This document shows positions 1-64,000 of a stretch of 64,000 nucleotides of DNA, in pieces. Source of the DNA: an uncultured delta proteobacterium (GTDB lineage: Bacteria > Myxococcota_A > Polyangia > Polyangiales > Polyangiaceae); assembly GCA_963782055.1 (NCBI GenBank), contig CAWAIF010000003.1, positions 2,720,001-2,784,000 on the forward strand, written 5' to 3'. The notes beneath the pieces are model-generated. The model searched no databases and was not told the origin of the DNA. It was given only the letters and a program-made list of their open reading frames with translations. The position numbers and the translations under genes are program-made. How positions within the stretch are numbered: the first letter of the stretch is position 1; each line of letters starts with the position of its first letter.

Positions 1-177
1 GCCGCGCGGCCGGTGCAGCAGGAGGGCATCGTCGTGCCTGTCACCGCGAGCTTCGGCGTGGCCTCGCTGGCGTGCTGCGGCGCCACGCGCGACCGCGAGA
101 CGCTGCTGGGCCTGGCCGACGGGCGGCTCTACGCGGCGAAGGAAGGCGGCCGCAACCGGGTCGTCGGGGCGAGGTGA
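1..177 (+). CDS. GGDEF diguanylate cyclase, C-terminal end (partial)
   Basis: Frame 1 reads VTASFGVA...LLGLADGRLYAAKEGGRNRV*, a typical GGDEF C-terminus. Confidence 0.85.
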   Translation, partial: AARPVQQEGIVVPVTASFGVASLACCGATRDRETLLGLADGRLYAAKEGGRNRVVGAR

Positions 178-509
178 GGCGCGTCGCGGTCGCCGCCGCG
201 GTGACCGTGGCGGCGGTCCTCGCGTGTGAGGCCCACCCGCGCTACCCGGCGTGCGAGAGCGACGCGCAGTGCGCCGTCGGCGGCCGTCACGACTACTGCG
301 TCGCCGGCCGCTGCGCGTACTGCCGCACCGCCATCGACTGCGGCGACCGGCAGATGTGCCGCGCCGGCCGCTGCTTGGCCGACCCCAACGCCCCGCCGCC
401 GCCCGCTCCCGACGCCGGAGCGGACGCGGCCGGTGACGCCGCGCCCGACGCGCGCGCCGACGCCGGCGCCGACGAGCCGCCGCCGGAGATCATCCGGTCC
501 CGGGAGTGA
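174..509 (+). CDS. Small Cys-rich lipoprotein
   Basis: GTG overlaps the upstream TGA; signal peptide with VLAC lipobox; Cys repeats. Confidence 0.7.
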   Translation: MRRVAVAAAVTVAAVLACEAHPRYPACESDAQCAVGGRHDYCVAGRCAYCRTAIDCGDRQMCRAGRCLADPNAPPPPAPDAGADAAGDAAPDARADAGADEPPPEIIRSRE

Positions 510-524
510 GCGCCAAGAGCGCGC

Positions 525-1721
525 TCACCGCCCGAGCTCCACGAGGTAGATGTCGCGGGACGCGTCGCGCTCGCGGCCGATGAAGAAGCGCGTGGGATCG
601 CCCGGCACCACCCACAGGCCCTCGTACTCCTGGTGCGCGTCGCCGAGCTCGGCCTCCCAGCCCCCCTCGAGGTCCGCCACCGCGAAGCGCGCGTCGCCGC
701 CGTGGAAGACGAGTCGCCGGCCTCCCGGGAGAAAGTCCCACCACTCGTGCTCGGTGGTGAACATGCGCACGGCGCGGCCGGTCGTCGCGTCCCCCACCCA
801 GACCTCCAGCGGCGCGCCCAGCTTCGCGCGCGTGGCGAAGACCACCCGCCGGCCGGCGTCGTCGAGCGTCGCCGCGCGCTGCACGTTCGCCTGCGGAAAG
901 GCGATCGCGCGCCCGCTCGCGGTGTCGATGCAGTGGAAGGACCAGTCCTCCGCGCGGAAGCACAGCCGCGAGAGCGTCGGCGAGACGACCGGCTCCAGCA
1001 CGAAGCTGTCGTCGTCCGCCACGGTCACGAGCGGCCGCTTCCGGCCCGACGCCAGGTCGAGCATCTCCAGCGTCCGGTATCCGCGGAAGAGCATCGGGCT
1101 CAGCTTCGACGGCTCGCCCACCAGCGCCGTGCCCTCCCGCGGGCGCGACCGAACGATGGGATCGCACCATCGGCCCACCGGACGGGTCCGTGCGGGGTGC
1201 GCGAGCTCCACCACCGACAGATCGCAGTCGCTCCGGGTGAGCAGCGTCTCGCCTTCCAGGGCCCAGCTCCGCACCTTCGGCACGTCCAGCAGGCGCGTGC
1301 CGGACGGGATCGCGAAGACGTGGAGCAGGTGCTGCTCGTCGCTCGCCACGAGGTAGCGCGAGCTCGCGCTGATCTCGACGCGCGTCGCCGCGTGCACTCC
1401 CAGCGAGACCGGCGGCCCGTCCCCGACGCGCAGCTCGATCGCCTTGCGGCGGACGACCGCGACCGTTCGCCGGTCCGGCGCCATCGTCACGCCGTCGGCA
1501 TCGGCGGCGAACAGGGTGATCTTCACGCCGGCCAGGTCGATCGCGCGCATGTGCTCGGGCAGCGCGACCGTGGCGATGGATGCGTCCGCCCGGAGCACCG
1601 CCGAGGCCGACGCCGCAGGAGGGATGACCGCCTGCTGCCGCGGCTGCGCGTGCGGCGCCGGCGGATGGCACGCCGCCGCCAGCGCCAGCAGGCCCCACGT
1701 CGTCCGTCGCGCGCCGCCCAT
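525..1721 (-). CDS. Lipoprotein with beta-propeller-like repeats
   Basis: MGGARRTTWGLLALAAAC lipobox; TolB/WD-like strand pattern. Confidence 0.65.
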   Translation of the reverse strand: MGGARRTTWGLLALAAACHPPAPHAQPRQQAVIPPAASASAVLRADASIATVALPEHMRAIDLAGVKITLFAADADGVTMAPDRRTVAVVRRKAIELRVGDGPPVSLGVHAATRVEISASSRYLVASDEQHLLHVFAIPSGTRLLDVPKVRSWALEGETLLTRSDCDLSVVELAHPARTRPVGRWCDPIVRSRPREGTALVGEPSKLSPMLFRGYRTLEMLDLASGRKRPLVTVADDDSFVLEPVVSPTLSRLCFRAEDWSFHCIDTASGRAIAFPQANVQRAATLDDAGRRVVFATRAKLGAPLEVWVGDATTGRAVRMFTTEHEWWDFLPGGRRLVFHGGDARFAVADLEGGWEAELGDAHQEYEGLWVVPGDPTRFFIGRERDASRDIYLVELGR

Positions 1722-2036
1722 CACCGCATCGTAGTCCCGCCGCGCCGCGCCGAGAAATGGCGCGTTCTGCCGGTCGCGGCCGCGCGCGCGGCCGTCCCGC
1801 AGTCGAACATGTCCGTGTGCTGCACTCCAGCCCATGCCGGATTCCATGGCGCAGCCCTGCGCCGCATCATCGCGAGGCATCCCCGCGGCGCGGGCAAGCG
1901 CTTCGAGCGGGAGCTCGGGGCCCGGGTGGGCGCCGTCGCGACGCGGTGGTGCCCGGCGTGAGGTGCGTCCTCGTCGGCGGTCCGCGACGCTCCACGACTC
2001 GCCGGTCACGGCGCACGATGCGGACGTCCGCCCGCG

Positions 2037-2669
2037 TCACGGGCACACGCCGAGCAGGCGCGCGCTCCAGTAGATGCCGCTGGAGGGCCCGCCCCACGGG
2101 CCGTTCGGTCCGTTCGATGTCGTGTACTCGCGCACGAACGCGCCGCCGGTCGACGCGGAGTCCTCGCCGGTCGGCGGTGTCTTCTGGTAGACGAAGTAGC
2201 GATGGCCGGCCTTCACCGTGATGGGCGGGGTCACGTAGGCGCCGACCCACGTCGGCGTCGCGCTCGTCTCGAGGGGCCCGTAGAAGAGGACCTTGCCCGG
2301 TAGCTCGCAGTCGCTGTCGAGCAGGCCGACGAAGCCGCCCCTGGTGTGCAGCTCGATGCGCTCCACCACGACGTCGACCTGCGGGACGTACTCGAACGCG
2401 GCGCCCGCGCCGTGGACCTTGAGCGAGGGCGGCGCGGTGACGTTGACGCCCTCGCCGCACGCGCCGTAGCTCGAGACGCCCGCGGGCGATGGGTCGCCCT
2501 GGAACCCGCACGGCGCGGCGTCCACCTCCCCATCGACGCCCGGCGCGGCGTCCACGGGCTTCGTGGCGTCCGGCGCGTCCTCGCCCGCGGCGCCGAGCTC
2601 GGTCCGCCCGCCGCAGGAGGCCGCGACGACGGCGAGAGCCGCCATGGCGGCGCCGAGCGTCCGGTGCAT
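2037..2669 (-). CDS. Hypothetical lipoprotein
   Basis: VAASCGG lipobox followed by an acidic D-A linker. Confidence 0.75.
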   Translation of the reverse strand: MHRTLGAAMAALAVVAASCGGRTELGAAGEDAPDATKPVDAAPGVDGEVDAAPCGFQGDPSPAGVSSYGACGEGVNVTAPPSLKVHGAGAAFEYVPQVDVVVERIELHTRGGFVGLLDSDCELPGKVLFYGPLETSATPTWVGAYVTPPITVKAGHRYFVYQKTPPTGEDSASTGGAFVREYTTSNGPNGPWGGPSSGIYWSARLLGVCP

Positions 2670-2738
2670 TCCCCGATCCTACGTGAGCCCCGCCCGACCG
2701 TCACGGATCCTGCCATCCCGTGCCGGTGCCGGCGACCT

Positions 2739-3401
2739 CTACCGCGCCGGCGAACCGGCCTCGAGCACCGGTGCGAGCGCCCGCTCGAAACGCGACCGGA
2801 GCTCGGGGTCGAAGCCGTCGGCGAGGAGCGCGGCGCCCGCGCGATCGCGAAGTGCGCGCGCGAGCTTCGGGCGCGTCGCTGCCGCGGCGGTGACCTCGTC
2901 CAGGGCGGCAACGAGTGCGTCCGCGTCCCTGGCGTCGAGGGCGAGGCCCACGAGGCGCATGCCCTCGCGGTCCGGGCCGGCTTGCTCCGCCGCGCCGAGA
3001 TCCCACACCGCGTGCACGACGGCGTCAACGAGGCGTTCGGTCTGCGCGTCGAGGACGTACAGCCTCTCGCGCGCGAGCGGAAACGGCGGCGGCCGGCCGG
3101 TGGGGTAGGCGGTGAGCGCGGGGAAGCGGCCGGGAAGCTGGCCGAGGATGCGTTCGACCCGCGCCCGCGTCCAGTGGCGCGGCGGGTCGACGCCGTAGAT
3201 CCCCACGGCGTCGAGGCTCGGCAGCTCCCGGAGCGCCTCGTCCACGACGGTCGCCCACACCTCGCCCTTCGGCGAGACCGGTTCGATCTCCAGGCGGCCG
3301 AAGCCGAGCAGGTACCAGGGCCCTACGAACCGGACCTCGACGAGCGGCGTCTCGGGTTCCTCGGCGAGGGCGACGTGCCAGCAGCGGGTGCGCCGGGCCA
3401 T
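2739..3401 (-). CDS. Hypothetical protein
   Basis: 220-aa ORF with natural composition. Confidence 0.6.
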   Translation of the reverse strand: MARRTRCWHVALAEEPETPLVEVRFVGPWYLLGFGRLEIEPVSPKGEVWATVVDEALRELPSLDAVGIYGVDPPRHWTRARVERILGQLPGRFPALTAYPTGRPPPFPLARERLYVLDAQTERLVDAVVHAVWDLGAAEQAGPDREGMRLVGLALDARDADALVAALDEVTAAAATRPKLARALRDRAGAALLADGFDPELRSRFERALAPVLEAGSPAR

Positions 3402-3506
3402 GCGGGATGGTCACACGCGCCGGCGGGCCGGGCAACGGACGCCACACGACGGTGGGTTGTCGGCCGCGTCGAGCGGATGCGACGATGACGCGGTGGAGCC
3501 GGACCG

Positions 3507-4353
3507 ATGAACGCACTGGTGGAGCGCGTGCGCGGGCGTCTCCGCGACGGCATCGAGGTCGAGCGAGCCCTCGAGCTCGCGGGCGATCTCATGGACGCGG
3601 CGTTCCTCGAGTTCGCCGGCACCCGCGAGGAGCTGGCGTACCAGCGCGGCTGGTCCGACGAGCTGATCGCGGTGGAGATGACCGCCGAGGACGCCGCCGA
3701 GCTGCGTCGGGCCCTGGTCGACTTCGTCGCCCGGCGACCACCGGCGACGCAGCTCGCCGCCGCCGTCTTCGTGCTCGGCAAGCACCCCCCAATCCCGCGC
3801 TGGTCTCGCTGGGCATCGGGCTCGTGCGGGAGCACGCCGGGGCCTCCGGAGACCCGGGCGCCCTCTACCAGGCGCTGATCACCCTGGGGAACTGGGGCGA
3901 GCACCTGCCCTACGACTCGTGGTGGGCGGGCGACGAACAAGAGAACCGGCGGCGCGCCCGCCGCTACCTCGCCGGGCTCGACGCGCCGCCGATCGACCCG
4001 CGGGACGCGCGCTTGATGAACGCGGTCGCCGCCTGCGACCTCGGGGAGGTCCGGGCGGCGCTCGCTGCCGGCGCCGACGCCAACGCGGTGATCCCCGTGT
4101 TCGACGACTCCCCGGACCCGCCGAAGCAGCCCGACACGCCGCTAGAGCTGGTCGTCTTCCGCGTCTCCGACGCCATGCTGGACGACGACGATCTGCGCAG
4201 GCTCGCCGAGATCGCCCGGCTCCTGGTCGAGCACGGCGCCGACCCGGCCCCCGCCATGGCGATGGCCGAGCACCGCTACGGCCCGTATGACCCCGACCTC
4301 GAGGGCCGTTCGCCGAGGTCTGGCACGTCGTCGCCCGGGCGACCAGGCGCTGA
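3507..4353 (+). CDS. Ankyrin-like hypothetical protein split by two frameshifts (~3790, ~4307)
   Basis: MNALVERV... continues in another frame after the C6 run at 3785-3790; VRAALAAGADAN and LLVEHGADP ankyrin-like motifs. Confidence 0.55.
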
Positions 4354-4576
4354 TCCGCCGCCCGCGTTCCAGGCGACCCTCCGGCCTCCCTGAAGCGGCG
4401 GACCCGGGGTGGTGGTGCTTCTTCGCGGCGATCCTCGGCGGCCTGGTCGCCGCGGTCGTCCGCCGCCGGCCTCACAGGTTCTGCTGAGGAGGCCAATAAC
4501 GCGATCGGTCGCACAACGATCACGGAAGCTTCGCGTCAACGAACGGTCGAAGGCTTCGATGGTTGGGCGGGGCAGC

Positions 4577-4834
4577 ATGGTCGTCTTGGGTATCGGATAC
4601 TCCGATACCAATGTGCCTCCCCCGTCACGGCGCCGTCGGCACGAGGAGAACGCCGGGCGCGACACCTCCCGCGGGGAGATCTTCGAGGCCTTCGTTCTCG
4701 ACGGGGTGTCGGTGCGGCTGGAGAACGGCAAGGTCGTGGCCGAGCTCGGCTTCCAGATGGCGGAGGACCCGGACCACTACGTCACGGTGTACCTGGAAGA
4801 CTGGAAGGACGGCGGCAGCTCCATCGACTCCTGA
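4577..4834 (+). CDS. Small acidic hypothetical protein
   Basis: Short ORF ending YVTVYLEDWKDGGSSIDS; start uncertain. Confidence 0.45.
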   Translation: MVVLGIGYSDTNVPPPSRRRRHEENAGRDTSRGEIFEAFVLDGVSVRLENGKVVAELGFQMAEDPDHYVTVYLEDWKDGGSSIDS

Positions 4835-5101
4835 GGTCCGGGGAAGGCCGGCGGGCGCGCGGTCGGAGCGCGACCCTTCCCACGGGCACGCGCAGCATCA
4901 GGCCGCCGCGGGCGGCGCCTCGGGACTCCCTATTTTCCGCGCGAGGCGACGTAGAACTCCGCCGCCGTCAGGCCGCTCGCCTTCCATTTCCCGACCCGCT
5001 TTGCCCACGTGTCTCGCGTCGACATCCCGTCGAGGAGTACGCGATGCGCCGCTGTACTTCATGAACGTGGTTGGTCGAACGGATACGATCTTCAGGCGCC
5101 A

Positions 5102-5515
5102 CTACTCCTGGTCTGGGAACACCTCGATCGCGAGACGTACGCCAAGGCGAGCCATTTCCGTCATGCAAGCATTCGAAATGATGAACCCCGCATTCTCGCG
5201 CCCAACCAACCCCAGGTAAAGCTCGCAACTGCCACCGGTCTCTACAAAGTTGTGCAACCATTGCTCGTTCTCCCCCAGGCGACGTGTCCATTCGCCAATC
5301 AGCTGCTCCATGTCACATGGCTTGGACAGTTCGCCACACCAGTACGTTTCTCCGTATCGACCTGTCAAGGGGCGATCCTTTGGGGTTCGCCGCTCAGTTC
5401 CAGCTCTCCAAGAAAAACGAGGCTGAAGGCCGAGCCTACTTGTGACTTCTTCTGGGGCTATGCTCGGGTGCGTCAGGCGACAGGCGACGCTGTTGGGAGG
5501 GCATCTCGATATCAT
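5102..5515 (-). CDS. DUF4279-like putative immunity protein
   Basis: LTHPSIAPEEVTSRLGLQP...W...G...TYW and C-terminal LGVRLAIEVFP; ATGA overlap with the upstream toxin fragment; lower GC. Confidence 0.75.
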   Translation of the reverse strand: MISRCPPNSVACRLTHPSIAPEEVTSRLGLQPRFSWRAGTERRTPKDRPLTGRYGETYWCGELSKPCDMEQLIGEWTRRLGENEQWLHNFVETGGSCELYLGLVGRENAGFIISNACMTEMARLGVRLAIEVFPDQE

Positions 5516-5756
5516 GGAATGTAATCTTTAACTGGGCCATTATCGATAGCGTTACCTTCGCCATCTCCAGTGATCACGTGTCCATCCGGACTTATCCCGG
5601 CCCAATCCTTTGGTTCTGCCAAGACTCCCTCCTTGATGTTTCTTTGATGTTGTTTAGTCCATGGTGTCTGATTGATAGGCTTCGTCCCGGTCGGGCAGCC
5701 CTTCGGCTTGGCTCCCTTGGATCGTGATTGGGGCGTCTCAGCGAGCAAGCCAAGCG
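5512..5756 (-). pseudogene. Orphan Rhs/polymorphic toxin C-terminal domain, truncated at the core boundary
   Basis: Begins (x)LGL immediately after repeat A, a remnant of DPLGL; ~78-aa tip; coupled to the DUF4279-like gene. Confidence 0.7.
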
Positions 5757-5804
5757 CATAGGAAATCCTAGCGCGGTCGGGCGCGAAAGTTTACGAAATC
5801 CATC
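5757..5804 (-). repeat. Repeat A copy 1 (ori-side half only)
   Basis: CATAGGAAATCCTAGCGCGGTCGGGCGCGAAAGTTTACGAAATCCATC, identical to 8901-8948. Confidence 0.95.
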
Positions 5805-7007
5805 TTGGACGAAGCCGCTGCGCGGCAGCGTGGCTCCGCATCAAGCACGCTGGCGAGCCGGGAGCCTCGCGAGCGTGTGCGCGCTGGCGAGTCCGCCTCG
5901 TAGCCCTCGCGTGCCGTGACGCGGGCGATCCTGCGGCGCGCGCCGCCCGCTCGTGGGCGCGCGCGGAGCCAAAGGAGGCCGCGATGGGTGCGAAGCGAAG
6001 ACTGCGGGACACGATGAGCGAGGACCTCGCGCTGCGAGGGATGAGCGCCAACACGATCGCCACGTACGTGGGTGCGTGAGGCGGTTCGCGCAGTACCACG
6101 GGCGGTCGCCGTGCGCGCTGGGGGCGGCGGAGATCCGTGCGTTCCTCTTGCACCTGGTGGCGGAGCGCAGGCTGGCGGCGCTGACGGTCAACGTGCACGC
6201 GGCCGCGCTGAGGTTTCTCTACGAGGTGACGCTGGAGCGGCCGGAGGCGACGCTGGGGGATGGCGCGCATGCGGGTGCCGATGCACGTGCCGGTGGTGCT
6301 GACGAGCGCGGAGGTGGCGCGGCTGCTCGCGGCGCTCACGAGCCACAAGCACCGGGCCCTGGTGATGCTCGCCTACGGGGCGGGGCTGCGCGTGAGCGAG
6401 GTGTGCAAGCTCCGGGTGGACGACATCGATCCGAAGCGGATGCTCCTGCACGTGCGGCACTCCGCCAGCCACGCCACCACGCGCCTCGAGACCGCTCGCC
6501 GCAGACTGGGTCCGCACGCGGCGCCCGCTGCGCGACCGGTGCGCCGTGTCGACGCCGCCGACCTGCTGCTGCGAATCGCGGGCATCGACCTGCACCGCTG
6601 CCCCGCTTGCCACACGCCTGCCCTCGTGCGTACCGCGCTGCCGGAGCCCCGAGCTCGCGACCCGCCGGGGGCCGCATGATCTCCCCGCGTCGTGCTCCAC
6701 TGCGCTCGCTCCACGAGTGCGGCCCAGGCCCCTGTCCATCCACGCCACGAAAACCCGGCCTCCGAGCACGCACGGCTGCCCGCTGCGCGCTCCGGGACGC
6801 CCGCGTCGAGCGCCGTCCCGCCGCCCGCTCCGCACCTCGCGCACCCGCGCCCGTGACCCACACGCCGCCAACTTCCCCATAGGGCTCCGAGGCCACCGCC
6901 TCGCCGCTGCCGCGCACCGGCTTCGTCCAACCGTCGATTTCGCGACCGCGCACCCGCGCCACGCGACCGGCGTCACGACCCGGCGCGCTCACGCAATCGA
7001 CTCTTAC
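5805..7007 (+). mobile_element. Internally deleted copy of the integrase + IS91-family transposase element
   Basis: Near-identical to 8949-11469 but lacking 9606-10922 (junction GCAC at 6457-6460); 26-bp inverted repeats at 5805-5830 and 6905-6930. Confidence 0.9.
5984..6679 (+). pseudogene. Fused remnant of tyrosine recombinase N-terminus and Y2 transposase C-terminus
   Basis: ...KRMLLHVRH joined to SASHATTRLE...; additional 1-bp indels near 6070 and 6255. Confidence 0.9.
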
Positions 7008-7016
7008 TTATGGTAA

Positions 7017-7432
7017 ATGCCGCGCCGCATCATCGCTGGCGTGCGGTTCCTCGACGCGCGAGCCACGGTGGTCGGGCACTTCCCTGCTCGTCAGGAGGTG
7101 ATCGAGCTGGCCGCGGACGTCACCGTCTTCCTCCGGCGGCAGCTCAACCAATGGAAGAGCGCGCGAGGGTACGGGCGTCGCGTCCAGGGTCAGCAGGGTG
7201 AGCGGTGGGCGGCCGCGCTCGGCCTCTCCCGCGACGCCGACCTGTGCGACCGACTGGAGCGCTGGTGGGGGACGGGCGAGGTCGCGCTCCAGGAGGTGAC
7301 GCGGGACGGCGGCGCGGTGCTCAGCCCGGCCCGCTTCGACGAAGGCTTCGACGGTCGCTTCACCTTCCTTTGGACGACCAGCCAAGCCCAGCTCCAGCGC
7401 TACGCGCGTCAGCTCCAGCTCGATCCCGAGGC
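7017..7432 (+). pseudogene. Hypothetical gene or fragment cut by repeat B
   Basis: Protein-like ORF running into repeat B at ...LDPEAE. Confidence 0.45.
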
Positions 7433-7553
7433 TGAGCCTCCCCGAAGACGAGGAGATGGTAGCATCGAGGGTGCGTACGGGGCCCGCGGGCGGCGCAACC
7501 GGACATGATGGATGCTAGCGAACCCAGATCGAGGGCCAATCTGGCTTATCCAC
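7433..7553 (+). repeat. Repeat B copy 1 (~121 bp)
   Basis: TGAGCCT...GGCTTATCCAC; 3 mismatches to 8071-8191. Confidence 0.95.
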
Positions 7554-7579
7554 TTCGCCAATGGTGAGGAGGTTTTCGC

Positions 7580-7972
7580 ATGGAGATCAAGGCGCTGCTC
7601 GGGGCGGAAGATCCGGGGGAGCTCGCCGAGGCGGCGATGGACCTCGCCGACGCGCTGGCGGCGCTCGCCGACGCGAAGGGCCGGCCGGGGCTCGCGCCGC
7701 CGGTGGACGTCGCGTACCGCGTGGTGCTTGCGGACGGCGCGATGAACAACGATGGCGCCCGAGCGCTCATCGATTCCGGCATCCCCGCGGAGGAGCTCCT
7801 CTCGGCGCTGCGCGAGATCGGCGCGCCGAAGATGGCCGAGATTCTCGCTGGCGCCCTGGCCGAGCCCGACGACGCCGCGGCGCTCGACCGGTGGAGCGCC
7901 TATCCGGACTACCTCGAGGGGCTGCTCGTCGACTGGGTGACCCGCCATCGCGCGGCGTTCGAGTCCGCGTAG
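7580..7972 (+). CDS. DMP19/DUF4375-like small acidic protein
   Basis: GAGGAGG RBS; DGAMNNDG, ALREIGA and LLVDWVTRH resemble the family pattern. Confidence 0.65.
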   Translation: MEIKALLGAEDPGELAEAAMDLADALAALADAKGRPGLAPPVDVAYRVVLADGAMNNDGARALIDSGIPAEELLSALREIGAPKMAEILAGALAEPDDAAALDRWSAYPDYLEGLLVDWVTRHRAAFESA

Positions 7973-8070
7973 CGGCCCTCGCCAGCTGGAACGCGAAGGG
8001 CCAGACCGCGTCCGGTCCGGCGGGTGCGCCCCGTGCTGGGCCAGCTATGGCTCCCTGCCGCCCTGCCCCT

Positions 8071-8191
8071 TGAGCCTTCCCGAAGACGAGGAGATGGTAG
8101 CATCGAGGGTGCGCCCGGGGCCCGCGGGCGGCGCAACCGGACATGATGGATGCTAGCGAACCCAGATCGAGGGCCAATCTGGCTTATCCAC
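8071..8191 (+). repeat. Repeat B copy 2
   Basis: Direct repeat of 7433-7553. Confidence 0.95.
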
Positions 8192-8432
8192 ATCGCGTCC
8201 TTGATCTTGGTCAGCCCCCTTCTGGGCGCACCCCATCGGGGGGCAGCGGCGCGGGTCGTCAGCGCCGCCACGGCTGTCGAAGGTGCCGCGGGGCTCGGCT
8301 CCGCGGTCCTCGACCCCGGGCACCCGGCGCGGCGGAGGCCATGACGCCCGGTCCGCGGCAGTCGACGCCCGCTGGAGGCTGGACAGCCGGCGGACACCCG
8401 TGGTTTTTTCCACGCACTTCGCGAGGTGCTCC

Positions 8433-8900
8433 GTGCACAAGCTGCTTGCAATCTCCCTGGTCGCATCGCTGGCGGCGTGCTCGGGCAGCTCGACCCCGTC
8501 CGGCTCCACGGGCTCGGCCTCGACGAGCGGCTCCGGCACCACCGGCGCGAGCTCCAGCGGCTCCACCGGCACCAGCAGCACCGGCGGGAGCGGTGGCTCC
8601 ACCGGCGGCGTGCCGCCAGGGGGCAAGCGGATCTTCCTCACCTCGTCGACCTACGAGGGCGGCGCGCTGGGCGGGGTCAGCGGCGCGGACCAGAAGTGCA
8701 CCCTCTCGGCCCAGGCCGTGGGCCTGAGCGGCACCTGGATCGCGCTCGTCTCCGGACTGGACCGCATCAGCGACGTCGGCCCCTGGTACCTGCTCGACGG
8801 CACCAAAGTCTTCAACAACAAGGCCGGGCTCTCGACCACGCCGTTCGCGGTGATCAGCATCGACGAGCGCGGCGGCGCGCACGCGGGCGACGAGCAGGCG
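8433..8900 (+). pseudogene. Lipoprotein with DUF1554-like domain, 3'-truncated by repeat A
   Basis: LAAC lipobox, Ser/Gly/Thr linker, RIFLTSSTYEGGALGGVSGADQKC; breaks at GDEQA into the repeat. Confidence 0.75.
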
Positions 8901-8948
8901 CATAGGAAATCCTAGCGCGGTCGGGCGCGAAAGTTTACGAAATCCATC
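8901..8948 (-). repeat. Repeat A copy 2, ori-side half
   Basis: Matches the corresponding 48 bp of the intact copies at 18679 and 21143. Confidence 0.95.
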
Positions 8949-9128
8949 TTGGACGAAGCCGCTGCGCGGCAGCGTGGCTCCGCATCAAGCTCGCTCGCGA
9001 CCCGGGAGCCCCGCGAGCCGTGTGCGCGCTGACGAGCCCGCCTCGTAGCCCTCGCGTGCCGTGATGCGGGCGATCCTGCGGCGCGCGCCGCCCGCTCGTG
9101 GGCGCGCGCGGAGCCGAAGGAGGCCGCG

Positions 9129-9974
9129 ATGGGTGCGAAGCGAAGACTGCGGGACACGATGAGCGAGGACCTCGCGCTGCGAGGGATGAGCGCCAACACG
9201 ATCGCCACGTACGTGGGGTGCGTGCGGCGGTTCGCGCAGTACCACGGGCGGTCGCCGTGCGCGCTGGGGGCGGCGGAGATCCGGACGTTCCTTTTGCACC
9301 TGGTGGCGGAGCGCAGGCTGGCGGCGCTGACGGTCAACGTGCACGCGGCCGCGCTGAGGTTTCTCTACGAGGTGACGCTGGAGCGGCCGGAGGCGACGCT
9401 GGGGATGGCGCGCATGCGGGTGCCGATGCACGTGCCGGTGGTGCTGACGAGCGCGGAGGTGGCGCGGCTGCTCGCGTCGCTCACGAGCCACAAGCACCGG
9501 GCCCTGGTGATGCTCGCCTACGGGGCGGGGCTGCGCGTGAGCGAGGTGTGCAAGCTCCGGGTGGACGACATCGATCCGAAGCGGATGCTCCTGCACGTGC
9601 GGCACACCAAGCGCGGGCGTGAGCGCTACGTGATGCTCAGCGCGAGGCTGCTGGCGACGCTGCGCGCGTACTGGAAGGCGTCACGACCCGCAGGACCGCA
9701 ACTGTTTCCGGGGCGCGTGCCCGGGACGCTCCTCACGCGCGCGGCCGTCCACCGGGCGATCCTCAAGGCGGCGCGGCGCGCGGGCATCACCCGGCGCGTG
9801 TCGCCGCACACGCTGCGCCACAGCTTCGCCACGCACCTGCTCGACGCAGGGACCGACCTTCGCACGTTGCAGGTCTTGCTCGGGCACGCGTCGCTCAGGA
9901 GCACGATGGCCTACCTGCACGTGAGCACCGCCCGCGTGCAGTCGATTCAGAGCCCCCTCGACGCGCTGCCCTGA
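9129..9974 (+). CDS. Tyrosine recombinase (XerD/IntI-like, SAM-like N-terminal domain)
   Basis: YGAGLRVSE, K, HTLRHSFATH, LLGH, TMAY catalytic residues; GGAGG RBS. Confidence 0.95.
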   Translation: MGAKRRLRDTMSEDLALRGMSANTIATYVGCVRRFAQYHGRSPCALGAAEIRTFLLHLVAERRLAALTVNVHAAALRFLYEVTLERPEATLGMARMRVPMHVPVVLTSAEVARLLASLTSHKHRALVMLAYGAGLRVSEVCKLRVDDIDPKRMLLHVRHTKRGRERYVMLSARLLATLRAYWKASRPAGPQLFPGRVPGTLLTRAAVHRAILKAARRAGITRRVSPHTLRHSFATHLLDAGTDLRTLQVLLGHASLRSTMAYLHVSTARVQSIQSPLDALP

Positions 9975-9980
9975 GCCCCG

Positions 9981-11141
9981 ATGCACCCGTCGTGTGCGCC
10001 CGCGCGCACGCGCGCGGCGCCCATCGAGCTCGCGGACGTGGTGCGCGCCCACGGCGAGGCCTTCGCCGGCGGCCGCGTGCTGCGTCCCGAGGAGCGGTCG
10101 GCGCTGCGGGCGATCGAGCGATGCCGGACCGCCGCGCTGGGCGGACATCTGGACGTGTGCACCGCGTGCGGGCTCGAGCGACCGTCGTACAACTCGTGCC
10201 GCAACCGGCACTGTCCCAAGTGCCAGTCGCTCGCGCAGGCGCGGTGGGTCGCCACGCGGCTCGAGCGCATTCTGCCCGTGCACTACTTCCACGTCGTCTT
10301 CACGCTCCCCGCCGAGCTGCGCGCCGTCGCGCGGCGCTCGCGCGCGCGGGTCTTCGACATGCTCTTCGCGAGCGCGGCCGACACGCTGGCCACCCTCGCG
10401 CGGGATCCGAAGTGGCTCGGCGCCGAGCTCGGCGTCACGATGGTCCTGCACACCTGGACGCGCGCGCTGCTCTTCCACCCCCACGTGCACGCCATCGTCA
10501 CCGGCGGCGGACTCACCGGCGACGCCGCGCGCTGGGTGCGCGCGCGCCGTCGCTTCCTCTTCCCCGTGCGCGTGATGGGCGCGCTCTTTCGCGGCAAGAT
10601 GCTCGCCGCTCTCGAGCGCGCCCACGCGCGCGGCCTCGTCGACCTGGGCGGCGTCGACCTGCTGGCGCTCCGACGCAAGGCCTGGGTCGTCTACGCCAAG
10701 CGACCCTTTGGCGGCCCCGCTCAGGTCATCCGCTACCTCGGTCGCTACACGCACCGCGTCGGCATCTCCAACCACCGCTTCGTCTCGATGGGCGAGCGCG
10801 GCGTCACCTTCCGCACCAGAGACGGCAAGTCGGTCACCGTCCCGGCCGAGGAGCTGCTCGCGCGCTTCGTCCAGCACGTGCTGCCGCGCGGCTTCGTCAA
10901 GATCCGCCACTACGGCCTGCACTCCGCCAGCCACGCCACCACGCGCCTCGAGACCGCACGCCGCAGACTGGGTCCGCACGCGGCGCCCGCTGCGCGACCG
11001 GTGCGCCGTGCCGACGCCGCCGACCTGCTGCTGCGAATCGCGGGCATCGACCTGCGCCGCTGCCCCGCTTGCCACACGCCTGCCCTCGTGCGCACCGCGC
11101 TGCCGGAGCCCCGAGCTCGCGACCCGCCGGGGGCCGCATGA
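9981..11141 (+). CDS. IS91-family Y2 HUH transposase
   Basis: Zn finger (CxxC, SCRNRHCPKC), HPHVH HUH motif, YLGRY, IRHYG. Confidence 0.95.
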   Translation: MHPSCAPARTRAAPIELADVVRAHGEAFAGGRVLRPEERSALRAIERCRTAALGGHLDVCTACGLERPSYNSCRNRHCPKCQSLAQARWVATRLERILPVHYFHVVFTLPAELRAVARRSRARVFDMLFASAADTLATLARDPKWLGAELGVTMVLHTWTRALLFHPHVHAIVTGGGLTGDAARWVRARRRFLFPVRVMGALFRGKMLAALERAHARGLVDLGGVDLLALRRKAWVVYAKRPFGGPAQVIRYLGRYTHRVGISNHRFVSMGERGVTFRTRDGKSVTVPAEELLARFVQHVLPRGFVKIRHYGLHSASHATTRLETARRRLGPHAAPAARPVRRADAADLLLRIAGIDLRRCPACHTPALVRTALPEPRARDPPGAA

Positions 11142-11469
11142 TCTCCCCGCGTCGTGTTCCACTGCGCTCGCTCCACGAGTGCGGCGCAGGCCCCTGTCCA
11201 TCCGCGCCACGAAAACCCGCCCTCCGAGCACGCACGGCTGCCCGCTGCGCGCTCCGGGACGCCCGCGTCGAGCGCCGTCCCGCCGCCCGCTCCGCACCTC
11301 GCGCACCCGCACACGTGACCCACACGCCGCCAACTTCCCCATAGGGCTCCGAGGCCACCGCCTCGCCGCTGCCGCGCACCGGCTTCGTCCAACCGTCGAT
11401 TTCGCGACCGCGCACCCGCGCCACGCGACCGCCGCCGCGACCCGGCGCGCTCACGCAATCGACTCTTAC

Positions 11470-11518
11470 TTATGCGAAGTGGGGCCGTCCGGTGTCACTG
11501 GAAGGACGGACCAGGGTG
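11470..11518 (-). repeat. Repeat A copy 2, inner half
   Basis: TTATGCGAAGTGGGGCCGTCCGGTGTCACTGGAAGGACGGACCAGGGTG. Confidence 0.95.
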
Positions 11519-12672
11519 GCCTGATCGGTGGAGATGTGGAGCAGGTTGCCGCCGAGGAGGAGCGGGTGGGCGCTCACGGGAGGCACGACGCCCCCCTGGA
11601 CCATCGGCGGGTACCAGGAGACCGGCTCCGTCTTGCTCAACCCCCTGGTCGACACGTCCGGCTCCGGCCAGCCGCGGCACTGCAAGCCGCTGTGGCAGAC
11701 CCCGACCGGTGTCACCTTCGTGGAGTCCTCGCCCCACTTGCCGACCACGTCGTAGGTGGTGGTCGGATCGTCGGCGTCGGCGAAGGTGGAGGCGGCGTCG
11801 CCCAGGTCGCTGAGCTGCCAGGTGGCGCCGTTGAGCCAGTCGGCGCCGTTGTCCTGCGTGCCGATGAGCAGCCCACCGGGCGCGCCGGGCACGGTGGCGA
11901 TCGACTGGAGCTGGGTGATCTGCAGCCCGTACTGCGGCTGGTCGTCCCAGACGTCGGCGTTCAGATCGCCGACGAAGAACCCTCCGTCGTTGGCGTCGAA
12001 GCCGAGGAGGTTGCTCCCGTCGACGAACACGTAAAGATCGTGGTGGTCGGGGTGAAGCGCAGCGGCGGTGTTGGAGCCCATCTCGTTCCAGTCCACGCCC
12101 GAGTTGTCCGAGTAACCCAGCATCATCCCGGTGAACCAGAGCTTGGTCGCGTCGGTCGGATGCACGATCAGCTTGTGGCCATACGTGGAGTAGGTGCTGG
12201 GGGCGAGATCCAGGTCTGGCGGCGATTGGACGAACGCGCGCTGTTGCGTCCAGCTCTGCCCGCTGTCGGTGGACTTGTAGATCGCCGGCTGGCACCACCA
12301 GTTGCCCGTGGCCGTGAACCCGCTGGGGCACTGGGCGAGCGCCGCGTAGAGCGTGGAGGTCGTGCTCGGCGCGATGGCGATCTCCGCCCAGTCGGCGGCG
12401 TACTGGCCGCCCGTGAGCAGGGACGCGTCGATACCCGTGTTGATCGGCGTCCAGTTCGCGCCGCCGTCGGTGGACTTGTAGAACCCGGCGCTCTGCAGGC
12501 CCGCGTAGAGGGTCTGCGGATTGCCCGGATCCATCCGGAGCTCGGTCCCCTTGACGCCGGGCTGCCAGAGGACGCGCGACCAGCTCTGCCCGCTGTCGGT
12601 CGATTTGTAGATGCCGTAGCCGCCCGGGGGCGTGGTCTCCACGGTCCCATCGGATGCGCCCGTGACCTGCAT
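11519..12672 (-). pseudogene. Fragment of a BNR/Asp-box (VPS10/xyloglucanase-like) beta-propeller protein
   Basis: Repeated YKSTDxGxxW; LHPDHH, ANDGG, IGTQDNG; no signal peptide; cut by repeat A. Confidence 0.8.
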
Positions 12673-12747
12673 CGGGGGGAGGGGGGCCGGACGGTATGCG
12701 CATCCGGGGGGCGGATGGCGAGGGGGCGAGGAGGCCCTCGAAGGTGG

Positions 12748-12813
12748 CCGCCAATATTGGCGGTGCGGGTCGCCAATATTGGCGGGGGACAGGGAAGGGG
12801 ACAGAGGGGACAG
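12748..12813. repeat. Two tandem perfect palindromes followed by GGGGACAG repeats
   Basis: CCGCCAATATTGGCGG (12748-12763), CGCCAATATTGGCG (12771-12784), then 3x GGGGACAG. Confidence 0.85.
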
Positions 12814-12882
12814 GCCGCCAGGCGACGGCGGCCGCGGCATACCGCGTGACTCTCCCTGGCGCGGTGCGTGCAGCTCGGGGGC

Positions 12883-14271
12883 GTGGCCGGCGCGCCGTTC
12901 GTCTACGAGAGGCGACACCCCGAGGGCACCACGCTCTACGCGGTGGTGCGCGACAACGTCGAGACCCTCTACGCCGCGGTCGCCGAGAGCGGCCTCACGC
13001 TGCCCGCCTTCGTGCGCCAGGAGCTGGAGGGCTACCTGGACTGCGGCCTTCTCTGCCGGGGCTTCGCGCACCTCAAGTGCGAGGAGTGCGGCGAGCGGCG
13101 CGTTGTCGCCTTCGCGTGCAAGGGCCGGGGATTCTGCCCGTCGTGCATGGGGCGGCGCATGGCGCAGACGGCGGCCAACCTCATGGAGAGCGTGCTGCCG
13201 GAGGCCCCGCTGCGGCAGTGGGTGCTCACCATGCCGCACGCCATCCGGCATCGCCTCGCGTACAACGCCCCGCTGCTCGGCAAGGTGACGCGCGCCTTCC
13301 TCGCGACGGTGGTTGCATTCTACAAGAAGCGGGCGGGCGCGAGCGGCTGCGTCGCCGTCGTGCAGCGCACCTCGAGCGATCTCAAGCTCAACCCGCACGT
13401 GCACGCGGTGTTCCTGGACGGCGGGTACGTCGAGGTGGACGGCGAGCCGCGCTTCCGCGCCCTCGGCCACCTGCGAGGTAGCGAGGTCGCCGAGGTGCTC
13501 GCGAGGGCGCGCCGCCGCATCGAGCGGCTGCTCGCCCGCGCCCAGGAGCGTGCCGACGACGAGGACGTGCAGCCGATGCTCACCAGCGTGCGCGGCCACC
13601 CGCCCGCCGGCCCCGCGCTCCGCCGCGGCGCGACCTTCGGGGTGGGCTCCTCGCGCGCCGAGCTCTGCGCCCAGGACGAGGGCTTCAACCTGCACGCCGC
13701 CACCCGCGCCGGCGCCCTCGACGCCGCCGGGCGCGAGGCCCTCTTGCGCTACATCCTGCGTCCCCCCGTCGCCCAGGAGCGCATCGTCGCGGGACCGGAC
13801 AACCTGGTGCGCATCGCGCTCAAGAAGCCCTTCTCCGACGGCACCGTCGCCGTCGACATGGACCCCCTCTCGCTCCTCTTACGCCTCTGCGCCGCCGTCC
13901 CCGCGCCGCGTTTTCATACTGTCCGCTACGCCGGCGTGCTCGCGTCCGCCAGCAAGGTGCGCCCCAAGATCGTCCGCCGTCCACCCGACCCGGCGACGGC
14001 GACAGAGCACGACGACAAGCCGAAGCGCTCGCGCTACTGGCCGTGGGCGGAGCTCATGGCCCGGACGTTCGCGGTGGACGTGCAGAGGTGCCCGAAGTGC
14101 GAGGGCCGCATGAAGCTCGTGGCGATGGTGCAGGAGCCGCGCGGGATCAAGAGGTTCCTCGAGGGGCTCGGCGAGCCGCACGAGGTCCCGCCGCGCGCAC
14201 CGGCCCGCGCTCCTCCCTATTATCGCAGCGCCGTCATCCGCCGGATCGCCGGCGCCATCGTCGCCGCCTGA
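12883..14271 (+). CDS. ISCR/IS91-like HUH transposase, apparently intact (single catalytic Tyr type)
   Basis: YERRHPE, Zn finger (FACKGRGFCPSC), VQR...NPHVH HUH, GFNLHA, LLRYILRPP, VRYAGVLA. Confidence 0.92.
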   Translation: MAGAPFVYERRHPEGTTLYAVVRDNVETLYAAVAESGLTLPAFVRQELEGYLDCGLLCRGFAHLKCEECGERRVVAFACKGRGFCPSCMGRRMAQTAANLMESVLPEAPLRQWVLTMPHAIRHRLAYNAPLLGKVTRAFLATVVAFYKKRAGASGCVAVVQRTSSDLKLNPHVHAVFLDGGYVEVDGEPRFRALGHLRGSEVAEVLARARRRIERLLARAQERADDEDVQPMLTSVRGHPPAGPALRRGATFGVGSSRAELCAQDEGFNLHAATRAGALDAAGREALLRYILRPPVAQERIVAGPDNLVRIALKKPFSDGTVAVDMDPLSLLLRLCAAVPAPRFHTVRYAGVLASASKVRPKIVRRPPDPATATEHDDKPKRSRYWPWAELMARTFAVDVQRCPKCEGRMKLVAMVQEPRGIKRFLEGLGEPHEVPPRAPARAPPYYRSAVIRRIAGAIVAA

Positions 14272-14421
14272 CGCACTGCCCGGGCAGGCACCGGTGCGCG
14301 CGGGGACCGAAAATCAGCCGGCAAATGGCACCATCGAACCGCGGCGACCACGATGGGGACGTTCGGGCGCAGCAACATCACGCCGCCAGGACCGCCCCGA
14401 AGGGGCGCGGCTCGTGGAAAA

Positions 14422-14443
14422 CCGCGCTTGAATCCCGTACGCT
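14422..14443 (+). other. Putative oriIS end of the 12883-14271 element
   Basis: GCGCTTGAATCCCGTA|CGCT downstream of tnp; resembles the ISCR/IS91 oriIS terminus and truncates a neighbouring ORF. Confidence 0.65.
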
Positions 14444-14505
14444 CTCGCTGCTCGCAGGCACCGGCGTGCCTCGGTCTCGTCCTCGATCTTCCGTGCGCTC
14501 GCCAC
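14440..14505 (-). pseudogene. Short N-terminal gene fragment, possibly IS66 TnpA-like
   Basis: GGAGGT RBS + MASARKIEDETEARRCLRAARA, cut at the ori-like end. Confidence 0.4.
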
Positions 14506-14995
14506 TGGTCACCTCCGCGTCGTGCCCGAGCCTGCACGGCGCGCACGCGAAGATCATCCCGGCGTCGCTGATGGGTCACGCGCAGACCCACCGGCTCGGT
14601 GGCGAGCACGACCGACGCCGCGCTGCGATGTCGCGCACGCGGGCCCTCAGCTCCAGCTCGAAGCGCTCGCCCGCGCCGCTGGGATGCCTCGCGATCATGT
14701 GGCGCACGGCTGCCGCCAACGGGATCCGGATGGGCTTCGCCGAGCAAGGGTCGCCGGCTACGTCAGGACGGGGCAGCGCGAGACCTTGCCCTCAGCAGGG
14801 TCAGTGCTCGATGTCGCTGTGCTTCGCCCTGCCGGAGAAGAGCTGCACCCTTCGACAATCGCCGCGCAGAACATCACATCGTTGTAGATCAACAGGAGCC
14901 TTCCGCGTGACGACCCAGTCGGACCGCAACACCGCGCAGAACGTGAGTCAATTGCGGAGCGATTCCCAGCACCCGACGCCATGGGAGACCGCGGT

Positions 14996-16090
14996 TCAGT
15001 CACCGCCAAACGGCGGGTGTGACGCGACCCAGATGTCATACTTTCCGCCGCTCCCCGAGCGCTGACTGGTGAAGTAGAGGCTGCAGGAGTCCGGCGAGAT
15101 CCATCCTGGGATGTCCACACCCTGGTTGGAGGCAAGCTCCGTGACGACGGCGGCGTTCGCGAACAGGGAGCTCGTCGTGGCACGGTTCGCTACCCAGACG
15201 TCGCCTCCTTGATAGTAGTACAGCGTCAGCCCGTCGCCCGTCACCACGGGATGCGGGACATCCGCGACGCCCGACACGAACACTTGCACCGGCTTGGAGC
15301 ATGTCCCCTTGCCAGTGCAGTCCGCCTCGAAGAGAGGCAAGTCAGCGTTGTTGCCCTGCATGGTCAAGTACAACTTACTACCGTCCTCGGTCACATATGG
15401 CCACCGATGGAAGACGTTCGGCTGGCTGACGCCTGTCACCACCGACGGGGTGCCGAATGGCATCGCGGTGCTCGTGCGCTGGCTCACGAAGATGTCGAAG
15501 AATGACGCAGCGTCGAAGTCGTTCGACTCGAAGTACATCGTGAGCCCATCCGCCGTAACAGCCGGGGCGTCGTCTATGAGGGAGCCGTTGACGTTGCCGA
15601 CAGGCGCGACGTTGCCGAAGGCATCGCTCCTTGTCGCGCGGGTGGCCTGGTAGATGTCCACGCTCTGGTTGGCGTTCGCGCCGCGCGCGAAGTAGATCGT
15701 CAGCTCGTCGGGGCTGAGGGAGCCGACCAGCTCGTAGTCCGCCGTGTTGATGTTCCCGCCCAGCGGCGTCGGTGGCATGAAGGGCTTGCCCAGATCGCAC
15801 GGCGGCTGGCCCGAGTCGGTCGGCGCGGCGTGGTCACTTCCGTCCCCACTGGCGTCGAGGTCTGCATCGACCCCCGCGTCGAGGCCCGAGCAGTCGCATG
15901 CCGAGTATGCCGTCCCCGCCGCGTTGCAGACCTGGTACCCGGTGCAGCTCCCGGCGCCGACGCAACTGACCGACTGGTTCGGGATGCATGCCGGGGACGA
16001 CGACACGGGGGGATCGCCTCCGCCGCACTGGAACGCGAGGGCCGCGCCGACCGCCGCGGCGGTGAATAGGACAAGGTACTGTCTCGACAT
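14996..16090 (-). CDS. Lipoprotein with PD40/TolB-like beta-propeller repeats
   Basis: Signal peptide with Cys; repeated SPDELTIYF/TADGLTMYF/TGDGLTLYY; GGAGG RBS. Confidence 0.85.
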   Translation of the reverse strand: MSRQYLVLFTAAAVGAALAFQCGGGDPPVSSSPACIPNQSVSCVGAGSCTGYQVCNAAGTAYSACDCSGLDAGVDADLDASGDGSDHAAPTDSGQPPCDLGKPFMPPTPLGGNINTADYELVGSLSPDELTIYFARGANANQSVDIYQATRATRSDAFGNVAPVGNVNGSLIDDAPAVTADGLTMYFESNDFDAASFFDIFVSQRTSTAMPFGTPSVVTGVSQPNVFHRWPYVTEDGSKLYLTMQGNNADLPLFEADCTGKGTCSKPVQVFVSGVADVPHPVVTGDGLTLYYYQGGDVWVANRATTSSLFANAAVVTELASNQGVDIPGWISPDSCSLYFTSQRSGSGGKYDIWVASHPPFGGD

Positions 16091-16461
16091 GATGCCCTCC
16101 ATCGACCGGCCGCGATGATGGCTCGTCGCCACAACAACACAGAGCACGATCCCACTCGTGGCGCAAGGCGCGGGCCTGCGCTGCCGGCTGCCGGGGACCT
16201 GGTCGTTCCCGGTCCGGCAGCGTTCTCATGGCTGGAGGCGCGCCACCAAGGCCTCCCCACTGACCGCGACCGCGCGCGTGACGGTGCCGGACGGCAAGGT
16301 CATCGTGTCGGCGCGTGTCCGCGCAGCATCCGACCACCACGGAGTCCGGCCACGTGGGGAACGCAAGCCTCAGAAGATGTTCGCGCTGCTCTGCGACGAG
16401 CCGGAGCCGAAGCTCGCCAAGTTCTTCCCACCGGAATCGAACTGCGCGTCGCCTCACACCG

Positions 16462-16980
16462 TTAACGTTGAGTCTCACACGCGCGCGTGCAGGCATTGTG
16501 CACGGCATCGGCTCCGTCAAGGCAGCGTTGCAGAGCGCCTCCGCCATTCGCACACCACGCCCGTCGGCAGGTCCGACGAACCGTGCGAATGCACGTGTTG
16601 CGATCAGCGTTGTCCGCGGCAACGTCGGCTCTACAGTCCTCGAGAATCTGGGGTAGGTCTCCAAGGCACACATTCTCGCAGAACGCACGCGCCGCGAAAC
16701 CACGGCACACTACATGACATTTTTGCGTACGCTCGGTAGCGACGCTCGTACAACTCCCCACATCTTCGGGCGAACCGCATACGGCGTCACCGACCCGGCA
16801 GTATGCGTCGCAGGCGGTACACTCCATGCTCCTGACGAGCACCGGGCGTGCGCAGGCGTCGAGGCAACCAGCGCGACGCTTCCGCGCCACCAGCGCGTCC
16901 CGCTCGGCCATCGGCCTGCAGCCCCATAGACCGAGGGCGACGACGATAAGCAGCGCCGGAAAGGAGGTGACGCGACGCAT
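16462..16980 (-). CDS. Cys-rich lipoprotein
   Basis: LGLWGC lipobox; many CxxxC motifs. Confidence 0.6.
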   Translation of the reverse strand: MRRVTSFPALLIVVALGLWGCRPMAERDALVARKRRAGCLDACARPVLVRSMECTACDAYCRVGDAVCGSPEDVGSCTSVATERTQKCHVVCRGFAARAFCENVCLGDLPQILEDCRADVAADNADRNTCIRTVRRTCRRAWCANGGGALQRCLDGADAVHNACTRACETQR

Positions 16981-17007
16981 CCCAGTTAGCCGCGACATCA
17001 TCATGCG

Positions 17008-18459
17008 TCATGGATCGGTGTTGTCCGTGGCGCGCCGGCACCCGATCGTGAGCCCTTGATCACACGCCTTCGCATACAGCCGTTGAGCAGCTACCGCATC
17101 CGGTCGCGTTCCGACGCCGACCGCCGTGAGCCGCGCCAAAGTCAAGCACGCAGTCGACTCGCCCTCATTGCAGGCCAGATCGTCAAATGATACCGCGATG
17201 CTGGCGTCTCGTGAAGTTCCGATGCCAGCTTCGTAGACGCGGCCCACGTTGGCGCAAGCTTGCCCGAGTCCCTCCTGGCACGCCTTGATGTAGAGCTCTA
17301 CGGCGCGTGCAGCGAACCCGCATCCTGGTGTCCTCTCGTAGACTTGCGCCAAGTCGTTGCAGCCTCCCGCTCCGTCGCGGCCGCCATTCAAGCAGGCTCG
17401 TTTGTAGAGGCGAAGCGCCGTTGCCTCATCCCGCTCGACGCCGAACCCAACTTGGTAGAGCTGCGCAAGGTCCTCGCATCCTACCGGATCGTCATGAGCG
17501 CACGCGTGTCGATATAGCTCCGCGGCGCGGACTGGATTGAAGCTCACCGTAATGCCATGCTGGTAGGCAACGCCCAGGTTGACGCAGGCGCTCTCACCGC
17601 CCCCATGACCACACGCTCGCCGGTATAACTTGACTGCGCGCGCCGTGTCGACGGGTACACCGCGGCCGCTGTCATACAGCCACCCTAGATTGCCACATCC
17701 AACCATGTCACCCCCCGCGCATCCTCGCCAATAGCTCGTCGCCGCGCGAGCGTAATCCTGGATACCACCGCGCCCGCGTTCGAAGAGGGCGCCCAGGTTG
17801 CTGCAGGCGCGAGCCAGACCCCTGCCGCAAAGCGAATCGTAGAGGAGTGCCGCTTGCGGCACATCGCGACTGTCATCGTCGTAGAGCCACGCGAGTTGGA
17901 GGCAGGCCTCGACGTCGCCGGCGTTGCATGTAGCCTGCTGGATGGTGATGGCGTGATCAACGTCTCGCGGGACACCAAGCCCCCCCGCATAATCAATTCC
18001 CAAACGCCTACATCCAACGATCTGTCCCCCGTAGCAAGCACGTTGATTGAGGCGCGCGGCGCGTTTGAGATCGGTGCTCACACCAATGCCGTTCGCGCAG
18101 AGCCACCCCAGGTCCAGACAGCCTTCGGCGTCGCCAAGCTGGCACCCCCGCTCGTCGAGTTCGGCCGCCTGCTTATCGTCTCGACTGACGACAATACCTT
18201 GTAGATAAAGCGATCCCGCCGCCGTACAACTCCCTGCGACGCCGCGGGAGCATTCCAACTGGAGAATGGTGAGGGAAGGGGCGCGCGGGCCGCGCGCCGC
18301 GGTGCTAGCAGTTCCCCTGCAGCATCCAGACGCATCGGGGTTCTCGCCGGACCGACAGAGCGAGCTACATGTCACCGCCTGTCCCTGAGCGGCTGAAGCA
18401 CCGAGCAACGGAAGGAGAAATGCCAGGGGCCAAAGGGGAGGGGAACAGCGCATTCTCAC
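17008..18459 (-). CDS. Secreted Sel1-like repeat protein (Cys-rich, Hcp-like)
   Basis: Signal peptide; about 11 repeats of CxxLGxxYxxGxGVxxDxxxAxxLYxRAC. Confidence 0.9.
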   Translation of the reverse strand: MRMRCSPPLWPLAFLLPLLGASAAQGQAVTCSSLCRSGENPDASGCCRGTASTAARGPRAPSLTILQLECSRGVAGSCTAAGSLYLQGIVVSRDDKQAAELDERGCQLGDAEGCLDLGWLCANGIGVSTDLKRAARLNQRACYGGQIVGCRRLGIDYAGGLGVPRDVDHAITIQQATCNAGDVEACLQLAWLYDDDSRDVPQAALLYDSLCGRGLARACSNLGALFERGRGGIQDYARAATSYWRGCAGGDMVGCGNLGWLYDSGRGVPVDTARAVKLYRRACGHGGGESACVNLGVAYQHGITVSFNPVRAAELYRHACAHDDPVGCEDLAQLYQVGFGVERDEATALRLYKRACLNGGRDGAGGCNDLAQVYERTPGCGFAARAVELYIKACQEGLGQACANVGRVYEAGIGTSRDASIAVSFDDLACNEGESTACLTLARLTAVGVGTRPDAVAAQRLYAKACDQGLTIGCRRATDNTDP

Positions 18460-18678
18460 ATGATAGCTCAGGCGCGCTCACGGGCAAAGGGCGTCCGGTG
18501 GCCTCCGTAGAACTCGTTAGGCTCCCAGTCGCGGTTGACACCCGCTCCAGTCGGAGCCCACGGAAGGCTGCAGGCTCCGCCCGCACGCAGATGTCGGCAG
18601 ATGTTCACTGCTGTCGCACCGGGCGGCCTCGCGAAGGGGGTGCGTGGTGGCGGGGCGGGCCACTCGAACGCTCGAGCG

Positions 18679-18775
18679 CATAGGAAATCCTAGCGCGGTC
18701 GGGCGCGAAAGTTTACGGAATCCATCTTATGCGAAGTGGGGCCGTCCGGTGTCACTAGAAGGACGGACCAGGGTG
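18679..18775 (-). repeat. Repeat A copy 3 (intact, 97 bp)
   Basis: Uninterrupted unit; dif-like site at 18710-18737. Confidence 0.97.
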
Positions 18776-18816
18776 GGTCCCTGGACACAGACACACGACG
18801 CGATCTCCCGAGCGTT

Positions 18817-18833
18817 TGTCAATGCTATTGACA
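18817..18833. promoter_or_regulatory. Operator-like palindrome containing TTGACA
   Basis: TGTCAAT-gct-ATTGACA; no properly spaced -10 found. Confidence 0.3.
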
Positions 18834-18906
18834 TGAGAAACCGCGCAGAATCCGCGGCCAAACGTCCCTGGAAACCGACACCGCGTCATGGACAACGAAG
18901 CGTGCG

Positions 18907-19470
18907 TCAAGTTCGAGTCTTTTTGGGTCGCGGATCGGCGTCGCTCTGGCTTGGCACGCTGAACACTTGGATATCTCCTCGACCAGAACGATCAATCACC
19001 AGTCGTCCAGCACCGTCGAGCAGTCCTTCGCCGTCGAAGACGAGCCCTTGCCCCGCTGCGGCTACGGCAAAGATCAGCGCGTAGTGTTCATCAGAAAAGA
19101 ACGGCTCTCCGACGCAGCCCAGAATCGTGTTGGCCCCATCCAAAATGTGCATCGCCTCGTCACGCTGCGCCTTCCGTTTCCTGACGTCCTGAAAAAAGGT
19201 GGTTGTGCCGAGAATCACTCGATTGAACTTTCCGCGGGCACCACTCGTGCCACCCCCGACATAGCGGGAAAGGTTGATGGTCATCTTCGCGTCTTGGCTG
19301 AACAGCACCGCCTTCTTCCACTCACCATCCTTCGAGGGCCCGCGGCGGCTCAAGCCGAACCGTTGCGCACTGGCTTCGACCAAGCGGCGCACCTCCTCCG
19401 CTTCTGCCTCGCAGAATATCGTGCAGACATCTGTGAATCGTTCGTACTCCTCAGCCGCGCGCCTTCCCAT
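18907..19470 (-). CDS. Putative immunity protein of the upstream Rhs toxin
   Basis: Starts 5 bp after the toxin stop; lower GC; family not recognised. Confidence 0.65.
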   Translation of the reverse strand: MGRRAAEEYERFTDVCTIFCEAEAEEVRRLVEASAQRFGLSRRGPSKDGEWKKAVLFSQDAKMTINLSRYVGGGTSGARGKFNRVILGTTTFFQDVRKRKAQRDEAMHILDGANTILGCVGEPFFSDEHYALIFAVAAAGQGLVFDGEGLLDGAGRLVIDRSGRGDIQVFSVPSQSDADPRPKKTRT

Positions 19471-19475
19471 TCCGC

Positions 19476-21142
19476 TTACCTCTTCTTCTTCCGCCGGCGT
19501 CCGCCCGTCTTCTGGCGCCCGCCGTCATACCCAGTCTTGGCATGCGTTTTGCGATCCACAAGCTGAAGCGTTCGCCCGTCCTGGTGATGGTGCCACGTCA
19601 GGCCGGTGATCCTGGCTTCTTCGTTCTCGATGTCGTCCAGTTGCTGCTTCGTAAATCGCCGACGCTTCCGAGGGTCCTTCTCTAGGGCCTTCTTCAGATC
19701 GCGCGTGGCAAATTTCATCTGCGAGTCATCGGAAACAGATGGATTGCACATACGCTTCGGAAGCTTCTTGTTGTGAAGAGAATCGAATACAGGGTTTCCA
19801 GTCTTGTCGAACCGAACACCCGTCTTCTTGTGTCGCTTGCCGGCCATTTTCATCCGTGCAAGACCGAACGGATCGATGTCATGCGTCGGAGATCCGTCGA
19901 ACCGGAAGGCGTTCGAGTCACCATCTAGACCGAGCGGATCGGGACTCAGCCACCGCATTGTGTCTGGGTCCCAGTATCTATGCCGGACGTATTCAAGTCC
20001 TTCTTCGCAGTCGATGTAGTGCCCCTGAAGGCCGAAACTGAGCCCGTCAGACGCCTTCGTGCCACCCCAGACCGAAAGGTCGTCGCGCTCCAACACTTGG
20101 CCGGACGAGTGGACACCTCCCGTGACCGTCGCCACTGGGTCCTTCAAGTGCTGCACCCAGCGGCCATCGACGCGCTCGGCAACGGGCTCGATTCCGTCGT
20201 CCTCGAAGAGGTATGCTCGTTCGTCGACGATCTCGTCGCCGTTTTCCACCGCCCTTCGCCGCACTTCGTGTGCTAGCGCATCGCCGTCCCACACGAAGCG
20301 CGTGGTTGTCCCGAACACGCGGTCGCCCTCGGTTTCGGCCACTCGCTTTTCTATCCGTCGGGCGAACGGGTCGTACGAAAACTCGACATGCTTCCCATCC
20401 GGTGTGTCCACTTTCTGCAGCAGCCCCGCACCGTTCCACCCATACTGCCACACGCGCTCACCGCTCTCGGTGATTTCGCGCTTGCAAGAGAGCCGACCGT
20501 CACCGTCCCACTCGTATTGCGTGTTCCCCTTCTGCAGCAGTCGGTTGCCTCGGCCATAGCGGCGTTGTGGATCCTTGTCCCCGGCTTCGTAGATGTTGCC
20601 GGCCGGGTCGTACCGGAATACCTCTTCTCGTGCCTTGGCCGGGACCGAAGCCAGCAATTGCCCGACCGGGTCGTATCGGTACTCGGTCTTTCCCCGCCGT
20701 AGATCGTTCTTCTCAATCAGCTCTCCGTCCAGGTCGTACTGGTACGTGGTGTAGGAAGTAACGCCTTCGGGCATGCCCCCAACCCACTCGGGCTCGTCGG
20801 GTCCGGCGGATCGATGCTTTGCGGGAGAACGGACAACGCGTTGGGCAAGACGCCCCATGCGGTCGAAGCCGCTCTCCAGCATGCCTCCGCCCGGCAGGCG
20901 ACGTTGGACCTCGCGGGACAAGATATCGTTGACGTGGTCGATCTGATGGTTCCCGTCGAGCAAGGTACGGACTCGCGCGCCCATGGCATCGCGCTGGACA
21001 CGCTCGGTGTGACCAAGGCTGGTCTCACGGTAGCTGCGCTCGCCTGCAGGTTCATACGTGACGGCGACCCATTGGTCCGTGCCCGCGACGTTCTGGCTCT
21101 CACGGACGATGCGGCCCAACGCGTCGCGTTCGAAGCGGAGCG
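19476..21142 (-). pseudogene. Rhs repeat protein C-terminal half with WHH (HNH/EndoVII-fold) nuclease toxin, 5'-truncated by repeat A
   Basis: YD repeats, RYWDP...WLSPDPLG...IDPFGL core end, LTWHHHQDG...LQLV...TH. Confidence 0.9.
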
Positions 21143-21239
21143 CATAGGAAATGCTAGCGCGGTCGGGCGCGAAAGTTTACGAAATCCATCTCATGCGAAG
21201 TGGGGCCGTCCGGTGTCACTGGAAGGACGGACCAGGGTG
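21143..21239 (-). repeat. Repeat A copy 4 (intact), 38 bp downstream of the transposase stop codon
   Basis: 97-bp unit; dif-like site at 21174-21201. Confidence 0.97.
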
Positions 21240-21277
21240 AGCACGCGCTAGGCGGACGGGCGCGCTGCCGCGCGTGG

Positions 21278-22742
21278 TCAGGCGGCGGGGGGGGCGTCTG
21301 CGGCGAGGTCGAGGAGGTCGGTCGGATCGCGGGCGCGGGCAGGTGCGGGGGCTTCGGCGGGGAGGTCGAGAGCGCGGAGGATGCGGACCACGGCGGCGTC
21401 GTCGGTGATGACGGCGAGGGGACGGAGGCGGCCCCCGCAGGTCGGGCACTGGAGCACGTCGATCTCGAAGGTGCGGCGGAGCAGGCGCGGCCAGTCGATG
21501 CGGGATGTCGCTGCGTAGAGAAGGCCGCGGCGAAGGCGCTCCCAGTGGCCCACGGCGACGACGTTGGGTGCGAGACGGCGCACCTGGAGGTCTGCGGCGG
21601 CCGCGGGTGCGGCGGTCTCGGGCGCGGGTGGCGGGACTGGGAGGGGGAGGGCGAGCTGGCCCGCGGGCGGCGCGCTCGTGGTGCTGGCCGCCCCCGCGGG
21701 ATCGCGGCGCACGGGGTCGGGCCTCTCTGCCGCATGTGTGGTGTCGCGATGCGCCCGCCTCTCGATGGGCTGCCCGGGTTTCGCGGGGACGAGGGGGCGC
21801 GAAGGACGCGGAGGCCCGCAGGACGGGGCGGACGGCTCACGCGGCCTGGGGACCACGAGCTTTCGCCACGACAATCGGGGGGCGAGGACACCGTGGTAGC
21901 GGACAAGTGGGTAGCGCGGCGGCGGGACGAGCGCGGCGACGCGGGCGAGGAGCTCCACCGGAGTGAAGATCATGTGCTTCGCCTTGCCCGCGCGCGGCTG
22001 CTTGACGCGGTAGGCGACGCGGCCGTCGCGCAGGAGGCGTAGGCGCGAGAGGGCGAGCGCGGGGCGCAGGGCGTAGCGGCAGAGGCGCTCGCGGGCGAGA
22101 TCGTCCCGGACGCGGACGCCGGCGTGGAGGTTGAAGCCGGTGTCCTCCACCGCGCGGTGAGCCATGGCGGGGGCGGCTGCGTCGTCGTCGTCGTCGCCGC
22201 CGGGGTCGATCGCGAGCTTCAGCACCTTCGGGCGCTGCATCGCGAGAGCCACGCAGGCGTCGAGGGCGCTCGGCTCGACGTCGAGGTCCACCGGATCCTC
22301 GGAGAGGTGACCGTGGCGGCGGAGCCACGCGATGGCGCGACGGCTGACGGCGGTGACGAGCTGCTGCAGCTCGGCGCGGGTGGGCGCCGGCAACGGCACG
22401 AAGCCGAGGGCGCCGCTGGCCGCGTCCTCGAAGCCGACGGCGCGGGCGCGCCGGCGGTGGCTGGCGAAGATGGCGTCGGCGAAGATGCGCGCGAGCGCGC
22501 GCAGCACCACAGGGTCGAAGGCGGCGAGGCGGCGGAGCTCGTACGGCAGCGAGAGGACGTACTGGCGGAGGGGGACGTCCGGGAGCACGCGGTCGACCAG
22601 GTGGGCGGCGGTGTTCGCCATGCGACGGCCGGCGCAGCTCGGGCAGACGCTGCGGCCCTGCAGGAGAAGGCGACGAGCAGATCGTGGCCGCAGGTGTCGC
22701 ACCGGGCGCGGAGGAAGCCGTGGCGGAAGACGCCGCACCTCC
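21278..22742 (-). pseudogene. ISCR/IS91-like HUH transposase pseudogene
   Basis: RCGVFRHGF...CDTC...AFSC, CPSCAGRRM, GFNLHA, LCRYALRP, VRYHGVLAP present; N-terminus missing, frameshift ~22660, QR...HxH segment deleted ~22409. Confidence 0.9.
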
Positions 22743-22849
22743 ACCCTTGGGGCGGCCGGGTGGCCCCGGAGAGCCAGGCAGGACACCGGGACGGCTCGCC
22801 CGGTACCTTCGACCTCGGCGCCCCCGCCCAGGTGCTAAGGTGTCCCCCG

Positions 22850-25618
22850 ATGCTCGAGAAGGGCGACAAGGTCGCGCACTACGTCGTCGAGCACATGCTC
22901 GGCAAGGGCGGCATGGGTGCGGTCTACCTCGCCGTCGACGAGCGCCTCGGCCGCCGCGTCGCCCTCAAGGTCATCCTGGAGTCGGAGCGCGCGGAGGAGA
23001 CGCGGGAGGGCGCGGCCCGCCTGCTGCGGGAGGCCCGCGCCGCCGCCTCGCTCACCCACCCCAACGTGGTGAGCGTCTTCGACGTGGGCGAGCACGAGGG
23101 GCGCGTCTACCTCGCCATGGAGTACGTCGTCGGCAAGACGCTCCGCGAGATGATGGACGAGCCGGACATCCCCTGGCAAAAGCGCCTGCGCTGGCTGGTG
23201 GACGCCGCCCGCGCGCTCGCCGCGGCGCACCGCTCCGGGCTGGTGCACCGCGACATCAAGCCGGAGAACGTCATGGTCCGCGACGACGGCCTGGTGAAGG
23301 TGCTGGACTTCGGCATCGCGCGCCGCCTCGGTCCGGTCATCGCCCCCGGCGCCGAGGGCGTCGACCCCGTCGCGCGGACCGAGCTCGCCAACGTCGCCAC
23401 CCTCACCGGCAAGGGCGTCGTCATCGGCACGCCGATGTACATGGCGCCCGAGCAGCTCAAGGGCGGCGCGCCGGACCCGCGCACCGACCAGTTCGCGTGG
23501 GGCGTGCTCTGCTTCGAGGTCCTCTCCGGCGAGCGCCCGTGGCCGCAGAAGTCGGACCTGCTCGCCGCCGTCGCCACCATCCTCACCGAGCCCCCGGAGT
23601 CGCTCCGCAAGCGGGTGCCGGAGGTGCCGCCCGCCGTGGAGGCCACGGTGGCGCGCGCCCTCTCGCGCAATCCGTCGGAGCGCTTCGAGTCGATGGACGA
23701 CATCGCCGACGCCCTCGACGCCCTCGCCACCCGCAGCGGGCAGACCGGCTCCGGCGAGCTCACGGCGCGCGCCCGCCCGGCGCGCAAGGAGGAGCCTGCG
23801 GCGGGAGGCGACACCCGGCCGTCGACGCCCGCGGTGGAGGCGAAGGCCGAGCCGAAGGAGCGCCCCAGCGTCACGAGCGGCCAGGCGATGGTCACCGCCA
23901 AGTCGCCGGAGCACCCGCTGGCCCCGCCCCCGCAGCGCCTCCCGCGCCGGCGGCGGTGGCACTTCGTGCTGGGCGTGGCGGTGACGCTCGCCGGGGTGGG
24001 TGTATGGTACAAGTTCTTCCGGCGGCCGCCGGTGGTGGTCGCCAGGCCCGTCGTCGACGCCGGCAGCGTCGTCGCGCCCTCCGTGAGCGCCGGGCCCGTC
24101 TCGGACAACGCCGCGGCCTCCGCGGCGTACCTCGAGGGCATCCAGCACTGGCGCGACGGCGCGGAGGGTCGCAGCCGGGAGAGTCTGCAGCGGGCGATCG
24201 CCCTCGACCCGGGGCTGGCCGCCGCGCACCTCTTCCTCGCGCTGCAGGCGCTGCACGGCGATCCCTCGGAGGCCCAGGCGCAGTACCAGAAGGCGTTCCT
24301 CTACCGCTCCCGGCTGGACACGCGTGACGCCGCTCTGCTGGACGTCCTCGACCCGCTGGTGCGCGCCTCCGCCGACCTCGGCGACGCCGAGGCTCGCCTG
24401 ACGAAGGTGACGCGGAAGATGCCGAAGGACCCGCTCTTTCTCTACCTCCTCGGCTACGTCCGGCAGGGCCGCAGCGATTTCGAGAAGGCGCGCGACGCCT
24501 ACGAGGACGCCATCCACCTCGACGCCGCCTTCATGCCCGCCTGGCGCGCCAAGGGCGACGTGCTCCGGCTGCTGGGCAACGTGGACGGCGCGCTGGAGGC
24601 GTACGACCACTGCATCAAGGCCTCGCCCGCCGCGACGACGTGTCTGCAGCAGCGCATCCTCTTGCTGCGCGACCGCGGAGAGTGCGACCGCATGGAGCAG
24701 GACGCGCGCGCCTGGCAGGCGGTGGAGCCCGCCTCCGCCGACGCGAGCTACTACGTCGCCGCCGCGCTCATGGCGCGCGGCCAGCCGGAGGAGGCGGTGC
24801 GCGTGGCCCTCAAGCGGCAGTGGGACGCCATGCCGGTGGCCGACCGCGATGCCGGCGAGGCCCAGGACCTCGCCAACCTGGCGCTGTACGGCGGGGACTT
24901 CGCCACCGCGGCGAAGGAGACGCGCGCGTGGGAGCGTGCCATCTCGGAGCAGGCGGTGATGCTCCACGCAGGCCCCCGCCACCAGCTCGCCCTCATCGCC
25001 TACGAGACCGGCGAGATGCAGGACGCGGCGAAGACCGCCGCCGACTTCCTGAAGATCGTCCCCGCGCTCACGCCCGACCCGATGGGCAACGACCCGACCA
25101 TCTGGGCCGACGAGTACCTGTACCGCGGCAACATGATCTCCAAGGACGAGCTGGAGAAGCGGCGCGCGACCTGGCTCCGCCAGCAGGAGTCCAGCCGGAC
25201 GCAGCAGGAGAACCTGCGCATGGCGCCCTTCCGCTGGGTGATGCTCTACGCGGGCTTCTCCGAGAACCAGGACGAGGCGAAGGAGGCGCTCGACAAGCTG
25301 CCCGACTTCCTGCCCCTGCCCCCCGACGCCCGCCGCACCGCCACCTTCAACGCCGACGTGGGCAAGGTCGACGCGCTCGCGGGCAAGTACGACGAGGCCA
25401 TCCCGTCGCTGCGCGCGGTGACGGGCGCGTGCATCGCCCTCGGGGAGCCGCAGCTCCAGACGCGCGCCTTCTACTTCCTCGGCCTCGCGCTGGAAGGGAA
25501 GGGGGACCTGGAGGGCGCGCGCAAGGCCTACCAGGTCGTCGTCGACCGCTGGGGCAACGCCAAGCCGCGCAGCACCACGGCGGAGGCGGCGAAGGCGCGG
25601 CTGAAGCAGCTCGAGTAG
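22850..25618 (+). CDS. Membrane Ser/Thr protein kinase with TPR repeats
   Basis: GKGGMG, VALK, HRDIKPEN, DFG, YMAPE; TM helix; TPR-like C-terminus. Confidence 0.95.
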   Translation: MLEKGDKVAHYVVEHMLGKGGMGAVYLAVDERLGRRVALKVILESERAEETREGAARLLREARAAASLTHPNVVSVFDVGEHEGRVYLAMEYVVGKTLREMMDEPDIPWQKRLRWLVDAARALAAAHRSGLVHRDIKPENVMVRDDGLVKVLDFGIARRLGPVIAPGAEGVDPVARTELANVATLTGKGVVIGTPMYMAPEQLKGGAPDPRTDQFAWGVLCFEVLSGERPWPQKSDLLAAVATILTEPPESLRKRVPEVPPAVEATVARALSRNPSERFESMDDIADALDALATRSGQTGSGELTARARPARKEEPAAGGDTRPSTPAVEAKAEPKERPSVTSGQAMVTAKSPEHPLAPPPQRLPRRRRWHFVLGVAVTLAGVGVWYKFFRRPPVVVARPVVDAGSVVAPSVSAGPVSDNAAASAAYLEGIQHWRDGAEGRSRESLQRAIALDPGLAAAHLFLALQALHGDPSEAQAQYQKAFLYRSRLDTRDAALLDVLDPLVRASADLGDAEARLTKVTRKMPKDPLFLYLLGYVRQGRSDFEKARDAYEDAIHLDAAFMPAWRAKGDVLRLLGNVDGALEAYDHCIKASPAATTCLQQRILLLRDRGECDRMEQDARAWQAVEPASADASYYVAAALMARGQPEEAVRVALKRQWDAMPVADRDAGEAQDLANLALYGGDFATAAKETRAWERAISEQAVMLHAGPRHQLALIAYETGEMQDAAKTAADFLKIVPALTPDPMGNDPTIWADEYLYRGNMISKDELEKRRATWLRQQESSRTQQENLRMAPFRWVMLYAGFSENQDEAKEALDKLPDFLPLPPDARRTATFNADVGKVDALAGKYDEAIPSLRAVTGACIALGEPQLQTRAFYFLGLALEGKGDLEGARKAYQVVVDRWGNAKPRSTTAEAAKARLKQLE

Positions 25619-27325
25619 ATGGACCGGGAGCGCGCGTTCCCCGACCTCGACGCGGCGTGGGTCCTTCATGACGGCGAGGACCTGCTCGCGATCGACAAGC
25701 CCGCGGGCGTGCCCTCGCAGGCGGCCGACCCGCAGGTGCCCGACGACGTGGTCTCGCGGCTGCGTCGCGACCTGACCGGCCGAGGAAAGGACCCCTACCT
25801 GGGCGTGCACCAGCGTCTGGACGCCGAGACAAGCGGGGTGCTCGTCTTCGTGCGGCGCAAGGAGCACAACGCCCACGTCGCGCGCCAGTTCGAGGGGCGC
25901 CACGTGGACAAGCGCTACCTCGCCTGCGTGCGGGGGTGGCCGGCGCGCACCGCAGAGACGACGCTCCGCCACCACCTGGAGGAGCAGGGCGGGCGGCAGG
26001 TGCCCGGGCGCAAGGGCGGCCGTGGCAAGCTCGCCGTCACCCACGTGAGGGTGCTGGAGCGCGCCGGGGACAGGGCGATGCTGGAGCTCCGGCTGGAGAC
26101 CGGCCGCACCCACCAGGCGCGCGCGCAGCTCGCCGCGGCGGGCGCGCCGATCGCCGGCGACGCGCTGTACGGCGGCGCGGCGGCGCCGCGACTGATGCTC
26201 CACGCGCGCTCGCTCGCGATGCCCGGGCCGAAGGGGCGCCGCCTGCGCTTCGAGGCGCCCGTCCCGCCCGCCTTCGGGGAGTGGCTGGCGCGTGGAGACG
26301 CGGGGGAGCGCGTCTTCGACGACCTCCCGGCGCTCGAGCGGTCCCTGCGACTTGCATGCAATCGGCGCTTCGGCCTGCTCCGCTGCATGCCGCCCGCGCG
26401 CGCCACCACCGCGTTCCGGCTCGTCAACGAGGGCGGCGACGCGCTCCCCGGCCTGGCCGTCGACGTCTACGACGATCACCTGGTCGCGCAGCTCTACGCG
26501 GACGACGCAGGTCGCGCCTGGCACGAGGCGCGCCGCGGCCGCGTGCTCGATGCGCTGGCCGGGCTCGGCTTCGACGGCGTCTACCTGAAGGTGCGCCCGA
26601 AGCAGGCCAACACCCTGGTCGACACCCGCCGGGAGGACCTCGCCCCGCGCGAGCCGGTGCGCGGTACGCCGGCGCCGGACCCGCTCGTCGTCAGCGAGGA
26701 GGGCATCGAGTACCTGGTGCGGCTGGGCGACGGCCTGTCCACCGGCCTCTTCCTCGATCAGCGCGCCAACCGCCGGCGCGTGCGCGCGGCCGCGGCGGGC
26801 AAGCGGGTGCTCAACCTCTTCTCCTACACGTGCGGCTTCAGCATCGCCGCGGCGGTGGGCGGCGCGGCCCGCACGACCAGCGTGGACGCCTCCCCGGCGG
26901 CGCTGGAGCGCGGGCGGGAGGGCTTCGCGCACCTCGGGTTCGATCCCGGCGCGCACGACTTCGTCGCCGAGGACGCCTTCGCGTGGCTTCGCCGCGCCGC
27001 GAAGAAGGGCGCGCGTTACGACCTGATCGTCCTCGACCCGCCCAGCTACTCCTCCACCCGCGCGCGGCGCTTCGTCGCCTCCTCCGACTACGCCGAGCTC
27101 GCCGCGCAGGCGCTCGCGCTGCTCTCTGCCGGCGGCGCGATGCTCGCGTGCACCAATCACCGCGGCATCCCGGCGGCGAAGTTCCGCCGGGTGCTCTTCG
27201 ACGCCGCGCGTCTGGCCGACGTGGACGTCGCCCAGGTGAAGGACCTCCCGCCCCCGGCGGACTACCCGCCGCCCCTCGGTGGAGAGGCGCACCTGAAGGC
27301 GGTGTGGGTCACGCGCCGTCCTTGA
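25619..27325 (+). CDS. RluA-family pseudouridine synthase fused to an RlmI/RlmK-like SAM methyltransferase
   Basis: DKPAG, HQRLDAETSG, TGRTHQ, GDALYG; then TGLFLDQR, VLNLFSYT, LDPPSY. Confidence 0.9.
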   Translation: MDRERAFPDLDAAWVLHDGEDLLAIDKPAGVPSQAADPQVPDDVVSRLRRDLTGRGKDPYLGVHQRLDAETSGVLVFVRRKEHNAHVARQFEGRHVDKRYLACVRGWPARTAETTLRHHLEEQGGRQVPGRKGGRGKLAVTHVRVLERAGDRAMLELRLETGRTHQARAQLAAAGAPIAGDALYGGAAAPRLMLHARSLAMPGPKGRRLRFEAPVPPAFGEWLARGDAGERVFDDLPALERSLRLACNRRFGLLRCMPPARATTAFRLVNEGGDALPGLAVDVYDDHLVAQLYADDAGRAWHEARRGRVLDALAGLGFDGVYLKVRPKQANTLVDTRREDLAPREPVRGTPAPDPLVVSEEGIEYLVRLGDGLSTGLFLDQRANRRRVRAAAAGKRVLNLFSYTCGFSIAAAVGGAARTTSVDASPAALERGREGFAHLGFDPGAHDFVAEDAFAWLRRAAKKGARYDLIVLDPPSYSSTRARRFVASSDYAELAAQALALLSAGGAMLACTNHRGIPAAKFRRVLFDAARLADVDVAQVKDLPPPADYPPPLGGEAHLKAVWVTRRP

Positions 27326-27355
27326 CCTGCGCGGTGCCGCTTCACGGCGACCGGA

Positions 27356-28555
27356 TCAGCAGGCCTTGGCGGTGACCTGGATGACCTTGTCCTGCATCCC
27401 GGCGATCTCCCGGATGAGCGCCTCGGGCGGCGAGCCTGAGAGGCGGATGACGGCGACGGCGGCCTTGGCCCCGGCGAAGATGGTGTTGGTCATCTCCTCC
27501 ACGTTCAGGCCGTGGTTGCGGATCACCTGCAGCACCGCGGCGAGGACGCCCACCTTGTCCAGGTGACGCACCAGGAGCTGCACCTGCGCCGGCGAGTGGC
27601 GCTCCACGTTCACCGAGTTGGGCACGCTGCCGCTGGTCACGAACTCGCGGCAGATGCGCACGGCCTCCGCGGCGATGGCGTTCTGCGCCTGCTCGGTGCT
27701 CGCGCCGATGTGGTGGGTGCCGACGAACCCGGGCAGCGACGCGATCTCCCCGGCGAAGGCGCCCGTGCCGCCCTCCGGCTCGGGGTCGAAGACGTCCAGG
27801 CCGGCGCGCAGGCCCCGCTCCTTCATCGCCCGCACCAGCGCCTCCTGGTCGACGACGCCGCCGCGGCTGGTGTTGATGAACATGGCGCCGGGCTTCATCC
27901 GCGCGAAGAACTCCACGCCGAAGAGCTTCCGCGTCTCCTGCACCTGCGGGACGTGCACCGTCACGACGTCCGCGCGCTCGGCGAGCTCGAAGAGCGTCGA
28001 GCAGTGCTCGATGCCCAGGGCGTCGATGAGCGTCGCGTCGACCGGCACCGAGTGGGCGAGCAGCTCCATCTCGAAGGCCGCCGCGCGCGCGGCGACGGCC
28101 TGGCCGATCGCGCCCAGGCCCACGATGCCGAGCGTCTTGCCCTTCAGCCCGTCCGCCTTGCCGTACTCCTTCTTGTTCCACACCCCGGCGCGCAGGTCGG
28201 CGGTGCACTGCGGGACGCGCCGGTCGAGCGCCAGCATCAGGCCCATCGCCAGCTCGGCGACGGCGACGCTGTTCTTGCCCGGGCAGTTGGCGACGTAGAT
28301 GCCGCGCTCGCTCGCGGCGGCGACGTCGATGGTGTCGGTCCCGGCGCCCGCGCGCAGGATGAGCTCCAGGCCCCCGGCGCGCTCGATGATCGCGCGCGTC
28401 ACCTTGGTGCTGCGCACCACCAGGATCTCGACGTCCTTCGCGGCGGTGGCGAGCGCGTCACCGGAGAGGTCCGGCAGGTAGTCGACGCTCGCGCCCAGCG
28501 TCTTGAGCTCGGCGACGTAGGTCTCCGGGAACTTGTCGGCGATGAGGATGCGCAT
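27356..28555 (-). CDS. serA: D-3-phosphoglycerate dehydrogenase-like protein with ACT domain
   Basis: RAGAGTDTID, GLGAIG, INTSRG, LDVF, HIGASTEQAQ, C-terminal ACT. Confidence 0.85.
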   Translation of the reverse strand: MRILIADKFPETYVAELKTLGASVDYLPDLSGDALATAAKDVEILVVRSTKVTRAIIERAGGLELILRAGAGTDTIDVAAASERGIYVANCPGKNSVAVAELAMGLMLALDRRVPQCTADLRAGVWNKKEYGKADGLKGKTLGIVGLGAIGQAVAARAAAFEMELLAHSVPVDATLIDALGIEHCSTLFELAERADVVTVHVPQVQETRKLFGVEFFARMKPGAMFINTSRGGVVDQEALVRAMKERGLRAGLDVFDPEPEGGTGAFAGEIASLPGFVGTHHIGASTEQAQNAIAAEAVRICREFVTSGSVPNSVNVERHSPAQVQLLVRHLDKVGVLAAVLQVIRNHGLNVEEMTNTIFAGAKAAVAVIRLSGSPPEALIREIAGMQDKVIQVTAKAC

Positions 28556-28568
28556 GCGCGCCAGAGTA

Positions 28569-29081
28569 TCAGCGCGCGCAGGGAATGGGCGCTCCAGCGC
28601 GCGCGGCGGCGTCCACCGTGTCGTTGAAGGCGTTCATGGAGTCGATGGCCTCGCCGTTGGCGTCGTTCTTGGCGTGGTAGGCGAGCACCCCGAAGACGAC
28701 GCCGAGCACCCCGGAGGCGACCCCCGCGCCGAAGAAGGCGAGGGCGACGTCCGGCTGGTCGAGGAAGCCGAGCCCCGCGAGCCCGCCCAGCGCGGCGGTG
28801 CCGAAGCTCAGGCCGAGCGCGGTGAAGACCGTTCCGCGCGAGCCGGCGGCCTCCGCCTCCATCGCGTGGCCACGGGCCACCGGCACGCACCGGACGTAGT
28901 CGGCGAGGCCGCCGTAGCCGGTGCCCTGCGTCACCTTGCGCCCGCTGGCCCACATCTGGAAGCCGCTGTCGTACTGCAGGATGAGCTCGTGCGGCACCGC
29001 GAGCTTCGGCTCGTAGTGTGACTGGGCCGCGCAGCCCGCGGCCGCCAGCACCAGCAGGATGGTCAGGGCGAGGCGGCGCAT
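28569..29081 (-). CDS. Lipoprotein/membrane protein
   Basis: MRRLALTILLVLAAAGC; two hydrophobic helices. Confidence 0.75.
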   Translation of the reverse strand: MRRLALTILLVLAAAGCAAQSHYEPKLAVPHELILQYDSGFQMWASGRKVTQGTGYGGLADYVRCVPVARGHAMEAEAAGSRGTVFTALGLSFGTAALGGLAGLGFLDQPDVALAFFGAGVASGVLGVVFGVLAYHAKNDANGEAIDSMNAFNDTVDAAARAGAPIPCAR

Positions 29082-29696
29082 GTCCCGGTGGCTCGTGTGT
29101 AGTCGTTCCAGGCGTTGACCTGGTCGATGGCGTCGGCGGAGGCGCTGCCGCTCGGCGACAGGACCGAGAAGACGTCGGCGACGATGGGCAGGGCCGTGAG
29201 CGCGACCACCGCGGCGATGACGACGACCGGCCCCAGCTTGCCCCAGTCGCCGCCGCCGCTCCCGCCGTCGTGGGCGCTCCCGCTCGCGTGTCCGCCGCCG
29301 CCGGCGTGCGCTCCCCCGCGGCCGGAGGCGTGACCGCCGCCGAAGCCGCCGCCGCCGCCGTGGACGGCGTGGGGGTGCGGCCAGCCGGACGTCCCCGCGT
29401 GGACCACGATGATGGGCCGCACGATCACCAGGTTCGCCTCCCAGAGGGTGGGCGAGCCTCGCCAGCGCGGGGGAGGGGGTGCGTCCTCCTGCAGCGCGGC
29501 CTCCAGGCACGCCTCGCTCGGCGCGCTCAGCTTCATCACGACGTCCGTCCCCTCCAGCACCGCCCGCGCGCGCCCGTCTGCCGGCGGCACGTAGGTCGAG
29601 TGGTAGGACGCGCACCCCGCCGCCGCGACGGCGAGGAGGAGGAGGAAGGCGCGTGCCGCCCCGGGGATCCCCTCCCGAGAGGGACGTGGATTTCAT
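29063..29696 (-). CDS. Lipoprotein, probably frameshifted near the start
   Basis: FLLLLAVAAAGC is in frame with 29063-29590; ATG at 29696 is in another frame; C-terminal DAIDQVNAWND resembles the neighbour's EAIDSMNAFND. Confidence 0.55.
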
Positions 29697-29706
29697 CAGC
29701 GCCCTC

Positions 29707-31740
29707 TCAGTTCCCCATCATCTGCTTCATCATCTGGCCCATGCCGTCGCCGCCGTCGTCGCCGCCGCCGCCCCCCATGAGCTGCTGGAGCAGCTTGCTC
29801 GGGTCCACGTTGTCGCCGTCGCCCGAGAGCATCTTCATGAGCTGCTTCATCGGGTCGCCGCCGGCCGGGCCGCCGAAGGGGAGTCCCCCGCCCCCGCCGC
29901 CGCCCTTGTGGTGCTTCACCTTCTTGCCCGCCGCCGTGGCCACCAGGTCCCCGAAGCTCGACTTCCCGAGGTCATCGTCGCCGTGCTTCTGGTCCAGCCA
30001 GCGCGTCGCGAGCGCGTTCACCTTCGGGCCCTTCTTGCCCGCGAGGGCCGCGGCGCTCGCGACGAAGGCGTGGGAGGGCGCCATCGCCAGGTAGTAGACC
30101 TTCACGTACGCCTGCAGCGCCTGGAAGAAGAGCTTGTCGCCGAGGAGCTTGCGAAGCCTCACGTAGAAGTAGGGCGCCTTGCCGTAGACGAGCCCGCCGT
30201 AGACGATCTGCGATTGCTTGCCCGCCGGCGCGTCCGCCACGCCGTCCGGCTCGCCCACCATGCGCATCAGCTCGTAGCCCATGCGGACGTTCATGTCCCC
30301 CTCGCGCTGCGCCCGCTCCTTGCCGTAGCGGTCCTCCAGGTAGAGCATCGCGCTGAACTGGGCGAGCGCCTCGTCCTGCCACGGGTGGCGGCGGGAGTCG
30401 CTCCCCACCGCGCCGTGCCACCACATGTGCGCCACCTCGTGGGCGGTGGTGAACTCGGTGGCGCTCGCCTTCATCGGGCTGTTGGAGCCACCGGCGCCGA
30501 GCAGGCCGCCGAGCAGGGCCTCCATCCCCCCGCCGCCGCCGGAGGCGCTGCCAGAGGGCTTGTAGAACATGCTCGCCACCGTCGCGAGGCCGGCGAACTC
30601 CACGCCGCCCGCGCCGCCGACCAGCGCCTCCTCCACCATCTCCAGCTCGCGGTAAGGGTACTTACCGAAGCGCTTCTGGAAGTCCTTCAGCGCCCACGCC
30701 GCCACGTCCAGCACCTTCGCGCCCGTCTCCGCGTCGCTCTTGCGGTAGTACGAGCGCACCTTGACGCCGTCCACGTCGCGTTCGCTGCTGGTGAACTCGC
30801 TGCTCGTCAAAAGGGCGAAGTCGCGCATCGCGCCGGCCACGAAGTCGATCTTCTTGGTGCCCCCGGTGACCTCTTCGTGCGCGCGCACCCCGCTCGCCGC
30901 GACGACGTAGTCCGCCGGCACCTCGACGTGCATGCGCACGTGGGACAGGGCGTCGGGGCCGATGTCGCCCACCGTGCTCTCGTCCAGGTCCCACTGGCCA
31001 CCGTGGAAGCGGGCCACCACCGGGTAGAAGTTGCCGAAGGAGAGGATGTCGTCGCCCGTGGCGAGCAGGCCGTAGTCGCCGTTGTCGTCGTGCGCGGTCT
31101 CCCCGGTGTTGGGCATCATCGTCTTGAGCGAGCCCATGGCGGCGGCCATCATCGTCGTCTTGCTCGCGTCGATCTTGCGAAGCTTGCCCTCGACGTGCAG
31201 CACGATCCGCAGGCGCCCCTCCTGCAGCAGCGGCTTCTTCAGGTGCACCACGATCGCGTCGCGCCCCAGCGTCTCCACGGTGCATGCAGTCTGCACGCAA
31301 TGCCCGCCGCGCAGCGTCTCCGCGGTGTCGTGCCCGGGCGGGGTGTTGGCGTACATGCGCATCATCACGTCGGAGAGGGGCGTGTTGGTGCGGTTCTGGA
31401 AGTAGACGCGCTCGTCCAGGTGGAACGTGCTCTCGGCGGGGTCCACGGTCATGCGCAGGTCGTAGAGGGGGATGGCGTCCAGCGGCTCGCCCGTCGCCTC
31501 CACGTCCGGGATGACCTCCGGGCGGAGGGCGGCGAGCTGGGCCTTCGGGTCGTACCAGGCGGGCATCGCCGCGTCGGCGGCGGCCTCGGAGGCGGTGATG
31601 GGCAGGGGGTGCGAGGAGCCCTCGCCCGTCCTGTCCGGGCTCTTGCCGTCGATGGGGGCCTCGGCGACGAGGGCCGGCTTCCCGCCCCCACCGCAGCCGG
31701 CGACCACCGCGAAAAGCCCCAGGATTCGAAGCACGCGCAT
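29707..31740 (-). CDS. M1-family zinc aminopeptidase lipoprotein
   Basis: VAGC lipobox; GGVEF, HEVAH-x18-E. Confidence 0.9.
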   Translation of the reverse strand: MRVLRILGLFAVVAGCGGGGKPALVAEAPIDGKSPDRTGEGSSHPLPITASEAAADAAMPAWYDPKAQLAALRPEVIPDVEATGEPLDAIPLYDLRMTVDPAESTFHLDERVYFQNRTNTPLSDVMMRMYANTPPGHDTAETLRGGHCVQTACTVETLGRDAIVVHLKKPLLQEGRLRIVLHVEGKLRKIDASKTTMMAAAMGSLKTMMPNTGETAHDDNGDYGLLATGDDILSFGNFYPVVARFHGGQWDLDESTVGDIGPDALSHVRMHVEVPADYVVAASGVRAHEEVTGGTKKIDFVAGAMRDFALLTSSEFTSSERDVDGVKVRSYYRKSDAETGAKVLDVAAWALKDFQKRFGKYPYRELEMVEEALVGGAGGVEFAGLATVASMFYKPSGSASGGGGGMEALLGGLLGAGGSNSPMKASATEFTTAHEVAHMWWHGAVGSDSRRHPWQDEALAQFSAMLYLEDRYGKERAQREGDMNVRMGYELMRMVGEPDGVADAPAGKQSQIVYGGLVYGKAPYFYVRLRKLLGDKLFFQALQAYVKVYYLAMAPSHAFVASAAALAGKKGPKVNALATRWLDQKHGDDDLGKSSFGDLVATAAGKKVKHHKGGGGGGGLPFGGPAGGDPMKQLMKMLSGDGDNVDPSKLLQQLMGGGGGDDGGDGMGQMMKQMMGN

Positions 31741-31818
31741 GACACGAGTTGTAGCACCCCCTGGCCCTGTAAGGTCCGGCCGCGGCCCCCGTTCTTCAGG
31801 CAAACGGAGGGTCTGGTC

Positions 31819-32739
31819 ATGCGAAGCAAGTGGCTGTGGGTTTTGGGGATTCTGGTTGCCATGTCCGGCTGCGGCGGCGGTGGGAGCTACGGCTACTCCG
31901 CGGCGAAATCGGCCTCGCCGGCCAGCTACGAGCCGGGCGGATACGCCGGAGCGGCGGCCCCCGCCGCGGACGCGCGGGGCTACGGCGGGTCCTCCTCGGC
32001 GCCTCGCACCGCGTCGGCCGAGCCCATGGGCAACGGCGGGGGCGCGCCCCTGGGCCAGGAGTCGCAGCCGCGGGACGTGGAGCGACCGGGCCTGGGCACC
32101 GGCTGGGGTGAGACACGCGAGTCGCGCGTCCACGAGGTCGCCTTCCTGCGCGACAGCAACCAGCCCTTCGCGGTCGCCACGCTCCACTACAACAACCTCG
32201 CCGGCGTCCGCGCCCTGGCGGCCTTCCACGCCGACCAGGTGGGCCACTGGACGGAGGTCCCCGCCGGCGGCGGCGCCATCACGGTCTCCATCCGTGACGA
32301 GAACGGCGACGCGCTCAACGCCCTGAAGGTCAACGACCGCACCTACGTCATCGGCCGCGATGGCCAGCGCTACACCATCACGGTGACCAACCACACCAAC
32401 CACCGCTTCGAGACGGTGGCGAGCGTGGACGGCCTGGACGTCATCAACGGCCAGCCCGCCGCGATGGACAACCGCGGCTACCTGCTGATGCCCTTCGCCA
32501 CGCTGCAGATCGACGGCTTCCGCCGGAGCCAGGACGCGGTGGCGGCCTTCCGCTTCTCGCACACCAGCGAGTCGTACGCCGCGCAGACGAGCGGCGACCG
32601 CAACGTGGGCGTCATCGGCGTGGCGTTCTTCGCCGAGCGCGGCGACTCCTTCACGCCCTGGACCGACGGCGAGCTGCGGGAGCGCGACACCGCGAGCCCC
32701 TTCCCGAACGATCCGAGGTTCGCGCAGCCGCCCCGCTGA
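31819..32739 (+). CDS. Conserved hypothetical lipoprotein
   Basis: GGAGG RBS; MSGC lipobox; GQRYTITVTN...SVDGLDVI...IDGFR...AAFRF domain. Confidence 0.85.
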   Translation: MRSKWLWVLGILVAMSGCGGGGSYGYSAAKSASPASYEPGGYAGAAAPAADARGYGGSSSAPRTASAEPMGNGGGAPLGQESQPRDVERPGLGTGWGETRESRVHEVAFLRDSNQPFAVATLHYNNLAGVRALAAFHADQVGHWTEVPAGGGAITVSIRDENGDALNALKVNDRTYVIGRDGQRYTITVTNHTNHRFETVASVDGLDVINGQPAAMDNRGYLLMPFATLQIDGFRRSQDAVAAFRFSHTSESYAAQTSGDRNVGVIGVAFFAERGDSFTPWTDGELRERDTASPFPNDPRFAQPPR

Positions 32740-32800
32740 GACGAGCCGCACGCGGGCGTCGATGGACCTCAGAGGGGCGGCGCGTGCCTCCCCTCCCAGG

Positions 32801-34573
32801 TCAGTGCGGCGTGGGGGGCACGACCACCGTGTTGATCGGCTTCACGCTCGCGCCGGCCGGGTACGCGTAGCTCGACGCGCTGTCGTAACCCCACACCGTG
32901 ATGCCGAAGGGCACGTCGCTCTTCGCCGTGTGGAGGCCGTTGTCGCACTTGCCGACGCCGGACCCCGCCTTCGCCAGATCGACGTGCACGTACTCGTACT
33001 GCCCCGACGTGCCGACGGGCTGCCAGCCGGTGACCTTGCCCACGCAGTCGACCGTCACGTCGTGGAAGGTGTTGTCGCCCGCCTTCTTCCTGGTGATGGC
33101 GATCTCGCTGTAGCCGTACGTCGGGTCGGTGAAGAAGATGTACGACGGCAGGTACTGCGCGGGCGGCACGACGTTCACCGTCTCCGGCCCGCCGACGTTG
33201 TAATAAGTCGACTCGTTGCCCACGGCCACGTACTCGTTCCCCAGCGCCTTGACGGGCGGGATCTGCTGGTGGGCCGAGTCGCAGTCGTAGGCGGGCCGGT
33301 GCGCGGCCAGATAAAACGGATGGTTGGCGTCCTGTGACTGGACGTGGAACGCGCCGGGCCCGGCGAACTCGACGACCTGCCCTTCGTTCAACGTCGCGGG
33401 CGCGCTCGCGTTCGGCGGATCGTAGGTGAGCTTCGTTCCGTCGACCGTGCCGAGGATGCGCCAGTTCGGTGGGTTGGGCTGCACCTCGCAGACGTGCCCG
33501 CCCCACAGCCCCATGGGCAGGTTGGACTGGATGATGCTGCCGGAGAGGTCGTTGCCCTGGCCGTCGGCGTACTGGACGAAGTGGATCGTCTCGCCCTGGT
33601 TGAGCGTGTAGGTCTGGGGCTGCCCCTTCGTCGCCGCGCTGACGCCCGTGCCGGCCGTGATGTCGACGGTGGGCAGGATCGTGATCTTGGTCCCGTTCTG
33701 CGCAGCGACGAGGTTGAGCGTGGTCTGGTGGGTCGCGTCGTCGGACATCGTGGTCGCCACGTAGTTGACGTCCCAGGCGGTCGTCGGCAAGAGGAGCGTC
33801 GCGCTCGAGATGTACGAATGGGCGCCGCCGAACGGGTAGATGTCGTAGACGACGGCCGGCACGCTCGTCTTGATCTCGATCGCGTGGGAGACGGAGGTCG
33901 AGTGGGTGACCATGTCCTCCGTGGTGACCGCGGCCGTCGTGCCCGCGGGGCAGGGCGTGTACTCCGAGAAATTGGAGTCGCCCCCGCCCGGGTAGTCGTT
34001 GAGGAAGACGATGGCCATGCTGTTCGGCGGGATGCCGCTGGAGGGGACCTTCGTGTACTTGACGGAGGAGCCGGAGCCCGATGGCGTGAACGCGTGGTCG
34101 TTGCCGTTGATCGTCTTGCCCTTGTAGACGAGGGTGACGTTCATGTCGGAGGACCAGTTGTTGGTCACGAACGCGGCGAAGCAGCTGCCCGGCGTGCCGT
34201 CGCTGCCCATCGCCTGGTTCCAGCCGTCGGAGGGTATCGAGTAGTAGTCGCAGCCGACGGAGCTCTTGTTCTGCGCGGCGGCGTCGCACGCGGCGATGCA
34301 GCCCCCCTGCCCGCAGCCCGTGTTGCCGGTGCAGGTCTGGACGACGGTCGGATTGTCGCCGCACGTGAGCACCTCGTGCAGGTCCGCCGAGCACTGCACG
34401 CACGTGGGCGCGTCCGAGCTGGCGTCGGGGAATGCGATGTCGACGTCGTCCCCCGTCCCGTCGACCGAGGCGTCGCCGCCGCCGTCGTCGGAGAACCGGT
34501 TGTCGGTGGAGTCGCCGCATCCGACGAGGGCCGCGATGGCGAGAAGAGTGGTGACCAGGGATAGACGCCGCAT
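32801..34573 (-). CDS. IgGFc-binding domain lipoprotein
   Basis: SSVGCDYY, SSATLLLPTTAWD, FGITVWG...SYAYPAG. Confidence 0.85.
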   Translation of the reverse strand: MRRLSLVTTLLAIAALVGCGDSTDNRFSDDGGGDASVDGTGDDVDIAFPDASSDAPTCVQCSADLHEVLTCGDNPTVVQTCTGNTGCGQGGCIAACDAAAQNKSSVGCDYYSIPSDGWNQAMGSDGTPGSCFAAFVTNNWSSDMNVTLVYKGKTINGNDHAFTPSGSGSSVKYTKVPSSGIPPNSMAIVFLNDYPGGGDSNFSEYTPCPAGTTAAVTTEDMVTHSTSVSHAIEIKTSVPAVVYDIYPFGGAHSYISSATLLLPTTAWDVNYVATTMSDDATHQTTLNLVAAQNGTKITILPTVDITAGTGVSAATKGQPQTYTLNQGETIHFVQYADGQGNDLSGSIIQSNLPMGLWGGHVCEVQPNPPNWRILGTVDGTKLTYDPPNASAPATLNEGQVVEFAGPGAFHVQSQDANHPFYLAAHRPAYDCDSAHQQIPPVKALGNEYVAVGNESTYYNVGGPETVNVVPPAQYLPSYIFFTDPTYGYSEIAITRKKAGDNTFHDVTVDCVGKVTGWQPVGTSGQYEYVHVDLAKAGSGVGKCDNGLHTAKSDVPFGITVWGYDSASSYAYPAGASVKPINTVVVPPTPH

Positions 34574-34726
34574 GGGCCTCATCGTGTCATCGCATGAGCC
34601 TCGCCGCACGGATTTTGCGCGTGCTCGACGCGTCGCGCCACGCGCCCGCCGGACCTCCTGGGGCGGCGTTTCCCGGTCGGCAGACCCGACCCGAAGGACG
34701 CGGTCCGGTTGGCCGCCCGTCCTGAT

Positions 34727-35677
34727 ATGCTCGCCGCAGTGCGCTCGCTCGCCGTGCTCCTCGTCGTCTCCCTGTCCGCCCTCCCACCTCTGCTCGCGTG
34801 CGGCGGCGACGACGCCCAGGGGCAGCCGGACGCCTCCGAAGACGCGACCGCCGACATCACCGGCGATCTGGACGCCGGCGTCGACGAGCCGGACGCTGAC
34901 CTCGGGCCCGAGCCGGTCATCTGGGCCAACAGCACCACCACCCTGTATCGCTTCGACCCCCTCGCGCACGTCCTCTCCAAGGTCGCCGACTTCGACTGCA
35001 ACGGCGAGCCCATGCTCGACATCGCCGTCAACTCGAAGCAGGAGCTGTACGGCGTCACGAGCGAGACCCTGGTCAAGATCGACGAGAAGACGGCCCTCTG
35101 TTACCCGATCGCCAAGGGCAACTACCCGCCGACGCTCGCCTTCTTGCCCGCCGGCACGCTCGACCCCAACGAGGAGGCCCTCGTCGGCTACAAGCTCGCC
35201 CAGTACGTCCGCATCGACCCGCAGACGGGCGCGACCTCCTTCGTCGGCTCGATGAACCCCAACGACGCGGGCGGCTACTACGAGATCTCCGGCGACGTCG
35301 TCTCCATCGCCGGCGGCGACACCTACCTCACCGCGGTCGGCTTCAACCCCACCAACGGCGATGGCCTCACGGTGGTGGATCCCGCCACCGGCAAGCCCAC
35401 CAAGTTCCTCGGCTTCGCCGGCAAGCCGGGGCTCCTCGGCCTCGCGCAGTGGGCGGGCGTCCTGTACGCCTTCAGCGCGGCCGGTCACGTCTACCGCGTC
35501 AAGCTCCCGCCCGATGGCGGGCAGCCGCAGGTGTTCCTCTTCGACCTGGACGCCGGCCTCCCGCCGGACGACGCCTCCGTCCCCCTCGACGCTGCAGTCG
35601 ACGGCGACGCCGCGCCGGAGCCCTTCCGCCCGTCCTTCCACGGCGCCGCCGTCACCACCCGCGCCCCCGCCCATTGA
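34727..35677 (+). CDS. Lipoprotein, beta-propeller-like
   Basis: LLAC lipobox; TLYRFDP, MLDIAV, SGDVVS. Confidence 0.8.
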   Translation: MLAAVRSLAVLLVVSLSALPPLLACGGDDAQGQPDASEDATADITGDLDAGVDEPDADLGPEPVIWANSTTTLYRFDPLAHVLSKVADFDCNGEPMLDIAVNSKQELYGVTSETLVKIDEKTALCYPIAKGNYPPTLAFLPAGTLDPNEEALVGYKLAQYVRIDPQTGATSFVGSMNPNDAGGYYEISGDVVSIAGGDTYLTAVGFNPTNGDGLTVVDPATGKPTKFLGFAGKPGLLGLAQWAGVLYAFSAAGHVYRVKLPPDGGQPQVFLFDLDAGLPPDDASVPLDAAVDGDAAPEPFRPSFHGAAVTTRAPAH

Positions 35678-35713
35678 GGGCGCACGCGACGCTCCGCGAG
35701 CGCGGGCGAGGCG

Positions 35714-36994
35714 TCACTTCAGCCAGACGTTCGCGCCCCAGTGGTGCTCGTGGCCGTTGCCCTTCGAGACAAGCTCGTAGGTCGCGTAGCCGTAGGTGGG
35801 CTTCGCGTTCAGGGTGATCTGCAGGTGCGCCGGCGTGCCGTCGTTGACCGTCGTCGTGTCGAGCTGGAAGGAGAGCACATCCGCCTTGTCGCCGTAGCGC
35901 TTGCTCGTCTCGTTGACGGCCAGCGACCAGTCGCCGGTCTTGCCGTCGGCGAAGGGCTGCAGGTCGATCGTCGCCGTCTCCCCGACGGCCAGATACAGGT
36001 TCTGCTTCCCCGTCCCCGGCGCCACGTTGAAGTACGGGTCGGTCGGCGCCGTCACGCACGGGTCGTGGCCGCCCAGCGCGGAGACGTTGGACCAGCCGCG
36101 CTGCACGTTGTGGCCGCCGGCGTCGGTGCCGTCGAAGCCCCAGGGGTGATCGCAGAGATCGCCCACCTCGTCGCCGTACCACTGCCACGAGGTGTCCTGC
36201 ATGACGTAGCCCCGGTCCTTGCCGGGGTGCGCGTCGGTCGCGGCCTCGATCAGCTCGTGGCTGGCGGCGAAGAAGAGGTAGCTCGTGTAGTTGCAGCGCG
36301 GCTCGACCGCGTACGCGCCCTCCTGCGTGCCGGCGTCGCCGAGGTCGAAGGTGGCGGAGTAGTGGTACGCCCCGTAGTTCTGGCAGCTCTTCGACCCATC
36401 GAAGCTGATGGTCGTCGAGGATGGGAAGTAGAGCATGTAGATGGTCTGATCGTCCGGCGGGGGGAGGTCGCCGCTGGTGATGTGCTTCTGGATGAAGTCC
36501 ACCACCGTCGAGCCCTTGCCGCTGTCGGTGTCGACGAGGCTGGTGGGGGCTGCCTCGTTGAGCACCACGTGCCCGCCGCCGGAGCCCGGGCCGATGCACG
36601 GGCCACCCTGCGGCTGGACGCAGTACTCCGCCGTCGCGTCGGTCCACCACTGCGTCTGCGTGACGCCGTCGTCGAAGTCCTGCACGTTCTTCACGACCGT
36701 CGCGTCGTCGCCAGCGAAGGTGACGGTGATGATCTTGGCGGAGGTGAGCAGCGCGCCGCCCATGTAGTCGACGGTCGCCATGCGCGCGCCGGGCGGGTCC
36801 GGCGCGACGTAGCGGTCCACGCCCACGTCCACCGCCGCGGCCTCGGTGCCGGCGTCGAAGGCGTCCGCCGCGGCGTCGAAGCCGCCGCCCTCCGCAGAGG
36901 CGTCCGGAGTGGAGGCGTCGTCGCCGCTGCCGCACGCCATGAGCAGCGCGGACACGCACACGCCCACGGTCGCCGCCGCCTGAAGCCCGCGCAT
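35714..36994 (-). CDS. Hypothetical lipoprotein
   Basis: LMAC lipobox; GAYH, SHELIEAATD, EVGDLC. Confidence 0.8.
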   Translation of the reverse strand: MRGLQAAATVGVCVSALLMACGSGDDASTPDASAEGGGFDAAADAFDAGTEAAAVDVGVDRYVAPDPPGARMATVDYMGGALLTSAKIITVTFAGDDATVVKNVQDFDDGVTQTQWWTDATAEYCVQPQGGPCIGPGSGGGHVVLNEAAPTSLVDTDSGKGSTVVDFIQKHITSGDLPPPDDQTIYMLYFPSSTTISFDGSKSCQNYGAYHYSATFDLGDAGTQEGAYAVEPRCNYTSYLFFAASHELIEAATDAHPGKDRGYVMQDTSWQWYGDEVGDLCDHPWGFDGTDAGGHNVQRGWSNVSALGGHDPCVTAPTDPYFNVAPGTGKQNLYLAVGETATIDLQPFADGKTGDWSLAVNETSKRYGDKADVLSFQLDTTTVNDGTPAHLQITLNAKPTYGYATYELVSKGNGHEHHWGANVWLK

Positions 36995-37042
36995 CCCATG
37001 ATTGTCGGTGGGTTGTCGTGCTCGGGCAAGGCGAAACGGCCT

Positions 37043-38533
37043 TCACTCGCGCGCGGTCTGCTCCTCCAGCGTCGCGATGGTGACCTTCGGTCCGGCGAAC
37101 TTGCCCTTCACCAGCGTCACGTAGGTGAGCCCGAGCAGCGCGGCCACGCCGACGACCACCTCTCCGTACACCTGGTTGGGCGGCACGGCGAAGGTGGCGA
37201 CGACGAACGCCGAGTACGCGACCGCGAGCCACGCGATTGGCACCCCCGCGCCGCGCAGGTGGAAGGGGCCGCGCCGCTTCCACCGCCCGCGGGTGCGCGC
37301 GACGGCGCCGAGGGCGATGGGCGTCGCGTACGACACGTACAGCGCGGTCGTCGCGAGCGACGACACCGCGTCGAACACCTGGCCGCTCATCACGCGCGTC
37401 GCCGAGACCAGCGCGCAGGGCAGGAGCGTGGCCGCGCCGATGGCCACCACCGGCGTGCGGAAGCGCGCGCTGACGGTGCGCAGGCGCGACGACCACGGCA
37501 GGCCGCCGTCGCGTGAGAAGGCGTAGAAGGTGCGGGAGGCCGCCGTCACCGAGGACAGCCCGCAGAACCACATCGCCGCGATGGCCAGCCCCATCGCCGC
37601 GCTCCCCGCGTGCGGGCCGAGCGCGCCTCGCAGGATGAAGAGCGCCGGCTCGTCGCTCGCCGCCGTCGCCGGCAGGTCCTTGATGGCCAGCGTGAGCGCG
37701 CACACCAGGGCGTAGCCGGCCACCGCGCTCACCAGCACCGCCGAGAGGATCCCCGCGGGCGCGCGGCGCGCCGGGTCGTGCGTCTCCTCGCTCGCGTGGG
37801 CGGAGGCGTCGAAGCCGGTCATCGTCCACATGCCCAGCGTCATCGCGTTGAGGAAGCCGAAGGCGTACAGGCCATCCTCGCGCGTGGTGAAGCCGGTATG
37901 AGCGAGGAAGCCGACGGGCTGTGCCCGGCCCAGCGCGAAGAGCAGCGCCACGAGGATGACCACGCCGGCGACGTGCACCGTGGCGGACAGGTCGTTCAGG
38001 TAGGCGACGAGCCGCACCGAGATGACGTTGACCCCCGCGTGCGACGCGATGACCGCGAAGAAGAGCACCATGTCCCACGGCGCGCCCAGGCCCAGTGTCG
38101 CCGCGAGGGTCTTGGCGCACCCGAGGTCGATGGCGGCGACGATCGCCACCTGTCCGACCAGGTTCATCGAGGCGACGAACCACCCGGCGCCGGGCCCGCC
38201 CAGCAGCGCCGACCAGTGATAGAGCGCGCCGGCCGTCGGGAAGGCGCTCGCGAGCTCCGCCATCGCCAGCGCGACGAGCAGCGTCCCCGCGCACACCAGC
38301 GGCCAGCCGACGCCCAGGCCCGCCGGCCCGCCTCCGTCCAGCGCCACCTTGTAGGTGGTCACCACGCCCGTCAGGATGCTGATGATGGAGAAGCTGAGGG
38401 CGAAGTTGGAGAAGCCGCCCATCCCGCGCAGCAGCTCCTGCGCGTACCCGAGACGACCCAGAGCGCGCGCGTCGGCCTCGTCCCCCGCCTTCCGGCCGCC
38501 CGTCTCCAAGGCGGGGACTATACAATCCTGCAT
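37043..38533 (-). CDS. APC-family amino acid permease
   Basis: LGYAQEL, MAELASAFPTAGALYHW, GFDASAHASEET; about 12 TM. Confidence 0.92.
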   Translation of the reverse strand: MQDCIVPALETGGRKAGDEADARALGRLGYAQELLRGMGGFSNFALSFSIISILTGVVTTYKVALDGGGPAGLGVGWPLVCAGTLLVALAMAELASAFPTAGALYHWSALLGGPGAGWFVASMNLVGQVAIVAAIDLGCAKTLAATLGLGAPWDMVLFFAVIASHAGVNVISVRLVAYLNDLSATVHVAGVVILVALLFALGRAQPVGFLAHTGFTTREDGLYAFGFLNAMTLGMWTMTGFDASAHASEETHDPARRAPAGILSAVLVSAVAGYALVCALTLAIKDLPATAASDEPALFILRGALGPHAGSAAMGLAIAAMWFCGLSSVTAASRTFYAFSRDGGLPWSSRLRTVSARFRTPVVAIGAATLLPCALVSATRVMSGQVFDAVSSLATTALYVSYATPIALGAVARTRGRWKRRGPFHLRGAGVPIAWLAVAYSAFVVATFAVPPNQVYGEVVVGVAALLGLTYVTLVKGKFAGPKVTIATLEEQTARE

Positions 38534-38577
38534 CCCGTCTTGACACCCCCTCGCCGTACCGGTGATGTGTCGCGCGG

Positions 38578-40695
<2,118 letters not shown>

Positions 40696-40702
40696 GGCCG
40701 TG

Positions 40703-41248
40703 GTGAGCGCGCCGGACCGTATCGAGGCGCTCGCCCGCGCGGCCACGGGTGCGGGCTGGCAGGTCGAGCGCCGCGATCCCGCGCGACCACTCGACCTGCC
40801 GGAGGAGATCACGAGGCGGTACCCGGTGCTGTCCCGCGGTCAGCAGGAGCTCCTCCGCCGGATCGCGCGCGCCACCAGCGCCGACGAGGCGGTGTGGTTC
40901 GTGTGCGAGGACGACTTCCGCCGCGACGACCCCGAGGGCTTCGCCTGGAACGAGATCGAACGGATGGAGCTGGAGAGCGCCGCCTCCGCGAGCGAGCGGC
41001 GCGCGATCGTTCGCTTCTGGGACCGGCACGTGCCCGTCATGATGGCGCCCGACGGCGACTACGACTACCTGGCCATCGCCCTCGACAGCGGGGCGGTGGT
41101 GCACGGGTGCGCCCCCGACTGGGAGGACGTCGTCGTCGTCGCCGGCGCCCTCGACGACTGGCTCGCCATGCTCTCCCGGGCGCTGCGCGATCCGCGGCCC
41201 CGCCGGGGGGATCCGCTCGCCCTCCGGCTGATGGCTCGCCGTGGCTGA
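40703..41248 (+). CDS. SMI1/KNR4-like protein
   Basis: WNEIE...FWDRHVPV...DGDYDYLAI...GAVVHG. Confidence 0.65.
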   Translation: MSAPDRIEALARAATGAGWQVERRDPARPLDLPEEITRRYPVLSRGQQELLRRIARATSADEAVWFVCEDDFRRDDPEGFAWNEIERMELESAASASERRAIVRFWDRHVPVMMAPDGDYDYLAIALDSGAVVHGCAPDWEDVVVVAGALDDWLAMLSRALRDPRPRRGDPLALRLMARRG

Positions 41249-41283
41249 TTGTTTGGGACGCGCGGGCGGGCAGGCCGGAGTCG

Positions 41284-41730
41284 CTACGCGCGGCCGAAGA
41301 GGGCCTTCACGCTCGGGCGCTGGAGCACCATGATCGTCCAGATGCCCAGGCCGGTCCCCAGCGGCACGCTCAGGCACGCGAAGCACGACATGGCGAAGGC
41401 GAGGCCGTAGCGCGTCCGCTTCTTCAGGCCCGCGGCCGCGAGCAGGTGCAGGATGAAGAGCGGGATGAAGGCGATGCCCATGACGATGCCCACCACGCCC
41501 ATCACGCCGGCCGCCATCGCCTGGTTCTCCGCGGCGTGCGGAGGCGCGTGCGACCCCGTCGGCGCGTTCGCGACGAACGCCGCGATCATGATGAAGTACC
41601 CGGTGAGGCCGATCCCCGAGCAGCCCAGCATGGCCGACCAGACGTAGTGCAGGATGCTCAGCAGGTTGAGGTCGCTCTCGTCCTTGGCACGCGTGGCCGC
41701 CGGGTCCGGCTGGTACGGGTATGCGTTCAT
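41284..41730 (-). CDS. Membrane protein
   Basis: LNLLSILHYV...CLSVPLGTGLGIWTIMVLQRPSVK. Confidence 0.8.
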   Translation of the reverse strand: MNAYPYQPDPAATRAKDESDLNLLSILHYVWSAMLGCSGIGLTGYFIMIAAFVANAPTGSHAPPHAAENQAMAAGVMGVVGIVMGIAFIPLFILHLLAAAGLKKRTRYGLAFAMSCFACLSVPLGTGLGIWTIMVLQRPSVKALFGRA

Positions 41731-41807
41731 GGCTGGAGCATACAGCGACTCCGGCGAGTCACGACAAACTCGTGGCCCCCGCCCTCGCGCGACCGGAGAG
41801 GCCGCCG

Positions 41808-42167
41808 TCAGCCGTGCCGCCGGTCGAACCGCATCGTGGTCATCGGGATGCCGATGGTCGCGAGGAAGAAGACGCTGGCGCCGACGATCCAGTTGTTCCA
41901 CGACGCGGCGGACGAGAGCGACGCGAAGTGCAATGCCCACGGCGAGACGAACGCCCAGCCGCCGAGCAGGACGGTCACGCCGTCGGCGGCGCGCATCCTG
42001 GGTCGAGCGAGGCCCCAGAGGGCCAGAAGGACGATCACGCTGCCGAGGATCCAGGCGTTCACCGCGGCGGCCGTGCTGCTCGCGTAGCCCAGGACCCACG
42101 TCGAGATGAACAACCAAGCGCCGAGGCCGACGTTGGCCCAGTCTTCCCATCGAGTCCACGGCTTCAT
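41808..42167 (-). CDS. SPW-repeat membrane protein
   Basis: WEDWANVGLGAWLFISTW and LGGWAFVSPW; AGGAG RBS. Confidence 0.85.
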   Translation of the reverse strand: MKPWTRWEDWANVGLGAWLFISTWVLGYASSTAAAVNAWILGSVIVLLALWGLARPRMRAADGVTVLLGGWAFVSPWALHFASLSSAASWNNWIVGASVFFLATIGIPMTTMRFDRRHG

Positions 42168-42501
42168 GATTTGTCTCCTGATGCGTGCCGGCGCGCGGAC
42201 GTGCCGGCGAGGTTTACGACGACCTCGAAGCATCGCGCGTGCCGCGCCTGCCTCGAGCGTCTCGCCCGTCTGCGGTAGGCCCACATCGGAACGACGGCCT
42301 CGGAAGAGCTGACGCCGCGCGCGCAGCACCTGGCACGGGCACGCAACCCGTTCGCGCCCGCGCGGCATGCTCGACCTCGGCAGCGCGGGGACTGGGGCTC
42401 GAAGGCCATGCGCTCGGCGCTCGGCTTCCGGTGCATCGACGACCACGTCGAGCCAGCCGTTCCGTGCCACCCACCGAGCCGTTCGGGGATATCGTCTGCA
42501 C

Positions 42502-44100
42502 ATGGACGACATCCCCGCGGACACCCTCCGGAAGCTTCGCCGCCTGACCGTCGAGGCCGACCAGCTCATCGAGGCCTGCGTGCGCGACCGGCTCTCCCTG
42601 GGCGCGCTGATGGGGCGCTTCCTGCCGGCGCTGGGGAACTGGATCGGCGTGAAGGGCGCGCTCGTCACCACGCGCAACGAGCACCTCGTCGAGGAGACGT
42701 ACACCTTCGGCGAGTGGACGCTGCTGGGCGGCGCCGACCTGCATCAGGAGGAGGAGCTGCACGCCGTCGTGGTGGGCAGCGGCACCTCGATGTGGATGAA
42801 GCTCTGCGTGGCGGGCGTCGAGGTCGGCCGGCTGGCGGTGCTCATGCCCGGCGATCGTCAGGCCGACGAGGCGGAGCTGCGCCTGCTCCTCGAGACCGTC
42901 TGCGCGGAGCTGGACGTCGTGCTCTCCACCGTGCACACCGCCGCGCACAAGCAGCGGCTCGTCGTGGAGGTGGAGGAGCTGCTCACCGACGCCGTCTTCG
43001 ATCACGGCGTCGACGCCGCGGTCCGCGCGATCTACCGCGAGATCAAGCTGGTGGACTTCGCCCTGCTCTACCACGACGAGGTGGAGCGCGGCCGCTTCCG
43101 CTACCGCATCTACCATCACGGCGAGCTGAAGTACGGATTGGAGGGCCCGCGCCACGCGCAGCTCGACGCGGCCATGGCCGAGCGCGGCGACGAGCTGCTC
43201 GACCCCGCCTCGAGCCTCCTGCGCGAGGTGCTCGGGTCGCCTCGCGGCATCGAGGTGGTGCTCTCGACCGGGATGACGCAGTCACGCCGGCTCGGCAAGG
43301 TGGTGTGCGGCGCCGACGAGCAGGGCTTCTCCGCGTTCGCGCTGGACGTGGTGCAGCTCATGACCGAGGCGATGAGCCAGCGCCTGGTCGACTTCAACCG
43401 CGAGCGGCGCCACCTCGCGCAGTTCTTCGCGCCGAGCGTCATCACCGAGCTCCTCAACGACCCGGCCTACCACCAGCGCTACCTCACACCGCGCGAGGAC
43501 GCCATCGCCGTGCTGTACGCCGACATCAACAGCTTCACCAAGCTCAGCGAGCAGGTGCTGCAGCGGCCGGCGGCCATCGCCGAGTTCGTCAACCGCTGGA
43601 GCGCCGGCGCGGTGGACTGCCTGTGGGAGAACGGCGGCGTCTTCGACAAGATGGTGGGCGACTGCGTCATCGGCCTCTTCGGGCCGCCCTTCTTCCGGGA
43701 CGCCCCCGCCGACCGCGCCGTCGCGGCGCTCAAGGCGGCCGCCGGCATCGCCAGCTTCACCGCCGCGCTCGGGGGCGAGCCCCCGTACGACGCGATCGCG
43801 CGCTCCGGCGTGGTGCCTGGGCTGGGGGTCGCCATCGGCCTCAACCTGTGCCCGATGGCGGTCGGGCTGCTGGGGCCCAACCAGGACTACACCGGCTTCT
43901 CCTCCGGCATGAACAGCGCGGCCCGCCTCCAGTCGCTGGCGGGGTATCGCGAGGCGCTCGCGATGGAGTCGGTCTGCGAGGCGGTCCGCGGGGTCGACGA
44001 CGACTTCGTGCGGCGCCTGGAGCTCGGCGAGCTGCGCGAGACGCCGGTCAAGAACGTGAAGGAGCCGATCCGCTACCGGAAGGTGACCTTCCCGGCCTGA
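42502..44100 (+). CDS. Class III adenylate/guanylate cyclase
   Basis: LYADINSFT, DKMVGDC, MNSAARLQ. Confidence 0.9.
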   Translation: MDDIPADTLRKLRRLTVEADQLIEACVRDRLSLGALMGRFLPALGNWIGVKGALVTTRNEHLVEETYTFGEWTLLGGADLHQEEELHAVVVGSGTSMWMKLCVAGVEVGRLAVLMPGDRQADEAELRLLLETVCAELDVVLSTVHTAAHKQRLVVEVEELLTDAVFDHGVDAAVRAIYREIKLVDFALLYHDEVERGRFRYRIYHHGELKYGLEGPRHAQLDAAMAERGDELLDPASSLLREVLGSPRGIEVVLSTGMTQSRRLGKVVCGADEQGFSAFALDVVQLMTEAMSQRLVDFNRERRHLAQFFAPSVITELLNDPAYHQRYLTPREDAIAVLYADINSFTKLSEQVLQRPAAIAEFVNRWSAGAVDCLWENGGVFDKMVGDCVIGLFGPPFFRDAPADRAVAALKAAAGIASFTAALGGEPPYDAIARSGVVPGLGVAIGLNLCPMAVGLLGPNQDYTGFSSGMNSAARLQSLAGYREALAMESVCEAVRGVDDDFVRRLELGELRETPVKNVKEPIRYRKVTFPA

Positions 44101-44155
44101 GGATCACTCCGCCTCGACCCGCGCCCGCCGAACTTCGGCTACCATCGCGGCCATG

Positions 44156-46191
44156 GTGCGCCGTGAAGAAGCAGGTCGTCCGTCGGGCATGCCCGACGAA
44201 CGACCTGCCTCAAGCTGCGCTTCTCCAGCGGGTGAGAGTCCCGCACCGGTAAGCGTCGGAGCGCCGGGTAGCAGGCCCCAGCCGAGCGGGAGAGATCCCG
44301 TCGGCCGAGCGGGGCGTCGAAAGGGTCCACGGACCGAGCGAGCACGCGGGCCGCAACATGAAGTGAAGCTTGCAGCCTCGTCAGATCTACAAACCGGGAG
44401 CCGAGCCGATCATGTCGCGGCGAAGGCAATATCGGCGGCGCCAGATCCGAAACGCGCCGTCGGTCCCGGCGGGGTAGGGAGCGCAGCACGCGTGCAAGGA
44501 GGAGTGCGGAACTCGGGAGGCCCGTCTGCGTCGCCCTCGTCGGGGCAAGGCGCGTCGTATAAGCCAGAGGCGAAGTCGGCCGCTGCGCAGCGGGAGTCCG
44601 AGGGGGTCACTGTACCGAAGAGCGAGGCGCGAGCTTCGCGAACGAACGCCGTGAAGAACAACGCGGCAGGAGGGAAAGACCCCTGCAGTGGTCGTGTCGG
44701 CGGAGCAGGTAAGCGCGAGGGCATGGCCGGCGAGACCGGTCCCAACCACCCCCATCGGCGACAGCCCATGGACAAAGTGCGACAACTGCAACGCCGGCTG
44801 TGTGCCGCGGCCAAGCGGCATCCGGAGCGCCGATTCCACGCGCTGTATGACCGCATCGCGAGGCGTGACGTCCTCGCGGAAGCGTGGAAGCGGGTAAGGA
44901 GGAACAAGGGAGCCGCGGGCGTCGATGCCCAGACGATCGCGGCGCTCGAGGTGTACGGAGTGGATCGACTCCTCGGAGAGATCCATGACGTGCTCCGTGC
45001 AGGCAGGTACCGGCCGGCAGCGGTGCTGCGCCGGTACATCCCGAAGGCCGATGGGAAGAAGCGGCCGCTTGGGATCCCGACGGTCCGAGACCGGGTGGTG
45101 CAGATGGCGACGAAGCTCGTGCTGGAGCCGATCTTCGAGGCGAGCTTTCGCTCGTGCTCGTACGGCTTCCGTATCGGGCGGAGCGCGACGGACGCCCTGG
45201 AGACGCTGAGGAAGCTCGGCGCGAAGGGGTACAACCACGTGCTCGACGCCGACATCCGTGACTACTTCGGGAGCATCGATCACGACAAGCTGATGAAGCT
45301 CGTCGAGCGGCGCATCTCGGACCGGAGGGTGCTCAAGCTGCTGCGGCAGTGGCTCACGGCGGGGGTGATGGACGAAGGCACGGTGACCAACCCCTCCAGC
45401 GGCACGCCGCAGGGCGGGGTGATCTCGCCGCTGCTCTCGAACATCTACCTCGCCGTGCTCGACGACGTGTGGACGAAGCGGTGCGCGCATCTTGGCGAGC
45501 TGGTTCGTTATGCGGACGACTTCGTCGTGATGTGCAGGACGAAGCGTGACGTCGACGAGGCCGAGCTTCGCGTGAAGCACGTGATGACGCGACTCGGGCT
45601 TGAGCTGCACCCGGACAAGACGAGGAAGCTGGACCTCTCCTGGGGTAAGAAGGGGTTCGACTTCCTCGGCTGCCACCTGCGGAAACGCTTGAGCGGGTCC
45701 ATCTGGGAGAGGTCGCGCAAACGCGTGTACTTCCTCCAGCGCTGGCCATCGGCTCGCGCGATGAAGCGGATCCGGCAGCGCGTGAGGGACCTCACCCCGC
45801 GATCACGCTGCCACGCGGACCTGCGCGACGTCGTCGCGCAGCTCAACCCCGTGCTGCGTGGCTGGGGCGAGTACTTTCGCACCGGGAACGCCGACGTGAA
45901 GTTCAACCGACTCGACGAGTACGTGTACGAACGGCTTCGAGCGCTGCGCCTGAAACGGGCCGGCTCGAAGCTCAAGGCCGGACAAGCCGAGCGCTGGACC
46001 CGCGACTACTTCGTCGAAGGCTTCGGGCTCCACCGCCTGCGCGGGACCATCCGCTACCCGGAGGCCGCGTAATGCCGCGTCACGAGAGACCACCGGTAAG
46101 CCGTGTGCGGGAAATCCGCACGCACGGTTTGAGAGGGGGTCTTGACTCCAACCGCCGCCGTAGGGCGGCCAAGGTGTAAGGATCTACCAAT
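44156..46191 (+). mobile_element. Group II intron
   Basis: 5' GTGCG; domain V AAGCCGTGTGCGGGAAATCCGCACGCACGGTTT at 46098-46130; ends ...ACCAAT; internal RT ORF. Confidence 0.93.
44768..46072 (+). CDS. ltrA: Group II intron reverse transcriptase/maturase without endonuclease domain
   Basis: RPLGIPTVRDR, GTPQGGVISPLL, RYADD, FDFLG, LRGWGEYF; start may be 44723. Confidence 0.95.
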   Translation: MDKVRQLQRRLCAAAKRHPERRFHALYDRIARRDVLAEAWKRVRRNKGAAGVDAQTIAALEVYGVDRLLGEIHDVLRAGRYRPAAVLRRYIPKADGKKRPLGIPTVRDRVVQMATKLVLEPIFEASFRSCSYGFRIGRSATDALETLRKLGAKGYNHVLDADIRDYFGSIDHDKLMKLVERRISDRRVLKLLRQWLTAGVMDEGTVTNPSSGTPQGGVISPLLSNIYLAVLDDVWTKRCAHLGELVRYADDFVVMCRTKRDVDEAELRVKHVMTRLGLELHPDKTRKLDLSWGKKGFDFLGCHLRKRLSGSIWERSRKRVYFLQRWPSARAMKRIRQRVRDLTPRSRCHADLRDVVAQLNPVLRGWGEYFRTGNADVKFNRLDEYVYERLRALRLKRAGSKLKAGQAERWTRDYFVEGFGLHRLRGTIRYPEAA

Positions 46192-47044
46192 GCGACGCCG
46201 GTTGGCTCACCCGATCGCCACACGTGCCCTCCTGGCGTCGCTCGCCGCGCTCGGCTTCGCGGCCTTCGCCGCGTGCCACGAGGACGCCCCCGGTCCCACG
46301 ACCGACCCGTGCGCGGTGCTCTTCGGGAGCCCCAACGACAAGACCGGGCTCACAGCCGACCAGTGCAAGCCCTCGTGTGCGTGCGGCGCGGACGCGTTCG
46401 CGCCGCCTGCCTACGACTCGGCGTTCGTCGATTCGCTGGTGAGCGACTGGACGCTGGCCACCCCCTTCGCTCCCGTCGACGTCGATCCCTACGCGTCGCC
46501 GGCCCCGGCGCCGGACTCTCCGGACACGGTGTGCGGGGTGCTGCCGCAAGGTCCGCCCGGCACCGTGCCGCGCCCCTACACGCTGGTGACGTACCCCTCG
46601 ATCGACGCCGCGAGCGCGGCGGGCGCGACGCCCACGCACTACGGCCGCTGCGGCGTGTGCTCGCCGCTGGTGGACCTGGCCGTGTACATGCGCGAGCAAG
46701 ATCTCGGTGGGCCGGCGCGCGCGTGCGGGCTCGTCGGCCTCACCGACGGTGGGGCGGCCAACGTCGCGTGCCTGGAGAAGCTGGGCTTCGACCACCCGTG
46801 CGCGCAGGCGTGGTACTGGGACACGCTCAACACGCGGAAGAACTGCCTGGGCATCTGCCTCGCCACGCCGGCGGTGCCCTACGAGGAGCCGGACGGCGCG
46901 CTCAACGCGTGCGTCCAGTGTGACGAGGACCAGAGCGGGCCGGTCTTCAAGGCGGTGGCCGGTCGCACGCGGCGCAACTCCGGATTGCCGACGGCGCTTT
47001 GTCGGCCGTGCTCGGAGGTCCGCCCGATCGTGCACGCGTACTGA
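46190..47044 (+). CDS. Cys-rich lipoprotein (intron host gene)
   Basis: FAAC lipobox; THYGRCGVCS, CVQCDE...GPVFKAVAGRTRRNSG. Confidence 0.85.
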   Translation: MRRRLAHPIATRALLASLAALGFAAFAACHEDAPGPTTDPCAVLFGSPNDKTGLTADQCKPSCACGADAFAPPAYDSAFVDSLVSDWTLATPFAPVDVDPYASPAPAPDSPDTVCGVLPQGPPGTVPRPYTLVTYPSIDAASAAGATPTHYGRCGVCSPLVDLAVYMREQDLGGPARACGLVGLTDGGAANVACLEKLGFDHPCAQAWYWDTLNTRKNCLGICLATPAVPYEEPDGALNACVQCDEDQSGPVFKAVAGRTRRNSGLPTALCRPCSEVRPIVHAY

Positions 47045-47064
47045 GCCGGGAGGCGGGCGCGGGG

Positions 47065-48120
47065 TTACTGGTGTGCGTGCCCGTGGTGCACGTCCGGCGC
47101 GTGCTCGTGATCGTGCTCCACCGGGTCGTGCCGGTGCGGGTGCGTGTGCTCTCCCGCGACGGGGGGCTCGTGCACGTGATCGTGGTGCCCGTCGTCGTGG
47201 CGGTGCGCGTGCTCGTGCTCCAGCGCGGGGTGCGTGTGGCGGTGCCGGTGACGCTCCGTCGCGTGCAGGACGACGCCCGCGGCGAAGAGCGCGCCGGCGA
47301 TCGCCGTCCACCCGGCGTGCGACCTGTCGCCGAGCGCCCACGCGATCGCGGCGCCGACGAAGGGTGCCAGCGCGAAGATGGACCCCGTGCGCGCCGCCCC
47401 CATGCGCCGCTGCGCCAGCAGGTACAGTCGCAGGCTCAGGCCGTAGCCGGTGGCGCCGCACGCGAGCAGCACGAGGGCCGGGCCCGTCTCCGGGAGATGC
47501 TCCCGCGCGAAGAGCGCGGCCGTGCCCGTCAGCGCGACGCCCAGAGCGCCCTTCGCGGCGACGACGCGCGCCGGGTCCTGCTCGGCGAGCCCGCGCGTCA
47601 GCGTGTTGTCGAGCGCCCACGCCGCCGTCGCGCCGGCGACCGCCAGCGCCCCGAGGCCGCTCCAGCCGGCGTGCGCCGCCGGCCCCGCGGTGAGCGCGGC
47701 CCCGCCCAGCGTCATGAGCAAGAGCGCCCCCGCCACGCGCGAGCCGATGGGCTCGCGGTAGAAGGCGCGCGCGAGCAGGACGGTGAAGACCGCCTCCAGG
47801 TTGAGGAGCAGCGAGCCGGCCGTCCCCCCGGCGCGCTGCAGACCCCAGGCGAGCAGGGTGGGGGCGATGCCCGCTCCCAGGAGCGCGATCGCGAGGAGCC
47901 GGCCCAGGTGCGCGCGACGCAGCGGCGCCCCGCTCCCTGGAGAGACCGCGCCGAGCGCGAGCGCGGACGCGCAGGCCCCCGCGTAGAGCAGCGCGGCCGT
48001 GGTGAGCGGGCCCACGCCGCGCCCGGCGAGGGCCACGAAGGGCGTGGTGATCCCGAAGCTCAGCGCCGCGAGGACCGCGAGCCACGCTCCTGCCGTGAGG
48101 GGGGAGTGCCGCGTCGTCAC
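47065..48120 (-). CDS. DMT/EamA transporter with His-rich C-terminus
   Basis: About 10 TM; HRHRHTH...HGHAH tail. Confidence 0.9.
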   Translation of the reverse strand: MTTRHSPLTAGAWLAVLAALSFGITTPFVALAGRGVGPLTTAALLYAGACASALALGAVSPGSGAPLRRAHLGRLLAIALLGAGIAPTLLAWGLQRAGGTAGSLLLNLEAVFTVLLARAFYREPIGSRVAGALLLMTLGGAALTAGPAAHAGWSGLGALAVAGATAAWALDNTLTRGLAEQDPARVVAAKGALGVALTGTAALFAREHLPETGPALVLLACGATGYGLSLRLYLLAQRRMGAARTGSIFALAPFVGAAIAWALGDRSHAGWTAIAGALFAAGVVLHATERHRHRHTHPALEHEHAHRHDDGHHDHVHEPPVAGEHTHPHRHDPVEHDHEHAPDVHHGHAHQ

Positions 48121-48174
48121 GAGATCAGTGTAATCGCTGGCCCCGGCGCCGGTGGTCCCCGGCGGGGCAGCTCG

Positions 48175-49941
48175 TCACTTCGGCGTCGGCGGCACCACCA
48201 CGGTGTTGATGGGCTTCACGCTCGCGCCTGCCGGGTAGGCGTAGCTCGACGCGCTGGCGTAACCCCAGACGGTGATGCCGATCCGCCCGGTGCTGGTGAT
48301 CTTGTGCAGCCCGTTGTCGCACTTGCCGACGGGCGCGTTGGCGTGCCGCAGATCGACGTGCGTGTACTCGTACTGCCCGCCCGCGCCCACCGGCTGCCAC
48401 CCGGTGACGGTCCCGAGGCAGTCCAGGTTGACGTCCTTGAAGCCGTCCTTCTCCTTCACGCGCACCAGCGAGATCTCGGTGTAGCCGTAGGTCGGGTCGG
48501 TGAAGAAGATGTACGAGTTGAGGTACTGGGCGGGCGGCACGACGTTGACCGTCTCCGGCCCGCCCACGCTGTAGTCGGAGGACTCGTTGGCGATGGCGAC
48601 GTACTCGCTGCCGAGCGCCTTGATAGGCGGGATCTGCTGGTGGCCGGCGTCGCAGTCGTAGCCCGGGCGGTGGGCGGCGAGGTAGAAGGGGTGCTTGTCG
48701 TCCTGCGAGGTGACGCGGAACGCGGCCGGCCCGGGGAACTCCACGAGCTGGCCCTCGTTCAGCGTCTTGGGCGCGCCGGCGACCGGCGGGTCGTAGGTGA
48801 GGGTGGTCCCGTCGACGGTGCCGACGATGCGCCACGGCGGCGGGTTGGGGTCGGTCATGCAGAAGTGCTCGCCCCACACGCCGATCGGCTTGGTGGACTG
48901 CACGATGCTCCCGGTCAGGTCGTTGCCCTGGCTGTCGGGGAACTGCATGATGTGGACGTTCTGGCCCTTGTTGATGGTGTAGGTGACCGGGCTGCCCTTG
49001 GTCGCCCCCTTCACGCCGCCGGCCGCGGTGATGTTCTCGGTCGGCAGCAGCGTGATCTGCGTGTTGTCCTCCTGCGCGACGAGGTCGATGCCCGGCGGGA
49101 AGGCGGTGGGCTGCTCGCCCATGGTCGCGGCGACGTAGTTGGTGTCCCACGCGGTGATGGGCAGCAGCAGCGTGGCGCTGGAGATGTACGAGGCCGCGCC
49201 GCCGAACGGGTAGATGTCGTAGACGACGGCGGGCACGCTGGTCTTGATCTCCATCGCGTTGCCGATGTTCGTCCCGTGGAGGACCATGTCCTCGCTCTCG
49301 ACCGCGGCCTTGGTGCCGGCGGGGCACTGCACCTTGAACCCGCTGCCGCCCTGCGTCTGGTTCAGGAAGACGATGGCCATGCTGTCTTGCGGGATGCCCG
49401 ACTGCGGGATGGGCTGGTAGGTGATGGAGTTGCCCGAGCCCTTCGGGATGTAGGCGTAGGGCGTGGCGTCGATGGTCTTGCCCTTCCAGACGAGGGAGAC
49501 CTTCATCGACGAGGTCCAGTTGTTGGTGACGAACGCGGCGAAGCAGTTCCCGGCGGCACCGCCGCTGTTGTAGGACTGGTTCCAGGCGTCGGCCGGCAGC
49601 GCGTAGTAGTCGCAGCCGATGGAGCTCTTGTTGGCGGCGGCGGCGTCGCACGCCGCGATGCACCCCGTAGGGCCGCACCCCTGATCGCCGGTGCACGTCT
49701 GCAGGACCGTCGGGTTGTCCCCGCAGCTCAGGATCTCGTGGAGATCGCCGGAGCACTGGGTGCACTGGTTGCCGCCGTCGGACCCGCCCTCGATGTCGAA
49801 GTTGGGGTTGCCGGAGTCGTTAAGCGGGCCGCCGTCGGTGGAGGCGTCGCCGTCGCCGAAGCGGTTCTGCTCCTGTGATCCGCAGGCAAAGGCAACGATG
49901 GCGAGGCCAAGAAGAGGAAGCGAATGGACAATGCGCCGCAT
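48175..49941 (-). CDS. IgGFc-binding domain lipoprotein, paralog of 32801-34573
   Basis: AFAC lipobox; colinear high similarity to the paralog. Confidence 0.85.
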   Translation of the reverse strand: MRRIVHSLPLLGLAIVAFACGSQEQNRFGDGDASTDGGPLNDSGNPNFDIEGGSDGGNQCTQCSGDLHEILSCGDNPTVLQTCTGDQGCGPTGCIAACDAAAANKSSIGCDYYALPADAWNQSYNSGGAAGNCFAAFVTNNWTSSMKVSLVWKGKTIDATPYAYIPKGSGNSITYQPIPQSGIPQDSMAIVFLNQTQGGSGFKVQCPAGTKAAVESEDMVLHGTNIGNAMEIKTSVPAVVYDIYPFGGAASYISSATLLLPITAWDTNYVAATMGEQPTAFPPGIDLVAQEDNTQITLLPTENITAAGGVKGATKGSPVTYTINKGQNVHIMQFPDSQGNDLTGSIVQSTKPIGVWGEHFCMTDPNPPPWRIVGTVDGTTLTYDPPVAGAPKTLNEGQLVEFPGPAAFRVTSQDDKHPFYLAAHRPGYDCDAGHQQIPPIKALGSEYVAIANESSDYSVGGPETVNVVPPAQYLNSYIFFTDPTYGYTEISLVRVKEKDGFKDVNLDCLGTVTGWQPVGAGGQYEYTHVDLRHANAPVGKCDNGLHKITSTGRIGITVWGYASASSYAYPAGASVKPINTVVVPPTPK

Positions 49942-50011
49942 GCGCAAGAATCTGCCATCCGGTCCACTCTCCGTCAATTGAAGGGGCGCGACGCGGTGCG
50001 GCGTCGGCGCG

Positions 50012-50607
50012 TCAACGCGCGGACGCCGGCCGTGCGCAGGCGCGCTCCAGCTGGCGCAGACGACGCTCCCGATGTCTCTGCGCGCGGCGCTCGCGGTCGC
50101 GTGCGCGCACGACCCAGAACCCGTACTCGGTGAGACGATCGAGGGTGGCCTCGTCGCCGAACCCAAGGCGAATGCGCATGCAGAGCGCCTCCAGGTGCCT
50201 GCGCGCCCGTGCGCACGCGCGCGGGGCGGGCCAGCGGCGCTCACCCGGCGCAAGCGCGCCGTCGAGCGCATGCCTGACGTGCCCGACGAGCACCAGCCCG
50301 AAGAACGCCCGGGCACCCGCCGACGCCCCTCCGCGGTGAGCGCGACGATGCAATCGCGCCCATCGCGCCGCCGCGTGACCAGCCCCAGCTGCTCGAGCGA
50401 CCGCATCATGCGGCTGATGGTGGAGCGCGCGACGCCGAGCCCGCGCCGAAGGTTGCTCTGCAGATGAACGCAGCCCGTCCCGAGCCGGTACAGCGCATCG
50501 AGCAGGTCGTACCGCGCCGCCGTGAGCCCCATCGCCGCCAGCGCCCGCCGCGTCAGCTTGAGCGTCGCGTAGTAGGCCCGCTTGATCGTGAAGAACACAG
50601 GGTCCAT
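50012..50607 (-). CDS. MarR-family regulator, frameshifted ~50313
   Basis: GLTAARYDLL, LGVARSTISRMMRSLEQLGLV, VALTAEGR. Confidence 0.75.
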
Positions 50608-50707
50608 CCCGCCCACCCAGAGCACGCCCCATGCCACCCCCCCTCCCCTCCAGAATGCCGCCGAAACGTCGAAGGGCGAGCCTGCTTGCAATCCGACGTT
50701 TGGTGTC

Positions 50708-50772
50708 CGGGGACAGGGAGGGGGGACAGGGGGGACAGGGGGGACAGGGGGGAGCAGGGGGACCAGGGGGAC
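50708..50772 (+). repeat. G-rich short tandem repeat (GGGGGACAG-like)
   Basis: About six imperfect units in an intergenic region. Confidence 0.85.
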
Positions 50773-50965
50773 GCGACGGATAGCAGCGAGGGGAGGTGGA
50801 GCGGGCGCGGGCTGGGCTGGAGGAGGGCAGCGGGGGGGGGCGTGTGGGGGGATGTCTGCGCGAAGCGCCCATCTCCGAGGCGAGCCCTAGAACCTTGCGC
50901 GGGAGGGCAGGGGGGTGGCACGCTCGAGTGAGCGTTCCCTTTCCCACTATGCTTCTGGAGGCTTC

Positions 50966-51706
50966 ATGCGAGTCGCTTCGATCCTTTCCCTCGTGTTTGC
51001 TTCCTCCCTCGTCGTCGCGTGCAGCGGCGACAACGGCTCGTCGACGACAGACGACGGCGGCACGAACGACGGCGGCGGCACGACCGATGGCGGCACGACC
51101 GACGGCGGCGCGACCGATGGCGGCACGACCGACGGCGGCACGACCGACGGCGGCGGTGCCGACGGCGGTGTCCTGAACTGCGCCAACGCGAAGCCGGTGG
51201 TGCTCACCATCGGCAGCTGCAGCACCCTGACGGCCTGCGGCGGAGACCCCACGGGCACGTGGAACTACACGCAGGGCTGCCTCGCGGACCCCTTCGCGCA
51301 GGCGAAGAAGACCTGTCAGGCGCTGAACGTGACGCAGCAGACCGCAACGGTCCAGGGCTGCATCCAGTTCGCCGGCAACCTCGTCGGCCGCAACGTGAAG
51401 GTCAGCTACAGCGCGTCCGCGACCTTCCCGCTCGCCTGCGCGCTCGGCGACTGCGCCAACGCGGAGACGGCCCTCAAGGGCTACTTCCAGACCGCCACCT
51501 GCACCAAATCGACCACCGAGTGCAACTGCACCGTCGCCTCGACGTACACCACCACCGGCGGCGATACCTACTCGACGGCGAACAACCAGATCGTGACGGG
51601 CGCCGGCGACCACTACGACTTCTGCGTCAACGGCACGTCTCTCGGTTACTCCCACGTCTCGGGCAGCGCCCAGGAGCCGGGCAACTACACCCTCACCAAG
51701 CAGTGA
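50966..51706 (+). CDS. Cys-rich lipoprotein with (TTDGG)n linker
   Basis: GGAGG RBS; VVAC lipobox; 15-bp tandem repeats ~51045-51170. Confidence 0.85.
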   Translation: MRVASILSLVFASSLVVACSGDNGSSTTDDGGTNDGGGTTDGGTTDGGATDGGTTDGGTTDGGGADGGVLNCANAKPVVLTIGSCSTLTACGGDPTGTWNYTQGCLADPFAQAKKTCQALNVTQQTATVQGCIQFAGNLVGRNVKVSYSASATFPLACALGDCANAETALKGYFQTATCTKSTTECNCTVASTYTTTGGDTYSTANNQIVTGAGDHYDFCVNGTSLGYSHVSGSAQEPGNYTLTKQ

Positions 51707-51749
51707 TCCCACTGGACGGCGGGAGGCATGGGCCCCACCTTCGAGGGCC

Positions 51750-52400
51750 ATGTCCTCCCTCGCCGTCGACGTCTTCTCCGATGTGGTCTGTCCCTGGTGC
51801 CTGATCGGCACCACCCGGCTCGATCAGGCCCTCGCCACCTTCCCCGACCTCCAGGCGACGGTGGTCTACCACCCGTTTCTCCTGGACCCGTCCACCCCGA
51901 CGGAGGGCCAGGATCTGCGCGAGCGGCTGCGCGCGAAGTACGGGGCAGACCCCGAGCGCATGTTCGAGCGGGTGGAGCACGAGGCGCGTGCCAGCGGCAT
52001 CCCCCTCGACTTCTCGCGGGTGAAGCGCTCGATCAACACGGTGAGGGCGCAGACGCTCCTGCGCCTCGCGCAGCAGAGGGGCACCCAGCGCCCCCTCGCG
52101 AAGGCCCTGTTCGCCGCCTACTTTCTCGAGGGCCAGGACGTGAGCGACCCGGAGGTGCTCGCCGCGCTGGCCTCCTCACACGGCTTCACGTCGGATGAAA
52201 CGCGCGCGCTCGTCGCCGACGAGGCGGAGCTGGAGCGCACCCGGCAGGAGGCGGCGGCCGCGACGGAGGAGGGCATCCAGGGCGTGCCCTTCTTCGTGTT
52301 CGATGGCCGCCTCGCCTTCTCCGGCGCCCAGCCGGTGGAGACCTTCCGGCAGGTCATCGCGCGCGCCCTCGAGCCGCGCGAGGAGGACCCCCAGACCTAG
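51750..52400 (+). CDS. DsbA/FrnE-family oxidoreductase
   Basis: SDVVCPWC, GVPFF, SGAQP. Confidence 0.92.
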   Translation: MSSLAVDVFSDVVCPWCLIGTTRLDQALATFPDLQATVVYHPFLLDPSTPTEGQDLRERLRAKYGADPERMFERVEHEARASGIPLDFSRVKRSINTVRAQTLLRLAQQRGTQRPLAKALFAAYFLEGQDVSDPEVLAALASSHGFTSDETRALVADEAELERTRQEAAAATEEGIQGVPFFVFDGRLAFSGAQPVETFRQVIARALEPREEDPQT

Positions 52401-52468
52401 TCGCGCCGTCGCAGGCCCCGCGCGCGCCCCGCGGTCGTCGCAGGCCCCCGCGCGCTCCGCGCAGTCGC

Positions 52469-52876
52469 TCAGGGTTGGCGCACGACAGGCGTGCACGTCG
52501 TGCAGTCGTTACCCTCGCAGAACACCAGGTTGTCGCCCTGCTTCGACCACGTGCCCGTCTTCTGGTTCCCCAGGTCGGAGAAGGTGTTGCCGCACGGGTC
52601 GAAGGAGACGACCAGCGGGGCGACGCACATGCCGTCCTGCAGCGTGAGCTGGAAGGTGGCGTTGCCGCACGCATACTCGCCCGCGGGGCAGGTGCACACA
52701 CCACCGCCGCCGCTCCCACCGCCCCCGCCAGGGTTGTCCCAGGAGCTGGGCGGCCTGTCGGTGCTGCCGTGGACGGGGTCGCTGGCGCCGCCGTCGAGCA
52801 GGTCGCGCGGCGTCCCCGTACCGCCGCACGCGAGGGCGGCGGCGGCGACGACGGCGATGCAGAGAGGTGCGCGCAT
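52469..52876 (-). CDS. Small Cys-rich lipoprotein
   Basis: ALAC lipobox. Confidence 0.75.
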   Translation of the reverse strand: MRAPLCIAVVAAAALACGGTGTPRDLLDGGASDPVHGSTDRPPSSWDNPGGGGGSGGGGVCTCPAGEYACGNATFQLTLQDGMCVAPLVVSFDPCGNTFSDLGNQKTGTWSKQGDNLVFCEGNDCTTCTPVVRQP

Positions 52877-53721
52877 CAGAAGTAATATAGCGCGGAGACC
52901 GAGTTGGTGAAGATCGCCCACGGGTCGTTCTGGAACGTCGTGCCCACGCCGATGGTCGACAGGTTCGCGCCGTTGTTGTTCTGCGACGCCCACACCGTGT
53001 CGTAGCGGAAGCTCAGGCCGACGCTCCCCTGCAACGAGAGCTGCGGGATGCCGATGAACCCGAACTGCAGCTCCGCGCCGATGCGCGCGCCGATGTCGAG
53101 GCGGATGCCGTTCAACCCGATGTCCGGCGCCCCGCTGATGCTCGTCCCCGCGTAACCGAAGTTGACCTCCGGCACGAGCTCGAACGCGAAGTGCTGCGAG
53201 TACGCGAGGGCGAGCGGGACGCCGCCGTGGACGGCGAAGCCCACCACCGCGGGGGTGTTGTTGTCGGTGGTGACGCCCGCGTTGGTGACCGAGCCGGTGG
53301 CGCTGGAGACGCCGATGCCCAGGCCCACGTCCACGCCCATGCGGTTGTTCAGCCAGTAGCGCACCCCGATGACCGGCGCACTGACGGTGCCCTCCGTCAC
53401 GCCGGTGCCTGCGATCTGCGCGATGGGCACCTGCGAGACGCCGAGGTAGCCCGCGGCGAGGTGTCCGACGACCTGCTCGTGGTCGGTCTTCCCGGACGCC
53501 GCGTCGGGTGTGGCGGCGGCGGGGGGCGGGGTGGCGGCCGCGACCGTGGCGGTGGCGGTGGTCGCCGGCGGCGGAGGCGGCGGGGGCGGCGTGGTGGCGG
53601 TCGCGGTCGCGGTCGCGTCGCCACCGGCCGTGGCGCTCGTGTCGACGCCGGCGCCCTGCGCGAGCGCGAGGGCCGGGATGAAGAGCGCGGGAACCGTCAG
53701 TACGAACGTGGATGCTTTCAT
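52876..53721 (-). CDS. Outer-membrane beta-barrel protein
   Basis: Signal peptide, Pro/Ala/Thr linker, alternating beta strands, terminal YYF. Confidence 0.8.
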   Translation of the reverse strand: MKASTFVLTVPALFIPALALAQGAGVDTSATAGGDATATATATTPPPPPPPPATTATATVAAATPPPAAATPDAASGKTDHEQVVGHLAAGYLGVSQVPIAQIAGTGVTEGTVSAPVIGVRYWLNNRMGVDVGLGIGVSSATGSVTNAGVTTDNNTPAVVGFAVHGGVPLALAYSQHFAFELVPEVNFGYAGTSISGAPDIGLNGIRLDIGARIGAELQFGFIGIPQLSLQGSVGLSFRYDTVWASQNNNGANLSTIGVGTTFQNDPWAIFTNSVSALYYF

Positions 53722-53762
53722 GAATCACCTCCCTGGAAATCGGATGGAATCGTCACGTCTCG

Positions 53763-56096
53763 TCAGCGCACCAGCTCCAGGCGGGAGACCGCGCCGAAGC
53801 AGGCCATGTGGCCGCTCTCCTCCGCGACGTACACGTTGCAGCGCTCGTCGACGCGGAGCATGTCGGGGATCGCCTCGCAGGGGCCCACCGTCGCGAGCTT
53901 CTGGCCGTCGCGCGGGCGGAACACGTGCACGTCGGTGCTGGGCACGTACACCGCGCCGGAGCGCAGCACCGGCTCCAGGCGTCGCGGCACGTCCGCCTCC
54001 AGCACGCGCCCCAGCACGTGCCGGTAGCAGAGCGCGCCGGTCTCCCCGTCCAGGGCGACCAGCTCGCCCGTCGGCGTGTTGCCCACGATGCGGTCGTCGA
54101 TGGCCAGCCACGACGTGCCCATCGGCGCGACGGTGTGCGGCGAGGCCCAGCGCAGCGCGCCGGTGTCCCGCTCGAAGGCGCAGAGCCGCACGCCCTGGCG
54201 GTCGCGCACCACGATCACCACCGCGCGCCCCAGCACCAGCGGCGCGCCCTCCACCGTGCACGCCGCGCCCTTGTCGGCGCGAAGGTCGCCGCGCGAGTCC
54301 GGCCCGGGCACGTCGGTCGCGAAGCGCACGGCCCCGGAGTAGGGGTCGACGCCGTAGAGCTGCGTCGCGCCGCCCAGGCCACCCGCCACCGTGAAGAGCG
54401 CGTCGTGATCGACGGCGACGGCGCCGGAGAAGCGGAGCCGATCGCGCACGCGCCACACCACCGCGCCGGTGAGCACGTCGATGGCGCCGAAGGCGCTGTC
54501 GCCGCTGGTGAAGTAGAGAAGCTTGCCGTGACGCTTGAGGCGCAGCATCCCGCCCTTGCCCCACGCCGTGCGCCAGCGCGCGTCGCCGGTGGCGAGGTCC
54601 ACGGCGGAGAGGTGCCGCTCGCCCTCCGCCAGGATGACCATGCGCGGCAGCCCCGGCGCGCTCACCACCGCGCCCGCCGGCGGTCCGCCCGTCCGGGGTC
54701 GCACCCGCCCGCGCACCACGATCTCCCCCGTGGCGTAGTCGTGCAGGGCGAGCTCCCCGTCGGCGTGGAGCCGCGCGATCCCGGCCGGCGTCGCCACGCT
54801 GGAGGCACGGCGCGTCGGTACGCGCCACATGACGTCGCCGGTGGCCCGGTCCAGGCAGAACGTCTCGTGCGATCCACCGACGATCATCCGGTCGCCGCAG
54901 AGGAAGGTGGAGCGCAGGTCGATGCCCGGGACCAGCGCGCGCCACCGCATCGCGTAGCGCAGGCGCGCGCTCCCGCTCGACGGCGCCGCCTGCACGCGGG
55001 GCGGCCGCGCGGTGTGGACGAAGGCGCGGTACGGCTCCGGCTGCGGGTTCTGCTTGGAGTCGGCGCGGCACGCGTCGCGCACCTGGTCGCTCGTCTCGCG
55101 CAGCTCGCGGCGGAAGGCGGAGAGCCGGAGGTTGTGGGCCTGCGAGCGATCCCGCCGCAGCACCGCCCGCACCAGCGAGCGCCCGAAGCCGATCGCCGCG
55201 ATGGTGGCGTCGACCACCCGGAGGGCGGGGAAGGTGCACGGCTCGCGCTCCGGACCGCGCGGCCAGAGCGAGAGCGCCACCTCGCCGGCGACGTTCAGCC
55301 GCACTCCCACGCCCGCGCCGCCGGCGTCCTTGCGCACGTGGAGCGTGCGGCCGTGCTCCCACGCGCCGAGCGCCTGACGCATCACCGCGAGCAGCGACTC
55401 GGCGAACAGGAAGGGGTGCCCGCTCCCCAGCTCCACCACCCGCCCCCGCACCAGCGCGCGCATCCGGCCGCGGAAGAGGAGCCCGTGCAGGTCGGCGCGC
55501 TCGATCGGCTCGCCCTGGACGTCCGGCGCGGCGCGCACCGCGAAGTCGGCGGCGAAGGAGAGCGGCGCGTCGGCGTCGAGCTCCAGGGAGACCGGGCAGA
55601 GCTCGGAGTCGGGCGCGACCTCGTCGTCCTCCACGTCGATCGCCGCGAGCGCCCCGGACGAGGCCTCCAGCGCGGCGCGGTCGTGGAGGGCGAGCGGCCG
55701 CTCCAGCGCCCCGGCCACCGCCTCCTGCGCGGCGCCCACCACGTCGGGGAAAGGCACGCGCGCGTCGTAGACCGCGATCTCCGGCAGCGCCCCGGTGCGA
55801 TACACGCTGAGCGAGGCCTGCCCCCCCAGCCGCTCGATGCAGAGCTCCCAGGGCTCGTCGTAGAACCGGACGATGGCCTTGCCGCGCGACGCGCCGGCCA
55901 GCTCGACGACGGCCGACGCCAGATCGCGCAGTACGGTGGCGCCGTGTCCTTCGCCCACGCGGGCGGTGACGTTGGCGCCGTGCACGAACACGTCGATGGC
56001 CGCCGAAGCGTCGCCGGAGGCGGATCGCAGGCCGTTGGGGTGGGAAAGACCGCGGCGCGGGGCCGGCGGGGCGAGGAAGATCTCGATCGCTCTCAT
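53763..56096 (-). CDS. PQQ-like beta-propeller repeat protein
   Basis: Repeated xxDxxTGxxxW motifs; start may lie ~50-70 bp upstream. Confidence 0.8.
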   Translation of the reverse strand: MRAIEIFLAPPAPRRGLSHPNGLRSASGDASAAIDVFVHGANVTARVGEGHGATVLRDLASAVVELAGASRGKAIVRFYDEPWELCIERLGGQASLSVYRTGALPEIAVYDARVPFPDVVGAAQEAVAGALERPLALHDRAALEASSGALAAIDVEDDEVAPDSELCPVSLELDADAPLSFAADFAVRAAPDVQGEPIERADLHGLLFRGRMRALVRGRVVELGSGHPFLFAESLLAVMRQALGAWEHGRTLHVRKDAGGAGVGVRLNVAGEVALSLWPRGPEREPCTFPALRVVDATIAAIGFGRSLVRAVLRRDRSQAHNLRLSAFRRELRETSDQVRDACRADSKQNPQPEPYRAFVHTARPPRVQAAPSSGSARLRYAMRWRALVPGIDLRSTFLCGDRMIVGGSHETFCLDRATGDVMWRVPTRRASSVATPAGIARLHADGELALHDYATGEIVVRGRVRPRTGGPPAGAVVSAPGLPRMVILAEGERHLSAVDLATGDARWRTAWGKGGMLRLKRHGKLLYFTSGDSAFGAIDVLTGAVVWRVRDRLRFSGAVAVDHDALFTVAGGLGGATQLYGVDPYSGAVRFATDVPGPDSRGDLRADKGAACTVEGAPLVLGRAVVIVVRDRQGVRLCAFERDTGALRWASPHTVAPMGTSWLAIDDRIVGNTPTGELVALDGETGALCYRHVLGRVLEADVPRRLEPVLRSGAVYVPSTDVHVFRPRDGQKLATVGPCEAIPDMLRVDERCNVYVAEESGHMACFGAVSRLELVR

Positions 56097-56230
56097 TTCG
56101 GGTGGGCCGTGCCCGAGGTGAATCGTAGGAAGTTCCGGCGTCACGACGTAGTTTTCGGCAACCACTGACGGGGATTGGACTTCACACGACGAGGCTGATA
56201 GCGGGCGCGGCAGGGGGGTATGCTGGCCGG

Positions 56231-57733
56231 ATGCGAGGCGCGATGGCGGGGCTCTCGGTGCTGATCGCGTCCTGCGGCGGTGCCCCGCGGCAGCCGCCGC
56301 GCTCCGCACCGAGGCACGCCAGCGTCGTCATCCCCGCGGCGGCCTCCGGGCTGCGCTGCGCGCCGTCGCCCCCGCCGGGCTCGTGGCGGACAGGGCCTCG
56401 CGCCGTGTCGCCGGACGGCAAGACGCTCGCCAGCGCGAGCGAGCACGACCTCGTGCTCTTCGACACCGGGACGTGGAAGCCTCGCGCGACGATTCACCGG
56501 AGCGGGACGCCCACGCTGGCGCTGGCGTTCTCCCCGGACGGGCGCTGGCTCGCCGTGGACGCCGGCGCGAAGGGCGCCGCGGTAGGCACGCTCGACCTGT
56601 ACGAGAGCGCGAGCGGGAAGCGCGTCGAGACCCTCCACACCGCGAACGCGCCAGAGGATCAGGACCCTGTGATGGCCTTCGCCCCGGACAGCAGCTGGAT
56701 CGCCTGGCCCCGACGCATCGCGGACGACGCGCCGCCCGAGGTCGGGATCCAGCGCATCGGCGTCCCGCACGGCGTGACCGTGGTCCGGGGCCCGTCGACC
56801 GCCGCCGCCGGCGACGACGAGGTGCCGCCGACGATTCGTCGGATGGAGGCGAGCGGGGACGGCAAGGTGCTCGCCGTCGCGTGGGACACGGGTGAGGTCG
56901 CGCTCGTCGCCGTTCCCTCCGGGCGCCGGATCGCCACGGTGAAGCCGGACAGCCAGGTCGGCTTCGCCTTCTCCTCCTCCAGCCGCTACTTCGCCGCCGG
57001 CACCACCGTCATCGACCTGCGTACCGAGCGGAAGCGCACGCTCCACGACGCGGCCTGCTCCGGCGGGCTCGGCGCGCCCCTCTTCAGCCACGACGGGGCG
57101 CGCGTCGCCATCGGCGGGAGCGTCTTCGTCACGTGCACCTTCTTCAGCGGGACCGGCCGGCTCGACCGGCGCTTTCCGGGGACTCCACCCCCGCTCCCCG
57201 CCCACATGGAGGACGAAGGGATCGTCATGCCGGTGGTCTGGACGCCGCACGATCACGGGCTCCTGGTGGCCGCCATGCTGGGCAGCATCCCCACCCTCTG
57301 GAACGTGCAGACGCAGACGAAGGTCCCTCTGGGCGACGACGTCGCCTCGGTCCGTGACAGCCTGATCCGGCCCGACGGATCGGTCGTGCTCCTCTACGAC
57401 AGCGGCTTTCCCTACGCGAATCTCGTCGACGACAGCCGGCTCGTCATGGTGACCCAGCCCCCCCACGACGAGGACGACGCCCCACAGGGGGAAGCCGGCC
57501 GCAGCGCCGACGGCGAGATGCTCGCCCTGAGCTACGAGGACGGCCCGCACCTGGTGTCCACACGCGACGGTCGCGTTCGCTCCCGGATCGCCGCGCCCGA
57601 CGTGCGCGTCGTGGGATTCGATCGGCACGCGCACTTCGTCTTCACCATGCAGGACGAGCTGCGCGTCTGGGACGTCGCCACCGGCGCGCTGCGGCTGAAG
57701 CCCCCGAGCTGCACCGGCTGCGGATGCCGCTGA
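56231..57733 (+). CDS. WD40-repeat lipoprotein
   Basis: IASC lipobox; SPDGKTLAS, AFSPDGRWLA, VWDVATG. Confidence 0.8.
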   Translation: MRGAMAGLSVLIASCGGAPRQPPRSAPRHASVVIPAAASGLRCAPSPPPGSWRTGPRAVSPDGKTLASASEHDLVLFDTGTWKPRATIHRSGTPTLALAFSPDGRWLAVDAGAKGAAVGTLDLYESASGKRVETLHTANAPEDQDPVMAFAPDSSWIAWPRRIADDAPPEVGIQRIGVPHGVTVVRGPSTAAAGDDEVPPTIRRMEASGDGKVLAVAWDTGEVALVAVPSGRRIATVKPDSQVGFAFSSSSRYFAAGTTVIDLRTERKRTLHDAACSGGLGAPLFSHDGARVAIGGSVFVTCTFFSGTGRLDRRFPGTPPPLPAHMEDEGIVMPVVWTPHDHGLLVAAMLGSIPTLWNVQTQTKVPLGDDVASVRDSLIRPDGSVVLLYDSGFPYANLVDDSRLVMVTQPPHDEDDAPQGEAGRSADGEMLALSYEDGPHLVSTRDGRVRSRIAAPDVRVVGFDRHAHFVFTMQDELRVWDVATGALRLKPPSCTGCGCR

Positions 57734-57784
57734 CGACCTCTCGCGCGAGGCGCTTCACGCGGCCGGACGTGATACGAGGGCCGC

Positions 57785-58336
57785 ATGACCTTCACCGCGT
57801 ACCTCCGGGCCATCCAGCGTCTCTATGCCGGCGCCGATAGGCGCCTGGTGCTCTCGCGTCCCGCCTCGGAGACGAAGCTGAGCGCGCTGGAGAAGCAGCT
57901 CGGCGCCAAGCTCCCCGCCGCGCTGCGCAGCGCGTGGCGCGCCGCCGACGGCGGGCCGGACTACACGCCAGTCTTCGCGCGGCCGGGCTTCCTCACCGGC
58001 TACGACTTCCTCCCGGTCGCCGGCGCGCGTGACGCGCACGCGGGGTTCCGCCGGCGCGCCCCCCAGTACGAGGGGTACGAGCCGCCGAAGAAGCGTGACA
58101 GGCGCATCCGCCCCGGATGGTTCGAGCCCGGTTGGGTCCCCTTCGGTGCCTTCGGCGGGGCGACGCTGGTGCTCATGGTCGACCTGAGCCCGAGCGCGAA
58201 GGGCGTGAAGGGGCAGGTCATCGCCTTCACGCACGATCCCGACGAGATCACCTGGGTGGCCCCGTCCTTCGCCGATTTCCTCGCGCGATCGGCGAAGGCG
58301 TTCGCCAAGGACTCCGACGAGCTCCTCGAGGAGTGA
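57785..58336 (+). CDS. SMI1/KNR4-family protein
   Basis: PAS...LEKQLGAKLP...DG; WVPF; DLSP...GQVI...HD...VAPSFADFL. Confidence 0.9.
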   Translation: MTFTAYLRAIQRLYAGADRRLVLSRPASETKLSALEKQLGAKLPAALRSAWRAADGGPDYTPVFARPGFLTGYDFLPVAGARDAHAGFRRRAPQYEGYEPPKKRDRRIRPGWFEPGWVPFGAFGGATLVLMVDLSPSAKGVKGQVIAFTHDPDEITWVAPSFADFLARSAKAFAKDSDELLEE

Positions 58337-58339
58337 CGC

Positions 58340-58603
58340 TCAGCGGGTCTGCACGTTGCAGCTGCACCGGCCGAAGGACCACCGGTAGAGGTCCGGCCGG
58401 CAGCACAGGTCGCAGCTCCTGGACCCCAGCTCGTGCCGGCATCGCGCGGTCGACGCCGGCGCGGGCCGGAGCCCCGCGTTGTAGTACTCGGCGAAGACGA
58501 AGGTCGCGAGCACCAGGACGAGCAGACCCAGCCCCAGGTAGACCGAGCGCATGGCGCGCCGGGTGATCTCGTTCTGGGGCTCGGGCTGGAACGGCGGCTC
58601 CAC
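58340..58603 (-). CDS. Small membrane protein
   Basis: One TM helix plus a Cys cluster. Confidence 0.5.
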   Translation of the reverse strand: MEPPFQPEPQNEITRRAMRSVYLGLGLLVLVLATFVFAEYYNAGLRPAPASTARCRHELGSRSCDLCCRPDLYRWSFGRCSCNVQTR

Positions 58604-58652
58604 CTGCCGATGACACCACGCGCGTGCACGCGGAGCAACCGCAGCTCGGCTC

Positions 58653-59492
58653 TCAGAGCGGGTTCATCGTCGCGCACGTCCCGAGCGGGCCCGCGCCGTT
58701 CTGCACCGGCGTCGACCAGCCGCTGGCGGTGCACTGGTACCAGACGCTGTCGTACTTCGACTGCACGCACGTGCGGGGAGGCACCGCGCGACCCAGCGTG
58801 CCGGAGTCGCACCACGGGTAGGAGGTGGTGCAGGCGGTCTTGCCCGACACCCAGTTGCCGTCGACGCAGTGGTACCACGCGGCGTCGCCTGCCGACTGCA
58901 GGCAGGTGCCGTCGGGGACGTCGCCGTCCAGCGTGCTGGACGCGCAGTCCGCCGGCGCTCCCCCGCCGCCGCCCCCGCCGCCGCCCCCGCCGCCCGCGCA
59001 CGGGCCGAGGGGCGTGGAGCTGCTCACCTTGGTGACCTTGACCGGGAAGCGATCGCTCCACCCCGCGCTCTTGGTGCCGAAGAGGTGCTCGGAGACGAGC
59101 GGCGAGGCGTCGATGATGGCGCGGCCGGCCGCGTTCTCCACGCACACGTCCGGGCCGTAGTCGTCCGTCTCGGCGACGACGCACTTGCCGTTGGCCTCGA
59201 TCTGGATGTGCGCCCCGCACCCGAAGCGCTGACGGCTCGCCGCGTAGTACCAGCTCCCGTGCTTGGTGTACTCGCCGCAGGACATGATGCCGTCGTCGCC
59301 GGGGCTGAAGCCGAAGGACGTCAGGTAGTACTGCCCGCTGGACGCCTGCGCGCTCGACGCCTTGCCGTGGCACCCGGAGAGCCCTTCGGTGGCGCTCGAC
59401 GAGGAGCTGAGCCCGGAGTCCTCCGGCGCGCTGCCGCATGCCACGACGAGGACGGAGGAGATGGCGATGGCGCCGAGGACGAGACGGTTCAT
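58653..59492 (-). CDS. Lipoprotein with RlpA/expansin-like double-psi beta-barrel and Cys-rich C-terminus
   Basis: VVAC lipobox; YAA...FGCG...VVAETDDYGP...IIDAS. Confidence 0.7.
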   Translation of the reverse strand: MNRLVLGAIAISSVLVVACGSAPEDSGLSSSSSATEGLSGCHGKASSAQASSGQYYLTSFGFSPGDDGIMSCGEYTKHGSWYYAASRQRFGCGAHIQIEANGKCVVAETDDYGPDVCVENAAGRAIIDASPLVSEHLFGTKSAGWSDRFPVKVTKVSSSTPLGPCAGGGGGGGGGGGGAPADCASSTLDGDVPDGTCLQSAGDAAWYHCVDGNWVSGKTACTTSYPWCDSGTLGRAVPPRTCVQSKYDSVWYQCTASGWSTPVQNGAGPLGTCATMNPL

Positions 59493-59744
59493 GGACGCTC
59501 TCCGGGAAAGAGTTCGCGATGGGTCGCGAGCCCGAGCTGGATCTGGATCGGAGAAGGATCAGCAACTCCGACCTGGGTGGATGTGGGATAGCCCCAGCAC
59601 CCGCGGAAAGTTGCCGTGCGAACGTGCGCGAACCCGCGCGAGCATCCCCCCAAGCAGCCGGCGTGCCACTCCCCGCCGCGGCCGCGCGCCACGGTACTTC
59701 TGCCGCGGGGCGCCCGCGCCGGCGCCGTGGTATGCACCACGCCC

Positions 59745-60939
59745 ATGCCCGCCGAAGACTCCTTCGCCGCCCTGTTCGAGGCCCAGTCCACCGGTCCGGA
59801 TCGCCGCCCGCGCCAGCTCCGCGTCGGCGAGACGCTGGAGGCCGTCGTCATCCAGGTGGGCCAGGACACTATCTTCCTGGAGATCGACGGCAAGCGTCAG
59901 GCGATGCTCGACACCGCCGAGGTGCGCGAGGAGGACGGCGCCGTCGAGGTGAAGGTGGGCGACACCCTGCGCGCCAAGGTGGTGGAGGTGGACCCGACGA
60001 GCGGCAGTGTCCGCCTCGCGCGCTCCTTCGGCAAGTCGGGCGATCCGACGCAGAATCCTCCAGGCCTACGAGGCGGGCCTCCCGGTGGAGGGCAAGGTCA
60101 CCGGCGTCAACAAGGGCGGCATCGAGGTGGACCTCGGTCGCGGCGCGCGCGGCTTCTGTCCCATGTCGCAGATCAGCGCGCAGCGCGGCTCGGTGGACGC
60201 CAAGGAGCTCGTCGGCGAGTCGCTCTCCTTCCTGGTCACCGAGCTGAAGGATGGCGGACGCAGCATCGTCCTCTCGCGCCGCCGCCTGCAGGAGGCCGAG
60301 GCGCGCGAGGGTCGCGAGGAGACGCTGCGCACGCTGGAGAAGGGCAAGCTGGTGCGCGGCACGGTCACGGCGGTGCGCGACTTCGGCGCCTTCGTCGACC
60401 TGGGGGGCATCGAGGGCCTCATCCCCGCGTCGGAGATCTCCCACGAGCGCGGCGTCCCCGTCTCCGACCGCATCCGCGCGGGGGAGGTGGTGGAGGCGCA
60501 GGTGCTGGACATCCGGGACGACGAGAAGGGCCAGAAGCGCATCAGCCTCTCGCTCAAGGCGCTGCTCCCCGCGCCGGAGCGCGCCCCCCAGAAGGTCGGC
60601 ACGCGGCCGACCATCGGCGCCATCGTGAAGGGCAAGGTGGTGCGCATCGAGCACTACGGCGTCTTCGTGCAGGTGGACGGCACCGAGGGCCGGGAGGGGC
60701 GTGGACTCGTCCCCGCCGCCGAGCTCGGCGTCCCGCGCGGGACGGACCTGCGCAAGAGCTTCCCCGAGGGCACCGAGCTCACCGCGAAGGTGCTGGAGAC
60801 CGGTGACGGCCGGCTCAAGCTCTCGGTGAAGGGCGCGAAGGACGCCGCGGAGCGGGCGGAGTACGAGACGCACCGGGAGAAGGCGTCGGCGCCCTCCGGC
60901 TTCGGCACCTTCGGAGATCTGCTCAAGAAGAAGAAGTGA
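59745..60939 (+). CDS. S1 RNA-binding domain protein (RpsA-like), frameshifted ~60035-60050
   Basis: Four S1 repeats (e.g. GTVTAVRDFGAFVDLGGIEGLIPASEI); C-terminal FGTFGDLL. Confidence 0.85.
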
Positions 60940-62393
60940 CGCCCTGGTCGCGCGCGTGGTCGTGGCTCGCGCTGGGCGTGGCGCTCGTGGCGTGCCTCTC
61001 CATGTGGGGCTTCACCGTGGACGACGCGCTCATCCCGGTGCGCTACGCCCGCCACCTCGCCGAGGGCGTGGGCTATCGCTTCAACGCCGGCGGGCCGGTG
61101 ACCGACGGCGTGACGCCGCTGCCGTGGGCGTTCGTGCTCGCGCCGCTCGCGCACGGCGGCGCGCTTCAGGTGCTGGCGCGCGCCAAGATCCTCGGCGTCG
61201 CGGTGTGGGCGGGCGCAGCGTGGCGCCTGGGTCGCGTCGTCGGGCGGGCGCGGGCGCCGGTGGCGGTGCGCGCCGTCGGGTTGATCGTCGCGTGCTCCGC
61301 GCTGCCCGTCGCCGCGCACGCGGTGAGCGGGATGGAGACCGCGGTGGCGATGGCGCTGTGCACCCTCGCCGCGACGAGCGCGGACCGCCCGCGCCTCGCC
61401 GCGGGGCTGGCCGGCGTCGCGGCCGCCTTCCGTCCCGAGCTCGCCCCGTGGGCCGCCACGCTGGGCCTCGGCTTCGCCCTCGCGCGGCCGGCGCCGGTCG
61501 AGAGCGCGCCGTCCAGCCCCTCCGCGCGGCTGGTGTCCGCGCCGGTGCTGGTGTGCGGGGCGATCGCCCTCGCGCCGCCCTTGCTCTGCATCGCCGCCCG
61601 GCTCGTCGTCTTCGGCCACCCGGCGCCCCTGGCGGTGCAGGCCAAGCCGAGCGATCTCACCCACGGCGCGGTCTACGCGGTGGCGGCGCTCGTGGTCTGC
61701 GCCACGCCCGCCCTCGCGCTCGCGCCCTTCGCCGTGCGTCGCGCGCCGGGCTGGGTGCGCGCGCTGGCCGTGGCGCTCCTGGTGCACGCGCTGGTCGTCT
61801 TCGCCGTCGGTGGCGACTGGATGCCCTACGCGCGACTGATGGCGCCGGTCACCCCCGGCCTCGCCCTCGTCTATGTGTACTCTGCAAATACATCGCGGCT
61901 CCCCTCCCTCGGCCTGCGCGGGGCGGCGGCGCTGGCGCTCTGCGCGTGGGAGTGGACCGTCGCCGCCCCCGCGGGGCGCCACGTCATGCGCGACCGCGTC
62001 GCCCTCGTCACGCGGGCGCGACCGCTGCTCGCCTCGCGGGCGCGCGTGGCGGCGCTGGACATCGGCTGGGTGTCCGCCGCGACCGACGCCGACATCGTCG
62101 ACCTCGCCGGCCTCACCGACCCGACCATCGCCGCGCTGCCCGGGGGCCACACCTCCAAGCACGTCGACGCCAACATGCTGGTGGACCGCAAACCGGACGC
62201 GCTGCTCGTCTACGTCACCAACGCCGGCGCCCTCACGCCGGCGACGTGGCGAGACCGCGCCGCCTTCGGCCACGCCGTCACCGCGCGCCTCGCCACTTCC
62301 ACCCTCGTCGAGGAGCGCTTCCACGCCGAGGAGATCCTCCCCCTGGGCACCCAGGGCCTCGGCTACGTCCTCCTCACCGCCACGCCGCGGTGA
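60936..62393 (+). CDS. Polytopic membrane protein, GT-C glycosyltransferase-like
   Basis: VDDALIPVRYARHL...G.T, SGMET, RPE, GGDWMP, DLAGLTD. Confidence 0.7.
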   Translation: MTPWSRAWSWLALGVALVACLSMWGFTVDDALIPVRYARHLAEGVGYRFNAGGPVTDGVTPLPWAFVLAPLAHGGALQVLARAKILGVAVWAGAAWRLGRVVGRARAPVAVRAVGLIVACSALPVAAHAVSGMETAVAMALCTLAATSADRPRLAAGLAGVAAAFRPELAPWAATLGLGFALARPAPVESAPSSPSARLVSAPVLVCGAIALAPPLLCIAARLVVFGHPAPLAVQAKPSDLTHGAVYAVAALVVCATPALALAPFAVRRAPGWVRALAVALLVHALVVFAVGGDWMPYARLMAPVTPGLALVYVYSANTSRLPSLGLRGAAALALCAWEWTVAAPAGRHVMRDRVALVTRARPLLASRARVAALDIGWVSAATDADIVDLAGLTDPTIAALPGGHTSKHVDANMLVDRKPDALLVYVTNAGALTPATWRDRAAFGHAVTARLATSTLVEERFHAEEILPLGTQGLGYVLLTATPR

Positions 62394-62397
62394 GGCG

Positions 62398-63003
62398 TCA
62401 CCGCAAGACTTCGAGCACCTTCTTGCGGCCCAGCACGATCAGCGTGGCGATGGGGAGGATCATCCCGAAGCAGGAGCCCATCAGCCCGCCGATGAGCCCG
62501 CCCATCGCGGCGCCGCGGGCGACGGGGCTCGCCGCGTCCAGCTTGTCGAGCAACAGCGGGTAGGCCACGACGGCCATCACCGCCTGCCCGATGAGCATCA
62601 GCACGATGGAGGAGATGCCGTACGCGATGCCCGTCGTGCGACACCACCGCTTGCCCATGAACAGGCCGATGCCCGTCGAGAGCAGGAGGATGGCGAGCAC
62701 CACCCCGAAGACGAGCGACGCGTCGAACCACAGCGCCGCCGGGCCCTCCCACATCGCGTGGTCGAGCTCGCGCGACACCGGGTCCTTCGCCGCGTGACGC
62801 GTCACCAGCGTCATCACCGGCGAGAGCAGACCCAAAAGGCCGAAGAGGATCTGGAAGACGGCCAGCACCTTCAGGCCGGCGCCGGGGCCGGGCGGCGGCC
62901 CGTACCCCTGCTGCGGCTGGGCGTAAGCCTGCGGAGGCTGGGCATAGCCCGGCTGCGGCGGCCCGTACCCGTGCGGCGGCTGCGCTCCCCCGTTGGGCGT
63001 CAT
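62398..63003 (-). CDS. Membrane protein with Pro/Gln-rich N-terminus
   Basis: Four TM helices. Confidence 0.7.
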   Translation of the reverse strand: MTPNGGAQPPHGYGPPQPGYAQPPQAYAQPQQGYGPPPGPGAGLKVLAVFQILFGLLGLLSPVMTLVTRHAAKDPVSRELDHAMWEGPAALWFDASLVFGVVLAILLLSTGIGLFMGKRWCRTTGIAYGISSIVLMLIGQAVMAVVAYPLLLDKLDAASPVARGAAMGGLIGGLMGSCFGMILPIATLIVLGRKKVLEVLR

Positions 63004-63007
63004 GGAA

Positions 63008-64000
63008 TCACCGGCGCCCACGGCCGCGATCGCGGCCGCGGTCACGGTCGCCGTCGCGGCGCGGCGGACGCTCGCCACCGCCCTCGCGGGCGGCCTGCAA
63101 GCGGGCCTTGGCGCGCTCGCCCTCCTCGCCCTCCGGGAAGGGAAGGAGCTCGCGGCGCGAGAGGCGGACCTTGCCGTCGCGGTCCACGCTCAGGACCTTG
63201 ACCTCCACCATGTCCCCCTCCTTCATCACGTCGGTGACCCGCTCGACGCGGGTGTGCGCCATCTCGGAGACGTGCAGGAGGCCGTCGGTGCCGGGGAGGA
63301 TCTCGATGAAGGCGCCGAAGTCGGTGATGCGCTGGACGCTGCCCTTGTAGACCTCGCCCACCTCCGGCTCGGCGGTGAGGCCCTTGATGATGTCGAGGGC
63401 CTTCTTCACCGCGTCGGAGTCGCTGGAGGCGATGTTGACGGTGCCGTCGTCCTCCACGTCGATGGCGACGCCGGTCTGGTCGACGATGCCCTTGATGGTC
63501 TTGCCACCCGGCCCGATGATGACGCGGATTCTGATCCGGCTTGACCTTGATGGTGGTGATGCGCGGCGCGTGCGGCGAGAGCTCCGGGCGCGGCTGCGCG
63601 AGGGTCTCCAGCATCTTGCCCAGGATGAACAGGCGGCCGTCGCGCGCCTGGTTGAGCGCGGTGGCGAGGATCTCCCGGCTGAGGCCGGCGATCTTGATGT
63701 CCATCTGGATGGAGGTGACGCCCTTCGCGGTGCCGCACACCTTGAAGTCCATGTCGCCGAGGTGGTCCTCGTCGCCAAGGATGTCGCTCAGGATGGCGGT
63801 GCGCTTGCCGTCGGAGATGAGGCCCATCGCGATGCCCGCGACCGGCGCCTTGATCGGGACGCCCGCGTCCATGAGGCTCATCGTGCCGCCGCAGACCGCG
63901 GCCATCGACGAGCTGCCGTTGGACTCCAGCGTCTCCGAGACGATGCGGATGGTGTAGGGGAAGTCCGCCTGGTCCGGCATCATGCGCACGAGCGCGCGCT
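63008..64000 (-). CDS. pnp: Polyribonucleotide nucleotidyltransferase, 3' part, apparent +1 frameshift ~63530
   Basis: [22 protein letters not shown] domain ([10 protein letters not shown]), S1 domain (FGAFIEI...GLLHVSE). Confidence 0.95.

Follow-up and report, generated by a model that had tools for sequence, protein, structure and literature searches.

Arrays of a 100-bp origin module on the origin side of an ISCR-like transposase

Background

The window analysed here, a stretch of 64,000 nucleotides, contains short co-oriented repeats that separate unrelated genes downstream of a transposase gene. This raises the question of what the repeat is and how unrelated DNA came to be lined up between its copies. 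The initial annotation regarded the locus as a gene-capture array, in which a 97-bp origin-like unit would be duplicated each time an HUH transposase acquired a fragment.

The repeated unit and its parent element

Repeat searches and alignment recovered all the copies proposed earlier, on the same strand and with sharp ends (Table 1). The repeat is thus real, but its length required correction: the conserved unit is 100 bp, CACCC...CCTATGCGC in the transposase direction, and takes in the GCG before position 1 on the plus strand. This GCG is kept in 20 of the 21 listed units; the base next outward is a pyrimidine in 20/21, and a pyrimidine precedes the opposite end in all 21. Read in the transposase direction, a hairpin beside the inner boundary comes first; the conserved CGTAAACT box follows, then another short palindrome, and finally a T-rich ...TTTCCTAT end. 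The unit finishes in GCGC and unrelated DNA then starts with a pyrimidine (20/21 units); CTCG, TACG and TCCG recur here, in a sample too small for defining a tetranucleotide. No target duplication was seen at the units, and the 21 listed units include one unit-unit tandem.

Both palindromes of the unit fold, giving the arrangement of an oriIS, namely subterminal palindromes and a terminal motif downstream of the gene. The terminal ...TTTCCTAT.. motif of unit 1, which we take to be the oriIS signature of IS91/ISCR elements, is common to its relatives (nine related loci), and the unit end matches the ...TTGAA.TTCCTA.. motif at their repeated ends. The oriIS of this family is described as conserved and furnished with palindromes (PMC13181058, PMC5737581), and in IS91 the terminal 82 bp together with a tetranucleotide are described as sufficient (PMC13181058). 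A terminator-like hairpin lies 7 nt from the non-origin boundary of the unit; with this hairpin and the initiating end, the 100 bp act like a miniature element complete in itself. The assignment of the repeat to an IS91/ISCR-type element, as its origin end, is upheld, and in our best reading it is the oriIS module of an ISCR-like, IS91-family rolling-circle element, ISx, which doubles as a miniature element. It does not have the form of a MITE: the unit ends are not inverted repeats, and the trinucleotides flanking it on its two sides match in just 6 of 20 units. The earlier argument against a MITE, that the two flanks of one copy belong to different genes, is invalid by itself. A covariance-model search against Rfam over positions 4000-24000 of the window gave no matches at E up to 1.

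Intact copies of ISx are found at 4.41 and 5.27 Mb. The B copy encodes 573 aa; it has a Y2_Tnp domain (profile positions 1-178, E 2.1e-28), a Zn_Tnp_IS91 domain and, in the translation, an HFH motif. The C copy matches the same profiles (1.8e-27 and 7.8e-16, respectively). ISx accordingly possesses the N-terminal zinc-binding and Y2 HUH domains of IS91/ISCR transposases. Among NCBIfam models it matches ISCR clade Ia best (E 7.8e-82; 275.4 bits against a cut-off of 925), and it scores 101.4 bits against the IS91 equivalog (cut-off 125); lying under both cut-offs, it is a distant superfamily member in neither curated clade. The sequence shared by the B and C copies starts at GGGTGTCCGGGGTGTCCGG, a candidate for the terIS side. 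In the window, homology to the intact copies spans 21240-22741, ending 38 bp past the stop codon where unit 1 starts; the Y2_Tnp match is restricted to profile positions 81-178, and the ISCR_clade_Ia score of 148.8 bits is under the cut-off. Alignment with the B and C copies reveals that ~230 bp are missing at the 5' end and that a 99-nt in-frame deletion takes out the HUH motif. The gene previously cast as the driver is therefore inactive, and the array of the window, whose ISx copy has lost this motif, is now inert on its own.

Table 1. Features of the inserted block in the window (bracketed ranges are those first annotated)
Feature	Position	Strand	Evidence
Distal part of inserted block	510..5753	.	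Absent at this locus in same-genus genomes (synteny)
DUF4279 ORF	5102-5515	-	Pfam DUF4279 3.4e-7
Fourth unit, origin half	5754..5804 (5757-5804)	-	Repeat search, alignment, blastn
Internally deleted ISint	5805..7009	+	Positions 658-1970 missing; unrelated DNA beyond
Cargo with DMP19-like ORF (7580-7972, +)	7010..8897	.	Pfam DMP19 1.1e-7
Unit 3, origin half (positions 1-48 and GCG)	8898..8948 (8901-8948)	-	Repeat search, alignment, blastn
ISint, 2521 bp	8949..11469	+	IS91-family element inserted at centre of unit 3
ISint tyrosine recombinase	9129-9974	+	Pfam Phage_integrase 6.5e-40
ISint Y2 transposase	9981-11141	+	Y2_Tnp 3.5e-49, Zn_Tnp_IS91 5.3e-30
Unit 3, hairpin half (positions 49-97)	11470..11518	-	Repeat search, alignment, blastn
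Cargo fragment, BNR/sortilin-like repeats	11519..12700	-	Weak Sortilin-Vps10 2.5e-7, under cut-off; 37-nt repeats
ISB transposase, third IS91/ISCR-like element	12868..14271	+	Y2_Tnp 2.8e-21, Zn_Tnp_IS91 4.7e-17, NCBIfam
Cargo S	14656..18675	-	Pfam; inter-array blast; junction sequences
PD40 repeat protein in cargo S	14996-16147	-	Pfam
Sel1-repeat protein in cargo S	17008-18459	-	Pfam
Unit 2, whole	18676..18775 (18679-18775)	-	Repeat search, alignment, blastn
Cassette 1	18907..21139	-	Orphan Rhs fragment and downstream ORF
187-aa ORF, candidate immunity gene	18907-19470	-	By position only, 3' of Rhs fragment
Rhs fragment with colicin-DNase/WHH nuclease tip	19476-21139	-	Colicin-DNase E 3.6e-19, RHS_repeat 5.9e-10, WHH 4.8e-9
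Unit 1, oriIS module of ISx	21140..21239 (21143-21239)	-	CACCC...CCTATGCGC on minus strand; repeat search, alignment
Defective ISx transposase gene (ISCR-like, IS91 family)	21278..22786	-	Pfam Y2_Tnp E 6.8e-20

Arrays across the genome and in other bacteria

A blastn search of the genome with the unit returned 60 matches, 20 of them full length, with units 96-99% identical over 100 bp. Chance is excluded by these numbers and by the placement of 53 of the matches in four clusters spanning ~2.7% of the genome, with the remaining 7 outside. Orientation is uniform in clusters A (5/5) and C (18/18) and mostly so in B (19/24). Three clusters are each capped by an ISx copy, the unit abutting its 3' end in all three copies, and the sequence beyond ISx differs among the three sites. 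Hence, as had been anticipated, arrays with variable cargo lie behind homologous transposase genes at three places in this genome, and the unit is not a dispersed solo insertion with contiguous flanks.

Among related loci, the match reaches the gene's 3' end in 20, and 8 of these offer 2.8 kb or more of DNA on the downstream side. In 5 of the 8, the origin region recurs immediately downstream, and in the other 3 the 400-bp origin region is unrepeated. No related locus has an origin copy upstream of the gene, and in 0/19 is the terIS-side region repeated. Whole-genome searches uncovered 8 co-oriented direct copies over 31 kb and one inverted copy in one genome (G042), an array of three copies in another (G041), and unit clusters in a genome of the same genus (G043). 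The layout thus recurs beyond this genome and extends across phyla: it was found in Myxococcota, Acidobacteriota and Gammaproteobacteria.

Apart from the ISx junctions, all junctions (31 inner, 32 outer) are unique in this apparently metagenome-assembled genome, whose joints are known from the assembly alone. Alignment of cargo to donor loci, the check advised at the outset, showed that the larger arrays contain pieces of 150-600 bp copied from single source loci elsewhere in the genome (88-100% identity), and these break exactly at unit ends. Source ORFs cross the breakpoints in 6 of the 8 checked, and neither blastn nor nhmmer detected a unit at the source loci, which is awkward for a plain route by which the unit inserts and then reads through. 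One 340-bp piece shows 100% identity to another replicon; unit origin ends enclose it on either side, and its outer flanks do not match the source. In one cassette, three pieces drawn from a single 8-kb source region are arranged in the permuted sequence c, a, b, and one joint displays a 4-nt TGGC microhomology.

These features bear on a rival scenario, in which the 100-bp miniature element simply inserts into pre-existing accessory islands and homologous recombination among its copies shuffles, deletes and duplicates, the transposase giving the insertion step only. The initiating end and hairpin of the unit would suit such an element, as would the unit-unit tandem, and a breakpoint in an Rhs-like gene is shared, with the unit to its left in array C and to its right in array B; use from both sides fits simple 100-bp insertion followed by inter-unit recombination. 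Yet contiguous flanks are absent from the paralogous or source copy in all four listed cases, and 6 of 11 array-source comparisons have an end at a unit or half-unit, the source continuing into the far flank in none. A 150-bp difference between copies of cargo S looks like an ordinary deletion, as it sits between two GCTCGA repeats, and Bardaji et al. attribute most genomic IS801 fragments to reorganisation (PMC3189936). Set against this are the near-absence of units outside arrays, the confinement of arrays to the origin side of the transposase, both here and in 5/5 related loci with repeats, and the 340-bp piece described above. On balance, we regard this scenario as rather unlikely.

Growth of the arrays

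We favor, at a probability of about 60%, the reading that the repeat is an oriIS module and miniature element in one, and that the arrays arise when the transposase joins DNA at the nick site of this module. In the detailed route that we infer, the transposase makes the joints in the following order. The enzyme would come from the two intact ISx copies (4.41 and 5.27 Mb) and may repeatedly cut and join single strands where resident units have their GCGC/Y nick site. Fresh units would be placed at this site, as would other DNA, such as toxin/immunity modules, fragments of host replicons and, in other genomes, whole genes, the unit possibly being duplicated with each acquisition. As a result, head-to-tail cassettes would build up on one side of the transposase gene only, that of the origin. 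If arrays grew at their transposase end, a polarity would be expected; it is weak, with Spearman values for unit identity of -0.42 in array B (p 0.04) and -0.43 in array C (p 0.07), and for fragment identity of -0.27 (p 0.39).

We know of no experimental precedent for this pathway. In the canonical IS91 model, the strand is peeled from oriIS back through the transposase gene and DNA on the terIS side is moved; as the arrays lie on the origin side, this counts against our proposal. Alternatively, one-ended rolling-circle products, i.e. circles of one unit and adjacent DNA, could be taken up into arrays through RecA-dependent recombination, a resident unit serving as portable homology, a role also proposed for the 3'-conserved segment of ISCR1. 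The final structure would be the same as after transposase-mediated insertion, the units are nearly identical, and permuted pieces such as c, a, b are expected from a circle opened elsewhere. We nevertheless consider this route improbable: it needs a unit beside each source locus, where none is seen, a 100-bp stretch offers little length for homologous recombination to be efficient, and it leaves the transposase-capped arrays and the constrained base after GCGC unexplained.

The arrays show the 100-bp origin module at work as a unit of genome construction. If joining at the nick site is the correct reading, bacteria would have a route for amassing toxin tips, immunity genes and fragments of genes. 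It is possible, though speculative, that a general accretion system operates across phyla under ISCR-like HUH transposases, with the origin nick site as a fixed docking point for single-stranded pieces of any DNA and fresh 100-bp modules, yielding polar arrays of tens of kb. Next to integrons and CRISPR adaptation, this would give prokaryotes a third way to archive acquired DNA in order. It would likewise be a bacterial counterpart of gene-fragment capture by Helitrons, and would account for the long-standing puzzle that variable genes lie beyond the oriIS of ISCR elements.

Split units and the IS91-family element ISint

The split and half copies of the unit, earlier taken for stages of capture, are instead insertions into the unit centre of another IS91-family element, ISint, copies of which are present elsewhere in the genome. 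Its transposase scores 389.7 bits with the NCBIfam IS91 model (NF033538; cut-off 125) and thus belongs to the IS91 family, a subgroup of which has an upstream tyrosine recombinase. ISint inserts into a CTTA at the unit centre, a site similar to its own end junction, and so gives rise to the split and half units. The exact ends of the element can be placed only to within 3 nt (CTT), and the origin end of the internally deleted copy adjoins CTTATGG rather than the other half of the unit. ISint can be viewed as a second transposon specialised in parasitising the 100-bp origin module.

The recombinase of ISint suggests an integron-like alternative, in which it recombines unit centres and thereby excises and integrates circles of unit and cargo. 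All of the ~14 ISint copies or fragments have at least one half-unit at an end and 7 have both, the ISint ends resemble the unit centre over ~10 nt on each side, and the best NCBIfam match of the recombinase is the integron-integrase subfamily (TIGR02249), with 198.9 bits, under the cut-off of 265. However, tyrosine recombinases are expected to have an identical overlap of 6-8 bp, which the ISint joints lack; they share only CTT with the unit and, read as [CTTG...]/CTTA, fit insertion of the IS91 type. Furthermore, no tyrosine recombinase was found among 31 ORFs scanned in the 31-kb G042 array, and recombination at unit centres cannot yield unit-end/cargo junctions or the 100-bp tandem. This makes an integron-like origin of the arrays very improbable.

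Relationship to known mobile systems

The arrays resemble ISCR elements such as ISCR1 in having a single Y2 HUH transposase, a downstream oriIS ending in a TTCCTAT-like motif and diverse unrelated genes starting immediately past it, as described downstream of the ISCR1 oriIS (PMC13393415). What repeats in ISCR1 structures is either the entire element or the integron 3'-conserved segment, whereas the present arrays repeat just the 100-bp origin module, up to ~20 times each. Likewise, ISCR cargo consists of resistance genes, in contrast to the toxin/immunity genes and host gene fragments seen here, and ISx falls far under the clade model cut-off (275 vs 925 bits). A parallel in form is offered by the right-end miniature fragments of IS801 (229, 360 and 679 nt), described as often mobilised: like our unit they are short, with an intact right (origin) end and a sharp left boundary, and they are said to be mobilised in trans, born of premature termination and associated with virulence/toxin genes (PMC3189936). 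They differ in being trapped singly, and the portion of that report available to us mentions no co-oriented arrays behind a transposase (PMC3189936); the unit is also shorter (100 nt), with its hairpin beside the inner boundary. Eukaryotic Helitrons share the HUH chemistry, a terminator hairpin a few nucleotides from one terminus, and elements combining gene fragments from multiple loci with microhomology at the joints (PMC4778049), comparable to the TGGC joint found here. Unlike them, ISx is without a helicase domain, and a copy of the origin module is left between the pieces.

As in integrons, a mobility gene lies at one end, and co-oriented cassettes with a weak age polarity are split by a repeated site. 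Recombinase-associated arrays of orphan immunity genes likewise combine an end mobility gene, cassettes with repeated sites and weak age polarity. The repeated site here is a transposon origin and the enzyme an HUH nuclease, unlike in integrons, and many cassettes are gene fragments. An HUH transposase stands at each array end, there is no adjacent integron integrase and no attI or attC, and folding of the unit gave no attC-like imperfect inverted-repeat structure. The comparison with integrons and CRISPR drawn initially is accordingly an analogy, features of neither being present. The arrays are best read as a variant of the one-ended transposition of ISCR/IS91 elements. These elements have been blamed for building resistance and virulence clusters, and the accepted model moves the side opposite the variable genes. 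The arrays here lie on the origin side only, have unique junctions and contain freshly copied host fragments; recurring in three groups, such arrays offer a natural large-scale data set on the role of the origin end.

Cargo of the window

The whole block, ~510-22741 of the window, is an insertion relative to the same-genus genomes G001 and G004 by synteny; nhmmer found no unit remnant in its distal part (510..5753). Three unit boundaries had been placed in mid-gene. This is confirmed for the Rhs fragment at 21142, whose reading frame is open to the unit, while the boundaries at 8900 (lipoprotein) and 5756 (toxin tip) are putative mid-gene ones. Profile searches of Pfam and NCBIfam gave no family match for the 187-aa ORF behind the Rhs fragment. 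ISB extends over roughly 12700-14455, as judged from genome and inter-array comparisons. Cargo S has two further copies in array C, with 99-100% identity and different unit junctions, and the cargo of this genome is enriched in immunity-like genes.

The origin unit and its transposase

A repeat search of the window recovered a five-member family (starting at 21138, 18674, 11417, 8896 and 5752), and alignment gave two whole copies, one split copy and one half copy on a single strand, in agreement with the four co-oriented sites of the initial annotation. The repeat stands, though not its proposed length of 97 bp: when all whole genomic units were printed in transposase direction the conserved block proved to be 100 bp, reading CACCC...CCTATGCGC. 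In all 21 units CACCC is preceded by a pyrimidine; CGC follows the terminal ATG in 20 of 21, and the next base beyond it is a pyrimidine in the same proportion (20/21), the presumed nick site lying at this outer end (GCGC/Y, with the slash marking the cut). The window has a G+C content of ~72%, whereas the unit and much of the inter-unit DNA are lower. Since the units fold no better than shuffled sequence (z -0.08 and -0.25), their hairpins rest on conservation and not on energy. A scan of window positions 4000-24000 against Rfam gave no match. No sigma-70-like promoter was found in or near the units, leaving an outward promoter of the ISCR1 type unsupported. The unit ends also present AGGA-N7-ATG-CGC (21140-21160, 18676-18696 and 8898-8918, minus strand), a ribosome-binding site and start codon aimed into the cargo; ORFs starting from this ATG exist, such as 20717-21145, but are out of frame with the Rhs fragment.

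The transposase gene of the ISCR-like element ISx has two further genomic copies, at 4.4105 Mb and 5.2653 Mb, whose 3' ends abut the unit exactly as in the window. A three-way alignment of these copies reveals that the window version lacks ~230 bp at its 5' end and carries a 99-nt in-frame deletion that takes out ...NLNVHFHTIVMDGVF..., the HUH motif. The intact protein, of 573 aa, is best matched in NCBIfam by the 'ISCR element clade Ia' model (E 7.8e-82, 275 bits), far below the cut-off of that narrow model, and it matches the IS91 equivalog more weakly (101 bits against a cut-off of 125). Given these scores below the cut-offs, ISx belongs to the IS91 superfamily as a distant, ISCR-like member. 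On the 0.56-Mb second replicon (G000:C2:550325-554204) there are three weak unit-like matches and a diverged sequence resembling ISx (73-80% identity); an older or sister array may be located there.

Features of the window and unit clusters of the source genome
Feature	Position	Strand	Remarks
ISx transposase, window copy	21278-22786	minus	Y2_Tnp over profile positions 81-178 only
ISB transposase (third IS91/ISCR-like element)	12868-14271	plus	element ~12700-14455
ISint (second IS91-family element)	8949-11469		2521 bp, splitting a unit between 8948 and 11470
ISint tyrosine recombinase	9129-9974		Phage_integrase, E 6.5e-40
ISint IS91-family transposase	9981-11141		Y2_Tnp, E 3.5e-49; NCBIfam IS91 389.7 bits, cut-off 125
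Deleted ISint	5805-7009		internally deleted; adjoins half unit 5757-5804
Unit cluster A (window)	2.726-2.741 Mb	all plus	5 matches
Unit cluster B	4.411-4.484 Mb	19 on minus	24 matches
Unit cluster C	5.177-5.265 Mb	all plus	18 matches
Unit cluster D	6.168-6.200 Mb	mixed	6 matches
Units outside clusters A-D			7 matches

Unit arrays in the source genome and beyond

The genome contains 60 unit matches by blastn, 20 of them full-length. A profile search yields 64, among them degenerate matches located on the second replicon and at 2.27-2.30 Mb, with none in window 510-5750. Clusters A, B and C are each terminated by an ISx copy, and the DNA past ISx differs among all three sites; the expectation that arrays sit behind homologous transposase genes is thus borne out at all three. 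The 7-Mb contig shows too flat a GC skew for the units to be assigned to replichores. Among 40 related genomes searched, no unit was found in 38, and the two weak matches both come from the same genus. A small Cys-rich ORF (window 72-509) and a Ser/Thr kinase gene (start ~22851) are neighbours in two same-genus genomes, which identifies window ~510-22741 as a ~22-kb insertion, with the truncated ISx as its right edge. The flanking kinase (22851-25618) has TPR repeats, and its core recurs dozens of times in the genome, as fits a genome of the Myxococcota type. A public soil-metagenome run contained 29% of sampled words and gave short low-depth contigs stopping at repeats, which is neutral on the joints.

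Relatives of the intact transposase, sought in one genome per species, were found at 43 loci, mostly in Myxococcota assemblies with some in Acidobacteriota, Gammaproteobacteria and others; identity is 36-80% in the best-matching segment and 40-64% for matches over most of the protein. Self-comparison of 26 loci showed that in eight (L047, L050, L053, L059, L062, L064, L071 and L076) a 66-159-bp block just 3' of the gene is directly repeated 1.5-7.6 kb downstream, the repeats having sharp ends that finish in sequences like TTGAA.TTCCTA. In a stricter count, restricted to 20 loci where the match extends to the gene's 3' end, the 400-bp origin region is directly repeated downstream in five of the eight loci with at least 2.8 kb available there, and upstream in none; the region before the gene is repeated at none of 19 loci. 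Whole-genome searches gave 26 matches in genome G042, four in G041 (three within one array) and 25 in G043, of the same genus, where they form clusters with many halves. Behind the G042 gene lies a 31-kb array of eight direct copies and one inverted, in which identity drops with distance from 100% to 76-88%. Its cargo comprises an AcrB/HlyD efflux pair, a PKD-repeat protein, SnoaL, an antidote protein, and partial Na+/H+ exchanger and MscS genes, a mixture indicating that capture is not specific to toxin genes.

Cargo and its junctions

In the window, the Rhs fragment has a frame open to the unit and ends in a colicin-DNase/WHH nuclease domain; a 187-aa ORF after it matches no family. The remaining cargo includes a Sel1-repeat protein, a PD40 protein, and DMP19-like and DUF4279 ORFs. 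ISB faces the array from the opposite side, and fragments related to it occur at 2.26-2.29 Mb, 4.431 Mb and 6.775 Mb as well as where the second replicon begins. Array C carries Rhs and TcdB-midC-like ORFs and three tandem ~3-kb modules. These modules (G000:C3:5246660-5253525, L039/L040) are 90-94% alike and lie downstream of an Rhs/TcdB-midC-like gene; unit-flanked fragments of them are seen in array B. The segment at window 14656-18675 (cargo S) has two more copies in array C at 99-100% identity, with no unit junction the same: on one side the window copy and the first array C copy (C1) differ by 23 bp and the second (C2) has no unit at all, while on the other a 150-bp stretch between two GCTCGA repeats accounts for the difference. 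A 118-bp sequence in the distal island (window 1829-1947) matches the left end of cargo S (14618-14736) in inverted orientation at 84% identity.

Arrays B and C contain many stretches that are 88-100% identical to single loci in other parts of the genome. Searches of the genome by blastn and profile found no unit at these source loci, and at six of the eight sources checked a breakpoint is crossed by an ORF whose composition is of coding type, so that the array copies are the derived fragments. The first cassette of array B holds a 340-bp piece, 100% identical to positions 3479-3818 of the second replicon, in which a small gene is complete and retains its ribosome-binding site. The piece lies between two unit origin ends, one of them inverted, and there is no match to the source in either outer flank; duplicative inversion as the origin of this inverted pair is rejected, since the contiguity with the source replicon that it predicts is absent. 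Elsewhere, a 292-bp piece from 6.83 Mb (98.3%) occupies the gap from a partial unit to the unit that follows it, and a 4-nt overlap, TGGC, connects a piece from 5.37 Mb with one from 2.31 Mb. One cassette (G000:C3:4433477-4435278) contains three pieces of an 8-kb source region (6.954-6.962 Mb) in the permuted order c, a, b, an arrangement resembling that of a circle opened at a different point. Pieces of known source start right after GCGC, with CTCG (twice), TACG, TCGA, CAAC or CCGG.

For units with a flank paralogue elsewhere, the continuation of the paralogue never matches the other flank, which speaks against simple insertion of units. When we asked which side travels with the cargo, no junction was common to two units on either side, ISx excepted. 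One breakpoint is shared, and this is compatible with simple unit insertion followed by recombination.

A model for array growth

IS91-family elements are described as transposing by a rolling circle that starts at oriIS and ends, sloppily, at terIS, with a right-end stretch of ~80 bp and a tetranucleotide sufficing for oriIS (PMC13181058). IS801 is reported often to emit right-end fragments of 229-679 nt starting at a left-end-like tetranucleotide (PMC3189936), and diverse genes are described beyond the ISCR1 oriIS (PMC13393415). In light of this behavior, the unit is at once an oriIS module and a miniature element. In the pathway that we propose as most likely, the transposase would be held on a resident unit and cut at GCGC/Y, the cut end would be joined to further single strands opened at comparable short sites, and early termination at the inner hairpin would release fresh units, which would land at the same GCGC/Y place. 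Cutting and joining of this kind, with fresh units, would generate units in tandem, cassettes made up of a unit and a fragment, arrays on one side only and unique junctions, all four of which are observed. Units are more degenerate far from ISx, the correlation being weak (rho -0.42, p 0.04 in array B; rho -0.43, p 0.07 in array C); together with the 100%-identical first cassette of array B, this hints at growth near the transposase. Two points count against the model: strand displacement in its textbook direction would carry along DNA from the opposite side of the transposase, and the shared breakpoint fits simple insertion with later recombination.

The arrays belong with the one-ended transposition of ISCR/IS91 elements and the miniature fragments of the IS801 type, and their capture of fragments works somewhat as in Helitrons. 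Membership tests dispose of the integron- or CRISPR-like reading of the initial annotation, the array being neither, and also rule out a MITE. The apparent novelty lies in the regular array of origin modules and captured DNA on one side only, reaching ~90 kb and recurring across phyla; a limited search of the open-access literature, which is not proof of absence, found no description of origin-unit arrays.

An element dedicated to the unit

The IS91-plus-recombinase element ISint likewise seems new in targeting an origin module. It is located only within the centre of the unit, with ~12 genomic copies besides the two in the window; all of the ~14 copies or fragments have a half unit at at least one end, and seven have both. 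Beyond the deleted window copy, the DNA is not the second half of a unit. The ends of ISint resemble the unit centre for ~10 bases per side, which is why half-unit profile matches overlap at positions 40-62. Its joints can be read as an element beginning with CTTG and followed directly by CTTA, resembling the left-end and target tetranucleotides described for IS91 (PMC13181058). We regard ISint as parasitising the unit secondarily, outside array formation. Its recombinase is Xer/integron-integrase-like, and four copies have in common a 200-bp internal deletion (positions 1633-1833). An isolated unit with ISint at 5.977 Mb (G000:C3:5977016-5980806) is flanked precisely, on one side and the other, by diverged tandem copies (75-93% identity) of a ~0.9 kb segment.

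Follow-up and report, generated by a model that had tools for sequence, protein, structure and literature searches.

The window analysed here, a 64,000-nucleotide stretch from an uncultured delta proteobacterium, contains an element in which a tyrosine recombinase gene is followed by a Y2 HUH transposase gene, and this element interrupts a repeat unit that resembles a dif site. The locus raises the question of which of the two enzymes joins the element to its target. The original prediction was that the Y2 protein makes a single-stranded circle and that the recombinase integrates it, with the element parasitising the sites of the repeat array. We compared the element with its other copies in the genome, with uninterrupted units and with relatives from other genomes.

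The element and its two genes

The complete element occupies positions 8949-11469 of the forward strand (2521 bp), and its boundaries are ambiguous by the 2-3 nt that it shares with the target. The first gene (9129-9974, forward strand) encodes a tyrosine recombinase of 281 aa with the Pfam domains Phage_integrase and Phage_int_SAM_4. The second gene (9981-11141, forward strand) starts 6 nt past the recombinase stop and encodes an IS91-family Y2 HUH transposase of 386 aa with the domains Zn_Tnp_IS91 and Y2_Tnp. The top NCBIfam match of the recombinase was the integron integrase model TIGR02249, at 198.9 bits against a cut-off of 265 and in two separate stretches; a split match below the cut-off is consistent with an integron-integrase-like recombinase without the IntI-specific insertion, and the profile comparison revealed no IntI-specific extra helical segment in the 281-aa protein. 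The residues R136, K161, H227, R230, H253 and Y262 were invariant in six relatives with 34-75% identity. Nine full-length copies of the recombinase gene were found in the genome, all 100% identical, and every full-length copy of the element carried an intact one. The order recombinase then Y2 was present in 37 of the 79 loci of relatives, across phyla. Among the ORFs downstream of recombinase homologues at 30-41% identity, a Y2 gene was found in 0 of 23 cases, which indicates that the link between the two genes is confined to one clade. From the integron-integrase match, the R-K-H-R-H-Y residues, the identical copies and the kept gene order, the recombinase of the element looks functional.

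The Y2 transposase matched NCBIfam NF033538 with 389.7 bits (cut-off 125), and H-V-H at codons 168-170 and the tyrosines Y252 and Y256 were read from the sequence. The zinc-binding N-terminus, the Y2_Tnp domain, the HUH motif and the two catalytic tyrosines place it in the IS91 family. As described in a study of IS91 (PMC13181058), the two ends of family members differ, with terIS upstream, oriIS downstream, subterminal palindromes and a ter palindrome beside the cleavage site. The element has the same layout, with a box and palindrome at the left end, a hairpin and a short tail at the right end downstream of the genes, and no target-site duplication, as is typical of IS91. Judged from its sequence, 8949-11469 is an intact IS91-family element. 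Integrase-bearing members are already listed as an element type, among them the ISfinder entries ISAzo26, ISWz1 and others with an upstream 'phage integrase' gene. An earlier report (10.1101/542381) describes IS91-linked recombinases as relatives of the integron integrases in a two-gene layout, without the IntI-specific segment. The literature searched contained no paper on a role, target or att site of the integrase-bearing members, and neither dif-mimic targeting nor the junction fold of such elements was found there. We hold tentatively, as part of the reading in which both enzymes act, that the element is an active member of this integrase-bearing branch.

Insertion at one base of a dif-like unit

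In the window, the element is flanked by the two halves of a repeat unit of ~100 nt. The left half (8896-8948, forward strand) carries a XerD-like arm and the spacer of a dif-like core, and the right half (11470-11518, forward strand) consists of a XerC-like arm followed by a palindrome that lies 13 nt from the joint. The two halves are contiguous in the 20 uninterrupted units found genome-wide, which include an empty site at 18674-18775 and the last unit of the window array at 21138-21239 (both forward strand), and the right half is seen at occupied and uninterrupted units alike. Upon comparison, occupied and empty units differed by exactly the element and the joints shared only 2-3 nt, so that the boundaries are settled except for the shared C^TT, the only homology that had been noted at the crossover. 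The joint falls where the spacer meets the XerC-like arm. By our own reading, the end arm of the element and the XerC-like arm that it replaces are alike at 7 of 11 positions, in agreement with the earlier claim that the arm is exchanged for a similar one, and the spacers of element and unit are alike at 3 of 6 positions in this genome.

Fourteen left ends of the element were found in the genome. Eleven were located at one base and in one orientation of the unit, each with the identical 53 nt of the left half ahead of it, interrupted at one and the same position, and both copies in the window begin at this base, as had been proposed. The remaining three adjoin a group II intron situated 1 nt inside the end; such introns insert directly behind the hairpin of the left terminal repeat. 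The sequence adjoining these three ends had been considered as a rival site-homing element and was rejected, being a group II intron that bears a 1.45-kb IS (a search of the intron locus against Rfam gave no match at the gathering score). A 1525-bp insert in another unit was likewise rejected as a site-specific guest, as it is an ordinary IS that is present in multiple copies and has an 8-bp duplication. The unit right half or a variant of it followed 12 of the 13 right ends, the exception being copy 1 of the window (5805-7008), which is followed by other sequence. In this copy, which together with its unit left half (5752-5804) spans 5752-7008 of the forward strand, element positions ~661-1970 are deleted, the recombinase is frameshifted and the right flank from 7009 is not the usual right half.

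Besides deleted or interrupted copies, five full-length copies of the element with 99-100% identity were present, and no copy was found outside a unit in the genome. One copy occupies a variant unit that has another spacer, and a diverged subfamily copy with 78% identity is inserted at the same unit base. A derivative with a 199-bp deletion has lost both catalytic tyrosines of Y2, retains an intact recombinase and was found at four different sites. Targeting to one base of the unit is real and far beyond chance, and this site-specificity goes far beyond a tetranucleotide. A search of 61 genomes of the family with the right-end 18-mer gave only chance-level matches outside the element's own genome. 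Parts of the stretch were present in six public metagenome runs (share 0.07-0.36); in the short, low-depth contigs of four runs, which cannot show rare circles, neither the joint of right end and left end nor the empty-site joint was found.

Spread by segmental duplication or by homologous recombination between units might be suspected, since the units are clustered and 94-100% alike and some neighbouring flanks are duplicated in a sister genome (G004). By our reading, however, the sequence outside the unit differs at all 11 unit-borne left ends, giving 11 different outer flanks; moreover, exactly the element separates empty from occupied units, and relatives in unrelated genomes behave in the same way. 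The flank comparison largely refutes this explanation, and we give it hardly any weight.

The genome's own dif candidate (C3:3558738) sits where the cumulative GC skew peaks, and the unit core, both arms included, agrees with it at 24 of 29 bases. The match upholds the predicted dif-like nature of the site, and by sequence likeness the core mimics dif to the left and to the right of the joint. Together with a joint at the expected XerC cut position, this likeness would fit integration by the host XerC/XerD, as for IMEX, with the element-borne recombinase serving another task, and a tblastn search revealed candidate host Xer-type genes with 32-40% identity to the recombinase of the element. Against this explanation, which we regard as very improbable, every full-length copy has its own intact recombinase, 4 of the 11 positions of the XerC-like arm are changed in the element arm beside the joint, the true dif is uninterrupted and holds no insertion, and relatives in other phyla use insertion sites that are only loosely dif-like. 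The element also falls outside the IMEX class, whose members have no recombinase of their own and use the host XerCD at the chromosomal dif.

In the arrays of units in the genome, the dif mimic is repeated directly and bounds toxin/immunity-type genes. Three arrays each terminate in an integrase-less Y2 gene, which in the window array follows the last unit (21278-22786, minus strand), and such genes also occur within the arrays. The statement that the element parasitises the array's own sites is upheld as a description of the insertions. The arrays are similar to the pdif modules of Acinetobacter plasmids in that segments are bounded by dif-like XerC/XerD sites away from the chromosome terminus. 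pdif sites alternate in orientation and are not known to have a conserved context of 100 nt, whereas within an array here the units repeat directly and are linked to Y2 transposase genes.

The joined ends and their predicted fold

The terminal inverted repeat of the ter-like end (IRL, 8949-8974) contains a TTRRRY-type box, an arm that resembles the XerC-like arm of the target and a small palindrome, and its core is kept in relatives from several phyla. It matched the internal inverted repeat (IRR, 11367-11392), which terminates in a RYYYAAC-type box, at 25 of 26 positions, as had been predicted. A CCATAG-type motif (11337-11345) lies upstream of the internal repeat and has the same relative place in most relatives; its presence in an integrase-less IS1294-like element indicates that it is probably a Y2 (oriIS) feature. 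The ori-side end forms a subterminal hairpin, hairpin a (11395-11463), with 11 of 13 pairs at its base between 11395-11407 and 11451-11463, and is closed by a terminal hexamer (11464-11469), in whose place relatives have a CTA-containing stretch of 5-8 nt (all features on the forward strand). When the two ends are joined, the predicted fold consists of the long stem and the hairpin, whose basal pairing appears in the minimum-energy structure, with 2 nt unpaired opposite the 6 nt of the hexamer at the junction; the asymmetric bulge foreseen in the original prediction is thereby reproduced in the computed fold, and in relatives the unpaired centre is 0-2 versus 5-8 nt. Folding of the junction, the check that had been suggested, gave -54.6 kcal/mol against -29.3 +/- 2.6 in 20 shuffles, and the hairpin covaries across phyla.

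To compare the relatives, 15 of 24 junctions were curated, and nine (L159, L164, L166, L174, L175, L192, L203, L226 and G011) were dropped because their right ends were unclear. The z scores of the 15 folds ranged from -2.1 to -11.5, and the bottom strand gave the better fold in 14 of them. G-T wobbles numbered 34 in the bottom strand versus 13 in the top strand (binomial p ~0.003, with sequences that are not independent). The wobble bias and the better bottom-strand fold argue for selection on a single strand. RNAalifold on a MAFFT alignment of the 15 ori-side ends gave no consensus structure, and the 3' arms were partly misaligned, so the helix for the covariation count was set by hand. In the hairpin, 71.4% of cells were paired versus 58.7 +/- 2.2 in shuffles, and compensatory cells numbered 28 versus 12.0 +/- 3.0, with the outer six pairs of the window and G004 rows, which are shifted in register, counted as unpaired. 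Cognate hairpin arms were complementary at a mean of 16.7 positions, compared with 11.1 +/- 1.9 for non-cognate arms.

A classical double-stranded reaction is a further explanation. The recombinase would excise a double-stranded circle and re-integrate it via a junction core composed of a hairpin arm, a spacer of 6-9 bp and the terminal arm, without any folded single strand, and Y2 would serve replication or rarer rolling-circle moves. As a duplex, the circle junction does form an 11-6-11-type core, and by our reading the 3' arm of the hairpin resembles the inverted terminal arm in some relatives. The G004 element, at 77% identity, has the whole 6-nt spacer in common with its targets, so that attP and attB do not differ in the spacer, a requirement of a full two-strand exchange; in one copy of that genome, the junction spacers differ by one base, each retaining the version of its parent. 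In the genome studied here, by contrast, the spacers differ at 3 of 6 positions and insertion also occurred into the unit with yet another spacer, the strand bias points to single-strand selection, and the long internal repeat would have no purpose in a purely duplex site. We consider this explanation improbable.

CTX phage attP and integron attC recombine as folded single-stranded DNA through a single strand exchange with minimal homology. For CTX-phi, Val et al. reportedly described in 2005 that two inverted sites on one strand fold into a forked hairpin whose centre is unpaired and that one XerC-side strand exchange joins heterologous spacers, the single strand being made by an HUH enzyme. 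The element is like CTX-phi and IMEX in its dif-like target and in the predicted fold of two inverted core-like sites around an unpaired centre. It differs from them in having its own recombinase, in leaving the chromosomal dif unused, in lacking phage genes and in its HUH protein, which is a Y2 transposase and not a phage replication protein as in CTX-phi.

The likeness to integron cassettes begins with the recombinase, whose best family match is the integron integrase. Two motifs of the element, xTTRRRY at the left end and RYYYAAC in the internal repeat, resemble integron R boxes, with TTRRRY just past the crossover and RYYYAAC closing the internal repeat; by reading, the attC-type boxes and the crossover position fit, with C as the first base of R', where attC has GTTRRRY, and a spacer of 2 versus 6 nt. 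The bottom strand is also predicted to fold into two stems, one of them the R-box stem, around an unpaired centre, and the arrays around the element are made of site-bounded cassettes, with insertion in one orientation. Several differences were nonetheless present: the R-box stem is 26 bp, the centre is asymmetric, the recombinase scores below the IntI cut-off, the partner site is dif-like rather than attI, and the element encodes its own mobility enzymes.

Joining of the element to its target

The reading that we favour, and hold tentatively, is that Y2 makes a bottom-strand circle, which the recombinase then integrates through the exchange of one strand where spacer and arm meet. By homology with IS91, Y2 would nick the ori-side end, downstream of its own gene, and free a bottom-strand circle with its ter-side and ori-side ends joined. 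In this single strand the terminal repeat would form a duplex with the inverted copy inside the element, beside the closed subterminal hairpin. The two inverted core-like half-sites may in this way form one imperfect duplex site with two arms and an unpaired centre of 2 versus 6 nt, similar to CTX attP(+) and to the bottom strand of integron attC; here the fold is computed and its use is inferred. The IntI-like recombinase could then bind two partners, the TTRRRY/RYYYAA box of the fold and, in the double-stranded target, the XerC-like arm that resembles it, cut the bottom strands at the boundary of arm and spacer and swap one pair of strands. A second exchange is not expected, since the spacers are alike at only 3 of 6 positions, and the junction would be resolved by replication. 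Such a one-strand exchange would place both novel joints at one phosphodiester, as in all copies.

The site-specificity, the dif-like target, the spacers in G004, the kept catalytic residues, the covarying hairpin with its bottom-strand bias and the spread of the derivative with a dead Y2 count in favour of this proposal. That derivative may, however, have moved in trans via intact copies, which weighs against it. In addition, attC spacers are roughly equal in length, and the asymmetric centre of the element therefore also counts against the proposal. In a further genome (G082), 17 full-length copies in four subfamilies repeat 5 nt at both joints of each copy; in our reading of the right flanks, three positions are common to 15, 15 and 14 of the 17 copies, which counts in favour. 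The conserved right flank in G082 bears no likeness to the element's own arm, a further contrary point.

The IS91 study (PMC13181058) identifies a bottom-strand single-stranded circle as the working intermediate of IS91 and reports that TnpA alone excises and inserts it in E. coli, with an upstream ORF (Orf121) tuning terIS cleavage and site choice. The recombinase is thus not needed in principle. The main rival reading, which we consider less likely than the favoured one, is that Y2 alone releases the bottom-strand circle and inserts it into an end-like target, with the recombinase as an accessory. Y2 would take the right half of the unit (the palindrome and ~13 nt) for a terIS and cut there; the recombinase could aid the fidelity of termination like Orf121, resolve multimers at the internal repeat and hairpin, or regulate. 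The unit right half and the left end of the element indeed have an identical layout, an arm and then a palindrome, so that the unit palindrome resembles a foreign terIS that Y2 could cut. Integrase-less Y2 genes in the arrays and at their ends point the same way, and the internal double-stranded core-like site (repeat, short spacer and hairpin arm) could serve resolution. The integrase-less IS1294-like plasmid element shares the ter end (GAAC-type box and palindrome), the CCATAG motif and the CTA-type terminal stretch, and on the strength of these common motifs part of the end architecture is in the service of Y2.

The target rule bears on both readings. According to the same source (PMC13181058), all four active integrase-less IS91 members use tetranucleotide targets, GTTC, CTTG or GTCC (bottom strand) beside oriIS, which match the ter cleavage box. 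A target equal to the last bases of the ter end predicts a short repeat, and the 1-5 nt repeated at both joints are an outcome of this HUH rule too, which again supports Y2 as the joiner. The 2-3 nt shared here are, however, too few to account for the absence of insertions outside units. The integrase-less comparator has GAAC or GGAC as its right flank in three of three cases, with tetranucleotide targeting only, a 10-nt repeat and a weak fold (z ~-2). In contrast, all 13 right flanks in this genome, and likewise those of the curated relatives, start with bases outside the tetranucleotide rule and never with a GAAC-type box. The element thus differs from the canonical family in its 28-bp-class target, in a joint displaced 2 nt outward from the end box, and in a 26-nt terminal/internal inverted repeat with a much stronger junction fold. 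The six catalytic residues of the recombinase, all kept across 34-75% identity, and a target that mimics dif on both sides of the joint, not on the ter-like side alone, also speak against Y2 acting by itself.

The two-step scheme of the original prediction is partly supported, by site-specific insertion in one orientation, the CTX-attP-like fold with its covarying hairpin, the affinity to integron integrases, the bottom-strand circle of IS91 and a wobble bias to that strand; the recombinase, rather than Y2, is a putative joining enzyme, with IS91 TnpA able to act alone and a short repeat at both junctions compatible with either chemistry.

IS91-type elements carry the closest relatives of the integron integrases, a role for these is absent from the literature searched, and the biology of IS91 has so far been derived from integrase-less members only. 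The recently active family described here is a natural experiment, with a dozen independent insertions into a dif mimic, all at a single base, empty units with which to compare them, a derivative with a dead Y2 and an intact recombinase that has spread, and covariation of the end structure across phyla together with its bias to the IS91 strand. The targeting rules also bear on the movement of resistance genes, as relatives of the family, for example ISWz1, flank such genes according to one report (PMC11322121). A broader view, which is speculative and which we consider unlikely, is that integrase-bearing IS91 elements are self-mobilising 'cassettes' whose strand is folded by an HUH enzyme and inserted by an IntI-like recombinase at any resident tyrosine-recombinase site. 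They would then be the nearest living model for the origin of integron recombination with its folded bottom strand, single exchange and replication, and the arrays here would be a third cassette platform, built of dif mimics and rolling-circle enzymes without an integron integrase. If the recombinase does join the element to its target, rolling-circle transposons, Xer/dif hijackers and integrons, until now regarded as separate systems, would become linked, and the origin of single-stranded attC recombination would be testable with a 2.5-kb element. If Y2 alone joins it, HUH transposases would be capable of site-specificity of the 28-bp class, which would likewise be new.

Insertion at the spacer/arm boundary of a dif mimic

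The element was found to insert repeatedly, precisely and in one orientation where the arm and the spacer of a dif mimic meet. In the window, copy 2 (8949-11469) and copy 1 (5805-7008, with an internal deletion) were both preceded by an identical 53 nt, confirming the original prediction that the two copies start at the same base. This stretch constitutes the left half of a unit of ~100 nt, two uninterrupted examples of which lie at window 18674-18775 and 21138-21239. We found 14 left ends and 13 right ends genome-wide. The left end directly followed the left half of the unit in 11 of the 14 cases, with the same cut base and a different sequence outside the unit in all 11, and the other three adjoined a group II intron. 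Of the 13 right ends, 12 led into the right half of the unit, in its standard or a variant form, the exception being copy 1. The right flank of this deleted copy (window 7009-7040) was not the right half of the unit and started with a stretch resembling an XerD-type arm; either a variant target or a later rearrangement could account for this. No copy was found outside a unit in the whole genome, and all copies had a single orientation relative to the unit. Additionally, one copy occupied a variant of the unit whose spacer was different, and a diverged fragment (78% identity) was located at the same base of the unit. The only sequence common to both joints was C^TT, as had been predicted for the homology across the crossover. 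Such a pattern cannot have arisen by chance or from a tetranucleotide preference.

The unit gave 66 blastn matches genome-wide, with clusters at about 2.72-2.74, 4.41-4.49, 5.18-5.27 and 6.17-6.33 Mb of contig 3, which carries the window, and a motif scan of the genome identified 20 uninterrupted units. When the pattern of the unit core was searched for, one extra near-match appeared in this genome (contig 3 3558738-3558766) and one in the sister genome G004. Judged by its position, the former, a unique site at 50.8% of contig 3 and at the cumulative GC-skew maximum (3.56 Mb), is likely the true chromosomal dif. The unit core shared 24 of 29 positions with it, the agreement extending over both arms and four of the six spacer bases. 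The element joint lay at the boundary of the spacer and the XerC-like arm, and the first 11 nt of the element matched the displaced arm at 7 positions, in agreement with the predicted substitution of one arm by a similar one. The true dif site itself was empty of the element; integration by the host Xer system appears very improbable.

We also compared the targets of related elements. G004, from the same genus, contained four copies (77% identity) in targets with the same arms and another spacer. As the right end there carried 11 extra bases that included this spacer, attP and attB shared the entire central region; in one copy, the spacers at the left and right junctions differed by one base. 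In G082, a genome from another phylum, we found 46 matches; the 17 full-length copies that we examined belonged to four subfamilies, and each subfamily repeated its own 5 nt at both joints. Right-flank positions 3, 7 and 8, read by eye, showed the same base in 15, 15 and 14 of the 17 copies, which indicated that insertion is site-specific there too. Many of these sites could be read as ..AA / about 6 nt / TTAT-type core with a weakly conserved left side; the sites were dif-like only loosely. The copies were clustered and co-oriented, as in the source genome.

A conserved and covarying fold of the joined ends

At 25 of 26 positions, the terminal 26 nt of the element paired with window 11367-11392, an internal copy that was directly followed by a hairpin (11395-11463; 11 of 13 basal pairs), six unpaired bases and the element end. 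When the ends were joined in silico, the minimum-energy DNA fold of the circle junction consisted of a long stem and that hairpin and left 2 nt facing 6 nt at the joint; its energy was -54.6 kcal/mol compared with -29.3 +/- 2.6 for shuffles. The left end after the crossover read TTRRRY, and the internal copy terminated in RYYYAAC. Taken together, these results showed that the predicted picture of the paired repeat, hairpin and asymmetric bulge was accurate. As duplexes, the internal copy with the 5' hairpin arm and the 3' hairpin arm with the terminal repeat formed two inverted core-like sites, which folding merged into one imperfect site. A purely double-stranded recombinase cycle, which would act on such duplexes, is unlikely in our estimation.

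To identify relatives, genome contigs were searched with a profile from a six-protein alignment, and 79 recombinase loci were present among the matches listed. In 37 of these 79, a Y2 gene was located immediately downstream on the same strand; these loci came from Acidobacteriota, Alpha- and Betaproteobacteria, Gemmatimonadota, Clostridia, Planctomycetota and others. None of the 23 callable downstream ORFs of the other 42 loci was a Y2 gene, and the pairing therefore marks one clade. Where the motifs could be placed, the order was constant: a CCATAG-type motif, the internal repeat, the hairpin, a CTA-containing tail of 5-8 nt, 1-5 nt recurring at the left joint, and the terminal repeat with a small palindrome.

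The fold of the joined ends was conserved, covarying and biased towards the bottom strand. All 15 curated junctions, out of 24 tried, folded below their own shuffles (z -2.1 to -11.5), and the bottom strand gave the better fold in 14. G-T wobbles numbered 34 on the bottom strand and 13 on the top strand (binomial p about 0.003, which is overstated since several sequences are close kin). Hairpin arms had 16.7 complementary positions with their own partners compared with 11.1 +/- 1.9 with those of others (210 non-cognate pairs). In a covariation test using a MAFFT alignment, a hand-given 14-pair helix and 500 shuffles, 71.4% of the cells of the hairpin helix were paired compared with 58.7 +/- 2.2 in the shuffles, none of which reached this value, and slid-helix controls gave 27.6-46.0%. 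Ten pairs had changed on both sides, with 28 compensatory cells compared with 12.0 +/- 3.0. The fit of cognate arms and the excess of paired and compensatory cells demonstrated the covarying stems anticipated for homologous elements.

Unit arrays and adjoining mobile sequences

Window 5752-21239 and the contig 3 clusters were arrays of direct ~100-nt dif-mimic units at spacings of 0.1-12 kb, and the window cassettes between the units encoded an RHS/colicin-DNase-type toxin C-terminus and Sel1, PD40 and DMP19-like proteins. These arrays look like cassette arrays without an integron integrase. Just past the last unit of three arrays, we found an integrase-less IS91-like Y2 gene pointing into the array (window 21278-22786, minus strand; contig 3 4409971-4411350, plus strand, and 5265401-5266780, minus strand; 90% identical among the three). 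The last unit and this gene formed one ~2-kb repeat resembling an array head. A distant Y2 gene (Zn_Tnp_IS91 and Y2_Tnp) was located within a cassette at window 12868-14271 (plus strand), co-oriented with the units and overlapping a long minus-strand ORF with BNR-like repeats (11470-13695); fragments of it were present in other cassettes. A 1.5-kb IS within a unit (contig 3 4450608-4452132) was rejected as a site-specific guest, being an ordinary multi-copy IS with an 8-bp duplication and 16 full-length blastn matches in the genome.

The group II intron at the three left ends (contig 3 2272361-2274252, 5212702-5216047 and 6186555-6191356) encoded reverse transcriptase and maturase domains (RVT_1 and GIIM), started with GTGCG and lay on the opposite strand, 1 nt inside the element end and just behind the terminal palindrome. 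This placement recalls the group II introns that home to integron attC hairpins. In one recombinant copy, the intron was joined to the internal repeat, and a different 1.45-kb IS interrupted intron copies. On the Paraburkholderia plasmid pBN3 (L241 1-1480), a group II intron was likewise paired with the left end of an integrase-plus-IS91 element. Elsewhere in the window, two ~1.5-kb segments 15.4 kb apart (32800-34354 and 48174-49716; 75-84% alike; repeat families D4-D6, D11, D14 and D20) are probably paralogous genes, and 15/18-nt tandem repeats rich in ACG/GGC (51034-51191; family D3) are probably a repetitive coding stretch.

The two enzymes and the mode of insertion

Window 8949-11469 contained two genes separated by 6 nt in a genome of 72% G+C, and both enzyme genes were intact and conserved. 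The first encoded a 281-aa tyrosine recombinase (Pfam Phage_integrase and Phage_int_SAM_4), whose six catalytic residues were invariant in an alignment of six relatives (34-75% identity). The second encoded a 386-aa transposase with Zn_Tnp_IS91 and Y2_Tnp domains, which NCBIfam assigned to the IS91 family (389.7 bits; cut-off 125) and in which the HUH motif and both tyrosines could be read. Two-gene, integrase-bearing IS91 members are listed in ISfinder, and this element type is already known. It is also mentioned in 10.1101/542381, and ISWz1 occurs in resistance islands (PMC11322121). The top NCBIfam match of the recombinase, above XerA, XerD and XerC, was TIGR02249 'integron integrase' (198.9 bits, under the cut-off of 265 and split in two stretches). 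This ranking fits the grouping in 10.1101/542381, where recombinases of IS91 and IS3 elements belong to the 'Integron-like' subgroup and lack the IntI-specific insertion. IS91-like or ISCR elements have been described next to attC sites (PMC9229058, PMC12772301). Full-text searches of the non-subscription literature yielded no paper on the target, the att site or the recombinase role of integrase-bearing IS91 elements.

We tentatively favor a model in which both enzymes act. By homology, the Y2 protein would make a bottom-strand circle; the recombinase would bind the box of the fold together with the similar arm of the target and carry out a single exchange of the bottom strands. Heterologous spacers (three of six positions alike) would block a second exchange, and replication would complete the insertion. 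Of this mechanism, largely as originally predicted, the precise insertion, the fold and the intact genes were observed, while the circle is proposed by homology and joining by the recombinase is what we infer. A derivative in which a 199-bp deletion removed both Y2 tyrosines and left the recombinase intact was found at four different sites; its spread fits the two-enzyme model, and help in trans could also explain it.

The chief alternative, somewhat less probable, is that Y2 alone carries out the insertion into a ter-like target, with the recombinase as a helper. Direct experiments on IS91 stand behind it: TnpA by itself inserts the ssDNA circle of the bottom strand (PMC13181058). The same paper states that the upstream Orf121 makes cleavage at terIS sharper, and that the four active members use tetranucleotide targets and have palindromic, non-inverted ends. 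The Y2-only reading would account for the short repeat at the joints, the palindrome that lies 13 nt away and the end motifs shared with an integrase-less element, but is less good at explaining the dif mimicry on both sides of the joint and the retained catalytic residues of the recombinase. The integrase-less element in question is IS1294-like; its three plasmid copies began precisely with a GAAC box, behind which lay a palindrome, and had GAAC or GGAC as the right flank in all three, a best end-to-end repeat of 10 nt and a weakly folding junction (-27.3 compared with -21.9 +/- 2.7). The CCATAG motif and CTA-type tail were common to it and the two-gene element, which, with the IS91 findings, indicated that part of the architecture described here belongs to Y2. 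The integrase-bearing branch is distinguished by the long repeat, the joint shifted 2-5 nt outward and the long target.
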